DNA from: Chiloscyllium plagiosum
Lineage: Eukaryota
Length of the DNA stretch: 64,000 nt
Reading direction: 5' to 3'
Assembly: GCF_004010195.1 (NCBI RefSeq)
Contig: NC_057718.1
Coordinates: 98,146,876-98,210,875, forward strand
Position numbers and translations under genes: made by a program. How positions within the stretch are numbered: the stretch's first letter is position 1; each line of letters begins with the position of its first letter. The notes under the pieces are model-generated. The model was not told the DNA's origin. It saw only the letters and a program-made list of their open reading frames with translations, and did not search any database. Below, in pieces: positions 1-64,000 of the stretch.

Positions 1-1636
1 TCCTGGATCAAGGCCAGTGTGGTTAGCAGTGAATGCAAATTCTGAGGTAATTGTAGCACAATTGCATGTCACGCTCACAAAGACAGAGCTTTCCAACCCC
101 AACATGCAAAGCTGCAGTCATTGAGATGCAAGATAAATCTGGAACCAACCTTGCCTGTCTTAGGGTTTTGTGTGTCAGTGTTAAAAAGAAATCCATCCAT
201 TATCGCAATAAGGTGGGAAAAAAAATATAAAGCCAAAAGCTTAAGAAAACTTACTTTACAGAATGTAAAGCAGTGGATTTGGGAACTAAAATATTGAGAG
301 GGTTAATAGGCAGATTGAACAGACTGGCAGAGACTCAAATGCAACTATCTTGAGTGTATCTAATCAAGTATGCTGAGCCATAAAAGGGAAATTTTAATGA
401 ATGGAGTTTGTGACTCCAGCCTCCGCACCTTGACCTTGTGCTTGGGATAAGGGACAGAAATAACTGGTTTACCCACACGCAGTGGAGATTTTCACATTGC
501 CCCCTGGTCAGTATGAGGTTTCTGCAGCAATACTGCCAGTGAAGCAGTAGCAATTTAGCCTGTTTGACTGGGGAACTGTGGACTCTATTTTAAGAGTGGC
601 TAAATATAGCTGAAATGCCATGAGTCATTATTATTTTTTAAGAAGTTGAAAAAAAATATGTAATCTATAATACCCAGCCCTTGAAGGCAATGTTAAGAAA
701 AGGATAGCATTCAACAATTGAGGATACAACAAAGTAAGAGAGATGCATTCGCAAACCACTGCCTAAAAACATTTTAAAAAGCCACTGAAATAGCATTTCG
801 TAAAGGTGTTGGAAAAACCCACTCCTGTGACATACCAAAAAAAAATCAATGCCTTAATGAGGCACTGACTCATTACAGAGTAAAGTTTTATCCAATGCTC
901 TCGGTTCAGAGATTTCTGTGTGCGCTTGAATTCCCAACTGCACCTCCCAGAGCACAAAGCGCTCTGCCAGAAGCACTAATGTTGAAAATGTATTCCTATA
1001 TTAATGCTGCAAGATACCAATTAATCCGGTGACGATTCATTATTAAATTTTGCCATCTTTTTTCACTAGACTGCAGTTATTAGGGACAAAACCGTATCGC
1101 CCCAATAGTGGTGATTGGCAATTAACTGGACATGCAGGGGGCAAGCAAACTTGGGGCTTGTTGCCATGTTTTCAGTCATGGCTGTGCATTGCCACAGGGT
1201 GGCCAGGTTCATTCAAGGTTAGCATCATTTTACAGCCGGCCTGCAGCTCTTCATATAGTCACTGTGAGAGAACCCAGCAGCCAATTTATGCACAGCAAGC
1301 TCCCACCCAACAGCAGTGTGGTAAAGGCCAGATCATTTTGTTGTATTTTCGCTGTTGTAAAGTGAAAGTTGGGTAAATGTCCCCTGACTAACCTTGACCA
1401 ATTTGCAGTGACCCTTTTCAACTCAGATGTGTTCTGCATTGGGAAGGTCAAAAGGAGGATGAGAATCAGGGGAAGCTCCAAAACAACTTTATTGGACACT
1501 TTGTCGAGGACTAGCGATGTTTATCAGACCCTTCTATAGTACTTTAATTAAATTCTCTCAATTGCTTCTTCAATAAAAGTTCTTAACTCTCTCAGAAAAC
1601 AGTCTCAAATCAACACTAGCTATCTATTTGAGCCAT

Positions 1637-1960
1637 ATAAGATAATCAGAGGGTTAGATAGGGTGGACAGTGAGAGCCTTTTTCCTCTGATGGTGACGGC
1701 TAGCACAAGGGGACATAGCTTTAAATTGAGGAATGATAGATATAGGACAGATGTCAGAGGTAAGTTCTTTACACAGAGAGTGGTATGGGCATAGAATGGC
1801 CTACCTGCAACAGTAGTAGACTTGCCAACTTTAAGGGCATTTAAATGGTCATTGGATAGGCATATGGACGAGAATGGAATAGTGTAAGTTAGATGGGCTT
1901 CAAATTGGTTTCACAGGTTAGCGCAACATCAAGCGCCGAAGGACCTGTACTGCGCTGTAA
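1637..1960 (+). mobile_element. CR1/HER1-type LINE 3' end
   Basis: YKIIRGLDRVDSESLF…RGHSFKL…FFTQRVV ORF2 C-terminus plus 3' UTR. Confidence 0.85.
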
Positions 1961-1964
1961 CTTG

Positions 1965-2168
1965 TAGATTAGATTAGATTCTCTACAGTGCAGAAACAGG
2001 CCCTTCAGCCCAACAAGTCCACACCAACCCTCCGAAGAGTAACCCACCCAGACCCATTTCCCTCTGACTAATGCACCGAACACTATGGGCAATTTAACAT
2101 GGCCAATTCACCTGACATGCGCATCTTTGGACTGTGGGAGGAAACCGGAGCACCCGGAGGAAACCCAC
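1965..2168 (-). mobile_element. HE1-type SINE, 3' half
   Basis: Reverse complement of V-core and tail; inserted into a CR1 tail. Confidence 0.8.
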
Positions 2169-3184
2169 GTTCTATGTTCTATCCACTCTGACACGTGCTT
2201 CCGACATTTCACAATGCCCTATCCACAGATAGAACATAGAACACTCCAGCGCAGTCCAGACCCTTCGGCCCTCGATGTTGCACCAACCTGTGAAACCAAT
2301 TTGAAGCCCATCTAACCTAACCTACACCATTCCATTATTCCAAGATCCCTTCCGCTGTATTTCAACTGTTTGTGTGAAAAGGCTAGTAATACCAATTCCT
2401 CAGTCTTTGAGGGATGGCCGATGTTTCAGGATCAGCAGTCTTTGATTCGGGCTTCCCCTTTCACCTCGGGCAGGTTTTGGATTTTGGGTCACCTCACTGA
2501 GGTTGTCTCTGTGAAGACATCGTTGAAGATGGTTTAAAACACAGAGAGCTGCTGAGGCTTCAGGTTACCCCTCTATCTTTCTCATCAAGCTCTTCTCTGT
2601 GGCCTGTGTCCAACACCAGTGTCAGACAGGGGCAGGAAAATACAATGGGGTGACTACATTCCATACCTGGAACGCGCAGAACATGTTTTCTTTTACCCTT
2701 CAGCTGTTAAGTGCTGTACCTCAGGCCTCTGACCGAACTGGGTGCCACCAAGTCTACATGGCATTCTTTGAACAGAGCAGCAGATGGGAACAATGGTTCG
2801 TTCTGAAACAATGTGGCCATGAGCACCTGACCGTGCAGTTCCAGGTCTGTCAGGTTTCGACAGGACGTGGATTGTCCAAGGCCAGACTGCGTGAGCACTT
2901 TCCGTTCCAGCTCTGCAGTTTGCAGATTGTGGAGGCTGGCAAGGTTTAAGCTCATGCAAAAATGTCAATGTTTCTGTAGCAATCCTGGAGGTCATAGGTC
3001 ACCTGACCAAACTGTGACTTTGATTAAGCGTTTGATACTGGGGATAACAGCTGTGCTCTGTGTCATGGAATCTTTCACCTTGACCCCCTGCTAACCCCCA
3101 TCACAGGCAGGTGGATCCTCAGTATAACCCCTGACAGCTCCTGTAGCAGTGTGTCAATCCATCAATAACACATGGAATGAAACC

Positions 3185-3830
3185 TAGGAATTAGGAGTGG
3201 GAATAGACATGTTACACCATTTACCATGATCATGGCTGATCTTATCCTGGCCTCAACTCCACTCTCCTGGTCTCCATTGCCTTTTATTCCTCTTTTCATC
3301 AGAAAGGTCTCATTTCTTTCTTGAATCTGTTGATTGATTCTGCCCGCACTGCAGTTTGGGGCCGTGATTTACACAGATCCCTCTGAGAGAAGTAATTTCT
3401 CCCACATCTCAGTTTTCAACCTACCTTCTCTCACTCGAGATCGATGACCTCTCGTCCATGACTGTCCCACAAAGGGGAGCATCGGTTCAACATCCGTCTT
3501 ATCAATGCCCTTTATCATGTTATATACCTCAATCAGATCCCCCTCTTTCTATTGAACTCCAGCAAGTACAAACCCAAACTCTTTAACCACTCCTTGTACA
3601 ACAGCCCTTTCACCCCTGGAACCAATCTGGTGAACCTCCCTTGAACTGCCTCCAGTGCTACCACATCCTTCCTCAAGTAAGGAGACGAAAACTGGTCACA
3701 ACACTCCCAGGTGTGGTCTCACCAACAACCTATATAATTGAAACATAATTTCTTTACTTTCATAATCTGGTCCTTTTGCAATAAATGCCAGGATTCCATT
3801 TGCCTTTCTAGTTAAGTGCTGCATCTGCAT
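3185..3830 (-). mobile_element. Old CR1-type LINE fragment
   Basis: KANGILAFIAKG…LYRLLVRPHL on the minus strand. Confidence 0.75.
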
Positions 3831-4394
3831 GTTCACTTTGATATTTGCACTTGCTTCCTGGCATGGAGCTTGTATTCGTGAGCTTATGAAGCCACAGCTA
3901 ACATGCACGTCGTTGATCATCGTTTTGAGTAGCCCAGTGGGAGAGGTCGCTTGTGCTCCAGCCGTGCTGGAAATTCATTCAGCTGCACAAAGTTGAGAGA
4001 AGGCATGGCCTGTATCAGATGTGTGGCGTGGGGAGGTCTTTAGGACATGAAACAGCACAGATAGTGCCAAGCCTGCGAGCTCAATACAATCAAATGCCCT
4101 TTAGTGGGATGTGGTAGGTGTGCTTGGCCAAGTCGTTCAGTACTAAATCTTCCAACGCCTGAGATGTGAAAGGGGGAACCTGGGGGCCCACAGATGGGAA
4201 GGGGAAACTATGGGTTTACTTGCTGCTGCCCAATACCAGAGGTGAGGGAAGTGGCAGAGAAAAGTGCCCTGAGTCAACATATCTCAACACCAAGAAACAA
4301 ATGTAAAATTTGGCAGAAAACAACAAATGCTGGAGATCACAGAGGGTCAGGCAGCATCTATGAGGAGGGAGCAAGCTAACATTTCGAGTCGGTC

Positions 4395-4721
4395 GGGCGG
4401 CACGGTGGTTCAGTGGTTAGCACTGCTACCTCACAACGTCAGGGACCCCGGTTCAATTCCCACCTCGGGTGACTGTCTCTGTGGCGTTTGCACATTCTCC
4501 CCGTATCTGCGTAGGTTTCCTCCGGGTGCTCCGGTTTCCTCCCACAATCCAAAGGTATGCCGGTCAGGTGAGTTGGCTATGCTAAATTGCCCTTAGTGTT
4601 AGGTGCATCAGTCAAGGGTAAATATAGGGTAGGGGAATGGGTCTGGGTCGGTTCCTCGGAGGGTTGGTGTGGACTTGTTGGGCCAAAGGGCCTGTTTCCA
4701 TACTGTAGGGAATGTAATCTA
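4395..4721 (+). mobile_element. HE1-type tRNA-derived V-SINE, full length
   Basis: GGGCGGCACGGTGGTTCAGTGGTTAGCACTGCT head (box A/B), V-core GGGTGCTCCGGTTTCCTCCCAC, LINE-like tail. Confidence 0.88.
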
Positions 4722-4726
4722 AATGG

Positions 4727-5362
4727 GGTATGCTTTCCTTTATTGATCAGAGTATTGAGTACAGGAGTTGGATGGTCATGTTGCGGCTGTACAGGACATT
4801 GGTTAGGCCACTGTTGGAATATTGCGTAAAATTCTGGTCTCCTTCCTATCGGAAAGACGTTGTGAAACTTAAAAGGGTTCAGAAAAGATTTACAAGGATG
4901 TTGCCAGGGTTGGAAGATCTGAGCTACAGGGAGAGGCTGAACAGGCTGGGGCTGTTTTCCCTGGAGCGTCGAAGGCTGAGGGGTGACCTTATAGAGGTTT
5001 ACAAAATTATGAGGGGCGTGGATAGAATAAATAGACAAGGTCTTTTCCCTGGGGTCGGGAAGTCCAGAACTAGAGGGCATAGGTTCAGGGTGAGAGGGGA
5101 AAGATATAAACGAGACCTAAGGGGCAATGTTTTCACACAGAGGATGGTACGTGTATGGAATGAGCTGCCAGCGGATGATGTGGAGGCTGGTACAATTGCA
5201 ACATTTAAGAGGCATTTGGATGGATATATGATTAGGAAGGGTTTGGAGGGATATGGGCTGGGTGTTGGCAGGTGGGACTAGATTGGGTTGGGATATCTGG
5301 TCGGCATGGACGGATTGGACCGATGGGTCTGTTTCCATGCTGTATATCGCTATGATTCTATG
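4727..5362 (+). mobile_element. CR1/HER1-type LINE 3' end with an open 183-aa ORF2 remnant
   Basis: LYRTLVRPLLEYCVKFWSP…LERRRLRGDLIEVYKIM…WNELP; tail CTATGATTCTATG. Confidence 0.92.
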
Positions 5363-7146
5363 GCTCTTCACCAGAGCTGATGTGAAGTGTGGGAGATGAG
5401 GGCAGCATTTATGCTATAGTGGAGGGGAGGAGTTGGAGTGCAGGGGGAGAAAGGGTGTTGACAATTCAGATTAAGTGATCGGAATGTGAAAGCAATGGTG
5501 TATCTGACTGCCAGACTTGAAAGAACAGACTGTCCTGCTGGAGTGTGGGGAGGAGAGAGAGGGCATGGTGACAAGGGAATACAACCAGTAAAGCTAAAAG
5601 GAATGGGTTCGCAATTTGAAGGTGTTGAATGCAGTATTGAGCCCAGAAGGTTGCAAAGTGCTTATTAATGTGTAAATTAGCTAAGGTAGAATGAATAGCC
5701 ATGATTTAGTTGGTGAAAAGCAAAAATAGCAAGTAAGAATCTTGGAGATGCCTAGAGCAATAATTTCTTGAGTTATCCTCTTGCTGTCAGATGTCTGATT
5801 TATCATCTCTTTGCTCCATTCTGCTTCCTGCCTTTTCTCCATTACTTTTTCTCTGTCAGCACTAATGACTGGTCACACATTGCATTGCCACAAGCAAAAG
5901 CAGTATAAGCATATCAGCTCATTGTTAACATCCACAGGGCTATTGAACATGACTTTCAGAAATGGTTTTGTAACTCTGTCGAGAGGCCCCAAAACTGTCT
6001 GTGATATTACAGCCAACAGATAATATTTTGAAGTGCAAATCCAGATCTCCATTACGCATTCCTGATTTTTGAATGAAAGGCACTTTGCAGATAATTTGTC
6101 GTATGCATTTTGATTCATATCACATTTCTGACTAATCACAGCACTCTCATTCCTTATCTTTTGACAGTAATTCTATCCTGAGTTTTTATCTGATGCAGGA
6201 GGTCTGTCTGCTTTCTCTAAATGTCTTAAATGACTTAATACTTGCAAACCGCAATCATTATTAAGGCCTTATGTACGTAATAATTAGGATCAGAAATTGT
6301 CCATTCGTCCCCTCAAGCCTGCTCCCTATTCAATACAATCATAGCTGATCTGTCTTAATTCTAGACTCCTGCCTGAGCCACCTTTCCCTTAAATCCCTGA
6401 GGATCCGAAAAACTTTCAACCTCTATCTTGAATATATCAATCGACTGATTGAGCTGTGGCTGTCTGGGGGAGAGAATTCTGAAGACTTCAACTATCTTCC
6501 ATGAAGAGATATCTCATCATCTCGCTCCTGTGAGGTTGATGGCCATTCTTGAGACTATGTCCCCAGTTCTAGACTCTCCAACGCAGGGAAACAGATCCCT
6601 CTGCATATATCTTATTCCTTGTTAATCTGTCCCAGAATACTACCTGTTTAAACAAAATCATTGCTAATTCTTCTGAACCGCAGAAAGAGGCCTCATCTAT
6701 TCAGTCTCGCTTCAAACCTCATCGAGTGTAACAGGCTTGTGTGTGGATAGCAAGGGCCATCCCAGTTTCTTCTGAAAAACTACCGTGTGCTGTTAGGTTT
6801 ATGTGTGAACAAAAAGCATGAGAGCGAAGCAGATTTGAGCGAGTATCCAGCTTCGGGCAACTCCCAGGAAGGTGAATTTAGCGGCAGTAATGCTGAACAG
6901 GACAAGGGGGCATTTGAGGGTGGTCGATGTGGTGTCGCATGTTTTACAGTGGAGGACAGCATGACTGTTTTGCCCTCATTTTCTACCACACTGGCACAAA
7001 AGCAAAAACTTCCAGCCACTGAGAGAGGGGCATTTTGTTCATCCACCAAGGTAGCAATATCAGCAAAATGTTTTTCAGACATTGGCTGGACATATAAAAC
7101 ATGAGCTTCTAGCGTTTTTGAAAACGTTAAACAATGCCTATTTGTA

Positions 7147-8052
7147 CATGGAGTCATCCAACACGGAGCCAGATCCTTCGGTCCAACCAGTCCATGATGA
7201 ACATAATCCCAAACTAAACTAGTCCCACCTGCTGGCTCCTGGCCCATATCCCTCTAAACTTTTCTTACTTATGTAGAAACGTAGAGCGAATTATACAATG
7301 AACGGAAGAGCCTTGGGAAAAGTTGATGGGCAGAGAGATCTAGGAGTGCAAGTCCATTGTACCCTGAAGGTTGCTGCACAGGTGGATAGAGTGGTCAAGT
7401 AGGCATATAGTATGCTTGCCTTCATTGGACGGGGTATTGAGTATAAGAGCTGACAAGTCATGTTAAAATTGTACAAGACATTGGTTCGGCCGCATTTAGA
7501 ATACTGTGTACAGTTCTGGGCACCACATTACCAAAAGGATGTGGACGCTTTGGAGAGGATGTTGCCTGGTATGGAAGGTGCGAGCTATGAAGCGAAGTTG
7601 AGTAAGTTAGGTTTATTTTCATTTGAAAAAAGGAGATTAAGGGGGGACCTGATTGAGGTTTATAAAATCATGAAGGGTATAGACAGGGTGGATAGAGACA
7701 AGCTTTTTCCCAGGGTGAAGGATTCAGTAACGAGAGGTCACGCTTTCAAGGTGAGAGGTGGAAAGTTTAAGGGGGATACACGCGGCAAGTACTTCACACA
7801 GAAGCGTTAGGAACACGTTGCCAGCAGAGATGGTAGAGGCAGACACAGTAGATTCATTTAAGATGCATCTGGATAAATGCATGAGTAGGTGGGGAGTAGA
7901 GGGATATAGATGCTTAGGAATTGACCGACAGGTTTAGACAATACATTTGGATCGGCTCAGGCTTGGAGGGCCGAAGGGCCTGTTCCTGGGCTGTAAATTT
8001 TCTTTGTTCTTTGTGTTTTTTTACCCCAAATGCTTTTTAAATGTTGTAATTG
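7147..8052. mobile_element. CR1-type LINE (+, 7273-8012) inserted into a minus-strand CR1 tail
   Basis: LYKTLVRPHLEYCVQFWAP motif; the host tail continues on both sides. Confidence 0.85.
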
Positions 8053-9277
8053 TGCTGCAGTGATCCAAGTCTTTGTTGACACCAGTTGGTGTGTTTCACT
8101 CAGAATGCATCATGAATTTAAAGAAATGAAAACAGCCAAGTCTCTGAAGCATCTGTTGTTGTGATGCATCTGTAAATCTAACCCTTTACTTGATAGCTGA
8201 ACCTGACTTCATAAAGCAATGAGATAGCCATCCTGTAGAAATTTGATGAACATTTTCTCTGTTACTTAATCTTATCTGATGCTGATTGACCTGCTGTGCA
8301 TTTCCAATGTTTTTTGCTTCTAGTTATTGTTTTAATAGTTTATGAGTGGCAAGACAAGAGCAGAGAATCCTGTTCATCTTTCAAAGAGCAACAAAATTAG
8401 TTTAGTCTTGTTCTATTGGAAAATATTCATTCGTTTTCTCACGAAATGGAGTTGCATACTGACATTGTGCCTGTGATTTGGAAAAGATTTGGTGCATTAA
8501 TTTGCTGGTTAAGTAAATCGCTATCAAATGGATCATTTTCTGAGGGAAAATTGACAAGAGTTTCCCATAGTCACCTGCTCCTACACTCTTGCCAATTTGA
8601 AACAAATTTGGGTTTAATCAGAGAGAAAATCTGGACTGCACACAAAGCAATGAAACAAGATTTTGTCTAAATTAGCAATCAATTCCGTTTGCCCCTGCAT
8701 TAAAATCTCGCTATTAGAGAAACTTTTCAAGATCGTGAAGGAAGAATATTTCATAGTGATTTCTGCACACTTATCGATATTTTATGAACAACACAGGACA
8801 CAATGATATAAATAAACATAAGGTGACCTTCAAGATAATATAAGTTCTGACTTTTTGTTTAAAGAATGACTATTCTAAGACATCGTTTATAGTGACCGTA
8901 GCCTCAAGAAACAAATTTAATTTAAGTGGAGTTTAAAAAGAGACAGACTGGCCATTTTTTGTGATTTATGCTTCAGTCTCACTGTCTCTGAGCTTCAGCA
9001 CCCAAGGATGATTGTTTACTTATCAGAAATGGCTCTCAGTGCACCCTGCAGTTGTCTGTTGTAATATTTCCTTTGATGACAAAGCTATTTTTAACTTTTT
9101 TTATTAATATTCAACATCTGTGTTACTGCTTATTACCAGGTAAATAGGAGTTGGCAGTGTGATTGACTGTCAGTAGTGATTAATACAGAGAAGATGGCTG
9201 TAATGCATAGTGAAAGGACTGATATCAGTTAGAATCCATTGTGTGTACTGTAGCATTGCAATAAAATAAATGTTTAA

Positions 9278-9736
9278 GCTGGAAGTTTTTGTTGTAAGTG
9301 TTTCGTCCCCTGGCTAGGCGACATCATCAGTGCTTGGGAGCCTCCTGCGAAGCGCTTCTTTGATGTTTCCTCCGGTGTTTATAGTGGTCTGTCCCTGCCG
9401 CTTCGGGTTGTCAGTTTCAGCTGTCCGCTGTAATGGTTGGTATATTGGGTCCAGGTCGATGTGTTTGCCTCCAGGTTGACTCCATCAACAAACACATCGA
9501 CCTCGACCCAATATACCAACCACTACAGCGAACAGCTGAAACTGACAACCGGAAGCGGCAGGGACAGACCACTATAAACACCGAAGGAAGCACCAAAGAA
9601 GCGCTTCGCAGGAGGCTCCCAAGCACTGATGATGTCGCCTAGCCAGGGGACGAAACGTTTGCAACAAAAACTTCCAGCTCGGCGAACAGAACCACAACAA
9701 CGAGCACCCGAGCTACAAATCTTCGCACAAACTTTG
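9278..9736. mobile_element. Penelope-like element 3' end with inverted duplication; 13-bp TSD AATAAATGTTTAA
   Basis: Inverted arms 9278-9467 and 9489-9678; encodes SINKHIDLDPIY (C-terminus of PLE GIY-YIG); TSD at 9265-9277 and 9737-9749. Confidence 0.85.
9623..9662 (+). ncRNA. Minimal type I hammerhead ribozyme motif (PLE family 1)
   Basis: GCA-CTGATGA-TGTCGCCTAGCCAGGGGAC-GAAACGTT-TGC: stem I GCA/UGC, intact core, palindromic ACGU stem III. Confidence 0.7.
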
Positions 9737-9904
9737 AATAAATGTTTAAATTGTGCTTAGGTTGATCATTGCAATGAATATTCTGGAATGGTTAAATTGG
9801 TTAGGAAATGTCAGGCTGATTGAAAAACAATGTTTTTTTTCAGAAACAGAGGGTTGGATTCATATTGATGAGTGTCTTGGGATATTTTTCAGTGTTAAAT
9901 TATA

Positions 9905-10470
9905 TATTGGTTAAGCCACTTTTGGAATATTGTGTGCAATTCTGGTCTCCCTGCTATTGGAAGAATGTTGTGGAACTTGAAAGGGCTCAGAAAAGATTTA
10001 CAAGGATGTTACCAGGGTTGGAGGATTTGAACTGCAGGGAGAGGCTGCACAGGCTGGAGTTGTTTTCCCTGGAGTGCCAGAGGCTGAGGGGTGACCTTAG
10101 AGAGATTTATAAAATCATGAGGAGCATGGATAGGGTAAATAGGCGACATCTTTTCCCTGGGGTGGGGGAGTCCAGAACTAGAGGGCATAGGTTTAGACTG
10201 AGAGGGGAAAGATATAAAAGAGACCTAAGGAGCAACGTTTTCACACAGAAGGTGGTGCGTGTAAGGAATGAGCTGCCAGAGGAAGTGGGGTAGGCTGGTA
10301 CAATTACAACATTTAAAAGGCAGCTGGATAGGTATATGAATAGGAAGCGTTTAGATGGATATGTGCTAAATGCTAGTAAATGGGACGAGATTAATTTAGG
10401 GTATCTGGTCAGCATGGACGAGTTGGACCGAAGGGTCTGTTTCCGTGCTGTACATCTCTATGACTCTGTA
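9905..10470 (+). mobile_element. CR1/HER1-type LINE 3' end
   Basis: LVKPLLEYCVQFWSP…RLRGDL motif. Confidence 0.9.
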
Positions 10471-11891
10471 ACTGCAAGTTATCAGTCAGGTTATGCATAA
10501 TATAAATGTACTGGAAGCTTCAGGTCCTTTTCCCTGTCCGGAAGAGAAAAAAAAACGATTGTTATCCAATCAGTTTTTCATGAAGGCTGCACCCCTTTAA
10601 TAATTTAAGAATCTTTAGTGCAAAGGTAATGGTCATCCTTGACTGCACAGTATTTAATGCTGACATCTGTGAGTGCCACCACGGAGGCTTAATGCTCATC
10701 CCTGACCCTGTTTGAGTTTAATTTCTGGTTGTGCTACTTTGGGAGATAGTGAACTCATTCCCTGCCAAGATTCTCTTTGATGACCTTTTGCTGTGCATGC
10801 CATGGTGTGGTCCTTTTCAGACTGGGGCCATCCTTCGTGCTGTGGTATATTTGGCCCCCTATATTGTACCACATGTCTGCACGGCTTAGACAGAATGTCT
10901 GCTTTCGGGCAGTTTGTCTTGCAGCTCATCACCCTTTTTGGTCACTCTATTCCTGCAGCAACGTGTCTAACTAAGCACAAAATATAAAGATCAGCTCAGC
11001 AAAAGAACGCATCGTCATTCTTCGCAACACGTGTGTGAGTTCAGAAACTAACATGCCAGTGGTTTTCTGTAGCCCAGCCACATGTTAATATTGAGACAGA
11101 TGTCTGGAAGTTTACTAACAATTAACTAGATACACCCAACATGACATCTCAGACTTAGATGTGCTGTCCAGGTTACGCGCTTACATAACTACTCCATTCG
11201 CAGTTTTATTCATTCATTCATCAGCAGTCCCTTGTGAATGAGGGTGGCTCTCTCCCACTCTCAGGGTGAGTCCGTAGGAGGCTGTACAGAGGGCTGTGCA
11301 GGCTCTGTTACACTTGGGACAGGTGGTAGTCATGGGGCTTTTGTGTGGCAGCACACTCCTACCGCTGTTTTCCATATGTAGCTTGCTGGATGACTGACTG
11401 ACCAGCTGACTGACTGACTGAACACTTAACTGCAGCATAACTGACCAGAGAGTAAGGTGGTGAACTAGAACCGTCAAATGCCATGATGATATCTTGCTGC
11501 TTTAGTGGGCTGATGCCCCTGTCTAAGATCTGTACATTAACATAACGGGAAGATGTAGCAATACTTAGGGACAATGAGTTGGTGCTTTGTTTTAAAATTT
11601 ATCACGCTGCCTTGAGAGGGGGCAGTGACAATTGACTGAATTAGTGGAGTGGAGAGAAAGTTTTATAAGATTCAGAGGGCTCCCTGTTCCTTTGAAGTAC
11701 CAACGCATTATATTCTTTTGATCAATTCTGAGATACGGCATAATCCTGACCTTCATTGCTGACAAATTGTTAGTTATTATAATTAACCCATGTCCTTAAA
11801 ACTCAATAGAGCAAAATTGCTTTTCACAAGGAGTTGAGTAGTATTGGTCACTGTCAACATTTTCTCATCCCTACTCCTGTCCTTTACCCCA

Positions 11892-12080
11892 AAGTCACAC
11901 GACACCAGGTTATGGTCCAACAGGTTTATTTGAACTCATAAGCGTTCAGAGTGCTGCTCCTTCATCAGATGAAATCACTGACAAAGAAGCTTGTGATTTC
12001 ACATAAACCTGTTGGACTATAACCTGGGGTCATGTGACTTCTGACTTAGTCCGCCCCAGTCCAACATCTGCACCTCCACA
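11892..12080. mobile_element. Short inverted-repeat element (family 4), degenerate hammerhead
   Basis: AAGTCACACGACACCAGGTTATGGTCCAACAGGTTTA … TAAACCTGTTGGACTATAACCTGG…GTGACTT; homologous to 24581-24790. Confidence 0.75.
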
Positions 12081-12250
12081 CCAAAATAGAGGGGGAAATG
12101 AAATGATAACATACGTCAGATTTAATCTTTGCTCTCACTTAACTCTGAGTTCAGTGAGGAAAGAGTGACTAGTGGTCAAAGTTTGAGAGAAGATTTGTAG
12201 CTCGGGTGCTCGTTGTTGTGGTCCTGTTCGCCGAGCTGGGAATTTGTGTT

Positions 12251-12290
12251 GCAGACGTTTCGTCCCCTGTCTAGGTGACATCCTCAGTGC
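12251..12290 (-). ncRNA. Minimal hammerhead motif, inverted twin of 12424-12463
   Basis: Exact reverse complement of the + strand motif. Confidence 0.72.
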
Positions 12291-12423
12291 TTGGGAGCCT
12301 CCTGTGAAGCGCTTCTGTGATCTTTCCTCTGGCATTTGTAGTGGTTTAACCAGAAGCAGCAGATTCAAACCACTACAAATGCCGGAGGAAAGATCACAGA
12401 AGCGCTTCACAGGAGGCTCCCAA

Positions 12424-12463
12424 GCACTGAGGATGTCACCTAGACAGGGGACGAAACGTCTGC
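12424..12463 (+). ncRNA. Minimal type I hammerhead ribozyme motif (PLE family 1)
   Basis: GCA-CTGAGGA-TGTCACCTAGACAGGGGAC-GAAACGTC-TGC; GUC cleavage triplet. Confidence 0.75.
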
Positions 12464-12599
12464 AACACAAATTCCCAGCTCGGCGAACAGAACCACAACA
12501 GTGACTGGTGTTCCTCAAATATTTTCTGTATTTAGACTGATGACCAAGAGGTGTGCATGAGAGGTAAGGGACCCATTTGATTTACTCCACTCCTGTACA

Positions 12600-12942
12600 G
12601 GGCAGCATGGTGGCTCAGTCATTAGCACTGCTGCCACATAGTGCCAGGGACCTGGGTTCAGTTCAAGCCAAGGCTACTTATGTGTGTGGATTTTCCACCT
12701 TCTCCCCGTGTCTGTATGGGTTTCCTTCGGGTGCTCCGGTTTCATCCCTGAGTTCGAAGATGTGCAGCTTAGGGTAGATTGGCCATGCTAAATTGCCCAT
12801 ACTGTCCAGGGATATATAAGTTATTTGGATTAGCCAGGAGAAATGAAGGGTTAAAGGAGTAGGGTAGTGGGGTGAGTCTGGGTGGGATGCTCTTCAGAGT
12901 GTCTGTGTGAACTTGCTTCCACAGTGTAGGGATTCTCTTCTA
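12600..12942 (+). mobile_element. HE1-type SINE
   Basis: tRNA-like head, V-core and tail; ends about 90 bp upstream of the first visible PLCB4 exon. Confidence 0.85.
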
Positions 12943-13029
12943 TGGTTAGATTCTCCACCTGAGGCCTGTTTGGCAAAAGGTTGACCTTATTAAGACTGGT
13001 CACCAACTGGAAACTATTTCTTCCAACAG

Positions 13030-13110
13030 GAGTCATCTGTATTGGAACCTAACTGTATCTTTAAGGTGGACGAATTTGGATTCTTTCTCACGTGGAAAAG
13101 TGAAGGAAAG
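13030..13110 (+). CDS. PLCB4: PLCB4 exon, PH domain ([27 protein letters not shown])
   Basis: ttccaacag acceptor, GTATGT donor, 81 nt; matches human [27 protein letters not shown]. Confidence 0.96.
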
Positions 13111-13324
13111 GTATGTTGTTTACATTTCAACTCGGTGATCGCAGTTTATAAATTTATTACCTTTTCAGTCAATATTTCTCACACGTTAGAATGCTGTTAG
13201 TGGATTTCCATTACTAAATATCAGTTGAGTTAAAGTAATATTGAGAACAACATGACTCGAAAGGCCCTCTCACGAAACTATTCCAGTGCAAACTTTTCCT
13301 CAGTTTTAGGAAGAACAGATAGAA

Positions 13325-13900
13325 CATAATAGAGTCAAAGGGTCATCCAGTACAGAAACAGATCCTTCAGTCTAAGCAATCCACGCCGAACATAATCCCA
13401 AACTGAACTAGTCCCACCTGCCTGCTACTGGCCCATATCTCTCCAAACCTTTCTTATTCATGAACTTATCCAAATTCTTTTAAACATTGTGACTATACCT
13501 ACATTCCCCACTTCCTCAGGAAGTTCATCCCACACATGAACCACCTTCTGTGTTAAAAAGTTTGCTTCTCCTCTCTTTTTTAAATCTCTCTCCTCTTACC
13601 TTAAAAATGTGCTCCCCAGTCTTGAAATCCCCTATCCTGGAGAAAAGATAACTACCATTAACTCTATCTATACCCCTCATTATTTTATAAACCTCTACAA
13701 GGTCGCCTGTCAACCTCCTTGCCTATCCAGCCTTTCTTAATAATGAAAACCTTGCATAGCCATCGACATCTTGGTAAATATCTTCTGAACCCTTTCCAGC
13801 TTAATAATATCCTTCCTATAGAAGGCAGATCAGAACGAGACACCAGAAATGGGCTCACCAATGTCCTGTACAACCTCAACATAACATCCCAACTCTGATA
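13325..13900 (-). mobile_element. CR1/HER1-type LINE 3' end
   Basis: GDLVEVYKIMRGIDRV on the minus strand. Confidence 0.85.
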
Positions 13901-14758
13901 CTAAAATCTCTGTATACCTGAATACATTGCGGAAATATCTGACTTTGTTCCCAGAAAGTCTAGACAGAGTTTGTAGCACAGGAGAAGGAGGCTTTCTCCA
14001 GTGACACATAATTCTACTGTGTCTTTGAGAGAGAAAACCAGAATGTGTCTCATACAGCCTGTCACACTCTGAATTGTCTCATACCTTCTCATATTTATCC
14101 ATGTTCCCTTCAGAAGGATCAAAGCTCTGCAGCCGTTTCCTATGGCAAAGCATTCCCGTTCTCCAACACCCGGTTCATAAAGTCATTTCCCGACTCTTGT
14201 TCTCACTCCCATGTCTATCTGGAAGGCCGGTCTTTAATGGCTGTCTAATAAAAGACGTTCCTTTTCCCTGTTTAAACTGTACCATGTCCATTAAATCCCT
14301 TCTCTGCTGCACTGGAGTACCTGAACTCGCTTGTCCTAAATTGGGTGTCCAGTCCTCAGCACCAATCCTGTGGAATCAACATTTAATGACCCCAATGGCT
14401 TTAGTAATTATAGAGTCATACAGCACGGAAACAGACCCTTCAGTCCAACTAGTCTTTGATACCCGAGACTGCACACAATGCTTTATCTTTGTCCCAGCCA
14501 TTGTACGATTCTCTTTCTCGTTAATTCCTGACCAGGCAGTTATTCATGATGCAAGTTCTGTTCAAATTACTGCAGTGCACCATAACGTAGCATTAAGGTG
14601 TTTGTAAGTTTCCCTTTGTAAACAGCTGGAAATAAACATTCTTGAAACCACATCTGCTTTTGGTACATTCAGCAGTAATTCTGGCATGCTTAAAATGATA
14701 TAAATCTTTGTATCATGTGAGCATTACCTAAGGCATGATTTTCTTGTATGTTTTTAAG

Positions 14759-14818
14759 GAAGGACAAGTACTGGAATGTTCAATGGTCAACAGTATTCGA
14801 TATGGGGCCATCCCTAAA
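14759..14818 (+). CDS. PLCB4: PLCB4 exon, PH domain (EGQVLECSMVNSIRYGAIPK)
   Basis: tttttaag acceptor, GTAAGA donor, 60 nt, phase 0/0. Confidence 0.96.
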
Positions 14819-15229
14819 GTAAGAACTTGTTCTGTGTGCCTTATCTTTGGGAAAGCTAGTTCACAAGAAAGATAAACTGCGAGTATTATGAGGCAACGTG
14901 ACAGAAATATGTTGACTCAGTTAAATTACTTGGAAATTAATCTGAAGAAATTGCTTCCTGCTCAAGAACTGATAAGAAAATCGGCGAGATACTTGTGGGG
15001 AGACTTAACTCGAGATAAGATTCTTGTATATTTCACCGAGCCCTTCCTATCCGTCTGTATTTTCTATGACCTTGAAGATTGTGTAAACACAAACACTTTA
15101 GTTTTGATCTTGAACGTTTTATTTCCCAGATTTCCCATGGCCTTTCACCACTTTCCTTCCCCTGGTTTATTCCTGATTGCTCACTTTCTGGGGATCTCCC
15201 TGATTCGTCCTATGTCCACATGCCTCTTT

Positions 15230-15642
15230 CACCCATTCACCAGCCCTCTCCACATCTCTTGCTCGCCCTTCTCCATCTCTCCCTGTTCCCCATCTCTCTC
15301 AATCTCTCCCCTCATTCCCCTTCTCTCCCCATCTCTCTCCCCATTCCCCATCTCTNNNNNNNNNNNNNNNNNNNNNNNNNNNNNNNNNNNNNNNNNNNNN
15401 NNTTACCCATCTCTCTCCACCTTGCTTCCCATTCCCCATCTCTCTCCCCAGCTCTCTCCCCGTTCCCCATCGCTCTCCACCTTTCTCCCCGTTCTACCCC
15501 TCCCCTCTTTTCTTCCTTTCTTGTCCCTTTCTCGCCTGTCTATCCCCACTACTTTTCCATCTCCTCAACTCTCCCCCTCATTCCCTCCCCTTGTATGCGT
15601 ATGAGTGTATGTGTGTGTGTGTGTCTCTCTCTCTCCCTTCTC
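15230..15642. repeat. Pyrimidine-rich low-complexity tract with assembly gap, then (GT)n(CT)n
   Basis: CCCCATCTCTCT-like units; 47 N at 15356-15402. Confidence 0.85.
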
Positions 15643-16064
15643 TGACTACAAAGATCACCTCTTCATTCAGAGTATTTGACACATATATTGAATAATCTGC
15701 TTCCTGCTCTCAGTCCACTTTCTAATTCTCAGTCAAATTTCCTGTGATGACTGTGCCTTCTGGGTCAGACTTCTTGACAAGCCCCTCTTCCATTGAGAGT
15801 TCACAGGCCCTATAACGAAGTCAGCCTGTCTAATTTCCCTTGCTGCCCACCTCTTCTGACTGTCACAGCTCTGTTGACTTCGGATCTCACCAACCCGCTG
15901 CACTTGTCACATTGTCGACCACTGCTTCCACCTTCTGACACCAAACTTGCTTTAACTTCCCCTCTCAACTTGCTTAAATATTTTGTGTGCAGTGGCCTGA
16001 ATTCAAACTAAATTTACCCTTAACTTGGCTTTCTTGGTTTCACTAGCCAGCCTGTCTCAAGTAC

Positions 16065-16390
16065 TGGTAGTGGCTCAGTGGTAAACACTGCAGCCTCACA
16101 GTGCCAAGGCACTGGGTTCGATTCCATCCTCAGGAAACTCTCTCTGTAGAGTTTTCACCTTCACCTCAGTGGTGTGCTCCAGCTTTCTCCCACAAAGATG
16201 TGCACGTTAGGATGGATTGGCCATGCTTAGTTGCCCATTGTGTCCAGGGATGCGTAGGCAAGGTGGATTCGCCATGGTCAACGTGGGGTTATGGGATTTA
16301 GTTTGGGGGTGGGGTGGGATGCTCTTCAGAGGGTCTGTGCTGACTCAACGGGCTGAATGGCCTCTATCTACACTGCAAGAATTCTATTCT
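16065..16390 (+). mobile_element. HE1-type SINE
   Basis: Head, decayed core and tail. Confidence 0.8.
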
Positions 16391-17352
16391 AGGTCTAAAC
16401 AAAATCTAATCAGATGCTGCTGTGTGCTTCCAATACTTTCTCTATTTTGTAGGAGCCTTCAGGATTCCTTCCTATTGTGAATTAGCCACAGGGAACAAAT
16501 CATTCTGTGTGCATTAGCTGCTATTGCCCGTTTTTAAAGACAGAGGATCAGTCACTATCCTGAACTACTCAAGCCATTGACTTACTAGGAGTGTTAGACC
16601 ATAAGGTGGATGTTACTACTGTAGTGGCAACTGTCTCCAAGGAAGCCATCAAGATATCCTTTCAAGTCAATGTTTACCTTCTAGAGCTCCTGCCAAAATT
16701 AAGGCTATCATTATCAGCAGCAACGCTGTAAAATAAATGGCACGTTAGTTAATGTTTTAGAGAATGTCACTCTGCAGCAAATGCAGCCTGGTGTCCAAAT
16801 GCTTTTACCTGACATTTCTTCCTTTATTTTAAAGACGCTGATTGAGTGCAGTTTATCTTGGGTTGCATTCACAATAACGCTTTCAGGCTACTGAAGTGAG
16901 TGTCAAAAAATGCCTCGCATTTAGTCAGCACCTTAACAGGTTTGAAAAACATGTCAGTCACTTCCCGGAATGAGGTGACTTGTTATATAGTCTGCTGCAG
17001 CAGGGACATTGGAAAAGCCATGCAGTGAGGTAAACGATAAATCTGACAATGTGTGGGATTGCACAGTTGGAGAAACAATGGAAATGATTGTGGTGGCACA
17101 CGGACTATTTCAGCTCCTCTGTAAACTGGAGGAAGGTTTGACGCAACAGAATAACTTAAGGTTAAAGTTGTTCTGAAGATATTTTATCCAAAATTGTAAG
17201 TATTAGCTGAAGTCTTTTGAAAGTACCCTTTACAAAGCAAAAAATATTAGCCGTGGCAGCAATGTTACACTTGCAAGGAATAAGCTACTAGAATGGAGAT
17301 ACCAAGTCTGCAACACTATCAGGGCTGGTAGGAGAGTCAGTGTTGTTAGTTT

Positions 17353-17690
17353 TAGAATCCCTACGATGTGGAAATAGGCCATTCAGCCCATAAAGTGCAC
17401 ACCGACCCTCCAAAGGGCATCCCACCCAGACCCACGCCATCCCTGTTAACCTTGCATTGTCCATGGCTAATCCCCCTAATTTGCACATTCCTGGACTCTG
17501 TGGGCAATTTAGGATGGCTAATCCACATAATCCACACATTTTTGGATTGTGGGAGGAAACCAGAGCACCCGGAGGAAACCCACGCAGACACAGGGAGAAT
17601 ATGCAAACTCCACGCAGACAGTCGGCGAGGGTGGAATCGAACCCGCGTCCCAGCTGCTGTGAGGCAACAGAGCTAACTACTGAGCTGCAT
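17353..17690 (-). mobile_element. HE1-type SINE
   Basis: Reverse complement of a full element. Confidence 0.85.
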
Positions 17691-18404
17691 TGCTGTTGGA
17701 GGAAGGTGGAAAGATATTGGATTTGAATCTAGAGAGTCAGCGGGATAACGTACCTGGAGCCTCCGCCTTCTCTCTGTCTTGCCTGTTAAACCCCTACCAT
17801 CATTGATAGTGAACTGCCGACTCACTGGGAGACCTCCCCAACAGAAGTGCCAGCTTTCTTAAAGGAGAATTTGAAATCTATACCACTGTCTCCAGAAAAT
17901 TGATAGCAGCCAACCTTAACTGTTCCAGGCAAGCACCCAAGTGCTAACAGCTTGTGCAAAAAATGACTTCAGCTACAGTGTTACTGTTACTTGTGGACAG
18001 TACTTATAATACTCTGCAAAGTTTGATTTTTTTTTCTAGACTTGGAGGCTATATGGATCTGTGTTAGTTTTCAAAAAGGTAGCTATATATATTTGCACAT
18101 TTCAAACTTTCAGTTAATATTTTCTATATCATTGCTGAAGTAAGTTCTTTAATAGCTACTAAAGGAACCCAGCAGGGCTGTTTCTGATATTGAGCTACGT
18201 GTGGTCTGAAGTATAATTGGGAATATCACTTCTCTTTTCAAATTCAAACTCTGGAAGAGTGAGACATGGAAAATAATCAGTTCACAAGGAGACGAGTCCT
18301 CCTAACTGGATTGTAATAAAATTAAGGAAAGGATTGCCTGTCAATTAAAAACCTTGCAGAGATTTAAATTGATGCAGGGTCTTTTGCTGTGCTGAACTGA
18401 CAAT

Positions 18405-18563
18405 TAGATTAGATTAGATTACTTACAGTCAGCTCCTTAACAGGAAACAAGCCCTTCGGCCCAACAAGTCCACACCGACCCGCCGAAGCGCAATCCACCC
18501 AGACCCATTCCCCTACATTTACCCCTTCACCTAACACTACGGGTAATTTAGCATGGCCAATTC
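18405..18563 (-). mobile_element. HE1-type SINE, 3' fragment
   Basis: (TTAGA)n tail and 3' body. Confidence 0.75.
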
Positions 18564-18992
18564 TTTCGGGACCTGAGTTCAGTGGGGAACAGCTCTCCCA
18601 GGCTAACAAAGAGCACTGCTGACATTTCCATAGGAAAAGAGCAATTGAAAAAGTTGTTCCCACTAACTGGGCTCCCAACACTGGCACAAGATGAAACGAA
18701 ACATGCAGGATTTCTTGTCCAAAAGTCAGAAGATCGACTTGTGCATGCAATTTATGAAACAGTAAGATTTATGAGGCCCAGTGAGAGTCAACAATTTTTA
18801 CACAATATCGACTATTCTTCAAGTGTATGTAATATTTTGAAAACTTCAGTAAGTTTTACTCTACCAAATTCAGGGTTCACCAACCATAGTAGGATACCAC
18901 TAAATATAGCTGGTAATTATTTTCTGAATGTAATTTCATTAACTGTAACCAAATCCAGTAGACAAATTTATTTCTTCTTCTTTCCTTCTTAG

Positions 18993-19136
18993 GATCCGAA
19001 AATACTGTCCGCGCTCGAGGCCAGTGGAAAAGCAGAGCACGATCTGGATGGAAGAATCCTTTCTGTTTGCAGTGATGCCGACTTGGTTAACATCAGCTTT
19101 ACGTATCTGGTGGCTGACAGTGCGGAAACAGCCAAG
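18993..19136 (+). CDS. PLCB4: PLCB4 exon, PH domain ([48 protein letters not shown])
   Basis: Long pyrimidine tract + ag, GTACAC donor, 144 nt, phase 0/0. Confidence 0.95.
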
Positions 19137-21275
19137 GTACACATAATTAGCACGTCCTTCAAATAAATCGGATGTGGCAAAAGCTAATATTTTCACAGTG
19201 AACATGCTGCTATTTTCCTACTGAATGCTACCAATACACATTATCACATGGAGATTTGGTACTCTATTTTTGAAACGGGTGTCTAAATGATATGTGAATT
19301 TCTATTTCATCTTACTTCTGACATCTACCAACTTATTGTAAGTGATTCTGCGAGATCTTAAACACGATGTCCTCTGCCATAATTTCTTGCTCTTCACACC
19401 TCTCCTGGTTGCACTCCTTGTTTTCCCTCTTGAGGTTGCTCTGTCAAGTTTCAGGGATTGATTCATTGATGGGAAATTGGTGAAGGAAATAGGGAGGATA
19501 ATTTGCGGTTGAAAGTAAGGTTTGAGATGCATTTTAGCACAGTGCACTGAAACATCCAAATACAAATCTGAGTGTATGGAGGACACAGACTTGTTCCTGA
19601 CATCGCTGAATGCTAAATATTGACTGTAGTTTTGAGAAGATGGCAAGCAATTATACGCACTATCCCACAGATCAGAGTTCTGCTTTTAATGACTGGATAC
19701 AGATGGATTGTTGATCTGTGTTTTGCTGCAGAATGAATGTGTGCTTGGGTGTGTGGAGGGATCGAAGAATAATCTCTTATTTTGAGAGAAACATCTGCAT
19801 GGTCTCGGAGTTACAATCAAGCACAGGTAAAAGTAGAGGTATTTATCCAAGGATGGGGTGAGAATGGGAGAGTCCACTGAGATTAACCCCCCTCCTAACT
19901 CCTGTCCACCATCTACAAGGCACAAGTTAGCACTATGATGCCCCCCCCCCCACTTGCTTTGATGAACACAGCCTTGACAAGTCTCGAGAAACTCCGCACC
20001 ATCCAGGACAAAGCAGCTTATTTGATAGGCACTCCTTTCACCACCTTAAGCAATCAGTCCCTCCATCACTGACACATAGTGGAAGTAGGGTGGACTACAT
20101 ACAAGAAGCACTCCAACAGCTCGCTTCCAAACCCACCATCTAGAAGAGCAAAAGCAGTAGATGTATGGGAACACCACCATCTGAACGTTCCCCTCCAAGC
20201 CACTCACTATCCTGACTTGGAAACATATCACCATTCCTTCATAGTCACTAGGTGAAAACCCTGGAAATCCCAGGATTGTGGCTCAGCCTTCAGCAAGTGG
20301 ACTGCAGCAGTTCAAGAAGACATCTCACCACCAATCTTCTCAAAGGGCAACTAGGTACGGGCAACAATGCTTACCTTGCTCATGATGCTGACATACCATG
20401 AATGAATGTTTAGACATTTTTAATGAATCTGTTCAAACATGTTATGACACACCTTGAACTTTGGCCTCCTGACTCAGGAGCAGGGATACTACCACTGCAT
20501 CACAAAAGCCTTTATGCAAGGAGTTTTAAAAAGTCAGGAACTTGGATTGCATCTGATCAAGTCCTTCAACTTCAGTTGAGGTCCTCGAAAATAGAGTTGG
20601 ATGTTTGCTATGAAGACAATCTTAAGGCCTCTGGCGTTACAGGGTGAGGACATTGCAAAACATTTCTCTTACACGGCTGCCTCACAATCTGCCCACTTTG
20701 TTAGGTTCCACAGAGAGATGTTGGAAGTAGCACAAATCTCTATGGCCATCTCTGTGAGAAAATTGGGATATAATATTCCCGATCTCAAACAGCCCAATTT
20801 GAAGTTGGGACCAGATGAAATTCTGAGTTAGTGGTGCCAGGTGAGTGGACTGATAGGTTCTCACCTGTAATTGGACAGTCTGCCCAATAGTGCTGGATAA
20901 CTGGCCTGCGCAGGCTACTGACCATTGGTGGGCTAACAGGGGGAGGTGTTCCTTCCAGGATCTTCACAGTGGCCCCCTCACTGAAGGCTAAGCCCAGCAG
21001 GTCTCCCAGAGGGTGAGGATGGGTGGCAGGGTCCACCCTGACACTGAGGCCGCCATCTTTCCAAAGCGCAGCATTAAAAATCCCCTTGGTTGGGTTGTAT
21101 GTGATAGGAGACCAAGGCCTTGTATGTGGAGTTAGGGTAAGGACATGGGAGAAGCTCAAGCCCTGAAATCGTTGAACTCAAATTTGAGTCCAGAAGGCTG
21201 TAGAGTAATACCTTTATTCTGCTGTTTCAGTAGATGGATCTGTGACTGTCACAATGCTTGTGCATGCTCTAGTTA

Positions 21276-21608
21276 GAATCATAGAATCGCTACAGTGTGG
21301 AAATTGGCCATTCGGCTCAACGGATCCACACCGACTCTCCAAAGAATGACCCACCCAGACCCATTCCCCTACACTATTACTCTACATTTACCCCTGACTA
21401 ATGCACCTAACCTACTCAGCCCTGAATGCTATAGGCAATTTAGCATGGCCAATCCACCTAACCTGCACGTCTTTGGACTATGGAAGGAAACCCGCACAGA
21501 CCTGGAGAGAATGTACAAACTACACAGATAGATACCCAAGGGTGGGATTGAACCTGGGTCCCTGGTGCTGCAAGGCAGCAGTGCTAACCACTGACCCACC
21601 ATGACACC
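21276..21608 (-). mobile_element. HE1-type SINE
   Basis: Reverse complement of a full element. Confidence 0.83.
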
Positions 21609-23254
21609 TGTTCCTGTGGGACTATTGTTCCATGGGCATATCGGCAGTCATGTTTTCAAGCTGACTGCTTTGTGTGGATACAGTTCAATGCAGTTGCTGT
21701 GTGCCAGCATTTGTTGCTGTGCTGTTGAGCGTTCCCTCAGATGATTGTTTGCAACGGTGGCTGGGCCTGAACTGGAAACCTGGAGACTGGAAGGCTAGAG
21801 CCCTGAGAAAACCAGAGTAAGAGGAGGGACCTAGAAATGGTCCCAACACACTCTCCGCTATTGAAATGCAGAGCATTCAACCCAGACAGTGCAAAGTCGC
21901 ATCATCATTTTGAAAAGCCAGGAATAGCCATAGAGTCATACAGCACAGAAGCAGACCCTTCAGTTCAAACAGTCCATGCCGACCATAATCCCAAACTAAA
22001 CTCGTCCCACCTAGAACATAGAACAACACAGTGCAAAACAGGCCCTTCGGCCCTCAATGTTGCACCGACCTGTGAACTATTCTTAGCTCATCCCCCTACA
22101 CTATCCCATTGTCATCCATGTAGGACCTGCCTGCTCCTGGCCCATTCCCTGCAAACATTTCTTCTTCACGTTCTTATCCAAATGTGTTTTAAATGTTGTA
22201 ACTGTACCCATTTCCTCTGGAAATTCATTCCCCACACAAATTGCTCTCCGTGTTATTAATTGCCCCTCGTGTCTTTTTAAATCTTCTTCACGGTCCATTA
22301 TACCACTGATCGTGGTGTTATCTGCAAACTCACTAACCATGCTCTCTATATTCACATCTAGATCACTTGTACAAATGGCAAACAAAAGTGTACCCAGCAC
22401 TTCCCCCAGTTCTTCAACAATGTTTCAGTATTTATAATAGAAGACACACTTTGTTGGGAAAAACTAGGATTACTGGTTAAAAATTATTAATAGGATTAAT
22501 AGGATGCAATAGGATTAACTTATTTCCAACCTTCCTTTTAATAGCCTGTGATCCTTTCAGTTTAGTCTGCACTGTGATAGCTCTGCTCCTCATTTCTCTG
22601 CTATAATCCTTTAATCGCCTGCTTTTTGCCTTCATCCTTCACATTCAGTCTGACTCCGAGATATGGAAATGCTTTGCTCATCCCTTCTGCCTGATACCTG
22701 GCAGGACACATCAGAGATCCACTCAATCCAGCTTTTGCTCATCCTTGCACTGGAATATTCAGGCGTCTTCAATGTTTTTAACCTTGGCTCTTGCCCTTGG
22801 AATGACGTTGTAGTCCGTGTGTCCTCATCTGTATCATCTTCCCCTTAAAGGGTGTTTACATAATGAGCAAATGCTACGACACACATGACCTCTGAATGCT
22901 GTTGCTTGTTTCTTGATTGCAATGGATGAATACTTCTATTAGAAACGAAAACAAAAGTTGCTGGAAAAGCTCAGCAGGCCTGGCAGCATCTCTAAAGAGA
23001 AATCAGAGTTAATGTTTCAGGTCCAGTGACCCTTCCTCAGCACTGATCGTGGTTAGGCAAATGTTCTTTTTATGCAGAAGATGGGGTGGGGGAAGGGACA
23101 AGGAGTAAATGAAAGGTGGAGATAAAGCCCAACAAGAGTGAAGAATATTTGGGTAGGTGGATAATAATAAGGCCGAGAGGATAAATAACTATTTGTGAGA
23201 ATTGTTAGTGGCTAATAATGTGTAACAAACGATTATGTGATAACAAGGCTTGGT

Positions 23255-23766
23255 TCTGGATGTAGGTTTGCTCGCTGAGCTGAAAAGTTCATTAGCATCT
23301 TCAGTTAACCACCAGATGAAGCACTGATGTCATTTCCTGTGGTGATGTAATTTCCTACGGTGATGCAATTTCCTGTTTTCTTTTCTCAGGGGGTGGTATA
23401 TGGGATCCAAGTCAATGTGTTTGTTGATAGAGCTCTGGTTGGAATGCCATGCTTCTAGGAATTCTCGTGTGTGTCTCTGTTTGGCTTGTCCCAGGATGGA
23501 TGTGTTGTCCCAGTCGAAGTGGTGTCCTTCCTCATCCGTATGTAAGGATACTAAGTGAGAGTGGGTCATGTCTTTTTGTGGCTAGTTGATGTTCATGTAT
23601 CCTGGTGGCTAGTTTTCTGCCTGTTTGTCCAACGCAGTGTTTGTTACAGTTCTTGCAAGGTATTTTGTAAATGACATTAGTTTTGCTTGTTGTCTGTCTA
23701 GGGCCTTTCAAGTTCATTAGCTGCTGTTTTAGTGTGTTGGTGGGTTTGTGGGCTGCCATGACTGAT
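23255..23766 (-). mobile_element. Penelope-like element fragment (GIY-YIG endonuclease, decayed)
   Basis: VIYKIPCKNCNKHCVGQTGRKLATRIHEH … REFLEAWHS … NKHIDLDPIY; 9-bp TSD AGGCTTGGT at 23246-23254 and 23767-23775. Confidence 0.88.
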
Positions 23767-24580
23767 AGGCTTGGTGTGTGGGGGGGGGGTAGGTCAAGGA
23801 CTTGGAGAAGCTCAAGCCCTAAAGTTGTTGAACTCATTATTGAGTCTGGAAGGCTTCAGAGTAATACTTTTATTATGCTGGTTCAGTGGATGGATCTGTG
23901 ACTGTCACAATGCTTGTGCTTGCTCCAGTTCCTGTGGGACTCTCAGCCCATAACATATCTGTGAACATATTTGTAAGCTGTCTCCTTCGTGAGGACACAG
24001 TTCAGTGCAATTGCTGTGTGCCAGCCTTTGTTGCTGTGCTGTTGAGCGTTCCCTCAGAGCAAAGGTGGCTGCGCCTAATTTTGAGACCTGGACCAACAGA
24101 TACGCTTCCAGTAATGGAGGCTACAGAAAGGTCTTATCACCAATACTGGTCTTCAGATAGATCCACGACTCCTGCAGCATTGGGCAAAAGCCGATGGCCC
24201 TTTGGAAGACTTCTCCCTGGAAACACACTCCCACCACCATCACCAAACAGCTTACTTGGCACATTCCATGGATTATTAAATAACACTTGCATCATAATCA
24301 GGAATGAGTGTTTGACTGGTGAGGGAATAGGTAACATAGGCTCATGCAGAATGCTAAATTGAGACAAAATCTTAGGCTCATTATATCTCCTTGACAATTT
24401 AGAGATAACATATTTTGCAAAGCTTTCAACAAAAAATGAATCACTTTGCGTATCTTACTATTGAGTATGTTGCACTGAAGTTGATCAAGGTGTGTGATAG
24501 AAGAAATAGGGGATTGAAAGTTCTTGCGACTAGTCAGGGGCTGCATACCCTCTCTTAACTCCACAGCCATAACCTCCAAT

Positions 24581-24790
24581 GTTAAAAATCACACAACACC
24601 AGGTTTTAGTCCAACAGGTTTAATTGGAAGCACGAGCTTTCGGAGCACTGCTCCTTCATCAGGTGGTTGCCTTCAGGCAGTGCTCCAAAAGCTAGTGCTT
24701 CTAATTAAACCTGTAGGACTATAACCTGGTGCTGTGTGATTTTTAACTTTGTACACCCCAGTCCAACACCGACATCTCCAAATCATATTC
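24581..24790. mobile_element. Short inverted-repeat element (family 4) carrying a hammerhead
   Basis: Inverted arms about 24581-24652 and 24677-24747, plus a short unpaired tail. Confidence 0.8.
24631..24665 (-). ncRNA. Minimal type I hammerhead ribozyme motif (family 4, AGCU palindrome)
   Basis: Minus strand reads CAC-CTGATGA-A-GGAGC AGT GCTCC-GAAAGCTC-GTG: stems I and II pair fully. Confidence 0.75.
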
Positions 24791-26368
24791 TCCAACAGTT
24801 CTGTCCAGCTCATCTGTTGTGGATTGCTGCAATGATAACCCCCAGTTCTGTATGTAACCACAGCCTTTTTATGCATGTTTTCCTTCTACAAGCCAATACT
24901 TAAAAAAAACACATGCTTGTTGGATAGTTGAATGTGAAAGGTGTGAGTTACTCAGGTTACCGAATGGACAGTTGCAACTTCTGCTGCAGTTGTACTTGGT
25001 ATCTGTTGCATTTGTTGAGTAACATTTTGATACAACCCCACGGACAGTTCCAGATGCAGTTATGAGCACTTACGGAAATGAGTAATTGGCATGGTGGCTG
25101 CATTCCAGCTCATGGGGCACATGTCTTATGATAAAGATGGCCTTTACTATGATAATTTTACGTCGCCCAACACAGCCATTTGCAGAGTTTAGCCACAAAT
25201 AAGACCATGTATCCCTGACTTAGAGACGTCCCATTGAAACTTTTCATCCTGCATTCACCAGGACAGGAACAAGAATAACAGATTTCAAAGGGGGCAATAG
25301 TTTATATTGAATGAGCAAAGAGTGCAGATTGGTCTTGTTCCCAGGACCGTAAATGGTTGCTCCATTGAAATTTGGCAATCTGGCATCCGTCCTGATGGAC
25401 ATAAAGATAAAAAACTACAGTGGGCAAGTCTGTATGATTTTCAGCCATACGCATGTTCTGACAATAAGTAGGGCTGCATTTGTATACTTCCTTATGTTCA
25501 TCCCTGCTGCTCTGGCTGTGCTCTTCATTGATGGTTATCTGTCTTCAGGATGGAGGACAAGGGGGCGAGCGAAGATCATCCTTCAGTGAAGAACCTGCAA
25601 CCAGAGAACCTCTGAAACCCGATTTGTAAATGGGGTCCGTACGCACTGTTGAGAGGCAGCAGCAGGGGCAGGTTATTGGGAAACCAGGAAGTTGTTTCCC
25701 GACAGCAGAAGGCAATGAAAATCCCACCTTAAAATTGACTAAACAGGCATGTGACTAAAATATCCAAATGAGTTCTACTTGCATTGCAGGGCACAATTAC
25801 CCTGTATCCTGGCCTCTTAGTATTGTGCCTGTTGGCAGTCCTGAGATCCCAAGCAAATTAAGGAAATGCTGCGGCTTAAATCATAAGGTCGCATCCCACA
25901 CTACTTTCCTAGATGGATGTTTTAGAAAAAGTATATCTTCAAAGAAAGCAATGCACCTATAGATAGCAATGTGTCAGGTGGCGCAGTATCATTTTCATGC
26001 AATTTAAGAACTGTGCTGCCTTCTAATGGTGCAAAAACCTTGCTGCACTATGAAAGCCATCTGTATTGGCCGCAAGTAATCAACTGGTATGCTATTGAGT
26101 TATTAGATTACACCCACTGGGCAAAGTACCAACAACAAAGAGCCCAGCCAGAGCATGGTGAAGTCTTGTCTTTACCCATCTCATGACTGCATTCTACCAA
26201 CAATTTATTGCTGATGTTGGATTATTTGAAGATTTTTGCACTCATATAATTGTTAACAGCAGTCACAATAGATAAAATATTACTAGTTGTTTTGTGGTGT
26301 TGTGGGTAAATCACCACAGGTCACCTTTAATTCGGTTATTTATTAAGAAATATCAAAAATTTATTAAG

Positions 26369-26468
26369 GATTTTCCTGCTCCTCGGATGCTGCCTGAACT
26401 GCTGTGCTTTTCCAGCACCACTCTAATCCAGAATCTGGTTTCCAGCATCTGCAGTCATTGTTTTTACC
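26369..26468 (+). mobile_element. Family-2 short element lacking the ribozyme core
   Basis: Starts GATTTTCCTGCTCC, ends TTTTTACC; flanked by TAAG on both sides. Confidence 0.75.
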
Positions 26469-27263
26469 TAAGAAGTCTCACAGACAATCAAATACTAAAA
26501 CAAGGAATTTAACTTCATGTAGCAACCAAAATAAGATCCTGCCCAATAAACAAGTTAAGCCGCACAACTCAACTTAGTTACACCTGATTAGTGGTGAAGT
26601 CTGGCCAGGATTCCAACCACAGTGTCTGTCTCTAAAAGAGTCCAGTGTTCAATCCTCTTGCAGTGCTGTTCTTTGAAGTTCTGCTGCTGACTAGTTCTGG
26701 TGTTGGATTCTTTTACAGATCTTTTTTGTTCTTCAAGTCTACATGTGATATTATTGACAATTCTTTACATTCTTTCATCCAAATTATTGACTGTGCCTCT
26801 GACACCATCAAGGCTGCAGCGTATGTTATCAGAATTCTTGTTCCTTGTTACATTTGGCATTGACTGTCTGTTTGAAGACACAGCTTTCCTGCAGTTAATT
26901 CCTTCAGGTCTTCTACAGGACAATCACTTGTCCTTGTGGTATAAAGCAGCCAGTTATAGAGCAGGTATGAAAATAGTTTTATTCATGTACCTTCTACTCT
27001 TTCTCCCAGAGGTGGCTAATTGCTCTCAGTTCCTGTATAGGTTTGTCCTTGTCCCTAAATAGTTTATTACAGAGTTAGTGCTGCTTCTTTCAATCTAGTA
27101 ACAGTTATTTCATTTCCGAAGTTTACACAATCATAGTGCATTATACATTAGCAAAAAGTTATTAAATATGTTTGTGTGTGACTGCTTTAAAAAGCAAGTG
27201 ACATTGACAGATCTCTTCCCCTATTGCTGATGTTTTAAAAAAATCTCAGTGGCTTAGTGGTAG

Positions 27264-27583
27264 GGACGGCACGGTGGCTCAGTGGTTAGCACTGAGGCCT
27301 CACAGCGGCAGGGACCTGAGTTTGATTCCTGCCTCGGGTGACTGTCTGTGCGGAATTTGCAATTTCCCCATCTTCATGTGGGTTATCTCCCACAGTCCAA
27401 AGATGTGCAGGTTGGGTGAATTGGCCATGCTAAATTGCCCACGGTGTTCAGGGATGTGTAAGTTAGGTGCATTGGTCAGGGGTAAATATAGGGTAAGGGA
27501 ATGGGGCTGGGTGGGATACTCTTCAGAAGGTCGGTGTGGACTTGTTGGGCTGAAGGGCTTGTTCCCACCCTGTAGGGATCCTA
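27264..27583 (+). mobile_element. HE1-type SINE
   Basis: Head, core and tail. Confidence 0.85.
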
Positions 27584-28127
27584 TGAAAATGACCTTTTGC
27601 TTTAGGACTGTGCTATTAAATTATGATGAGGACTTAATCTAGCTTCTGAAGCTGCTGTATTAATGAAATGACAAGGATTGGGTTTGATTTGATTTATTGT
27701 TCTCATATGACCCTAAGTATAGTGAAAAGTTTTGTTTTGCAATCAGTACAGGTAGCTCACAACATATAAGGACATAGGGACCATAGCGTGTTTAGACAGA
27801 GTGAGGCATACAAGGTTACAGCTACATAGGAGATACACAAAACGAAACCCTGTGCCACAGCTTTTCATCTTGCCCTCATTGTATGAATGCCAATTAAAGT
27901 GAAAACAGCGTTTCTCTACTGCGTGAGAGAGTGATAATTAGCTATTGGCCAAACAGCAGTTTCTGTATAAATGTTATTTTCCCTTCACTTTGGTGTTCTT
28001 GCAAATGGTCCTGAAGATTTGAAACCTCAACAAACCTTTTTTCAATTGTGTTCAAGTTCTGTATTACTGAAAGTCAAATGTTATCACACGGGTTCACTGA
28101 AGGTCATTTGTCTTTCTGATCTTTCAG

Positions 28128-28207
28128 CATTGGGTAGAAGGATTAAGAGCCATCATTCACAACTTCAGAGCTAACAATGTCTGCCCCATGACCTGTCTGA
28201 AGAAACA
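28128..28207 (+). CDS. PLCB4: PLCB4 exon ([27 protein letters not shown])
   Basis: ctttcag acceptor, GTTAAG donor, 80 nt, ends in phase 2. Confidence 0.95.
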
Positions 28208-28522
28208 GTTAAGTTACACTCGTCTTATTTGCTTATTTAAATTGCGTTAACAAATAATGAATTTGATTTTGTTGTATTAGTCATTCTCATGGAGAGCTTT
28301 ATTAAGTGATGTGTGCAGCATCAAATCAAGCATTAAATTCATACACACAAAAACTGGACTTTTTAATGAAAACATGCAGGCTCCAAAACAAAACAGAACT
28401 AAGCACAAGGAATTAGTTTGTGACCAAGAACTGGAAATTGTGTTTATTAATGTGAAACCGAGATTCGTATGCAAAGTTTTTCGAAAATGCCTGTGTTAAT
28501 ATAGCAGATCCAAGCAGATACA

Positions 28523-28860
28523 GGGTGGCATGCTGGCTCAGAGGTTAGCACTGCTGCCTCACAGCACCAGGGACCCAGGTTAGATTCTATCCTTGGGTGA
28601 CTGTCTGTATGGAGTTTGCACTATCTCCCCTGTGTGGGTTTCCTCCAAGTGCTCCGGTTTCCTCCCATAGTTCAAAGATGTGCAGGTTAGATGGATTGGC
28701 CATTGGAAATTGCCCATAGTGTCGAGGAATGTGCGTGTTGGGTGGACTGATCATGGGGAATGCAAGGTGATGGAGTGGATCTGTTTGGGCTGCTCTTCGG
28801 AACGTCAGTGTGGACTCAGTGGGCTGAATGGTCTGCTTCCACACTGTTGGGATTCTATGA
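28523..28860 (+). mobile_element. HE1-type SINE
   Basis: Head, core and tail. Confidence 0.85.
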
Positions 28861-29754
28861 AGCCATTATGTAGTTGTGCACTGACATGCAATTTTGTGTT
28901 CTTTATCATTGACAGGTTCTCTGACCATTCTGCTCTTGTCTAACTAAAACTGGTGTAGTTGGAAGTAATATTCTGATCTGAGCTAAAGGGGTAATCTGCT
29001 CAGGAAATTGGAATTTGTACATTTATGCTGTATTTGGAAATCTAATCACCTGAGAAAGACAGGATGAGCAGCTCAGAGTATGTGGCAAAGCCTTTAATGG
29101 TCCTGAGTATTTGGATTGAGTCTGTCACATACCTTGGGCAGGAGGCCTTCAGCACAAATAGAAATGTCTGAGCACTTGAAGATGATCCTCATTACCCACC
29201 TTTTAGTCATGGAGTCATAGAGATGTACAGCACTGAAACAGACCCTTCAGTCCAACTCGTCCGTGCCGACCAGTTATCCTAACCTAATCTAGTCCCATTT
29301 TCCAGCAATTTAGATAAGTAATTCCAGATATCCTACATAATGTTGAGTGTTCAACTTTGCAGTATTTAAGTTCTTCAGACGCTCCCAACCAATAGTTCTC
29401 CTATCCATCTGTGTTGAGATATACCCAGTTGGCAGATATACCCCATCCACTCCACCCTAATTCAGGCAAATCTTAAACCCAACTACAATCTCCAGCTGCA
29501 TCCCCAGCCACATCCAAATGTTTCTAGAGCACTCCCCCTGACTCTTCCTTGGGCATAGCTGTCATGAACACATGAATGGGGAAGGGGGGAGATTTCAGTG
29601 AACAGCACGACTCAAAAGGTGTAATGACCCAAAAGGTGCAGTCAGTTGGATAACTGCAGCAGCTCGACTGGGATTTCAGTCAAAATTCCCGATACTTGTG
29701 AGTCTTATTTGATGTAAGTCTTTTCAGTTCATATCACCTTAATTGTACAAAAAA

Positions 29755-30840
29755 ACAAAGAACAGTACAGCACAGGAACAGACCCTTCAACTCACCAAGC
29801 CTGAGCTGACTCATTGTCTTTCTAAACTAAAAACCTCTTGCCTGTATACCGTCTGTATCCCATATCCTATTCAGGTGTCTGTCATACTACAAATGTTGCC
29901 ATTGTATCTGCTTCTGCCACATCCTCTAACAGCATATTCCAGGCATTTATCACCCTCTCTCAGAAAAACTTGCCTCTCCCATCTCCTTTTAACTTACCCC
30001 CTTTTACCTTAATCCTGAATCCCCTAGTATTTGGCATTTCTACCCTGGGAAAAAGACCCTGACTATCCATTCTATCCGTGCCTCTCATAATTTTGTAAAC
30101 CTCGATTAGGTCACCCCCTCGCTTCCAACATTCTAGTGTAAACAAACCAAGCTTGTCCAATCTCTCGTCAGAGCTAACTCCCTCCAAACCAGGCAACATC
30201 CTGGTAAACTGTTTCTGTCTCCTCTCCAAAGCCTCCACATCCTTCTGCTAGTAGCAACTAGAACTGTATGCAGTATTCCGAATGTGGCCTGAATAAAGGC
30301 CTGTACAGCTGCAACATGACTTACCAATTTTTACACTCTATGCACTGACTGATGAAGGCAGCATGCCGTACATCTTTTTGACCACCTTGTCCACTTGCAT
30401 TGCCACTTTCAGTGAACTGTGGACCTGCACACCCAGGTCCCTCTTTGTTGATGCTATGAAGGGTTTTGCCATTTACTGCAAACTTCCCTCCTGCTTAAGA
30501 CCTTCCAAAGTTTATCACTTCATACTTATCTGGATTAAATTCCGCCTGCCATTTCTCTACCCAAGCCTCCAGCCTATCTATATCCTGCTGTGTCCTCTGA
30601 CAATCCTCCCCACTATCTGCAGCTCCCCCAATCTTTGCGTCATCTGCAACCTTACTAATCAGACACCTACGTTCAGCCCCAAATCATTTGTATATGTTAA
30701 AGACAACAGCACAAATCCCTGCAGGGCACCACTGGTCCCTGATCTCCAGTTAGAAAATCACCCTTCCACCACTCCTGTCTGTCTCCTATGACCAAGCCAG
30801 TTCTGTATCCATCTTACCTCCAATATCAGCCTGCCACAAA
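29755..30840 (-). mobile_element. CR1-type LINE fragment (about 1.1 kb)
   Basis: FTRMLPGLEG…GDLIEVYKIM plus upstream RT remnants. Confidence 0.87.
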
Positions 30841-31195
30841 GGACGCTGCCTGTCCCTAATTATATTGATGTTGAGAGTGTGATGCTGGAAAAGCACAGCA
30901 GGTCAGGGAGCATCCAAGGAGCAGGAGAATCGACATTTCGGGCTTCCTAAGATCCAAATGGTCATTTTAGTTTGATGCCTTGTGATTTTATGTCACTCTT
31001 TTCAGTTATAAATAGCAGTTATGTTAATATTATACTGGGCTGTGCATGGCAATATTATGGTACTTATATTTCCCCTGGAATCCACCTCACTACTGAGCGT
31101 TTTTGGGATTTTGGCTTCAAGTTGAGCATTTCTGAACTTCCTATTCTCTTTTTCAGACTTGATAATTAATCTCAATATTTCTCCCTTCCTTTCAG

Positions 31196-31249
31196 CTGGA
31201 TGAGGTTATCGTTTCTCACAAATATAAATGGAAAAATTCCAGTCAGGAG
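31196..31249 (+). CDS. PLCB4: PLCB4 exon, EF-hand region (WMRLSFLTNINGKIPVR-S)
   Basis: cctttcag acceptor, GTGAGA donor, 54 nt, phase 2/2. Confidence 0.95.
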
Positions 31250-31608
31250 GTGAGAAGTGTTTTCTTTTTTAAACCAGTGCTAATTGTTGTTTGCTGTTGG
31301 GAATGTGTGCTTTATTCACAGCAAAACTGGACAAATGCTGATTCAAGAGTACAGAGGTGACAGAAGTGGTCTTAAGTGATGGAAAAACTGAGTATCTACA
31401 TTAAGTTAGGTGGCTAGGAGCATGCTGCCTTTGACGATGTAGCTTGCTTTCAATAAAGGAATATGCACAGTACTCCTTCTCTGCAAACACTAATTCTGAA
31501 TACAGAGGAACCTCGATTATCCGAATGAGATGGATGGGCACTATTTCGTTCTGATAATTGAATATTCAGTTAATTGGGATTCAATGCCTGTCCTCTGGGG
31601 CTCGGATT

Positions 31609-31642
31609 TTCCTGAAGAAGGGCTCATGCCCGAAACGTCGAT
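31609..31642 (+). ncRNA. Minimal hammerhead motif (family 2)
   Basis: TC-CTGAAGA-A-GGGC TCAT GCCC-GAAACGTC-GA; stem I is short. Confidence 0.65.
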
Positions 31643-31785
31643 TCTCCTGCTCCTTGGATACTGCCTGACCTGCTGCGCTTTTCCAGCAACGCATTTTCGG
31701 CTCGGATTTTCTGTTAAGTCCGCTCCCCGTTTAGGAGATGAGGAAGCAGCACACCACGCATGAGCCCTGCACAACCTCCCATCCG

Positions 31786-31828
31786 NNNNNNNNNNNNNNN
31801 NNNNNNNNNNNNNNNNNNNNNNNNNNNN
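31786..31828. other. Assembly gap (43 N)
   Basis: Run of N. Confidence 0.99.
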
Positions 31829-32517
31829 GACTGGACACCAACAGTAAGACTGCTGCTGCCTTTGGGGGTGAGTCCCAAAATGGCGCACAAACAGCCACAA
31901 ACACAACCTTTTGACAGGTTCCACCTTTGCCCTGTACAGGACAATGTTGGAGAGATTATCTGGGGAAGGGTGTGGTTTAGGGTACACCCTTGTGTAGAAC
32001 TCCAGGGAAAGTGTAGGGAGAGAGAAAGTGGGCGGGAGTTCAGTCATTTGGAGACAGTGCCTGTGCTCCCATCGATGCCCAGGACTGTTCTCAGCAGCAT
32101 TTCAGTAAGCGGGTTTGTTTTTAACCATTGTAAACAAAAGATGAGAATATTGTTGAAACATCTCTGTCGGGACCTTGAGATCTTCTTCAGATAATCCGAA
32201 GTTCGGATAATTGATATTCAGACAATCGAGGTTCCTCTGTATACCTTGAATGTTCGGAGCTCAGGAAGGCATCATAACACATTTGGGTAATGTACTTGAG
32301 CTGTATTTCTGCAGGAGAAAGTGAAGACTTCTGCACACTATTTGTTCCCTAATCATCTATTCTAACTGGAAGAGTCTTTAAAGGCCTCGAAATCTTCCTT
32401 GCTGAGGCTTCGGACAGGAATAGCTTATGTATCGGGAGTGCCTGCAGAAATTTGTCGCACGATATTCCCACCCTGTCTTGCATGTTGGTCAGTAGTGCAG
32501 CTCCATGATAGAACTAA

Positions 32518-32679
<162 letters not shown>

Positions 32680-32979
32680 TGACCAGCTTCTCTTAATCGG
32701 TTCATTCAACCCGTAAGTTAAATTAGGGAAAGGATGTTTGCCCTCAACTTTCCAAGTGTCTTGAATCTGTTGGTTCCCTTCAGAAACTGAAAGCATTTTT
32801 TCGACGAGTCTGAAATGAAACCCCCACCCCGCTGGAGAACAGCTCAACACCTTAATTGATGATTCAATAACGTTATATAGTGTTGCCTCTTTCAGGTGTT
32901 CTGGGTAACCTTACTCCTGGTTCCCGTGGATTTTAAAAAATAGTGGTTCGGAAAATGCTGTGGCATTCTTGTTGCTGCA

Positions 32980-33375
32980 AAAGAACATGTGAAGTAGGCC
33001 ATTTGGCTCCCCCATTTAATAAGACCATAGCTTATTCTGTTCCTGTTTCCAAATTCGACATTTCTATTTACCTTAAAAATATCTGATTTCCATCACTTTC
33101 TGAGGCAGGGTAGAGCAACTCTCTGAGAGAAGAAATTCCCCCTAATTTCTTTCCTAAAAGAGTAACACCCTTGCTTTAAAATAGTGCCCCCTAGTTCTGG
33201 ACTCGCGCAGAAGGTGAACAATCCTTTCCCTTCCAACTTGATGAGACCATCCAGGATCTTATAAGCTTCAATCAAATCAACACTCGTTCTTCTAAACTCC
33301 AGTGAAAACATGCCCAGCCTGTCCAGCTTTTCCTCATAAGATGATCCGCTAGTTCCAGGTTATCAGTTTAGTAAA
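32980..33375 (-). mobile_element. CR1-type LINE 3' end
   Basis: FSLEFRR…DLIEAYKIL. Confidence 0.75.
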
Positions 33376-33877
33376 ACCACCTCCAATACATTTACATTCT
33401 ATTATGGAACAGGCACAAAAAGCAAAATCAGACACAGGGTCTTATAGGAGAGAAGTCAGAGAGCAAGAAAATACCAGTCTGGACCTGCTCCTTTAGGTCC
33501 AGCAGCCTTTTCCATACTACTATGAAAAGACTAAACCAAACCAGAGAAAAGCTGAGCTGGGAGAACTGGATACTCCGCTTCATTGTACAAGTGTTTTTTT
33601 TTAACTTAAAAGCCTTCTGCCTGAGGCAGTATCTGTTAGCTATTATCAACTTGGCCCTAAAACCCTTCAATCCCCAGACTTTTCAGAGTCTGAGTCGTTT
33701 ACAGCCTCTCTAGAAAAAAAAAGCCAAGGACAGCATAACCTTGTTAAAGGAACAGCTTCATCAGAATCCCTCTTTAAATAGGAGATGAAAACTGCACGCA
33801 ATATTTGAGACTTGACCCTCACCAATGTCTTATGCAACTGATGCAAAGATTCCTTGGGTTGACTGTTCTGAGCAGAG

Positions 33878-34140
33878 TTAGCACATTCTCCCCATGTCTG
33901 CGTGGGTTTCGTCCGGGTGCTCCGGTTTCCTCCCACTGTCCAAAGATGTGCAGGTTAGGTGAATTGACCATGCTAAGTTGCCCATAACGTGCAGAGATGT
34001 GCAGGCTAGGTGGACTAGCCGTGGGATATGCAGGGTTACTGGGTTACAGGGTGTAGGTCAGGATGAGATGCTCTTCCAAGGGTTGGTCTGCACTCAATGG
34101 GTTAAATGGGTCTGCTTCCATACTGTGGGGAGTCTGTAAT
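33878..34140 (+). mobile_element. HE1-type SINE, 5'-truncated
   Basis: V-core and tail. Confidence 0.8.
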
Positions 34141-34549
34141 TCTTTTGGTTCCTGCCTGTCTGTGAGATGGGGTTTCTCAGAACAGAGACAAGAGAACCAG
34201 AAGACAGCAGGGAAAGATAGTTGTCCCGATGGTTATGAAATAGGTGTTCTTATCTTTCAATCAGGCAAGACGGACCACAGAATTATGGACAGCATATTGC
34301 TTTCATTATTTAATCTGACCATGCAATTTACCTATTTGAGCTAAGTAAATGTGATTGTATTATTGTTCTGGATGTTCACCTGTACTGTGCAATAAAGGAC
34401 CTAAATGATTCAAAGCAAGTTTTGTGTCACCTTGTATTAATTCTGTCCTTCTTCACGGATCTTGAAGAAATAAATGTCAAAAAGATGTTGATATTTCATT
34501 AGTTCAGAAGCAATTCCATAGTTGAATGCAACATTCAGATATTTTACGT

Positions 34550-36150
34550 AGTGACAGGGAGTGTGCATTTATTTCCTTGAGCCTGTTCCACCTTGTTATT
34601 GGTGATTAGTATGCAATCTAACACCACATCCCTGACTTAGGGCCATGTCACTTGATAGCTTCAGTTAACAAAAGCCTATCAGTTTCAGACTTAAAATTAA
34701 CAATTGACTGAGCATAATTTGCAACTTGCAGAACGAGTGTTACAAACCACTGTGCATGTCAAAGTGTTACCGAACTTCACTCCTGAAAGTCTTGGCTGTA
34801 GGTTTCAGACTCTAGCCAATTCTACAGTCCCCAAATAATGAACAAATGAACAAAGTTTCTGTTCATCCACCCTACCAGTTCCTCTCAACATCTTGAAAAC
34901 TTTGCACAATTCACCCTTTAACCTTCTAAAACTCAGGGAATACAGCTACAGTTTGTGTAATCTCTCGTATTTTAACCCTGTGGACCAGGTATTTCTATTA
35001 AATTCATCCTGCACTCCCTCTAAGGTCAGAATATCCTTTTAAAGGTATGGAGCCCACAACTGCTTGCAGTATTCCAGACTAACCAGGGTTTTGTATGACC
35101 AAGGCATGATTTCTCGTCCCTCTGCAAACTTAATCCTTTAGCTAGAAAGGCTGTATTTCCATTCAACATTTGATTTATTTCTGCACACAGATATACATGA
35201 AGCCTAACCTTCACTATTTCTAGCTTCTCAACGTTTAGAAATGTCCACATTCAAGGTGAACGTCCTGACATTTGCTGACATTAAGCAGTTTGCATAGTTT
35301 AGTCCCATATAAGGTTGTAACATTTAGGCTTCCATCGACCACTTATAGCATTATCTACCTTTTCATCTTTGGGAAACTTGGGTACCTGTCCCATCATATC
35401 ATCTGGATTGCTAAAGAAAAGCTTTGAGTAGTTGACAGCACAACATAGATCCTTAAGGGCCACCATTATCACATTCTGCAATAGAATATCTGCCCACTTT
35501 CCCTTCAAACCATGTCACTTCCAATCCACCAATCTCCTCACCAGGTAAAGAATGTTCCTTCAATCCCATGAACTTCTACCTTAGCTAACTGTCTGATATG
35601 AGATCATACTACCTGTGAATACACTTAAATAACATCTGTAAACATTTCCTTGTCCACTATTCGAATACCTACTCAAAACATTCTGTCCTGTTAGTCAGAT
35701 GTGGCTTACCCACTACAAATCCATACTGCCTCAGGCTGATCACTTGAAAGTTTACGATGTTCAGTCACTCTATGAATTATTTATACTTCTGGTAATTTTC
35801 TGACAGCAGATGTTTGGTTAACTGATCCACAATACTTTGTCTCAGCTTATTTCAAAAGTGGAGTGGCAAAAACAATTTTTGAACATAAAAGAATGGTTAC
35901 TGCATCAAGAGTAATTGGGCTTTCACAATATACTCATCAATTCATTTTAAACCCCAAGGAAGGATGCTATCTGTCTGGAATTTGTCACTATTTAGCACTA
36001 TGATTTTTGTCTTTTTTTTTATTTTGTCCACATGAACTCTTGTGAGTCCCTATTTCTGATTCAATGTTAGCTTCCTCCAGACATGTGACATGCTATGGAC
36101 TTGCTGTACTTTGAATACTGACCCAAAGTAATTATTTAACACTCCTGCCA
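34550..36150 (-). mobile_element. Old, highly decayed CR1-type LINE
   Basis: Scattered RT and 3'-end remnants. Confidence 0.55.
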
Positions 36151-36224
36151 TTTCCTTACATCTTGGGATAATATCGTCCTTCAATCTTCATGAATTCCCC
36201 TCTCTATTCTTGTCTTCATTGCTC

Positions 36225-36543
36225 AGTCCTTTGAGTATAGGAGTTGGAAAGTCATGTTCAGGTTGTACAGGACATTGGTGAGGCCTCTTCTGGAATACTG
36301 TGTCCAGTTCTACTATAGGAGAAAGTGAGGACAGCAGATGCTGGAGATCAGAGCTGAAAATGTGTTGCTGGAAAAGTGCAGCAGGTCAGGCAGCATCCAA
36401 GGAGCAGGAGAATCCATGTTTTGGGCATGAGCCCGAAGAAGGGCTCATCCCCGAAACGTCGATTCTCCTGCTCCTTGGATGCTGCCTGACCTGCTGCGCT
36501 TTTCTAGCAACACATTTTCAGCTCCAGTTCTACTATAGGAAGG

Positions 36544-36578
<35 letters not shown>

Positions 36579-37077
36579 GTTATTATTATTATTATTCTGC
36601 TGGAGAGAGTTCAGAGGAGATTCACCAGGATATTGCCAGGTATGGAAGGTTTGAGTTATAAAGAAAGACTGGATAGGCTGGTCACTATAACGTAAGAGGT
36701 ATGAGAGGTAACCTGATAGAAGTTTTTAAAATAATGAGAAGTGTAGATAGACTTAATGGTAGTTGTCTTTTCCCTTGGGTGGGGGATTTCAAGACTCGGG
36801 GGGCACATTTTTAATGTGAGAGGAGAGAGATTTAAAAACAACATGAGGGGCAACCTTTTTTACACAGAGAGTGATTCATGTGTGGAATGAACTTCCTGAG
36901 GATGTGCTGAGTGTGGATACAATGATAACATTTAAAAGAGATTTAGATAGGTACATGGATAGGAAAGGTTTGAAGGGATGTGGGCCAGGAGCAGGCAGGT
37001 GGGACTAGTTTAGTTTGGGATTATGTTTGGCATGGACTTGTTGGACCAAAGGGTCTGTTTCCGTGCCATATAACTCT
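36225..37077 (+). mobile_element. CR1/HER1-type LINE 3' end with nested element and (ATT)n
   Basis: LERVQRRFTRILPGMEGLSYKERLDRL; (ATT)n microsatellite at about 36546-36596. Confidence 0.88.
36321..36522. mobile_element. Family-2 inverted element inserted in a CR1; 18-bp TSD TCCAGTTCTACTATAGGA
   Basis: TSD at 36303-36320 and 36523-36540; inverted arms around a damaged hammerhead core (CCGAAGA). Confidence 0.85.
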
Positions 37078-37644
37078 TTGAATTTATAACCTTTCTTTCC
37101 TATCAAAATTGCAAAGATGTTTTGTGTTCATTTTGACCATTTTTTTTTTAATATTCTGTGTTGTGGTCTTGCCAGAATGGGTACCAGGGTTCCAAAGATG
37201 GGGGAGAAATCATTTTTGGTTCTTCAGTCGATGAAGAATTGACCATTTTAGAAGATCACTTCAAACCTCGAGCTCAGAAAGGAAGTCATGTGATTGCTAG
37301 TAAACGGCCAGCAAGCCACCAGTGGAGATAACATCTCCGGTATTTGCTGATATCCATTTTACTGCAGAGGGCGAGAAGGCTCCATGGGCTGTTGGTGTGT
37401 CAAAGGGAAAGAATTCCACAAGGCTATTGAAGATCTCGGTTTAGGCAATAGTCAAGTAATAGTTAACTGTTTTCAGGTAGAGACATGAAAATAGCATCTG
37501 ATGAATTTGCCAAAAGGAAACTGATTACAGCTGTGCCAGCTGAATAAGAACCTTTAGCGTGCAGATAGAAACGTGGGAGTAGGCCAGTCAGTCTCTTTAA
37601 TGGCTCAAGAGATTTGTGTGTCAGGGCAGAACCCTGCAACAATT

Positions 37645-38000
37645 TTTAAAATTCATTCTTGAGAGGCAGGAATCGCTGACTGGACCCACATTTATTGTCC
37701 ATCCCAAATTGCCCAGAGGGCTGTTGAGACTCAGCCACATTGCTGTGGGTCTGGAGTCACAAGTAGGCCAGACCAGGTAAGGACAACAGATTTCCTTCCC
37801 TAAAGGGCATTGGTGAAACAGATGGGTTTTTTCTGACAATCAACAATGAATTCATGGTCATCTAGACTCTACATTCTAGATCTTTATTGAATTCAAATTC
37901 CACCATCTGCTGCAGTGGGATTTGAACCTGGCTCTTCAGTTCATTACCTGGGTCTCTGGATTAATAGTGTAGAATAATACCACTAGGCCATCACCTCCCC
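37645..38000 (-). mobile_element. Second tRNA-derived SINE family (probably DeuSINE/SacSINE1-like core)
   Basis: Core CCTTACCTGGTCTGGCCTAC…GTGACTCCAGACCCACAGCAATGTGG; homologous to 59965-60300. Family name is from recall. Confidence 0.6.
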
Positions 38001-38824
38001 TAAATGATTTACTTTGTTGAGTCAGGCTCTCAAGCCTTGTTATTTTTCTTTGCCACATGTTCACTCCACTTGCTCTCAGAGGTTGCAAGAAGGAACCCTC
38101 CCTGTGTCCATCCCAGTTCCTCAAGCTGCATAAATGAGACACCCTACAAACTCAAAGTATAACTGGATATTAGGTGTCCCAACCTTCCCTGTTTGGTGAT
38201 TGGAGATTAAATGCTTTTTCATTTTGATACTGATAGAATGCATGGCGAATTTCTATCGTCTTTTTTGGATTAGTCTCATTAAGATTTACTTTAAACTCCA
38301 GTTCTCCAGCTGCATAGGGATTGTTGTGAGTTCCCATGGTTATAGCTGGTGAGAGCGAGTGCACATCTGTCCGATTTATTTTTAAGACTGCTGTTAGCTC
38401 GCAAAAATGTTATTTCAGTCAGCTTATGATAGAGCTATTATAAACTTTTTACTCTGCATGCACAGGCTAACAATCACATATCACACACTGGGGCCTGATG
38501 GAGAACCTGTTCCAATCTGAATTGAAAGTAGAAAATGCCAAGAGTGTGTTGTGAATCATAAATCATTCGCGCCTCGTGAAACAGATAAATGGTTTCTCAT
38601 TTTGGGTGGGAGCAGTCAGCGGTGATCAAATGTTATTCCAAGCCCCAAATTCATTATACAAAGTAAGCCTTTATCCCCTCCTTAACTATATGACAAATTT
38701 AGTTCATTTTAAACAGGGCGTGACGCAGCATTCCTGATATTACTGATAAATTGGCAGTGTGTTACTGATATTGAAATGTGTTTGTGACAGATCTTTTATA
38801 ATGGCGTGCTCTCGTCTCTTGCAG

Positions 38825-38925
38825 AATGATGAAATTGAGCCAACGATTTTCACCTTCGATAAATTTTATGCGCTAACGCAAAAAATTTGCCCTCGCACTG
38901 ACATTGAGGAGCTGTTCAAGAAACT
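38825..38925 (+). CDS. PLCB4: PLCB4 exon ([34 protein letters not shown])
   Basis: tcttgcag acceptor, GTAAGT donor, 101 nt. Confidence 0.96.
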
Positions 38926-39616
38926 GTAAGTTGAGAGTCATTTGGAATTGGTCGCATGACTATTTATGAACCAGAGTTGAAGACAGGTCACTCATACAAA
39001 AGAATTAGAGCAGACCCATATGGAAAGTATCACGCTTAATAACAGATTACTTGCTACTATTTATCTGGACCATGCTTCATCTGAAACCTCTTAACTAAAT
39101 GGTGCGTTACACTGTTAATCCATTTACTGTCATCATTGTGACCATGCCAGTTATATTAAAACAGTAGCTTAATTAAATCCTTTGCAGAAATAATTAGGAT
39201 GTTCTTTGTAACTAGTATAGCACAGAGAGCTCCTGGAATCATTTTGCATCTGCTGGACTTGCAGCATTTGAAATCTAACCTGCTCAATTCAATAAAACAT
39301 TAACTTGATTAGTAAACATTTGAAAAGTCTTGGGGAATGTTTTGGCTTTGGGGTGAATCTGATCAAGCTGAATAAAAGTGATAATTGTCAGTATACTGCA
39401 ATTGGATGTGAAGCTGTGCACAGTCTGAAATGTGAGAAAAGGGAATCACTAGATGTTAAACAAATGCATTTCAACTGTTTATTCAGAGTGGGCCATCATC
39501 TTATGTATGAAGGGCCAAACCAGCATAGCCTGCACACACACCTCAAAAAACTGTCATCGCTCAATTCCATCTTCACTAAACTTCCAGGATCAATCATTCC
39601 TTCTCATTTGACCTTA

Positions 39617-41451
39617 ATCCTCTGCATCGGGTATACCTTCCAGTGTCAGCCCTCTGCATTAGATATAGCTTCCAGTGTCAGCCCTCTGCATTGGATATAG
39701 CTTCCAGTGCCAGCCCTCTGCATCGGGTATAGCTTCCAGTGTCAGCCCGCTGCATCGGGTATACCTTCCAGTGCCAGCCCTCTGCATTAGATATAGCTTC
39801 CAGTGCCAGCCCTCTGCATTGGGTATAGCTTCCAGTGTCAGCCCTCTGCATCGGGTATAGTTTCCAGTGTCAGCCCTCTGCATTGGGTATAGCTTCCAGT
39901 GTCAGCCCTCTGCATCGGGTATAGTTTCCAGTGGCAGCCCTCTGCATTGGGTATAGTTTCCAGTGTCAGCCCTCTGCATCGGGTATAGTTTCCAGTGTCA
40001 GCCCTCTGCATTGGGTATAGTTTCCAGTGTCAACCCCCCGCATCAGGTATAGTTTCCAGTGTCAGCCCCCCGCATCAGGTATAGCTTCCAGTGGCAGCCC
40101 TCTGCACCGGGTATAGCTTCCAGTGTCAGCCCTCTGCATCGGATATAGCTTCCAGTGCCAGCCCTCTGCATCGGGTATAGCTTCCAGCATCAGTGCTGTG
40201 CATTGGGTACAGCTTGCAGTGGAAGCCCTCTTCACTGGATATCATTTCCAGGGTCAATCCTCTGCACATGGCATTACTTCCACTGCCATCCCTGTTCACT
40301 GGGCATAGCTTCCAGTGACAGCTCTCTGCACTAGGAATTATTTCCATTGTCAGCCTTCTGCATTGGGCATTGCTCCAGTGCCAGCCCTGTCACTGGCCAT
40401 TGCTTCCATTGGCAGCCTTCTGCACTGGGCATTACTTCTAGTGCCCACTTTCTGTACATGGCATTGCATCCATTGCCGGACCTGACCACTGGGCATTGCT
40501 TCCAGTGACAGCTCTCTGCACTGGGCATTGCTTCCATTAGCAGCCTTCTGCACTGGGCATTGCTTCCAGTCATAGCTCTCTGCACTGAGCATTGCTTCCA
40601 GTGTTGGCCCTAGTCACTGAGCATTGCTTCCAGTGTTAGTCCTAGTCACTGGGCATTGCTTCCAGTGTAAGCCATAGCCACTGGGCATTGCTTCCAGTGT
40701 TAGCCCCGTCCACTGGGTATTGCTTCCAGAGTCAGTCCCGTACACTGGGCATTGCTTCCAGACCCAGTCCTGGCCACCAGGCATTGCTTCCAGTGTCAGG
40801 ACTGTCCACTGGGCATTGCTTACAGTGCCAGCCCTCTGCACTGTGAATCATTTCCAGTGTCAGCCCTCTTCACTGGGCATTGCTTCCAGTGTCAGCCTTC
40901 TGCACTGGCCATTGCTCCCATTAGCAGCCTTCTGCACTGGACATTGCTTCCAGTGTCAACCCTATCCATTGATCATTGCTTCCATTAGCAGCCTTCTTCA
41001 CTGGGAATTACTTCTAGTGCCAGCCCTGTCCACTGGGCATTGTTTCCAGTGACGGCTCTCTGCATTGTGCATTGAGCATTTCCAGTATGAGCCCTGTCCA
41101 CTGGGCATTGCTTCCACTGTCAGTCGTGTCCACTGGGCATTGCTTCCAGTGTCAGCCCTGGCCACTGGGCATTGCTTCCAGTGCCAGCCCTATCCACTGG
41201 GCATTGCTTCCAGTGCCAGCCCTGTCCACTGGGCTTTGCTTCCAGTGTCAGCCCTGTCCACTGGGCATTGCTTCCAGTGTTAGCCCTGTCCATTGGGCAT
41301 TGCTTCCAGTGTTAGCCCTGGCCACTGGGCATTGCTTCCAATGTCAGCCCTGTCCACTGGGAATTGCTTCCACTGTCAGCCCTGTCCATTGGGGATTGCT
41401 TCCAGTGCCATCCCTCTTCACTGGGCACTGTTTTCAGTGTCAGCAGTTTGC
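39617..41451. repeat. 32-bp minisatellite, roughly 57 units
   Basis: Unit TCCAGTGTCAGCCCTCTGCATCGGGTATAGCT (period 32, e.g. 39671 and 39703), drifting to TCCAGTGTCAGCCCTGTCCACTGGGCATTGCT. Confidence 0.95.
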
Positions 41452-42702
41452 ACTAGTCAAGTTTCTGGTATTAGTCTGTAATACCAAGCCTGACCTCTGG
41501 TGGCAGCTGATACACTCAGATTATGAACTCATAACTGCTCAGACCCATCAGTTTGGAATAGCTGGATATACACAGATTCAAAATTAATCATGTATGAAAA
41601 CATGTCTTTAATAGACCTGTCAGGCTTTATGACCTTCCTTGGAATGTGCAAAAGCTTTATTTTAGTTAATCTAGAAAACTAATGGCAGTCATAAATTTTA
41701 GGCTAACCGTGAGGGAAAAACCTTAATTGTTTTCTGCCAATAATCAGCTTGTGAATGATTTCATTTATCGGTGGCTGAAGAGTCTCAAAGCAGGGTTTAT
41801 ATTCTCAGGAGAAGACTATTTAGGGATCAGATAAGAAGTCTTGTCTTCGCTTACAATATTAATCGAGGGAGTTCCATGTTTCAGTGAGTACTGCATGCTC
41901 TTTAGCTGAGCACGTTCAGGCTGAGATTTATTGATAATCAGACTGTAAAGGATTTAAGAAATAAGCAGCAATGTGGAAACTGGTAGAAGTTGAGCTCTGA
42001 TCTTATTGATTGGTCACCAAGCTGCAGGGCAGGAGCTTCAAGAACCATTCCCATTGGGATGCCATCTCAATGCTGGAATGTTGTCTTGACCCTTCAGTGG
42101 GAACAACAAGAGTTGGGAAAGGAGCTACAAGAGTAGCCTTTACCGAAGCATGGAGGAATGAGGGTCCGTTAGAGATGTGGGATGGAATGGCGAGGGTTAT
42201 CTGGAGATTTCATAGAGACTTAAAATAAAGCCCGACTGTTTTATCTCCTACAGGAGCCAGGCCAAGAGGTTCTAAAGCATAGACTTGTTTTGTGCAGTGT
42301 ACATCGACTTTGTGACTCAACAGCTCTCTCTCATCCAGTTCCAGTTGCTCCCCTTTTATGTATTCAGACTTGAACTGATTAGCCTTTACTTAATTACCTT
42401 TAAATCTTAATGTCTTGCTCTTTTAACAGAACTAAATGCAAGCTGTTTACTCAGTCAGCTCCCTGCAGCTCCCACTTTAGAATACTGCGCTCTATAACTC
42501 AGTCCACCTCCTGTTTCTTCACCCCCAGTATCTTTCAAGTCAAAGTCTTGCATGAATCTTTGAAACTGCAAAATAGTACATTTTTCCTAAAGCCTGTTTT
42601 TTTTTTTGGGGGCATTGAGTTTCCCGAGTGTTCCTTTTGTATTCTATTACGTATTTGCTTTCATTTCCACATGTTTGGATTCCAGGATCCATTGCATAAT
42701 GG

Positions 42703-43000
42703 GGGCAGCACAGGGGCTCAGTGGTTAACACTGCTGCCTCACAACGCCAGGGACCTGGGTTTGATTCTACCTCCAGGCAAATGTCTGTGTGGAATTTGCA
42801 CATTCTCCCCCTATCTGTATGGGTTTTTGTTGGGTGCTGTGGTTTCCTCCCACAGTCCAAATATGTGCAGGCAAGGAGGGTTAGCAATGGGAAATGCAAA
42901 GCTAGGGTAGGTGGTTAAGTCTGGGTGGGATGCAGTTTGGAGGGTCAGTGTGGATTCAGTGATGGGCTGAATGGCCTGCTTCCACACTGTCGGGATTGTA
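42703..43000 (+). mobile_element. HE1-type SINE
   Basis: Head, core and tail. Confidence 0.83.
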
Positions 43001-43685
43001 TAACACATCCAGCAGTTGAGCCTTTTGGATCTGATTCCCAGTTTCTGTTCATTGCCTCCATCGTGGCAGTTTGTCCATGATTGGTCAGTTTTGAATACAT
43101 TCATTGGGAGTGTGTGGGTTGGAGAGGCAGGTGGAGTGAGATAGCCAAGGCTGACACTCCGAGCTGGTTCAGGTGTGAAGGGCTATGATTCGATTGATTA
43201 TAGAGTCTTGAGATCTTTGCTGTGTTAGTTTGCTCCTCCACAACTGGATTCAAGGACATTCTTGGTCAGTTTCCCATTCCAGGGTCAGTTTTGGTTCTTC
43301 TGACAAGTAATCACAGCATTAGTTTAGGCGAGTTTATAATAGGCTGTTTTTCTGACATTATCACTGAAACTCAAAGGTCTTGCATTAATATAGCACCGTC
43401 CATGACCACCGGTCATCTCAACATGCTTTGCAGCCAATGGAATATTTGTGGAGTGTCCTTGGGGTCTCAATACAGTTCATTGCTCTCAGCAAGCTCACAT
43501 AAAATTCCCTTGTGGGAAATAGATGTTGCTGGCTGGGCCAACATTTACTGTCCATCCCTTGTTACCCTTAAGGTGGTGGTCAGCTGCCTTCTTGAGACAC
43601 TGCACTCCATGTGCTTTAGGTAGAGCCACAATGCCATTAGGGAGGGTGGTTCAAGATTTTGACCCAGTGAAGTAAGGGCGATATA

Positions 43686-43904
43686 CAGGTAGTTCTTCTG
43701 TAAAGTGATGGTTGCGTTCTTGTGAAACCCTGCATTATAGAAAAATCGTGCTTTAGAAACAATGCTTAAAGTGTTGGTGATGTACTCGCGTTATAGCCAG
43801 CACATGTTTTAAAAGTTTGCACTTTAGAAACAGTGTCCCCAGTTCATCAAATGCATTGTAACGAATTTGTGTGAGTGAAACACACATTATAGCAGAACAA
43901 CCTG
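43686..43904. mobile_element. TcMar-type MITE
   Basis: Imperfect TIRs CAGGTAGTTCTTCTGTAA / TTATAGCAGAACAACCTG with TA duplication; inserted into an older repeat. Confidence 0.7.
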
Positions 43905-44822
43905 TATTTCTAAATCAGGACAGTGAGTAACTTGGAGGAGAACTTGCAGGTGATGCCCTTGTCCTTCTGGATGGTCGTGGTGGGCTTGGAAGGGGTTGTG
44001 AATTTCAACAACGCATCTTGTAGATGGTTCACACTGAGTGCTGGTGGTGGAGGGCGTGAATGTTTGTGGATGTGATGCCCAAGAAGCAGGCTGCTTTATC
44101 CTAGATGGTGTAAAGCTTCTTGAGTGTTGTTGGAGCTGTACCCATCCAGGCAAACAGGGAGTATTCCATCACACTCCTGACTTGTAGATGGCAGACAGGC
44201 TCTGCGGAGTCAGGAGGTGAGTTAGTCACTGCAGGATTCCTAGCCTTTGAGCACAGTATTTATATGGCTGCTCCAGTTCAATTTCTAGTCAATAGTAGCC
44301 ACTGTCCCCCACTCCAGGATTTTGTTGGAGTGAAGGAAACAGAATGGAAACTGAGGGGGTGATCATTCCCGCTTCCACCCTTACCATCTTAGATCATCCA
44401 GTCAAGAAAGAGTCTGATGGTCATTCAGTAGCTGTCTAATGGGAAGAAGCCAGTTCGAGGGGTGGGGTGGGGTGGGACTGTAGGCCAGGAACATCCCAGG
44501 GCAGGGACGATACTGTGAGCAGTAAATTGATAATAGACTAAAAGGCCTCTGCTCCCTGAATGTCTCTGTTCATTTTTGTTATTACGATCTTAATAAAAGC
44601 TCAAAAAATGAGTTTGAAGAACCACAAAGACATTGCCACGTTCCTCCAACAGAATTTGTTGCTTCTTTGAAGCCAGCGTTTGGGGCCTTTTCCTCCAGCC
44701 TGGTGTTACCCCATCATGGCTCTCACAAAACATACGCCAAGCCTTTTCACAGGCGGCGCCAAGAAAATGCAGGCAGTCAGAAAGGTTCTGACGATTGGGT
44801 GACTTGTAATCAGTAATGGCAA

Positions 44823-45160
44823 CAAAATTGAAAATTACTGGGGAAAATGCAGCAGGTCTGGCAGCATCTGTGGAGAGAGAGTGGAGTTAATGTTTCAGGT
44901 CCAGTGACCCTTCTTCAGAAGAGGCGGTTTTTGATTTTGTTTCTGTTCTTGGTTTAATGTTATAATGGCGAGTGAGCTGCAGGTTTACTATTTAGTTGAC
45001 TCGCATTCTACAATTTGGAAGACTTGTGCAATGACGCCCATTGTCAATCCAACTTCCTTCTGAGGAAAGGTTACTCGACCTGAAACGTTAACTCTGATTT
45101 CTCTCCACAGCTGCTGCCAGACCTGCTGAGCTTTTCTAGCTCTTTCTGTTTCTGTATTTT
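44823..45160. mobile_element. Family-3 elements in inverted arrangement
   Basis: Minus copy about 44823-44920 and plus copy about 45058-45160; homologous to 22943-23045 (-), 55473-55600 (+) and 56690-56790 (+). Confidence 0.72.
45058..45091 (+). ncRNA. Minimal hammerhead motif (family 3)
   Basis: TT-CTGAGGA-A-AGGTT ACTC GACCT-GAAACGTT-AA. Confidence 0.6.
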
Positions 45161-45745
45161 TTTGGGGAGAGAGTGAGACAGTGGTCATTCCCCCTGAGTA
45201 GTTGGGGATTGGGGTAAACTCCAGCCCCTAAAGTGAAACCTCAACTTGCAGCCTTCTGATTCAGAACCCTAGCAGCTGGGTTTAGGCAGAATGCTCTGTC
45301 ATTAGTCATTTTCGTTAATTATGTTATAAACCTTGTGATAATGGTTTCAGAAAAAAAAGACTTCTTTTCCAATGAGGAAATTAGGCCTCTTACTCCAAAA
45401 TATTTAACCCATTAACAGGGATCTCCAAAAAGATGGAGTACGTAAAACAGATGGATTGCTAATTATTATTTCAATTTTGGAAAGTTAGAATAACGTTTTT
45501 AGTTTCTGTGTTTATCCTTTTGAGGATTGCAATAACCAGCAGGATTCAATGATATAAAAAACTACATTCCAATAATTCTCAATGAGGGGAACATTAAATG
45601 ATCTCGTTCATCTCTCCACGTACTGGAGATTTCAAAGTACATATTTTGAAACTGCAAAGAGTTTTCATTATTCCAAAGGTTATGTTTTGAAAATGATAAA
45701 TTATGCAGACGACTTATATCTTTTTTTTACTGAATTCCTTTTCAG

Positions 45746-45803
45746 CAATGGAGACAAATCTGATTACTTAACTGTAGACCAATTAGTCAGCTTTCTGAAT
45801 GAA
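45746..45803 (+). CDS. PLCB4: PLCB4 exon (NGDKSDYLTVDQLVSFLNE)
   Basis: cttttcag acceptor, GTAAGC donor, 58 nt. Confidence 0.96.
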
Positions 45804-48317
45804 GTAAGCTTTCTTTCATTAATTAAAACTGCTTGTAGTTGCCTGCTTTACTCCTGCCTTCCGAGCGCATGCATTGCATAGATTCCCCCACTGCTTTCTG
45901 CCTGTCTTTCTCCTTTAATGGGTGCCACATTGGCAACATCCAGGTGCACAAAATGAAACCCCAGTTCCTGAGAGATTGACTTTGCTTTCGCTATAGAGGT
46001 ACTGCATGCTGCTTTTACACGGTGGATGTTGAATGGGTTTTACTGTTGCTATGTCTGTTTGAAATGTATTAATTTCTTTTTACACTGATAACCCTTGAGA
46101 GATTCTTTCTTTCTCAAATTACTGTTGTGTTTTTTTTTCCCTAAGCTAGATGCCCTGTTTTTAACAATACGTGTTTTATTATCTTAATTCCACAGCCCCG
46201 ATGCTATTGCATGGGCTACACACATGCAGCAATTGAATGCATTTGTGTGCAGATCTTTAATCTGCTACCTGTCCAGGGACATATTACATTGTTATTGTAT
46301 TTATTGATTTATTGTCCACATTTATCGTTGCATCACCTCTACCAAAGTGACAGAGGGAAAATATTTTTAAGAAATGTGTCAGATATTTGTACATAATTGT
46401 CCCACTTAATAACTTCAGGGGATATAGATGATAATTAACGTTGAAAGTTTATTTATGCAATGCAAATGAATCTTCTCCCTTCCATGTATCTTTTAGGAAT
46501 GTCCTCAAAATTTGTACTGTATAGAATCTACCTATGACTATATTGTTTGGTATATTTTAGTCAGGTCTGCAAAATAATTGTCATTAATATTTTGCAATAT
46601 TCAGGCAACTTCTTTGAACAGGACCAATTGATAGTTTAGTATTTTTTGTGGGAACTTAGTCTGACCTCCTTTGAGCTTGTGTATCTTGATGCCAGAATGT
46701 TGATAGAACATTGGCTTGAAGGGTAAAATGAATCCGTTAGTGGCTTTGGTTACCATGCACTTTCTAATCTGGTTCATTTTACTTTTACATTATGAATACA
46801 TGTTGTGTGCTTCATTTAAGTCCATAGGAATAATTCACGGGCACTTGGGAGCAACTTTCCAAAACATTATGGATTTTCCCTGTCCTGTTCGTTTTGCTTG
46901 GTCTCTTTTCTTAAGTTTATTTGGTTATTAATGTTTCTCATTGACTCCCTGTGGGGATTTTTTAATGTGATTCAGTATTTGGACACATTGCTAATACACT
47001 CTACAAAGTGTCTTAGCATGGGATATGATTTAAACATTTAGATCCTTTCTCGTTATGAGAAGGATGAATAAATTCAACATCACCTAAACCACGTGCAGGG
47101 ACTTTAAAAAGAGCAGGGGATGTTCATTCCCGTTATATGTGAAAGAATAGACCATAAAGATATGGAGAACACAACAATGAACAATATGAGAAATGGTTTA
47201 TAGATAAACTGAGGGTACAGAGGCAGAACTTATTCACAGCTCACAGTGCTCAAGAAACAATTCGACATCCCTTTTTCTTTTTGGCTTAGTAAATTTGGGA
47301 ACCAGGGTGTGTGTCCTCATTAAAACACATCACTGCATCACCTGTGCCTGACTGGACATGATAAGAGTGGTGCTTTAACTTGACATAAATCAGGGTTTTC
47401 AGGAAAATATTTAGTGGCAACCTCCTTCTGTAGCAATGACCCTTGCAAATTGTCCCTTGCTTTCAAGAAGTGAAAATATTACATGCTGACACATTCATCG
47501 AGGGAATGTGTCACCCTCGAGTCTGCTACTGCTAACAGACGTGTGCATGATACGCTAACAGACGTGTACACAGACAAGGCCAACTGGTAGTGTCCTTACT
47601 AATGTCCCAGGTGAGAGTAGCGACAGGAGCACAGAAAAGAGATAGAATTGAGAATGTCTGGTTTGTGGTTCAGCATTACATGTTATGGTGACTTTGCTGC
47701 CTCTGTCATCAGGAAGATGATTACATATTTTTGACCATCTGTTCAGTGCACTTCCTGGAAATAAAGATGAGATTGTTCTCTCCCATCCCTTGCTATGATG
47801 ACAAAGTCACATTAAACAGCAGTTTCATGGGCTACAAAACCAAACTATGTTTCAATGTTAAATTGAAAGCTGTCCTGAGAAAAAACATTTACGACATATA
47901 TTTGCTGAGTACATCATACTCAAATACATGAGGTGAATTTGATCAGAAAACTCAAGAATAACAACCTTGCATGTGGAAATATTGATTTAATTTCATGGTT
48001 GGCTCTGACAGGTATAATACAGAAGTTTCACTATTCCCAAAATAATGTACAAAATCCTTTGAGTGGTATAGCAGACCTTTAGCATAATTTTAGGCAAAAG
48101 AATTAACTCAAACAAAAGGAGTTATTTTTTAAATATAAGTTTGTGACAATAGAGAAACTTTTTTCTAATCAAACCTGTTCAGGCAGTTTTGCACACTGCT
48201 GGAGCAGACCTCTTGGCTCAGAGGTAGGGACACTACCACTGCGCCACAACAGCCGATATTGATTTTTGTACAAAGGCAATTAGGAGAGGGATGCAAATAT
48301 TTTCTGTTCAATCATGT

Positions 48318-48568
48318 TTTGCGTGGGTTTTCTCCAGGTGCTCCAGTTTCTTCCCACAGTCCAAAGATGTGCAGGTCAGGGTGGATGGGCCATGCTAAAG
48401 TGCCCATGGTGTCCAGGGATGTGCAGGCTAGGTGGATTAGCCATGGGAAATGCCAGGTTACAGGGTGAGAGTGGGGAAGTGGGTTTAGGTGGGATGCTCT
48501 TTGGAGAGTCGGTGCAGGCTCGATGGGCCGAATGGCCTGCTTCTGTACGATAGGGATGCTATGATTCT
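48318..48568 (+). mobile_element. HE1-type SINE, 5'-truncated
   Basis: V-core and tail; ends about 90 bp upstream of an exon. Confidence 0.8.
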
Positions 48569-48657
48569 AGTCCCCTTACACAAACATTGACATTGTCTTG
48601 GGTTGTGAGACGTGAGCGGGAAACACCTTAATTTGGATTTTTCCTTACCGACTGCAG

Positions 48658-48766
48658 AACCAACGCGATCCTCGTCTGAATGAAATTCTGTTCCCCTTCT
48701 ATGATGCAAAGAGAGCAATGCAGATACTTGAGACTTATGAACCCGAAGAAGAGTTGAGGAAAAAAG
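48658..48766 (+). CDS. PLCB4: PLCB4 exon ([37 protein letters not shown])
   Basis: ctgcag acceptor, GTAAGC donor, 109 nt; contains the PLC-beta [10 protein letters not shown] motif. Confidence 0.97.
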
Positions 48767-49464
48767 GTAAGCAACCTCCTATCTCAGCTTCCTCCAGTAA
48801 ATAGGGTTCGGGTGACTGTGGAATGAATCTAATCTGCTTGTTTTTAAACTATTCAATCATTTTACAAGCACTAAGTTTCTGGTTAACCTTATTCTTGTTC
48901 ATGTTCCTTCTAAGACTTAAAAGCATCTGATGTATATGACATTGGCGGAGGGTCCTCAGAGTGGGAGAATTGTCTATCAAACGCTTAAACCTTTCAAAGC
49001 AATTCCCACATAAATAGAAACACTAGGCATTCCGCAGTGTCTCAGAGCACATCTCCAGTTTTACATCTGATCCCCAACAATTCCAGAAACTGGAAGACCC
49101 AGCCCATTTCTTTTGATGACTTTTTGATGCCATTTTCCGGCTATATAGGCGATTTTTCCGTACCTGTATTGCAAACTGTATCAGATAAGCTACACAAGTA
49201 CAATCACATTGGTAATTAATGCAGCCACATGATGAAACCTTAAGGCTAGCTGCCACCTAGTGGATTCCAAATTAAATTGTCTGCATAAACCACAATTTTT
49301 ATGGCATTCTCTTCTAACATCTCGTCTCCTCTGCACAATATACGTACCGTTGCAAAAGGTACCTACCACCAACTCGGTAACATCACTCACTCATAACCCT
49401 ACAGCAGCCCATCTCCCTTATCAATGTCCCTGTCCCCTCCAGATTGGCTGGTTCCATTCCTTTG

Positions 49465-49702
49465 GCAGAAGTGGGTACTGCAGATGCTGGAGATTAGAGT
49501 CATGGTGAGAGTGGTGCTGGAAAAGCACAGAAGGTCAGGCAGCATCCGAGGAGCAGGAGAGTCGACGTTTCAGGCAAAAGCCCTTCATCAGGGCTCATTC
49601 CTCATTCCTGATGAAGGGCTTTTGCCCGAAATGTCGATTTTTCCTGCTCCTCGGATGCTGCCTGACCTGCTGTGCTTTTCCAGCACCACACTAATCTTGA
49701 TC
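49465..49702. mobile_element. Family-2 inverted element
   Basis: GTGGTGCTGGAAAAGCACAG… / …CTGTGCTTTTCCAGCACCAC inverted arms. Confidence 0.82.
49562..49637. ncRNA. Divergent pair of minimal hammerhead motifs (family 2)
   Basis: Minus strand: CTGATGA-AGGGCTTTTGCCT-GAAACGTC-GA. Plus strand from 49608: CTGATGA-AGGGCTTTTGCCC-GAAATGTC-GA. Confidence 0.65.
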
Positions 49703-50444
49703 CACTGCTTTGTTCCAATCTCCTCAGTTTATCCAAAATTCATTTTGCTTGCATTCAAGCCCACATCAAAGTACTTAGTCATCCACAGCTCCACAGGTTC
49801 ATTTTTATCCTTATTTTTAGATTCCTAGATGTTCTTGCTGCCCTGTATCTGGGGATTGTTCCAGCTATATAATCCTGAGAAATGCTTTTCAGAATGGAGT
49901 GAGAGGAAGCAGGGTGGAAAAGGGCAGAATTCAAAGATTATTACTAAACAAGGACTCAGCCCGCTGAACACCTTACCAGTCAATGATGGATTGACGGGAA
50001 ACGGAGCCGGTATTCAGAAGACCGGAATAGAAGGAGAAAAAGGCTTTGGTTCGGAAGAATGAGTCCCAGAGGCTGTGGAGGGGGTTTTAGTGGATGTTAT
50101 GAATTTTGAGATGAATTCATTGAAGGGCAGGGAGTGAGTCTTCAATAATGAAGGGAGGAGTGACAGGCAAGTTGAATTTATACCAGTTAATAAAATGCTG
50201 GTTGGGTTTCGTAGTTCTAGACATTGCCTTAACTTTTAACAACAGAGTATTTATGGTTTTTAGGTGGAGCAATCTCACTGATTCAACCCAATACTTCATG
50301 TTAATGTAATAACAGAAGGTGGTGGAAATACTCAATAGGGTTCTTCTTAAACCCACGACCACTTAACACTTAGAAAGGCAACAGATACATGGCAACACCG
50401 TGACCTGCACATTTCCCTCCAAGCCACTCACCATCCTGACTTGG

Positions 50445-50643
50445 CGAAAGTGAGGATGGCAGATGCTGGAGAGTCAGAGTCGAAAAGTGTGGCACTGGAA
50501 AAGCACAACATGTCAGGCAGCATCTGTGGAGCAGGTGAGTCGACGAGTCGGGCATAAGCCCTTCGTCAGGAACCCGAAACCTCGACTCTCCTGCTCCTCG
50601 GATGCCGCCTTGTCTGCTGTTTTTCCAGCACCGCACTTTTCGA
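50445..50643. mobile_element. Family-2 inverted element, degenerate hammerheads
   Basis: Inverted arms; flanking duplication ACCA(T/C)CCTGACTTGG. Confidence 0.78.
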
Positions 50644-50829
50644 CCACCCTGACTTGGAAACACACCACCATTCCTTCATTGTTGCTGGATCAAATCCTGG
50701 ATCTCCCTCCATAGCAGTATCATGATTGGCAAGGATTTTAAATGTAACGCTTTGGTGGGCCAACAGGGATGATGTGTGAGCAAGATGATGTCTAGCTCAC
50801 ACAACATATAATGCAAAATATACAAACAG

Positions 50830-51985
50830 CCAGACAAAGAGCAGGAGTGGGTCACTTGGCCTTTGAGCTTGCTTCATCATTTAGTGAAACCATGACTGAT
50901 CCGATTATTTCCATCTATCACTGACACCCTTCCACCTCTTCACTTATCAAGAACCTGCCTTTGCAGAGAGAGAGAGTTCCAAAGACACACAACCTTCCCT
51001 AAGGAAAAGAAAACTCTCCTTATCTCAGTCTTAAATGGGTGACCCCTTATTTTTAAACAGTGACCCCCATTCTAGATTCTCCCACAAGAGGAAGCATCCT
51101 TTCACCTGCATCCTTTCAGGAGCCTTGGGGGTCTTAACGCCTCAATCATCTTGTACTCTTCTGACCTCATTTGAATACAAGCCTGGGTTGACCAACCTTA
51201 TCTCATAAGAAACCTGACGATTACTGGCAAAAGTCTGGTGTACCTTCTCAGAACTGCTTTTAATGGACATCGTTCCTTAAATAAGGAGACAAATATTCCA
51301 CGTAGTACTCCAAATGTAGTTTCACCAATTCCCTGTCGAAATTAAGCATAATCTCCCTGTGTTGTTGTTCAGTTCTCCTCAAGGAGAGGCTGGATAGCCT
51401 GGGACTTCTTTCACTGGAGTGTAGGAGGTTGAGGGATGACTTTCTGGAGGTTTATAAAATCATGAGGGGTACAGATAAAGTGAAAGGCAGGTGTCTTTTC
51501 CCTAGAGTTGAGGATCTCAAAACTAGGGAGAATATTTTTAAGGTGAGAGGAGAAAGATTTTAAAAAGAACAAAGAAAGTTTACAGCCCAGGAACAGACCC
51601 TTCGGCCCTCCAAGCCTGAGCCAATCCAAAATGTACTGTCTAAACCTGTCAGTCAATTCCTAAGCATCTGTATCCCTCTGCTCCCCACCTACTCATGCAT
51701 TTATCCAGACGCATCTTAAATGAATCTACCATGCCTGCCTCTACCACCTCTGCTGGCATGGCAAAATGTTCCTAAGGCCCACCACCCTCTGTGTGAAGTA
51801 CTTGCTGCATGTATCCCCCTTAAACTTTCCGCCTCTCACCTTGAAAGCGTGACCTCTCGTTATTGAATCCTTCACCCTGGGAAAAAGCTTGTCTCTATCC
51901 ACCCTGTCTATACCCTTCATGATGTTATAAACATCAATCAGGGCTGAAGAGTCTGTTTCCATGCTGTATGACTCAATGACTCTAT
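50830..51985. mobile_element. Cluster of CR1-type fragments in both orientations
   Basis: Minus about 50830-51380, plus about 51381-51565, minus about 51566-51940 (same subfamily as 7273-8012). Confidence 0.8.
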
Positions 51986-52977
51986 ATTAGATTGCCCAAC
52001 TACTTGATATAGCTGCATTGTAACCCTCTTTATGATTCATGCGTTAGGACACCCAGAACGTTACTCTTATTCGGATGTGTTTGAGACAGTTGGGTTGCAC
52101 CAAAGAAAGTGTTAGATGTAAGGTTGGAGGAGATTGCTTTGCTGGTGGATTTTAACTGAGCTGAAGTGATAGTGACACTGGATAGAGGTCAAAACCACTT
52201 AGCATTTTCTGTTCAAAGCCCGGTCTATGAAAACAACTGGGCTTCATTTGTGTTGTGATTCTCCAGCTGCATGCTAGAGAGACACAGCTGATTGGCATCA
52301 AGCAGCCCAAATTCACGACTGCCTGCTGAGACAGATTATAGCTGAATGAATAAATGCCATGACAAGATTTCATGTTGTGAAACATTTACTGTAACAAATG
52401 ACTAAAAGTACTATTGACTAAACATTATTTTCTTTTTGTGGGATTCATAATTAAAACTAATTAAATGGCACCTTTCATATTGATACTCAGCGCATGTTCC
52501 AATGAATTGCATTCCTTTTATCCCTTAAGACTAGGGTCAGTTTGGCAGTTTGGGTGAAAAATTGCCTTAGTAGCAGGAGACAGAGGGTTCAGGTTGAAGA
52601 TTGTTTTGTGGTTGGAGTCCAGTGGTGTAATGAAGGATCTGATGCTGGATTCCTGCACATTCATGATTTAGTCGCACATATTGGAGCTGTTATCAGTTAG
52701 TTCGCAGAAGACACAAAAATTGGTGATGTGGTAATTAGTGAGGAGGAAAGCTTTAGACGACAGGAAGATGTAGACTAGCTGGTCAGATGGACAGAATGGA
52801 AAATAGATTTTAATCCAGAAAAGCGAGAGGTGATGCATTTTGAGGGAGTGACAAGGCAAGAGTTTGTGTATTGGTGAGATCGTACCTGGAGTATTGCACA
52901 CAGTTTTGGTCCCCTTATTTGAGGAAACATGTAGTGGCATTGGAGGCAGATCAGAGGAGGTTCACTACATTGATCCC

Positions 52978-54657
52978 AGAACGGCCAATGGGGAACTTTA
53001 AACCACTGTCTGCCGATAAACAACAAATATGGACCAAATACTGAACTACAGAAGCAATCATCCCAACACCCACAAACGAAGCTGCATTAGAACATTATTC
53101 CAACAAGCCACCAAACACTGTAGCACAGAGGAACTATGAAGAGCAGAGGAAAACCAACTATACAGTGTATTCCAAAAGAACGAGTGCCCAAAGAATACAA
53201 TCTCAACAACAAACCCAAACAAGCAGACAAAACACACCTAGAAACCCTAGCTACGCTCCCCAACATCAAAGATATGTCAGAAATGACTGCCAGACTACTC
53301 AAACCTCTGGGCATCATGGTAGCCCACTGTCACAAAACAGGTACTTTTTTCTAAAAGCAGTTCCTTTTCTCAAAGATACCGTATCCTTGTTTTATTTTCA
53401 GAGGGATTGTAAAACAGTCCAGGCTCTGAATCGGCTGGTTTGGTACAGAGATGGAAGGGTTTACTGAGAGGCCTTTTTGCTTATACAAAAACAGATGAGA
53501 CTTTAGGCCAAAGCTTTCATGTTTTAGATGAAGGTCTTTTGCCCGAAACGTCGATTTTCCTGCTCCTTGGATGCTGCCTGAACTGCTGTGCTTTTCCAGC
53601 ACCACTCTAATCTAAACTCTGGTTTCCAGCATCTGCAGTCATTGTTTTTACCTATGTTTTAGAAGTGGCCTGTATAATACAGGGGTGTGGTCAGTCCTGG
53701 AAGCTGAATTCTTATACTGAGTTCACTTCAGCTGTGTGGAAACAGGCTGCTGAACTCTTTCTCTTTCTGCCCTTCTAACTTTGACTTGTAAGCCTCTGTT
53801 TCAGTTTTACTCTATGTTTAAGGGGTTTGTGTATTAGGACTGTTGTGTGTATTCAGAACAGCATAATTACATCTCGTTTGGATAGACTGAGTTCTGTGGG
53901 TATTCTATATTCTGTTCCTTGTATTTTATTCCGTAATTTTGTGAATAAATTTTTGTTTGTTTTAAAACCTGTTAGTCAACCTAGCTAACTTACTCAAGGT
54001 AATTTTCACTGTACACTTACTGAAAAGTTATGGTCTGGACTGCCTACTTAAGAATGTTTTGAGTGGTTTGGCCTAGTCCATAGAACCACAAACCTACCAA
54101 CACACTAAAACAGCAGTTAATGAACTTAAAAGACCCAATACAGACAACAAGCAAAACTAATGTTGTCTACAAAAATACTGTGCAAGAACTGTAACAAACA
54201 CTACATTGGACAAACAGGCAGTAAACTAGCCACCAGGATACATGAACATCAACTAGCCACAAAAAGACATGATCCACTCTCACTAGTATCCTTTCATACA
54301 GATGAGGAAGGACACCATTTTGACTGGGACAACACATCCATCCTGGGACAAGCCAAACAGAGACACGCACGAGAATTCCTTGAAGCATGGCATTCCAACC
54401 GGAACTCTTTCAACAAACACATTGATTTGGACCCCGTCTACCATCCTCTGAGAAAAAGAACTGGAAATGATATCACCAACCCAAGGAAACCTAAACACAT
54501 AGATAGAAAGTGGGACATAACACCAGCACTTCACCAGAGGCTCACTGATGATGTTACCTAGTATGATGATAAAACATCTAAAAATGAACCTTCCAGCTCA
54601 GTGAGCTAACTTACATCCAGAACCTCAACCTGAGCTACAAATATTCGTAAACTCACT
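52978..54657 (+). mobile_element. Penelope-like element (RT thumb/linker + GIY-YIG, decayed), split by an insertion
   Basis: LNYRSNHPNTHKRSCIRTLF … LLKPLGIMVAH | KPTNTLKQQL … KHYIGQTGSKLATRIHEH … NKHIDLDPVY; degenerate hammerhead at about 54542-54580. Confidence 0.88.
53328..54085 (+). mobile_element. Probable solo LTR
   Basis: Starts TGTCAC, ends CATAGAA (possibly a decayed …CA end); 4-bp TSD CCAC; AATAAA at 53944; interrupts the PLE reading frame cleanly. Confidence 0.6.
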
Positions 54658-55688
54658 AATTGATCCGAGAGATGAGGGGTTTGTTTTATGAAGAGAGATT
54701 GAACAGTTTAGGCCTATACTCTCTGGAATTTAGAAGAATGAGGGGAGATCAGATTGAGGTATTCAAGATGATAAAAGGTGTGGATAAAATGAACATGGAA
54801 CGGATGCTTCCACTTGTGGGGCATTCTAGGATGAGAGGTCAAAATCTTAGGATAAGGGATAGCAAATTTAAAACAGAGTTGAGGGGAAACTACTTCTCCC
54901 AAAGGGTTGTGAATTTGTGGCATTCCCTACCCCAAAGTGCGGTGGTTGCTGGGACAGTGAGTAAATTTAAGGAGAAGTTAGACAGCTTTTAATGTGTTGA
55001 AAGGATATGGAGAGAAGGCAGGAAAATGAGGATGAGGAACATATCAGAAATGATCTAATGGTGGTGCAGACCTGAGGGGCCGAATGGCTTAATTCTGCTT
55101 CTGTATCTTATGAACTAATAATAGGTCTGAGCAGCACTGAGGGTTAGTGGGATCTTGGCGTGTGGGTTCAATAGATCTTTGAAGGCAATAGGACAGGTGG
55201 ATGAGGTGGTTGATAACACATTTGGGATACTAGTCTTTGCTCATCTTGACAATGAACACAAGAAGTGGGAGGTTATGGTGGGGCTGTACAGCTAGCGTAC
55301 TACATGCAGTTCTGGTCACCTCCCCCCCCACCACACCCCGCCATAGGAAAGTTGGATTGCACTTGAGAGAGTTTAGGGGAGATTAGCAGGCAGGAGGGAC
55401 TCGTTTGGTTTGGAATTATGTTCAGCGTGGACTGGTCGGACCGAAGGGTCTGTTTCCATGCTGTATGACTCCATGAAGAAGGGTCACCAGACTCAAAACA
55501 TTAACTCTGTTTCTCTCTTCACAGACACTGCTAGACCTGCTGAGTTTCTGCAGCAATTTTTCTTTATGTTTCAGATCGTCAATATCTGCAGTTTTCTGTT
55601 TAATTTTACCAAGTTGTCACCTGGACAAATCAGCAATGAAGAGAGACTGATAGGCTGGGGTTGTTTTCCTTAGAGCAGAGAAGGCTAA

Positions 55689-55730
55689 GGGAGGGGGGGG
55701 GGGGGGGGGGTGGGGGGGGGGGGGGCGGTG
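55689..55730 (+). repeat. Poly-G tract inside a CR1 remnant
   Basis: Almost pure G run. Confidence 0.9.
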
Positions 55731-56278
55731 GCGGGATCTGATTGAGTTTGACAAGACTATGAAGAGCTTAGAGGGAAACGGTGTGCAGTTCCCCAACTGG
55801 ACTTTTAACAACGGCAGAAAGTGAACGTGGTCCTCTGTGTGTGCCACTCCAAATTCAACCTTGCCTCACTTGGTCGTGTCAAATTAGTGATATTGGTGAA
55901 ATAATCAGTTACTTCTCAAGGATTGATAACCTGCACATGAAAGCACAACAAATGGTACTTACATTACAGTATTTTAAACCTTATTACTTCATTCAGAACA
56001 GAGGGTATCTTTTTGCATTGAGATGCGTGGGATTGCCCTTTGCCATTGTGATACTGGATACAGTAGTAAGCTTCTGTGTGACATGGATATCATTGGTTAT
56101 TTTTGTTAAGGTGAGAATAAGATTTTCAATATAGAGTCCAAAAGTCGCTCTTTAATCAGTTCTGGTTGGTTGCACAGACCTAATTAGAAATGCCGTATTA
56201 GCTCACAACATGGCATTGACACAGATTTCTCCGTCAACTGCTCCAATTTGAATTAAACTGATCAATTTTGTTTTGCAG

Positions 56279-56489
56279 CCAGTATGTCATGCGACGGGTT
56301 CTGTAGCTACCTGATGTCCGATGAAAATGCGCCTGTCTTCCTTGATCGCTTGGACCTGTACCAGGAGATGGATCAGCCCCTGTCCCATTACTTTATCAGT
56401 TCCTCACACAATACGTATCTCACAGGCAGGCAGTTCGGTGGCAAATCCTCTGTCGAGATGTACAGACAAGTTCTTTTATCAGGCTGCAG
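56279..56489 (+). CDS. PLCB4: PLCB4 exon, end of EF-hands and start of catalytic X box (…[40 protein letters not shown])
   Basis: ttttgcag acceptor, GTTTGT donor, 211 nt; contains the SSHNTYL catalytic motif. Confidence 0.98.
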
Positions 56490-56689
56490 GTTTGTCTCAA
56501 TATGCTTAGAAAAGATTATAGTCGCTCCATATCTGTTACTCAGGTACAGATTAAGAAAAGCATAATGTAACATCCGTGTGTAATTTTTCATTCGCATCTC
56601 TCCTATCTCATCCCATTGCCCCCTAGCACTCCTGATGAGTTTGGGACAAAGGTTAGATTTGTCTGTGTTGGGAAGTGAAACCAGATACT

Positions 56690-56729
56690 GAGTTCTGAAG
56701 AAGGGTCACTGGACCTGAAACGTTAACTC
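56690..56729 (+). ncRNA. Minimal type I hammerhead ribozyme motif (family 3)
   Basis: GAGTT-CTGAAGA-AGGGTCACTGGACCT-GAAACGTT-AACTC: 5-bp stem I, intact core. Confidence 0.72.
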
Positions 56730-59368
56730 TGCTTTCTCTGACAGATGCTGCCAGACCTACTGAGCTTTTCCAGCAATTTCCATTTTTGTTTTAGATCTCC
56801 TGTGGACCTTTGGGATTCTTTCTTGGGCTGGGTTTGTGCTTCTGTCTCATAAAATTGGTGTCGTTGAGCTCAGTATCCTCCAACTCTCCAACCCCGTGCA
56901 ACTCTCCCGACTGCCACCTCCACAGCCCTTCTGCCCAGAATACACTTCATGTCCTGGGGGTGCTGTCCCAAAGAAGCTCCCAGGATGCAATGATTTGGAA
57001 TGTCTGTCATCATAGGTCCCATCTGGTTGATCTTCCCAGAGGGTGTGTGTGTTTGTCTTCCAGTTTGAGGGGTTCTGCACTTCATCTCCCCCCACCCTCC
57101 CCCCATCAACTCTCTTGCCAATTCTCAGGAACAAGACTTCACTGACCATGGAGTCCCAGGATGAGGAGAGAGAGAGGAGAAAGAGGGAAGAAAGAGTAAG
57201 AGATAAGGATGAAGTCAGTGAATGGTAAAGGAGGTAGATGAGGGCAAATAAAGACTAAAAGCGAAACAACTGTTTAAACAAACATCCAGCATAAATATTC
57301 TTTAATTTTCTTCACACCCTTGTGTTTTCAATCTTCATCCTCTCATCCTGGTAGCTGTTTTTCAAACTTTGATCACTCTTCGTAGCATTTGCTAAATTTC
57401 CCTCCCTCAACTCGGCTTGCATTCATATATTTTTTGACTGTGTTCTCCCATATCAGCCTGATTCGCTCTGGCTGAGTCTTTGCTTATTGTATTAACTTGA
57501 AAGCGGCAAAGTGGCACAGTGGTTAGCACTGCTGCCTCACAGGGCCAGAGACCCGGGTTCTCCACCACACTCTCGACCCTGATCTCCACCACACTCTCGA
57601 CCCTGATCTCCACCACACTCTCAACTCTGATCTCCAGCATCTGCAATCCTCACTTTCTTCTCGTTAGAAAGAGGCCAATTTTTTTCAAAGATTATTCATT
57701 TGTCAGGATAAACTAAAATATAATCAGCCCTATCTGAAGTGGAAGACATTTAAATCTGCGTTTGCTGTGTTGACTGGCGTCAGTTGGCTAGGCAGCTGGT
57801 TTGCAATACAGCGTGATGCTAATAGTATGGGTTCAATTCCTGCTCCAGCTTAGGTTACTATGGGGGTTTCTCCTTAATCTCCCCCTCACCTGTGGTACGG
57901 CGACCCTCACATTAAACCACCAGCAGTCATCTCTCTCTTTAATGAGTGAGCAGCCCTCTAATAGGCTAAGACTATGATAACTTTATTCATTTAATACTCT
58001 ACAATATTTAATATATCTGGAAGATTTATTGACAATTTTTAGTCTGTCTTTACGTAATGTCTACATCCGCATTCATGTTGTAGTAATCACCAAATATCCA
58101 GCAAATGCAATTACATTGTTTTATTTGCCTGAGACACTTGATGGGACAGTAGCACAAATGATGATGACATGAACACACACATTTGTGTTATCAGAGTCCG
58201 TAACCTAACCATTTGATCAGTAGCATAAGCACAATGCTGAACTCTAGCTGCTGCACTTTCTGTATGGTGCAGTCTTGTTGACCCTCTGAGTGTTTTTTTT
58301 AATTCCTCGTGGACTGAACCACGGAGTTAAGGCACTGCTGTGAATTGTATTTTAGCAGATGTTCTGAAGCTGCTAAATCACCTTGCCTATCAGTGCTCAT
58401 CACTGAATGGATGACAGCCTGAAAAATACTGCCCTTGAAAGAACAACAGCTGTTGTGCATTGTAAATTATGCATTCACAAAGCACCTTGGGAATAGTAGC
58501 ATAGCTTAAGGGCAAGGACTTTTGGTGTGCTTGGCAAGGAATCTGCAACATGGGAGTTTATGGATAAAATCTATAATTTGAGGGATAAGAATTATGATTA
58601 ATGGATATGGCTTTGGTTCTCTGCTTGATGTCAGTCAGACCAGTTATGAAAATTCTGGCTGTATGAAATGGCAGGCTAGTTTTATGGATTATGACAGTTG
58701 TGTTAATATAAATGCTAAATCAGTGCAATTTCCGCTTTCCTTAAATTAGACAAACAGGCATTATCTCCCACAGCAAGTGGTGATTTGTCTTAAATGTTCA
58801 CTGTGATTGTTAATAATTTTAATGAATAAAACCTCCCTTCAGTTGTTGCCTTTGGTCTCAGAAATGTTTGTGATACCTCAGGTGGGATAGTGTGCAGTTG
58901 AAATTGCCCTCTGCAATTTGTGAAATTAGCATATTCCTATCAAATTCTGTTCTGCTCTATTGCAACACAATTGTTAGCCTATTTTGAGCTGAAAAAGTTC
59001 AAGTTAAAGAATGGGTTAAAACAGATGCTGACACACTGTGCATTGGATAATGACTGCTGTTTCAGGCTTAAGGAAGCCAGAAATCTGCCTTGATCCATTT
59101 AATTTTCACTTTTTGGTTTTATTATCAATCATATTTTGTGCATTCAGATGCAAGTTATGCATTAATGATTAACATGGGGCTCTTTTAGCCCACATTCAAT
59201 AAATACTATTAACATGTAATTTTGGCTGATTAATATGTTGGTGGTGAACTGAGACACAAATTGCTCAGTGTCTGTTGTGCAGCATTTTGGGTAGCATTTA
59301 TTCAGAACAGAACTCCATTTATTATGAATGAACATTACATATGTTGTATCTTCGGAGCTGTTCATTAA

Positions 59369-59566
<198 letters not shown>

Positions 59567-59964
59567 TGATGTAAAGGTCTTGAGTCATGACTTGGGTTCT
59601 GAGTGTTAACATTCCACTGTACACATTTGCCAAGAAACCTTGTACACTTGGGATTCCAATGTCGGAATGTCATCCTTGGACTATTTCAATAAATGTTCAC
59701 TTATTGAAAAGCGTGAAGATCAACTTCTGGAAGATGTGGGTTTAAATCCTACTTACAGAATCTTGAGCATATCAATGAGACTAACACTCATTGGGTCACA
59801 CAGCCGGGAAACAGGCCCTTCAGTCCAACCAGCCCATGCAGACCATAATCCCAAACTAAACTAGCCACACCTGCCTGCACTTGACCCACATCCCTCCAAT
59901 ACAAAATTTGGGGATTGCTGTGTTGTCTCTCAGCTGGGATCGGGTCAACCATCAACCAACATGG

Positions 59965-60300
59965 GAAGGCTGTGGCCTAGTGGTGTTATTGCTGAACAGT
60001 TAATCCGCAGACCCAGGTGATGTTCTGGGGACCTGGGTTCAAATCCCATCATGACATTTGACTTCGACCAAAGAAAATCTGGAATGAAGAGTCTAATGAT
60101 GACCAAGAAGACATTGCTGGTTATCAGGAGAAAACATTGAGTTCACTAATATCCTTTAGGGAAGGAAACTGCTATCCTCACCTGGTCTGGCCTACATGTG
60201 ACTCCAGACTCTCAGCAATGTGGTTAACTCTGGGTAATTAGGTATGGGCAATAAATGCTGTCCTGGCCAGTGATGTCCTCATCCCATCAATAAATTTTTA
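59965..60300 (+). mobile_element. Second tRNA-derived SINE family (same as 37645-38000)
   Basis: GTGGCCTAGTGG box A, GGTTCAAATCC box B, same core. Confidence 0.65.
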
Positions 60301-60439
60301 AAAAACTGTTATTGTTTATTTCGTCACTCTTTGTGGAATCATGCTGTGTAAAAATGAGCTGCTGTACGTTTTATGTTCCAACAATGATCATGCTTCAAAG
60401 GTACCTCATTGTTGCCAATTATAACACACTGAGATCATG

Positions 60440-62770
60440 AAATAGAAAATAGGAGTAGACCATTCAGCCCTTCGAGCCTGATACGCAATTCAGTATGATC
60501 ATGGCTGATCATCCAACTCAATAGCCTGTTCTTGCTTTCTCGCCATATCCTTTTTAGCCTCAAATGCCATATCCAACTCCTTGAAATTATACAATGTTTG
60601 GCCTCGACTGCTTTCTATGACAGTAAATTCCACAGACTCACCGCTCTTTGGGTGAAGAAATTTCTCCTCATCTTGGTCCTAAATACTACACTCTATATCC
60701 TTAAACTGTGGCCCCGATCATTAGGAATATCCTTTTTGCATCTACCCTGTTACGTGAGAGAAATTAAAGTCTTTTTTTTAAGTCAATTCACCTAAATCAT
60801 GGTCATAGAGATGTACAGCACGGAAACAGACCCTTCAGTCCAACTCGTCCTTGCTGACCAGATATCCTAAACTAATCTAGTCCCGTATGCCAGCACTCGG
60901 ACCATATCCCTCTAAACCCTTCCTATTCATATACCCATCCAGGTGCCTTTTAAATGTTGTAACTGTACCAGCCTCCACCACTTCCTCTGGCAGCTCATTC
61001 CATACATGCACCACCCTCTGCATGAAAAAGTTGCCCCTTAAGTCCCTTTTAAATTTTCCCCCTCTCATCCTAAACTGATGCCCTCTAGTTGAGTAGAATA
61101 TCAAAATTAAAGATCAAAAATAAAAAGTTGTAAGGTAAAAGTTCACTTGCCTCAGTGATAATTCATGATCGGGCATGACAAATTTAAAACGTTACCATGG
61201 GAGTGTTTTGTTCTGGATTGCCCATTTAATTATTAATCCAGTTGTCTCAGTAAATGTACAAACTTTAGATAGTATAGTTTTCCCATCGATCACAGGGTCA
61301 TTTCTCAAATAATGCTTAATTTCAATTGCTTAGATTTGTGTCAACAAAAACCAACTTGACTTTCCAAATGTTGCATTCGAATTTTGCAGAGCGATTAGTC
61401 ATTGAGTCATACAGCATGAAAACAGACCCTCCACTCCAATCAGTCCATGCCAAACGGAATCCCATACAAACCTAGTCCCATCTCCTTGCTCCTGGTCCAT
61501 ATCCCTCCACACCTTTCCTATTCATCAACCTATCCAAACGTATTTTAAACATTGCAATTGTGCCCACCTCCGCCATAGAGTCATAGAGATGTACAGTACG
61601 GAAATAGATCCTTCGGTTCAACTCATCCATGCTGACCAGATATCCTAAACTAATCCAGTCCCATTTGCCAGCACTTGGCCCTAATCCCTTTAAAGCCTTC
61701 CTATTCACGTACTCATCCACAAGTTTTTTTAAGTGTTGTAATTGTACCCGCCTCCACCACTTCCTCGGGCAGCTCATTCCATACACGCACCATCCTTTGC
61801 ATGAAAACGTTGCCCCTTAAGTCCCTTTTAAATTTTCCCCTCTCACCCTAAACCTATCCACTCTCATTCTGGACTCCCCCAATTCAGGGAAAAGACCTTG
61901 TCTAATTACCCTATCCATGCTCCTCATGATTTTATTAAACCTCTATAAGGATACCCCTCAGCCTCCGACGCTCCAGGGAAAACAGGCCCAGTCTGTTCAG
62001 CCTCATCCTATAGCTCAAACCCTCCAACCCTGGTAACATCCTTGTAAATCTTTTCTGAACTCTTTAAGTTGCACAACATCCTTCCTATAGGAGGGAGACC
62101 AGAATTGCATGCAATATTCCAAAAGTGGCCTAACCAATGTCCTGTACAGACACAACATGATCTCCCATGATACTCACTGCTCTGACCAATAAAGGAAAGC
62201 ATACCAAACGCCTTCTTCACTATCCTATCTACCTGAGACTCCACTTTCAAGGAGCTATGAACCTGCACTCCAAGGTCTCTTTGTTCAGCAACACTCCCCA
62301 GGACCTTACCACTTCCTTAGGAAGTTCATTCCACACACAAACCACCATCTTTGTAAAAAAACAATTGCCCCTTTCTTCACTATCCTATCTACCTGAGACT
62401 CCACTTTCAAGGAGCTATGAACCTGCACTCCAAGGTCTCTTTGTCCAGCAACACTCCCCAGGACCTTACCACTTAGGAAGTTCATTCCACGCACAAACCA
62501 CCATCTTTGTAAAAAAACAATTGCCCCTCATGTCTTTTTTAAATCTCTCTTCTCACACCTTAACAATATACCCCCAGCCTTGAAATCCCCCATCCTAGTG
62601 AGAAGGCAATGACCATTAACTCTATTTATACCCCTCATTTTTTTTATAAACTTCTATAAGGTCATAACCTCCTATGAAAAATCCCCAGCCTTTCTTTGTA
62701 ATTCAAACCTTCCAAACCCAGCAACATCCTGGTAAATCTCTTCTGAACCCTCTCCAGCTTAATCTTGTCT
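60440..62770 (-). mobile_element. Cluster of CR1/HER1-type LINE 3' ends
   Basis: Several stacked minus-strand copies (RGNFFMQRVVHVWNELP; VKKAFGMLSFIG). Confidence 0.85.
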
Positions 62771-62891
62771 CCACTACCCTCTCAAGCAGCATGTTCCAAA
62801 TACCCACCGCCTTCTGAGGAACAAGAGATCCTCAAATTTCCTCTAAAGCCCGTGTTTCTCACTTTAGACTTGTGCTTTCTGGTCTTAATGG

Positions 62892-62980
62892 GGATGAAGG
62901 GCTTTTGTCCGAAACGTCGATTTCGCTGCTCCTTGGATGCTGCCTGAACTGCTGTGCTCTTCCAGCACCACTAATCCAGA
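62892..62980 (+). mobile_element. Family-2 short element, 5'-truncated within the hammerhead core
   Basis: GATGAAGGGCTTTTGTCCGAAACGTCGA…CCAGCACCACTAATCCAGA. Confidence 0.72.
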
Positions 62981-63279
62981 AAGTGTCTGGAAATGTTAAC
63001 CTTATCAAGGACAACATATGATATTTGTAACTGCAACAAAAAATATGCCTTTGTAATTTGAGCTGTTTTTATTGTTGGATCATACAACATAGGCATCTCT
63101 AGTGCCCACATTTATTGTATTCAGGAGATGATGGTAACCTACCTGCTCAAACCATTGACGTCTATCTGGTGTAGATGCATCCACATGCTGTTTTGAATTT
63201 ATAAGAAAAGGAAGTGGTTAATCTCTCAAGCCTGTTCCGTCATTCAGTGAGATCATGGCTGATCAATAGCCTCAGAGGC

Positions 63280-63550
63280 TTCTTCTGGAATACTGTGTCC
63301 AATTCTGGTTGCCCAGTTATAGGAAGGATGCTGTTAACCTCGAGAGGGCTCAGAAGAGATTTACCAGGATGTTGCCGGGTGTGGAACGTTTGAGTTATAA
63401 AGAAAGGCTGGATAAGCTGGGACTTTCTTCACTGGAGCATACGAGGCTGGAAGGTGACCTTATCGAGGTTTATAAAATCATGAGTGGTAGAGATAGGGTT
63501 AATTTTAGGTGTCTTTTCCCTGGGGGTGGGGCGTTTCAAGATGAGGAGCC
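63280..63550 (+). mobile_element. CR1-type LINE fragment
   Basis: LERAQKRFTRMLPG…GDLIEVYKIM. Confidence 0.85.
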
Positions 63551-64000
63551 ATGATTGATGATTGCGGTATAATTAATGTTGGGCGATTGACATTTCTGAC
63601 AGTGAAATAACACAGAGGGAAACAGAGATTTGATTTATTATTGTCACATCTACCTAAGTACAGTGAAAAGTTTGTTTTTGCTGTCAGTGCAGGCAGAATT
63701 TAATAAACAAAGACATATAGATCGTAGGGTGTTAGACAGAGCAAGGCACATAAGGTTGTGGCTGCACAGAAGTTGCACAAAAGCAAGATCAATATTAGAT
63801 TTGAAAATAGAGATGTCCATTCAGCAGTCTAATAACAACAGGGAAGGAGCTGTTCTTGAATCCATTGGTTCGTGTGTTTAAGCTTCTGTATCTTCTGCCT
63901 GACGGAAGAGATTATAAGAGACTGTTACCGGGTTGGGACTCTTTCACGTTAAAAGAGACTCCAGAAGCTTGGGTCATTGTTATTTCTGAGACATCAGAGG

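Follow-up and report, generated by a model that had tools for sequence, protein, structure and literature searches.

Minimal hammerhead motifs of a shark genome lie in end-pieces of Penelope-like elements, many of whose copies stop where the element RNA likely begins

The minimal hammerhead motif and the Penelope-like elements (PLEs) that carry it are already known from Cervera & de la Peña 2014 (PMC4209133), the available parts of which describe a type I motif with no loop III, a palindromic 15.2-16.2 segment, an extra base between positions 9 and 10.1, a G10.1-C11.1 pair and a short helix I. Those parts report several families per genome, mostly as single motifs of truncated elements, together with opposite-strand pairs 100-700 bp apart, a U3-A8 core variant and no in vitro cleavage of single minimal motifs; they name no cartilaginous fish in Table S1 or the Fig. 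S3 list and analyse neither copy ends nor poly(A). How such elements insert has been studied for PAc, a Poseidon element of Anolis (Frangieh et al. 2024, PMC11167929), for which the sections available to us establish two-site priming and nicking: two internal reverse-transcription start sites bound an optional tail, both strands are extended, uncut RNA is the main template, the frame runs from the base of helix II, and the hammerhead is dispensable for insertion in vitro. Work on the Neptune/Nematis and Penelope/Poseidon clades (Craig et al. 2021, PMC8557442; Arkhipova et al. 2013, PMC3846280) describes, in the portions to hand, 5' truncation, an inverted 5' copy, a 30-40 bp tail that is often at one end only, a TATA box with initiator in the Adineta pseudo-LTR, and a CX2-5CxxC linker that marks Neptune/Nematis (PMC8557442) and is absent from Poseidon, while Drosophila Penelope, in the excerpt available, has a TATA-less internal promoter and an intron before the motif (PMC2377424). 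Type I hammerheads related to PLE pseudo-LTRs are also carried by animal non-LTR retrozymes (Li et al., bioRxiv 10.64898/2026.07.22.740005), a name that the accessible part of this 2026 preprint, which sampled one chondrichthyan, gives to tandem repeats made up of two or more units that bear the motif (mean 363 bp in that species).

Here, we describe motifs of the same kind from the shark Chiloscyllium plagiosum, starting from a window of 64,000 nucleotides and extending to the genome. Four repeat families in it are end-pieces of PLEs, present in more than 100,000 copies, mostly broken, and are thus a new lineage record, to which we add a pile-up of copy 5' ends, a family-4 poly(A) site ahead of the reverse-transcription start sites, inverted pairs with a single tail and a fifth family with the U3-A8 core. 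The open-access literature yielded no paper on shark PLE hammerheads or on a strong-stop model for PLEs, and the available text of PMC11167929 reports no 5' pile-up or poly(A) site before the start sites. The families are very young and very abundant, which makes their copy ends countable and allows a direct test of whether the ribozyme joins RNA ends for full-length copying, the in vivo role of the PLE hammerhead being the question that the counts address.

A strict descriptor (CUGANGA, helix II of at least 3 bp, GAAA-NN-UH) gives 11 matches in the window, at 9626, 12427, 31612, 45060, 49608 and 56695 on the plus strand and 12287, 23040, 24662, 44918 and 49591 on the minus strand, against 0.125 by chance (mean of 40 order-1 Markov sequences, maximum 1; 0 with the palindrome), while an Rfam search of the window returned no hammerhead match at E<=1. 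The hammerhead-bearing repeats of an earlier note on this DNA are real, the descriptor recovering every site that it named. The genome scan with a minimal-hammerhead descriptor that it proposed finds the motif genome-wide, with 132 strict matches (11-32 per block) in 1.36 Mb of non-N sequence from seven hand-picked 200-kb blocks, five of them lying no more than about 5 Mb from the start of a contig. Extrapolating this density gives very roughly 345,000 motifs, the blocks being hand-picked; four exact patterns alone match 118,381 times, a lower bound on copies that bears out the large amplification the note had held. Set against about 4,000 in coelacanth and 9,000 in Xenopus, as given in the consulted parts of PMC4209133, the copy number here is at least 10 times higher.

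The window also holds an exon from the start of the X domain of a phospholipase C-beta (56284..56481, approximate limits, plus strand; Pfam PI-PLC-X 1e-19, with PDB PLC-beta matches), which sets the sense strand as plus. We take the paralog to be beta-4 (PLCB4). The motif density of this gene is nothing special compared with the other blocks, and the picture of ribozymes seeded through PLCB4 introns stands as to the presence of the motifs and overstates their function, the copies being genome-wide debris. That some of them are host-relevant ribozymes cutting the phospholipase pre-mRNA is scarcely credible: an intact core is kept in two solo sense copies (31612 and 56695), but the gene shows no enrichment, its density falling among those of the other blocks, and no strand bias (6 sense, 5 antisense), three partnered sense copies (9626, 12427 and 49608) are predicted to be wholly sequestered in long hairpins when folded with their inverted partners, the 56695 monomer adopts no hammerhead in the minimum-energy model, and monomers failed to cleave in vitro in the available part of PMC4209133. 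By analogy, self-cleavage is predicted to be dimeric or protein-assisted.

At the level of the motif, the covariation that the earlier note proposed examining family by family is found, with helices I and II varying but keeping their pairing. Helix I pair 3 of family 1 is U-A in 23, G-C in 14 and C-G in 8 of 51 copies, and pair 1 is A-U, C-G, U-A and C-G in families 1-4 respectively. The extra base between 9 and 10.1 and the G10.1-C11.1 pair occur in all four families, with G-C the majority at 10.1-11.1 and G-U next (210/257, 28/51, 37/83 and 88/113). Helix III is C-G or G-C without a loop, the 132 strict matches having CG in 79, GC in 15 and CA/TG in 30, the last as CpG decay would give; the palindrome, said to be invariable, holds in 8 of the 11 window matches and is lost at 49608, 44918 and 23040 (TG or CA). 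Other stem descriptions needed revision: the GAGUU/AACUC helix I of family 3 is a 5-bp helix at 56695 only, the copy at 45060 beginning at -2; helix II of family 1, given as GUC/GAC, is longer (5-6 bp), with a mismatch in young subfamilies; the family-2 motif is present, its helix I being 2 bp, a mismatch and 1 bp in most subfamilies; and the family-4 motif placed at 24631 exists, belongs to the minus strand and carries C17, 15 of 18 family-4 copies in the genome sample having A17 instead. A fifth family with a covarying U3-A8 core has 1,020 genome matches, 98 of the 100 listed having A8 and 4 out of 5 copies sampled having U3, and we count the covariation, including that of this family, as a probable mark of selection on the motif.

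All four families are 3' pseudo-LTRs of 5'-truncated PLEs: each joins a GIY-YIG or reverse transcriptase (RT) frame in longer copies, a link to coding sequence for every family that the earlier note had called for. Family 1 has both RT (Pfam RVT_1 6e-8) and GIY-YIG in longer copies, family 2 GIY-YIG (3e-5, with linker; only the endonuclease end, no RT being seen), family 3 RT-end plus endonuclease similarity, and family 4 GIY-YIG (8e-5). A CX2-5CxxC linker precedes GIY-YIG in translations of families 2, 3 and 4, and the family-1 translations L004 and L005 have no linker zinc finger, the same split as in PMC8557442 and PMC3846280 as far as available; by this linker, rather than an RT tree, we would class family 1 as Poseidon-type and families 2-4 as Neptune/Nematis-type. 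The copies show the hallmarks of EN+ PLEs, namely 5' truncation, an inverted 5' copy, an optional 30-40 bp tail and variable target duplication, features counted here on hundreds of copies with Neptune and Nematis taken together, and a TATA box that likens them to the Adineta pseudo-LTR. The near full-length family-4 element L323 has two pseudo-LTRs, direct repeats of 229 bp that are 94% alike, on either side of an RT frame from which the endonuclease is deleted; such a direct pair was not seen for families 1-3, and the other three of four candidates (L324, L325 and L326) were rejected as full-length loci. Its ATG lies about 120 nt past the core, right behind the tail, and the family-1 frame, by comparison, appears to begin at the helix II base, as in PAc; the family-4 ATG and the RT-EN linker zinc finger of families 2-4 set these apart from PAc as described in the seen part of PMC11167929. 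The families may already carry names in Dfam or Repbase. Horizontal transfer of family 1 from flatworms was considered and dropped, the best named RT match (Opisthorchis, 48%; longer proteins only) being too distant to show it.

Within the window, family 1 forms head-to-head insertions at 9278..9735, with a 14-bp target duplication, a plus arm holding the endonuclease frame end, a TATA box and an intact motif (9626-9659) and a minus arm with a decayed motif at 9330, and at 12175..12499, with intact motifs at 12427 (+) and 12287 (-), a tail on the minus arm only and an 11-bp target duplication. An older subfamily at 54100..54656 (+) confirms the reported attachment to GIY-YIG, its frame 54130-54561, a Pfam match (E=0.0066) that falls short of the curated cut-off, leading at 54545 into a decayed motif, followed by the tail, and a further GIY-YIG fragment (23252..23737, -) has its ribozyme deleted. 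Family 2 contributes head-to-head pairs at 36321..36521 (mutated core at 36433; 19-bp target duplication), 49460..49700 (49591, - and 49608, +, both with CpG-type changes) and 50445..50642 (decayed motif 50569, -; 15-bp target duplication), plus-strand solo stubs at 31609..31697 (from -3; intact core 31612, predicted cut after 31639, 14-bp target duplication), 53526..53653 (with tail, truncated core) and 62893..62980 (from +2), and stubs at 26369..26470 (+), starting exactly at the predicted cut site (+28), and 30860..30943 (-), starting within helix II (+16). Family 3 is present as a pair at 44821..45158 (44918, - and 45060, +, each from -2), a solo stub from -4 at 56691..56792 (+) with the window's best-formed motif (core 56695, predicted cut after 56724), a longer copy with upstream pseudo-LTR sequence at 22943..23250 (-; motif 23040) and a decayed stub at 55474..55577 (+). 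Family 4 occurs as a pair at 24577..24785, with an intact motif at 24662 (-; predicted cut after 24634) and a plus arm from +11 with a tail, and as an older pair at 11891..12080 (motif 11968, -, one core change).

About half of the copies in families 2-4 stop at the 5' edge of the ribozyme. In the genome sample, 5' ends fall within -8..+10 in 101/210 copies of family 2, 33/51 of family 3 and 28/58 of family 4, a rate of 3.8-6.0% per base where most other bins have 0-1%, and solo copies show the same pile-up (51/123, 26/42 and 10/29). In a genome-wide count of intact family-2 cores, 19,676 are preceded at -8..-6 by three foreign bases, a requirement that no more than some of the short copies satisfy, against 28,854 whose sequence continues exactly through -8; by hand tally, 60 of 100 listed matches among the 19,676 start at -4 or -3. 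The edge lies 30-40 nt behind a TATA box or the TATA position, the box standing at a fixed distance in long copies of family 3 (8/11), family 4 (24/28) and family 1 (22/24), a conservation that is by descent, copies of one family not being independent; family 2 has a canonical TATA in 0/10 long copies and a conserved TTATCT at that place. Among 5' loose ends, -4 has the best support in three RNA runs of related organisms (131/2,017 placed reads in X21), run X22 having 0 reads placed on family 2. The stop lies where the element RNA likely begins, a clue to how these elements copy themselves. Other details fit less neatly: TATA predicts a family-4 start near -9, yet most stubs start at -4/-3; family 1 has 5/35 copies in the bin despite the clearest TATA box; and a cap signature, an excess of G at -5, was not found (13/54, several from inversion joints; 7/24).

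The same elements could produce the pile-up with no transcription start at all, if reverse transcription, begun at the 3' end of a tandem or read-through RNA, aborted at a folded or protein-bound ribozyme or if microhomology drew the junctions, a by-product explanation that we consider unlikely. The peak spreads broadly over -8..+10, family 2 adding a shoulder that reaches -15; many junctions show microhomology inside the motif, which could by itself focus breakpoints, many of those listed joining through its TTC/GAA complementarity, and helix I serves for fold-back joints in about 16 of 100 listed matches (of the 5,239 described below); family 1 has a TATA box without a pile-up, and the available text of PMC11167929 itself proposes a tandem multi-copy RNA template. 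A block, however, should stop the enzyme at the fold's 3' foot, and there (+19 to +32) ends occur at the background rate of 0.5-0.9% per base, the peak is shared by solo copies without an inverted partner, and same-strand neighbours within 900 bp are few (13/364 copies).

The cut site itself left no signal in copy ends or RNA reads. Copies span it, and starts at +28 number 4/210, 1/51 and 0/58 in families 2, 3 and 4 of the genome sample, the family-2 bin +27..+30 (0.78% per base) equalling its neighbours; among solo family-2 copies, 6 events give 1.35% against 0.6-0.7%. Searching the genome for starts from +23 to +33 returned 5,239 matches, and among 100 listed, 9 with indels being set aside, 4-6 are clean +28 starts and +29 to +32 are alike (5-9 each), the apparent +28 excess consisting of about 5 fold-back joints and 4 deletions that use the same GA(A/T)T letters. 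Since +28 starts match neighbouring positions, cleavage fossils find no support, and the 26369 copy was rejected as a cut-site footprint, a small excess being possible. RNA runs of related organisms showed no places where many molecules begin or end.

Taken together, we think it probable that these are minimal type I hammerheads in the 3' pseudo-LTRs of four PLE families, surviving as 5'-truncated, often inverted and likely inert stubs, the short ones of families 2-4 being likely DNA copies of the front end of uncut RNA; the counts say that templates were mostly uncut and that stubs end where the RNA likely starts. Transcription would start inside the pseudo-LTR at about -4 (families 2 and 3) or -9 to -3 (family 4), so that the RNA would begin with the ribozyme. 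The element protein would nick both target strands and prime internally at two sites, about +87 and +125, and priming in the front pseudo-LTR would run off the RNA 5' end after about 90-130 nt to leave a stub, two such events joined head-to-head giving a pair with one tail. The insertions themselves include two 3' end classes about 35 nt apart in families 1, 2 and 4, 67 head-to-head against 7 tail-to-tail pairs, exactly one tail in 57 of the 67 (about 33 expected), and shared flank words of at least 9 in 22/96 solo stubs against 2/96 controls.

That families 2-4 are instead independent short non-autonomous elements, SINE- or retrozyme-like and copied as units or circles of about 100-130 nt, is very improbable, even though many copies share a start near -4 with target duplications and the CCTGTG loop subfamily of family 2 has no long copy in the genome sample. 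There is no upstream TATA in the stubs, loop subfamilies seen among stubs recur among copies that enter the endonuclease, and retrozymes are tandem repeats in the available part of the Li 2026 preprint. The tandem non-coding units of a non-LTR retrozyme are not what we find, the copies being dispersed or head-to-head and joined to coding sequence; of the origins suggested in the earlier note, PLE termini stand (upstream GIY-YIG with linker; L323) and retrozyme-like non-coding retroelements do not.

Under the run-off mechanism, long copies would need a template with start sites after the coding frame, either a read-through tandem RNA or an RNA with joined ends, for which a pair of ribozymes would be the likely joiner. 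A possible extension, held tentatively, likens the Neptune-type pseudo-LTR to a retroviral U3-R-U5, with a TATA box, a terminal repeat that holds the hammerhead (and the family-4 poly(A) signal) and two RT start sites; unit-length RNA would prime at the front only, the 90-130 bp stubs (about half of insertions) would be integrated 'strong-stop'-like cDNAs, and every long copy would have needed RNA-end joining, whether hammerhead dimers cleaved the RNA and ligated it into a circle or a jump took place from one of the paired ribozymes to the other. If so, in vivo ribozyme end-joining would have left a fossil measure in the ratio of stubs to long copies.

Family-4 RNAs in a related species are polyadenylated just past the ribozyme, upstream of both start sites: in one sample of a related organism (X21), and for this family only, 839/2,909 placed reads end in A-tails at +57/+60, although they may be host transcripts using an inserted copy. 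The signal A(A/T)TAAA stands at +38/+40 in 87/115 family-4 copies, one before +60 being nearly absent from families 1-3 (1/53, 0/253 and 1/82).

Every hammerhead site named in the earlier note is present in the window, where a strict descriptor (CUGANGA, a helix II of at least 3 bp and GAAA-NN-UH) returned 11 matches (the average over 40 simulated sequences was 0.125), and Rfam gave no hammerhead match for the window. Helix III had been described as always palindromic, which stands for eight of the 11 strict matches but not for the remaining three, which read TG or CA, the pattern that CpG decay would give. In the 3.56-Gb genome, exact patterns matched 80,723 times for family 2, 18,482 for family 4, 18,467 for family 1 and 709 for family 3, with 0 matches for the reversed-pattern controls, and the family-2 tail, an optional 3' segment, matched 141,306 times. 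A sample of 1.36 Mb without N, made up of the window and seven 200-kb blocks chosen by hand, holds 132 strict matches (80, 18, 17 and 7, plus 10 others), and against the sampled blocks the 11 of the window are not exceptional. Shark examples may be included in Lünse et al. The motif, its place and its opposite-strand pairs are already described in the available text of Cervera 2014 (PMC4209133), no cartilaginous fish being found in the accessible part of its supplement, and Li 2026 (bioRxiv 10.64898/2026.07.22.740005), in the portion available, sampled one chondrichthyan for tandem retrozymes.

The suggestion that these repeats are termini of Penelope-like elements was borne out, as all four families run upstream into Penelope-like coding sequence, and their identity as such is highly probable. 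Family 1 encodes a reverse transcriptase (RT; Pfam RVT_1, 6e-8) and a GIY-YIG domain without a linker zinc finger, and is therefore Poseidon-type by the criterion in the accessible text of PMC8557442, while in families 2, 3 and 4 the GIY-YIG domain that they run into follows a CX2-5CxxC linker, which makes them Neptune/Nematis-type. Among the named RT matches of family 1 the best come from flatworms (Opisthorchis 48%, Sparganum 42%), and its motif (window 9623-9665 and 12424-12465; sampled locus L010) is also very close to those shown for Clonorchis sinensis in Fig. S3 of Cervera 2014, a likeness that may reflect shared lineage or old transfer. The family 1 endonuclease frame ends within loop II and a second frame apparently begins at the base of helix II (window 9626-9645 and 54545-54561), as it does in PAc, the Poseidon element of Anolis (PMC11167929, available text), so that coding sequence places a further constraint on this ribozyme. 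A near full-length family-4 element, L323, runs from a pseudo-LTR with TATA and motif through the tail, an ATG and RT motifs to a second pseudo-LTR, its endonuclease having been removed by an internal deletion. Insertions in the window are flanked by target duplications of 11-19 bp, which in head-to-head pairs (two copies joined in inverted orientation) enclose both arms.

Sequence comparison suggests that the master elements were likely selected for the hammerhead core. Helix I and III pairs change between families with Watson-Crick pairing kept, pair 10.1-11.1 is G-C in most copies, and pair 3 of helix I in family 1 is U-A in 23, G-C in 14 and C-G in 8 of 51 copies, these counts being of copies and not of independent events. 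In a fifth family (loci L030 and L183; blocks C1:1.0-1.2 Mb, C20:20.0-20.2 Mb and C2:3.0-3.2 Mb), which has 1,020 genome matches, a helix I formed by the palindrome AGCU and a tail resembling those of families 2 and 3, position 8 is A in 98 of the 100 matches listed and position 3 is U in four of five sampled copies, the same U3-A8-type core covariation known from Schistosoma (Cervera 2014, PMC4209133, available text). This family is not among the strict matches of the window, and is missed by the descriptor because CUGANGA is needed. Families 2, 3 and the fifth also have in common a conserved tail sequence containing an ATG, directly after the ribozyme (window 45107-45140, 49651-49685 and 56741-56775), preceded in family 3 by a branch-point/pyrimidine-tract-like stretch ending in CAG; it may serve for RT binding, encode a short frame or act as a splice acceptor.

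Numbering from the C of CUGA as 0, with negative positions 5' of the motif, long copies carry a TATA at a fixed place, at about -35 in family 3 (8/11), -40 in family 4 (24/28) and -50 in family 1 (22/24), although for family 4 an upstream control window reached 13/28 as well. TATA was found in 0/10 long copies of family 2, which have instead a conserved TTATCT at about -35. Judged by the initiator consensus, families 2 and 3, with A at -4, can be read as initiator-like. No support emerged for a capped RNA front end, an extra G at -5 being sought among the copies and not found. TATA plus initiator is also reported for the Adineta pseudo-LTR in the accessible text of Arkhipova 2013 (PMC3846280).

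Copy 5' ends were mapped from the tail, an anchor without bias on the 5' end, leaving out copies with N at the break (number not recorded). Starts fall within -8..+10 in 101/210 family-2, 33/51 family-3 and 28/58 family-4 copies, the use of the best of several references having moved them a few bases left; the rate there is 3.8-6.0% per base, most of the other bins give 0-1%, and a shoulder of 1.7-3.0% lies at -30..-9. The pile-up is also present in solo copies. Family 1, with only 5/35 starts in this interval, does not fit the pattern and is without explanation. Of the intact family-2 cores in the genome, 19,676 carry foreign bases at -8..-6, and in 28,854 the element sequence extends through -8; a hand tally placed the start at -4 or -3 in 60 of 100 listed cores, many of these at inversion joints with microhomology. 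In runs of related organisms, the 5' loose end with the most support is at -4. The first base 3' of the predicted cut lies at +34, +28, +30 and +29 in families 1-4, respectively, and no clear excess of copy 5' ends was found at the cut site; templates are therefore mostly uncut, as concluded for PAc in the available text of PMC11167929.

Families 1, 2 and 4 have two 3' end classes about 35 nt apart (in family 2, 51/156 at +85..99 and 72/156 at +120..134), corresponding to the known optional tail, which PMC11167929, in its accessible part, equates with two RT start sites. Upstream of both lies a family-4 poly(A) site: A-tails at +57/+60 end 839 of 2,909 placed reads in an RNA run, X21, evidence that comes from one sample of a related organism and about 2% of the run. 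A(A/T)TAAA stands 12-15 nt 5' of this site in 87/115 copies (for example, window 24621-24615, minus strand, and L096:1541-1561), and A-tails are absent among the best-supported loose ends given for the DNA-type runs compared. The A-tailed reads may instead be host transcripts. Because the signal works in a related species, a family-4 copy in sense orientation could terminate a host transcript prematurely; in the window the intact copy lies antisense to the gene.

Head-to-head pairs outnumber tail-to-tail pairs by 67 to 7, and exactly one tail is present in 57 of the 67, where about 33 would be expected were the arms independent. Such a pair would come from a single event that primes both target strands, each at its own start site; alternatively, it may arise by self-priming on an antisense template (Arkhipova 2013, PMC3846280, available text). 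About 16 of 100 listed short family-2 copies genome-wide are fold-back joints, an inverted arm ending at -1..-5 being joined at +28..+34 via helix I complementarity. Given the observed layout and end distributions, element RNA would begin at the 5' edge of the motif, and priming at the front start sites would run off after 90-130 nt to leave a stub, a short 5'-truncated copy; that stubs stem from the RNA front end we consider reasonably probable. Long copies would need tandem read-through or end-joined RNA, as would L323, which exceeds unit length with a front repeat to -142. A dimer of two terminal motifs, formed via the palindrome, would be positioned for end joining, following the circle formation through paired motifs proposed in the available text of Cervera 2014 (PMC4209133), and a requirement for ribozyme end-joining is doubtful. 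The copy-end pattern is nonetheless a testable clue on element replication.

The host exon, on the plus strand, encodes a phospholipase C-beta, presumably the beta-4 paralog of what we take to be a shark. Six of the 11 window matches are sense to the gene and five antisense, and an effect of the motifs on it is unlikely. Minimum-energy folds pair each of the sense motifs at 9626, 12427 and 49608 completely with its own inverted arm; that at 45060 has an inverted partner too, and 31612 and 56695 are solo copies, hence monomers, for which the accessible text of Cervera 2014 (PMC4209133) reports no cleavage in vitro. The head-to-head pairs at 9277-9679 and 12214-12500 form near-perfect hairpins of 130-190 bp with microRNA-like Rfam scores below threshold, and such pairs, in the tens of thousands, would supply double-stranded RNA in large amounts. 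The window also holds a tandem satellite at 39500-41400 (32-bp unit, about 46 in register plus a diverged second block). Many copies of tRNA-like SINE (4395-4711, 12600-12911, 27264-27578, 28523-28852 and 42703-42954) and LINE 3' ends (4718-5281, 9906-10464 and 60802-61090) are present, which we take to be of the shark HE1/HER1 type.
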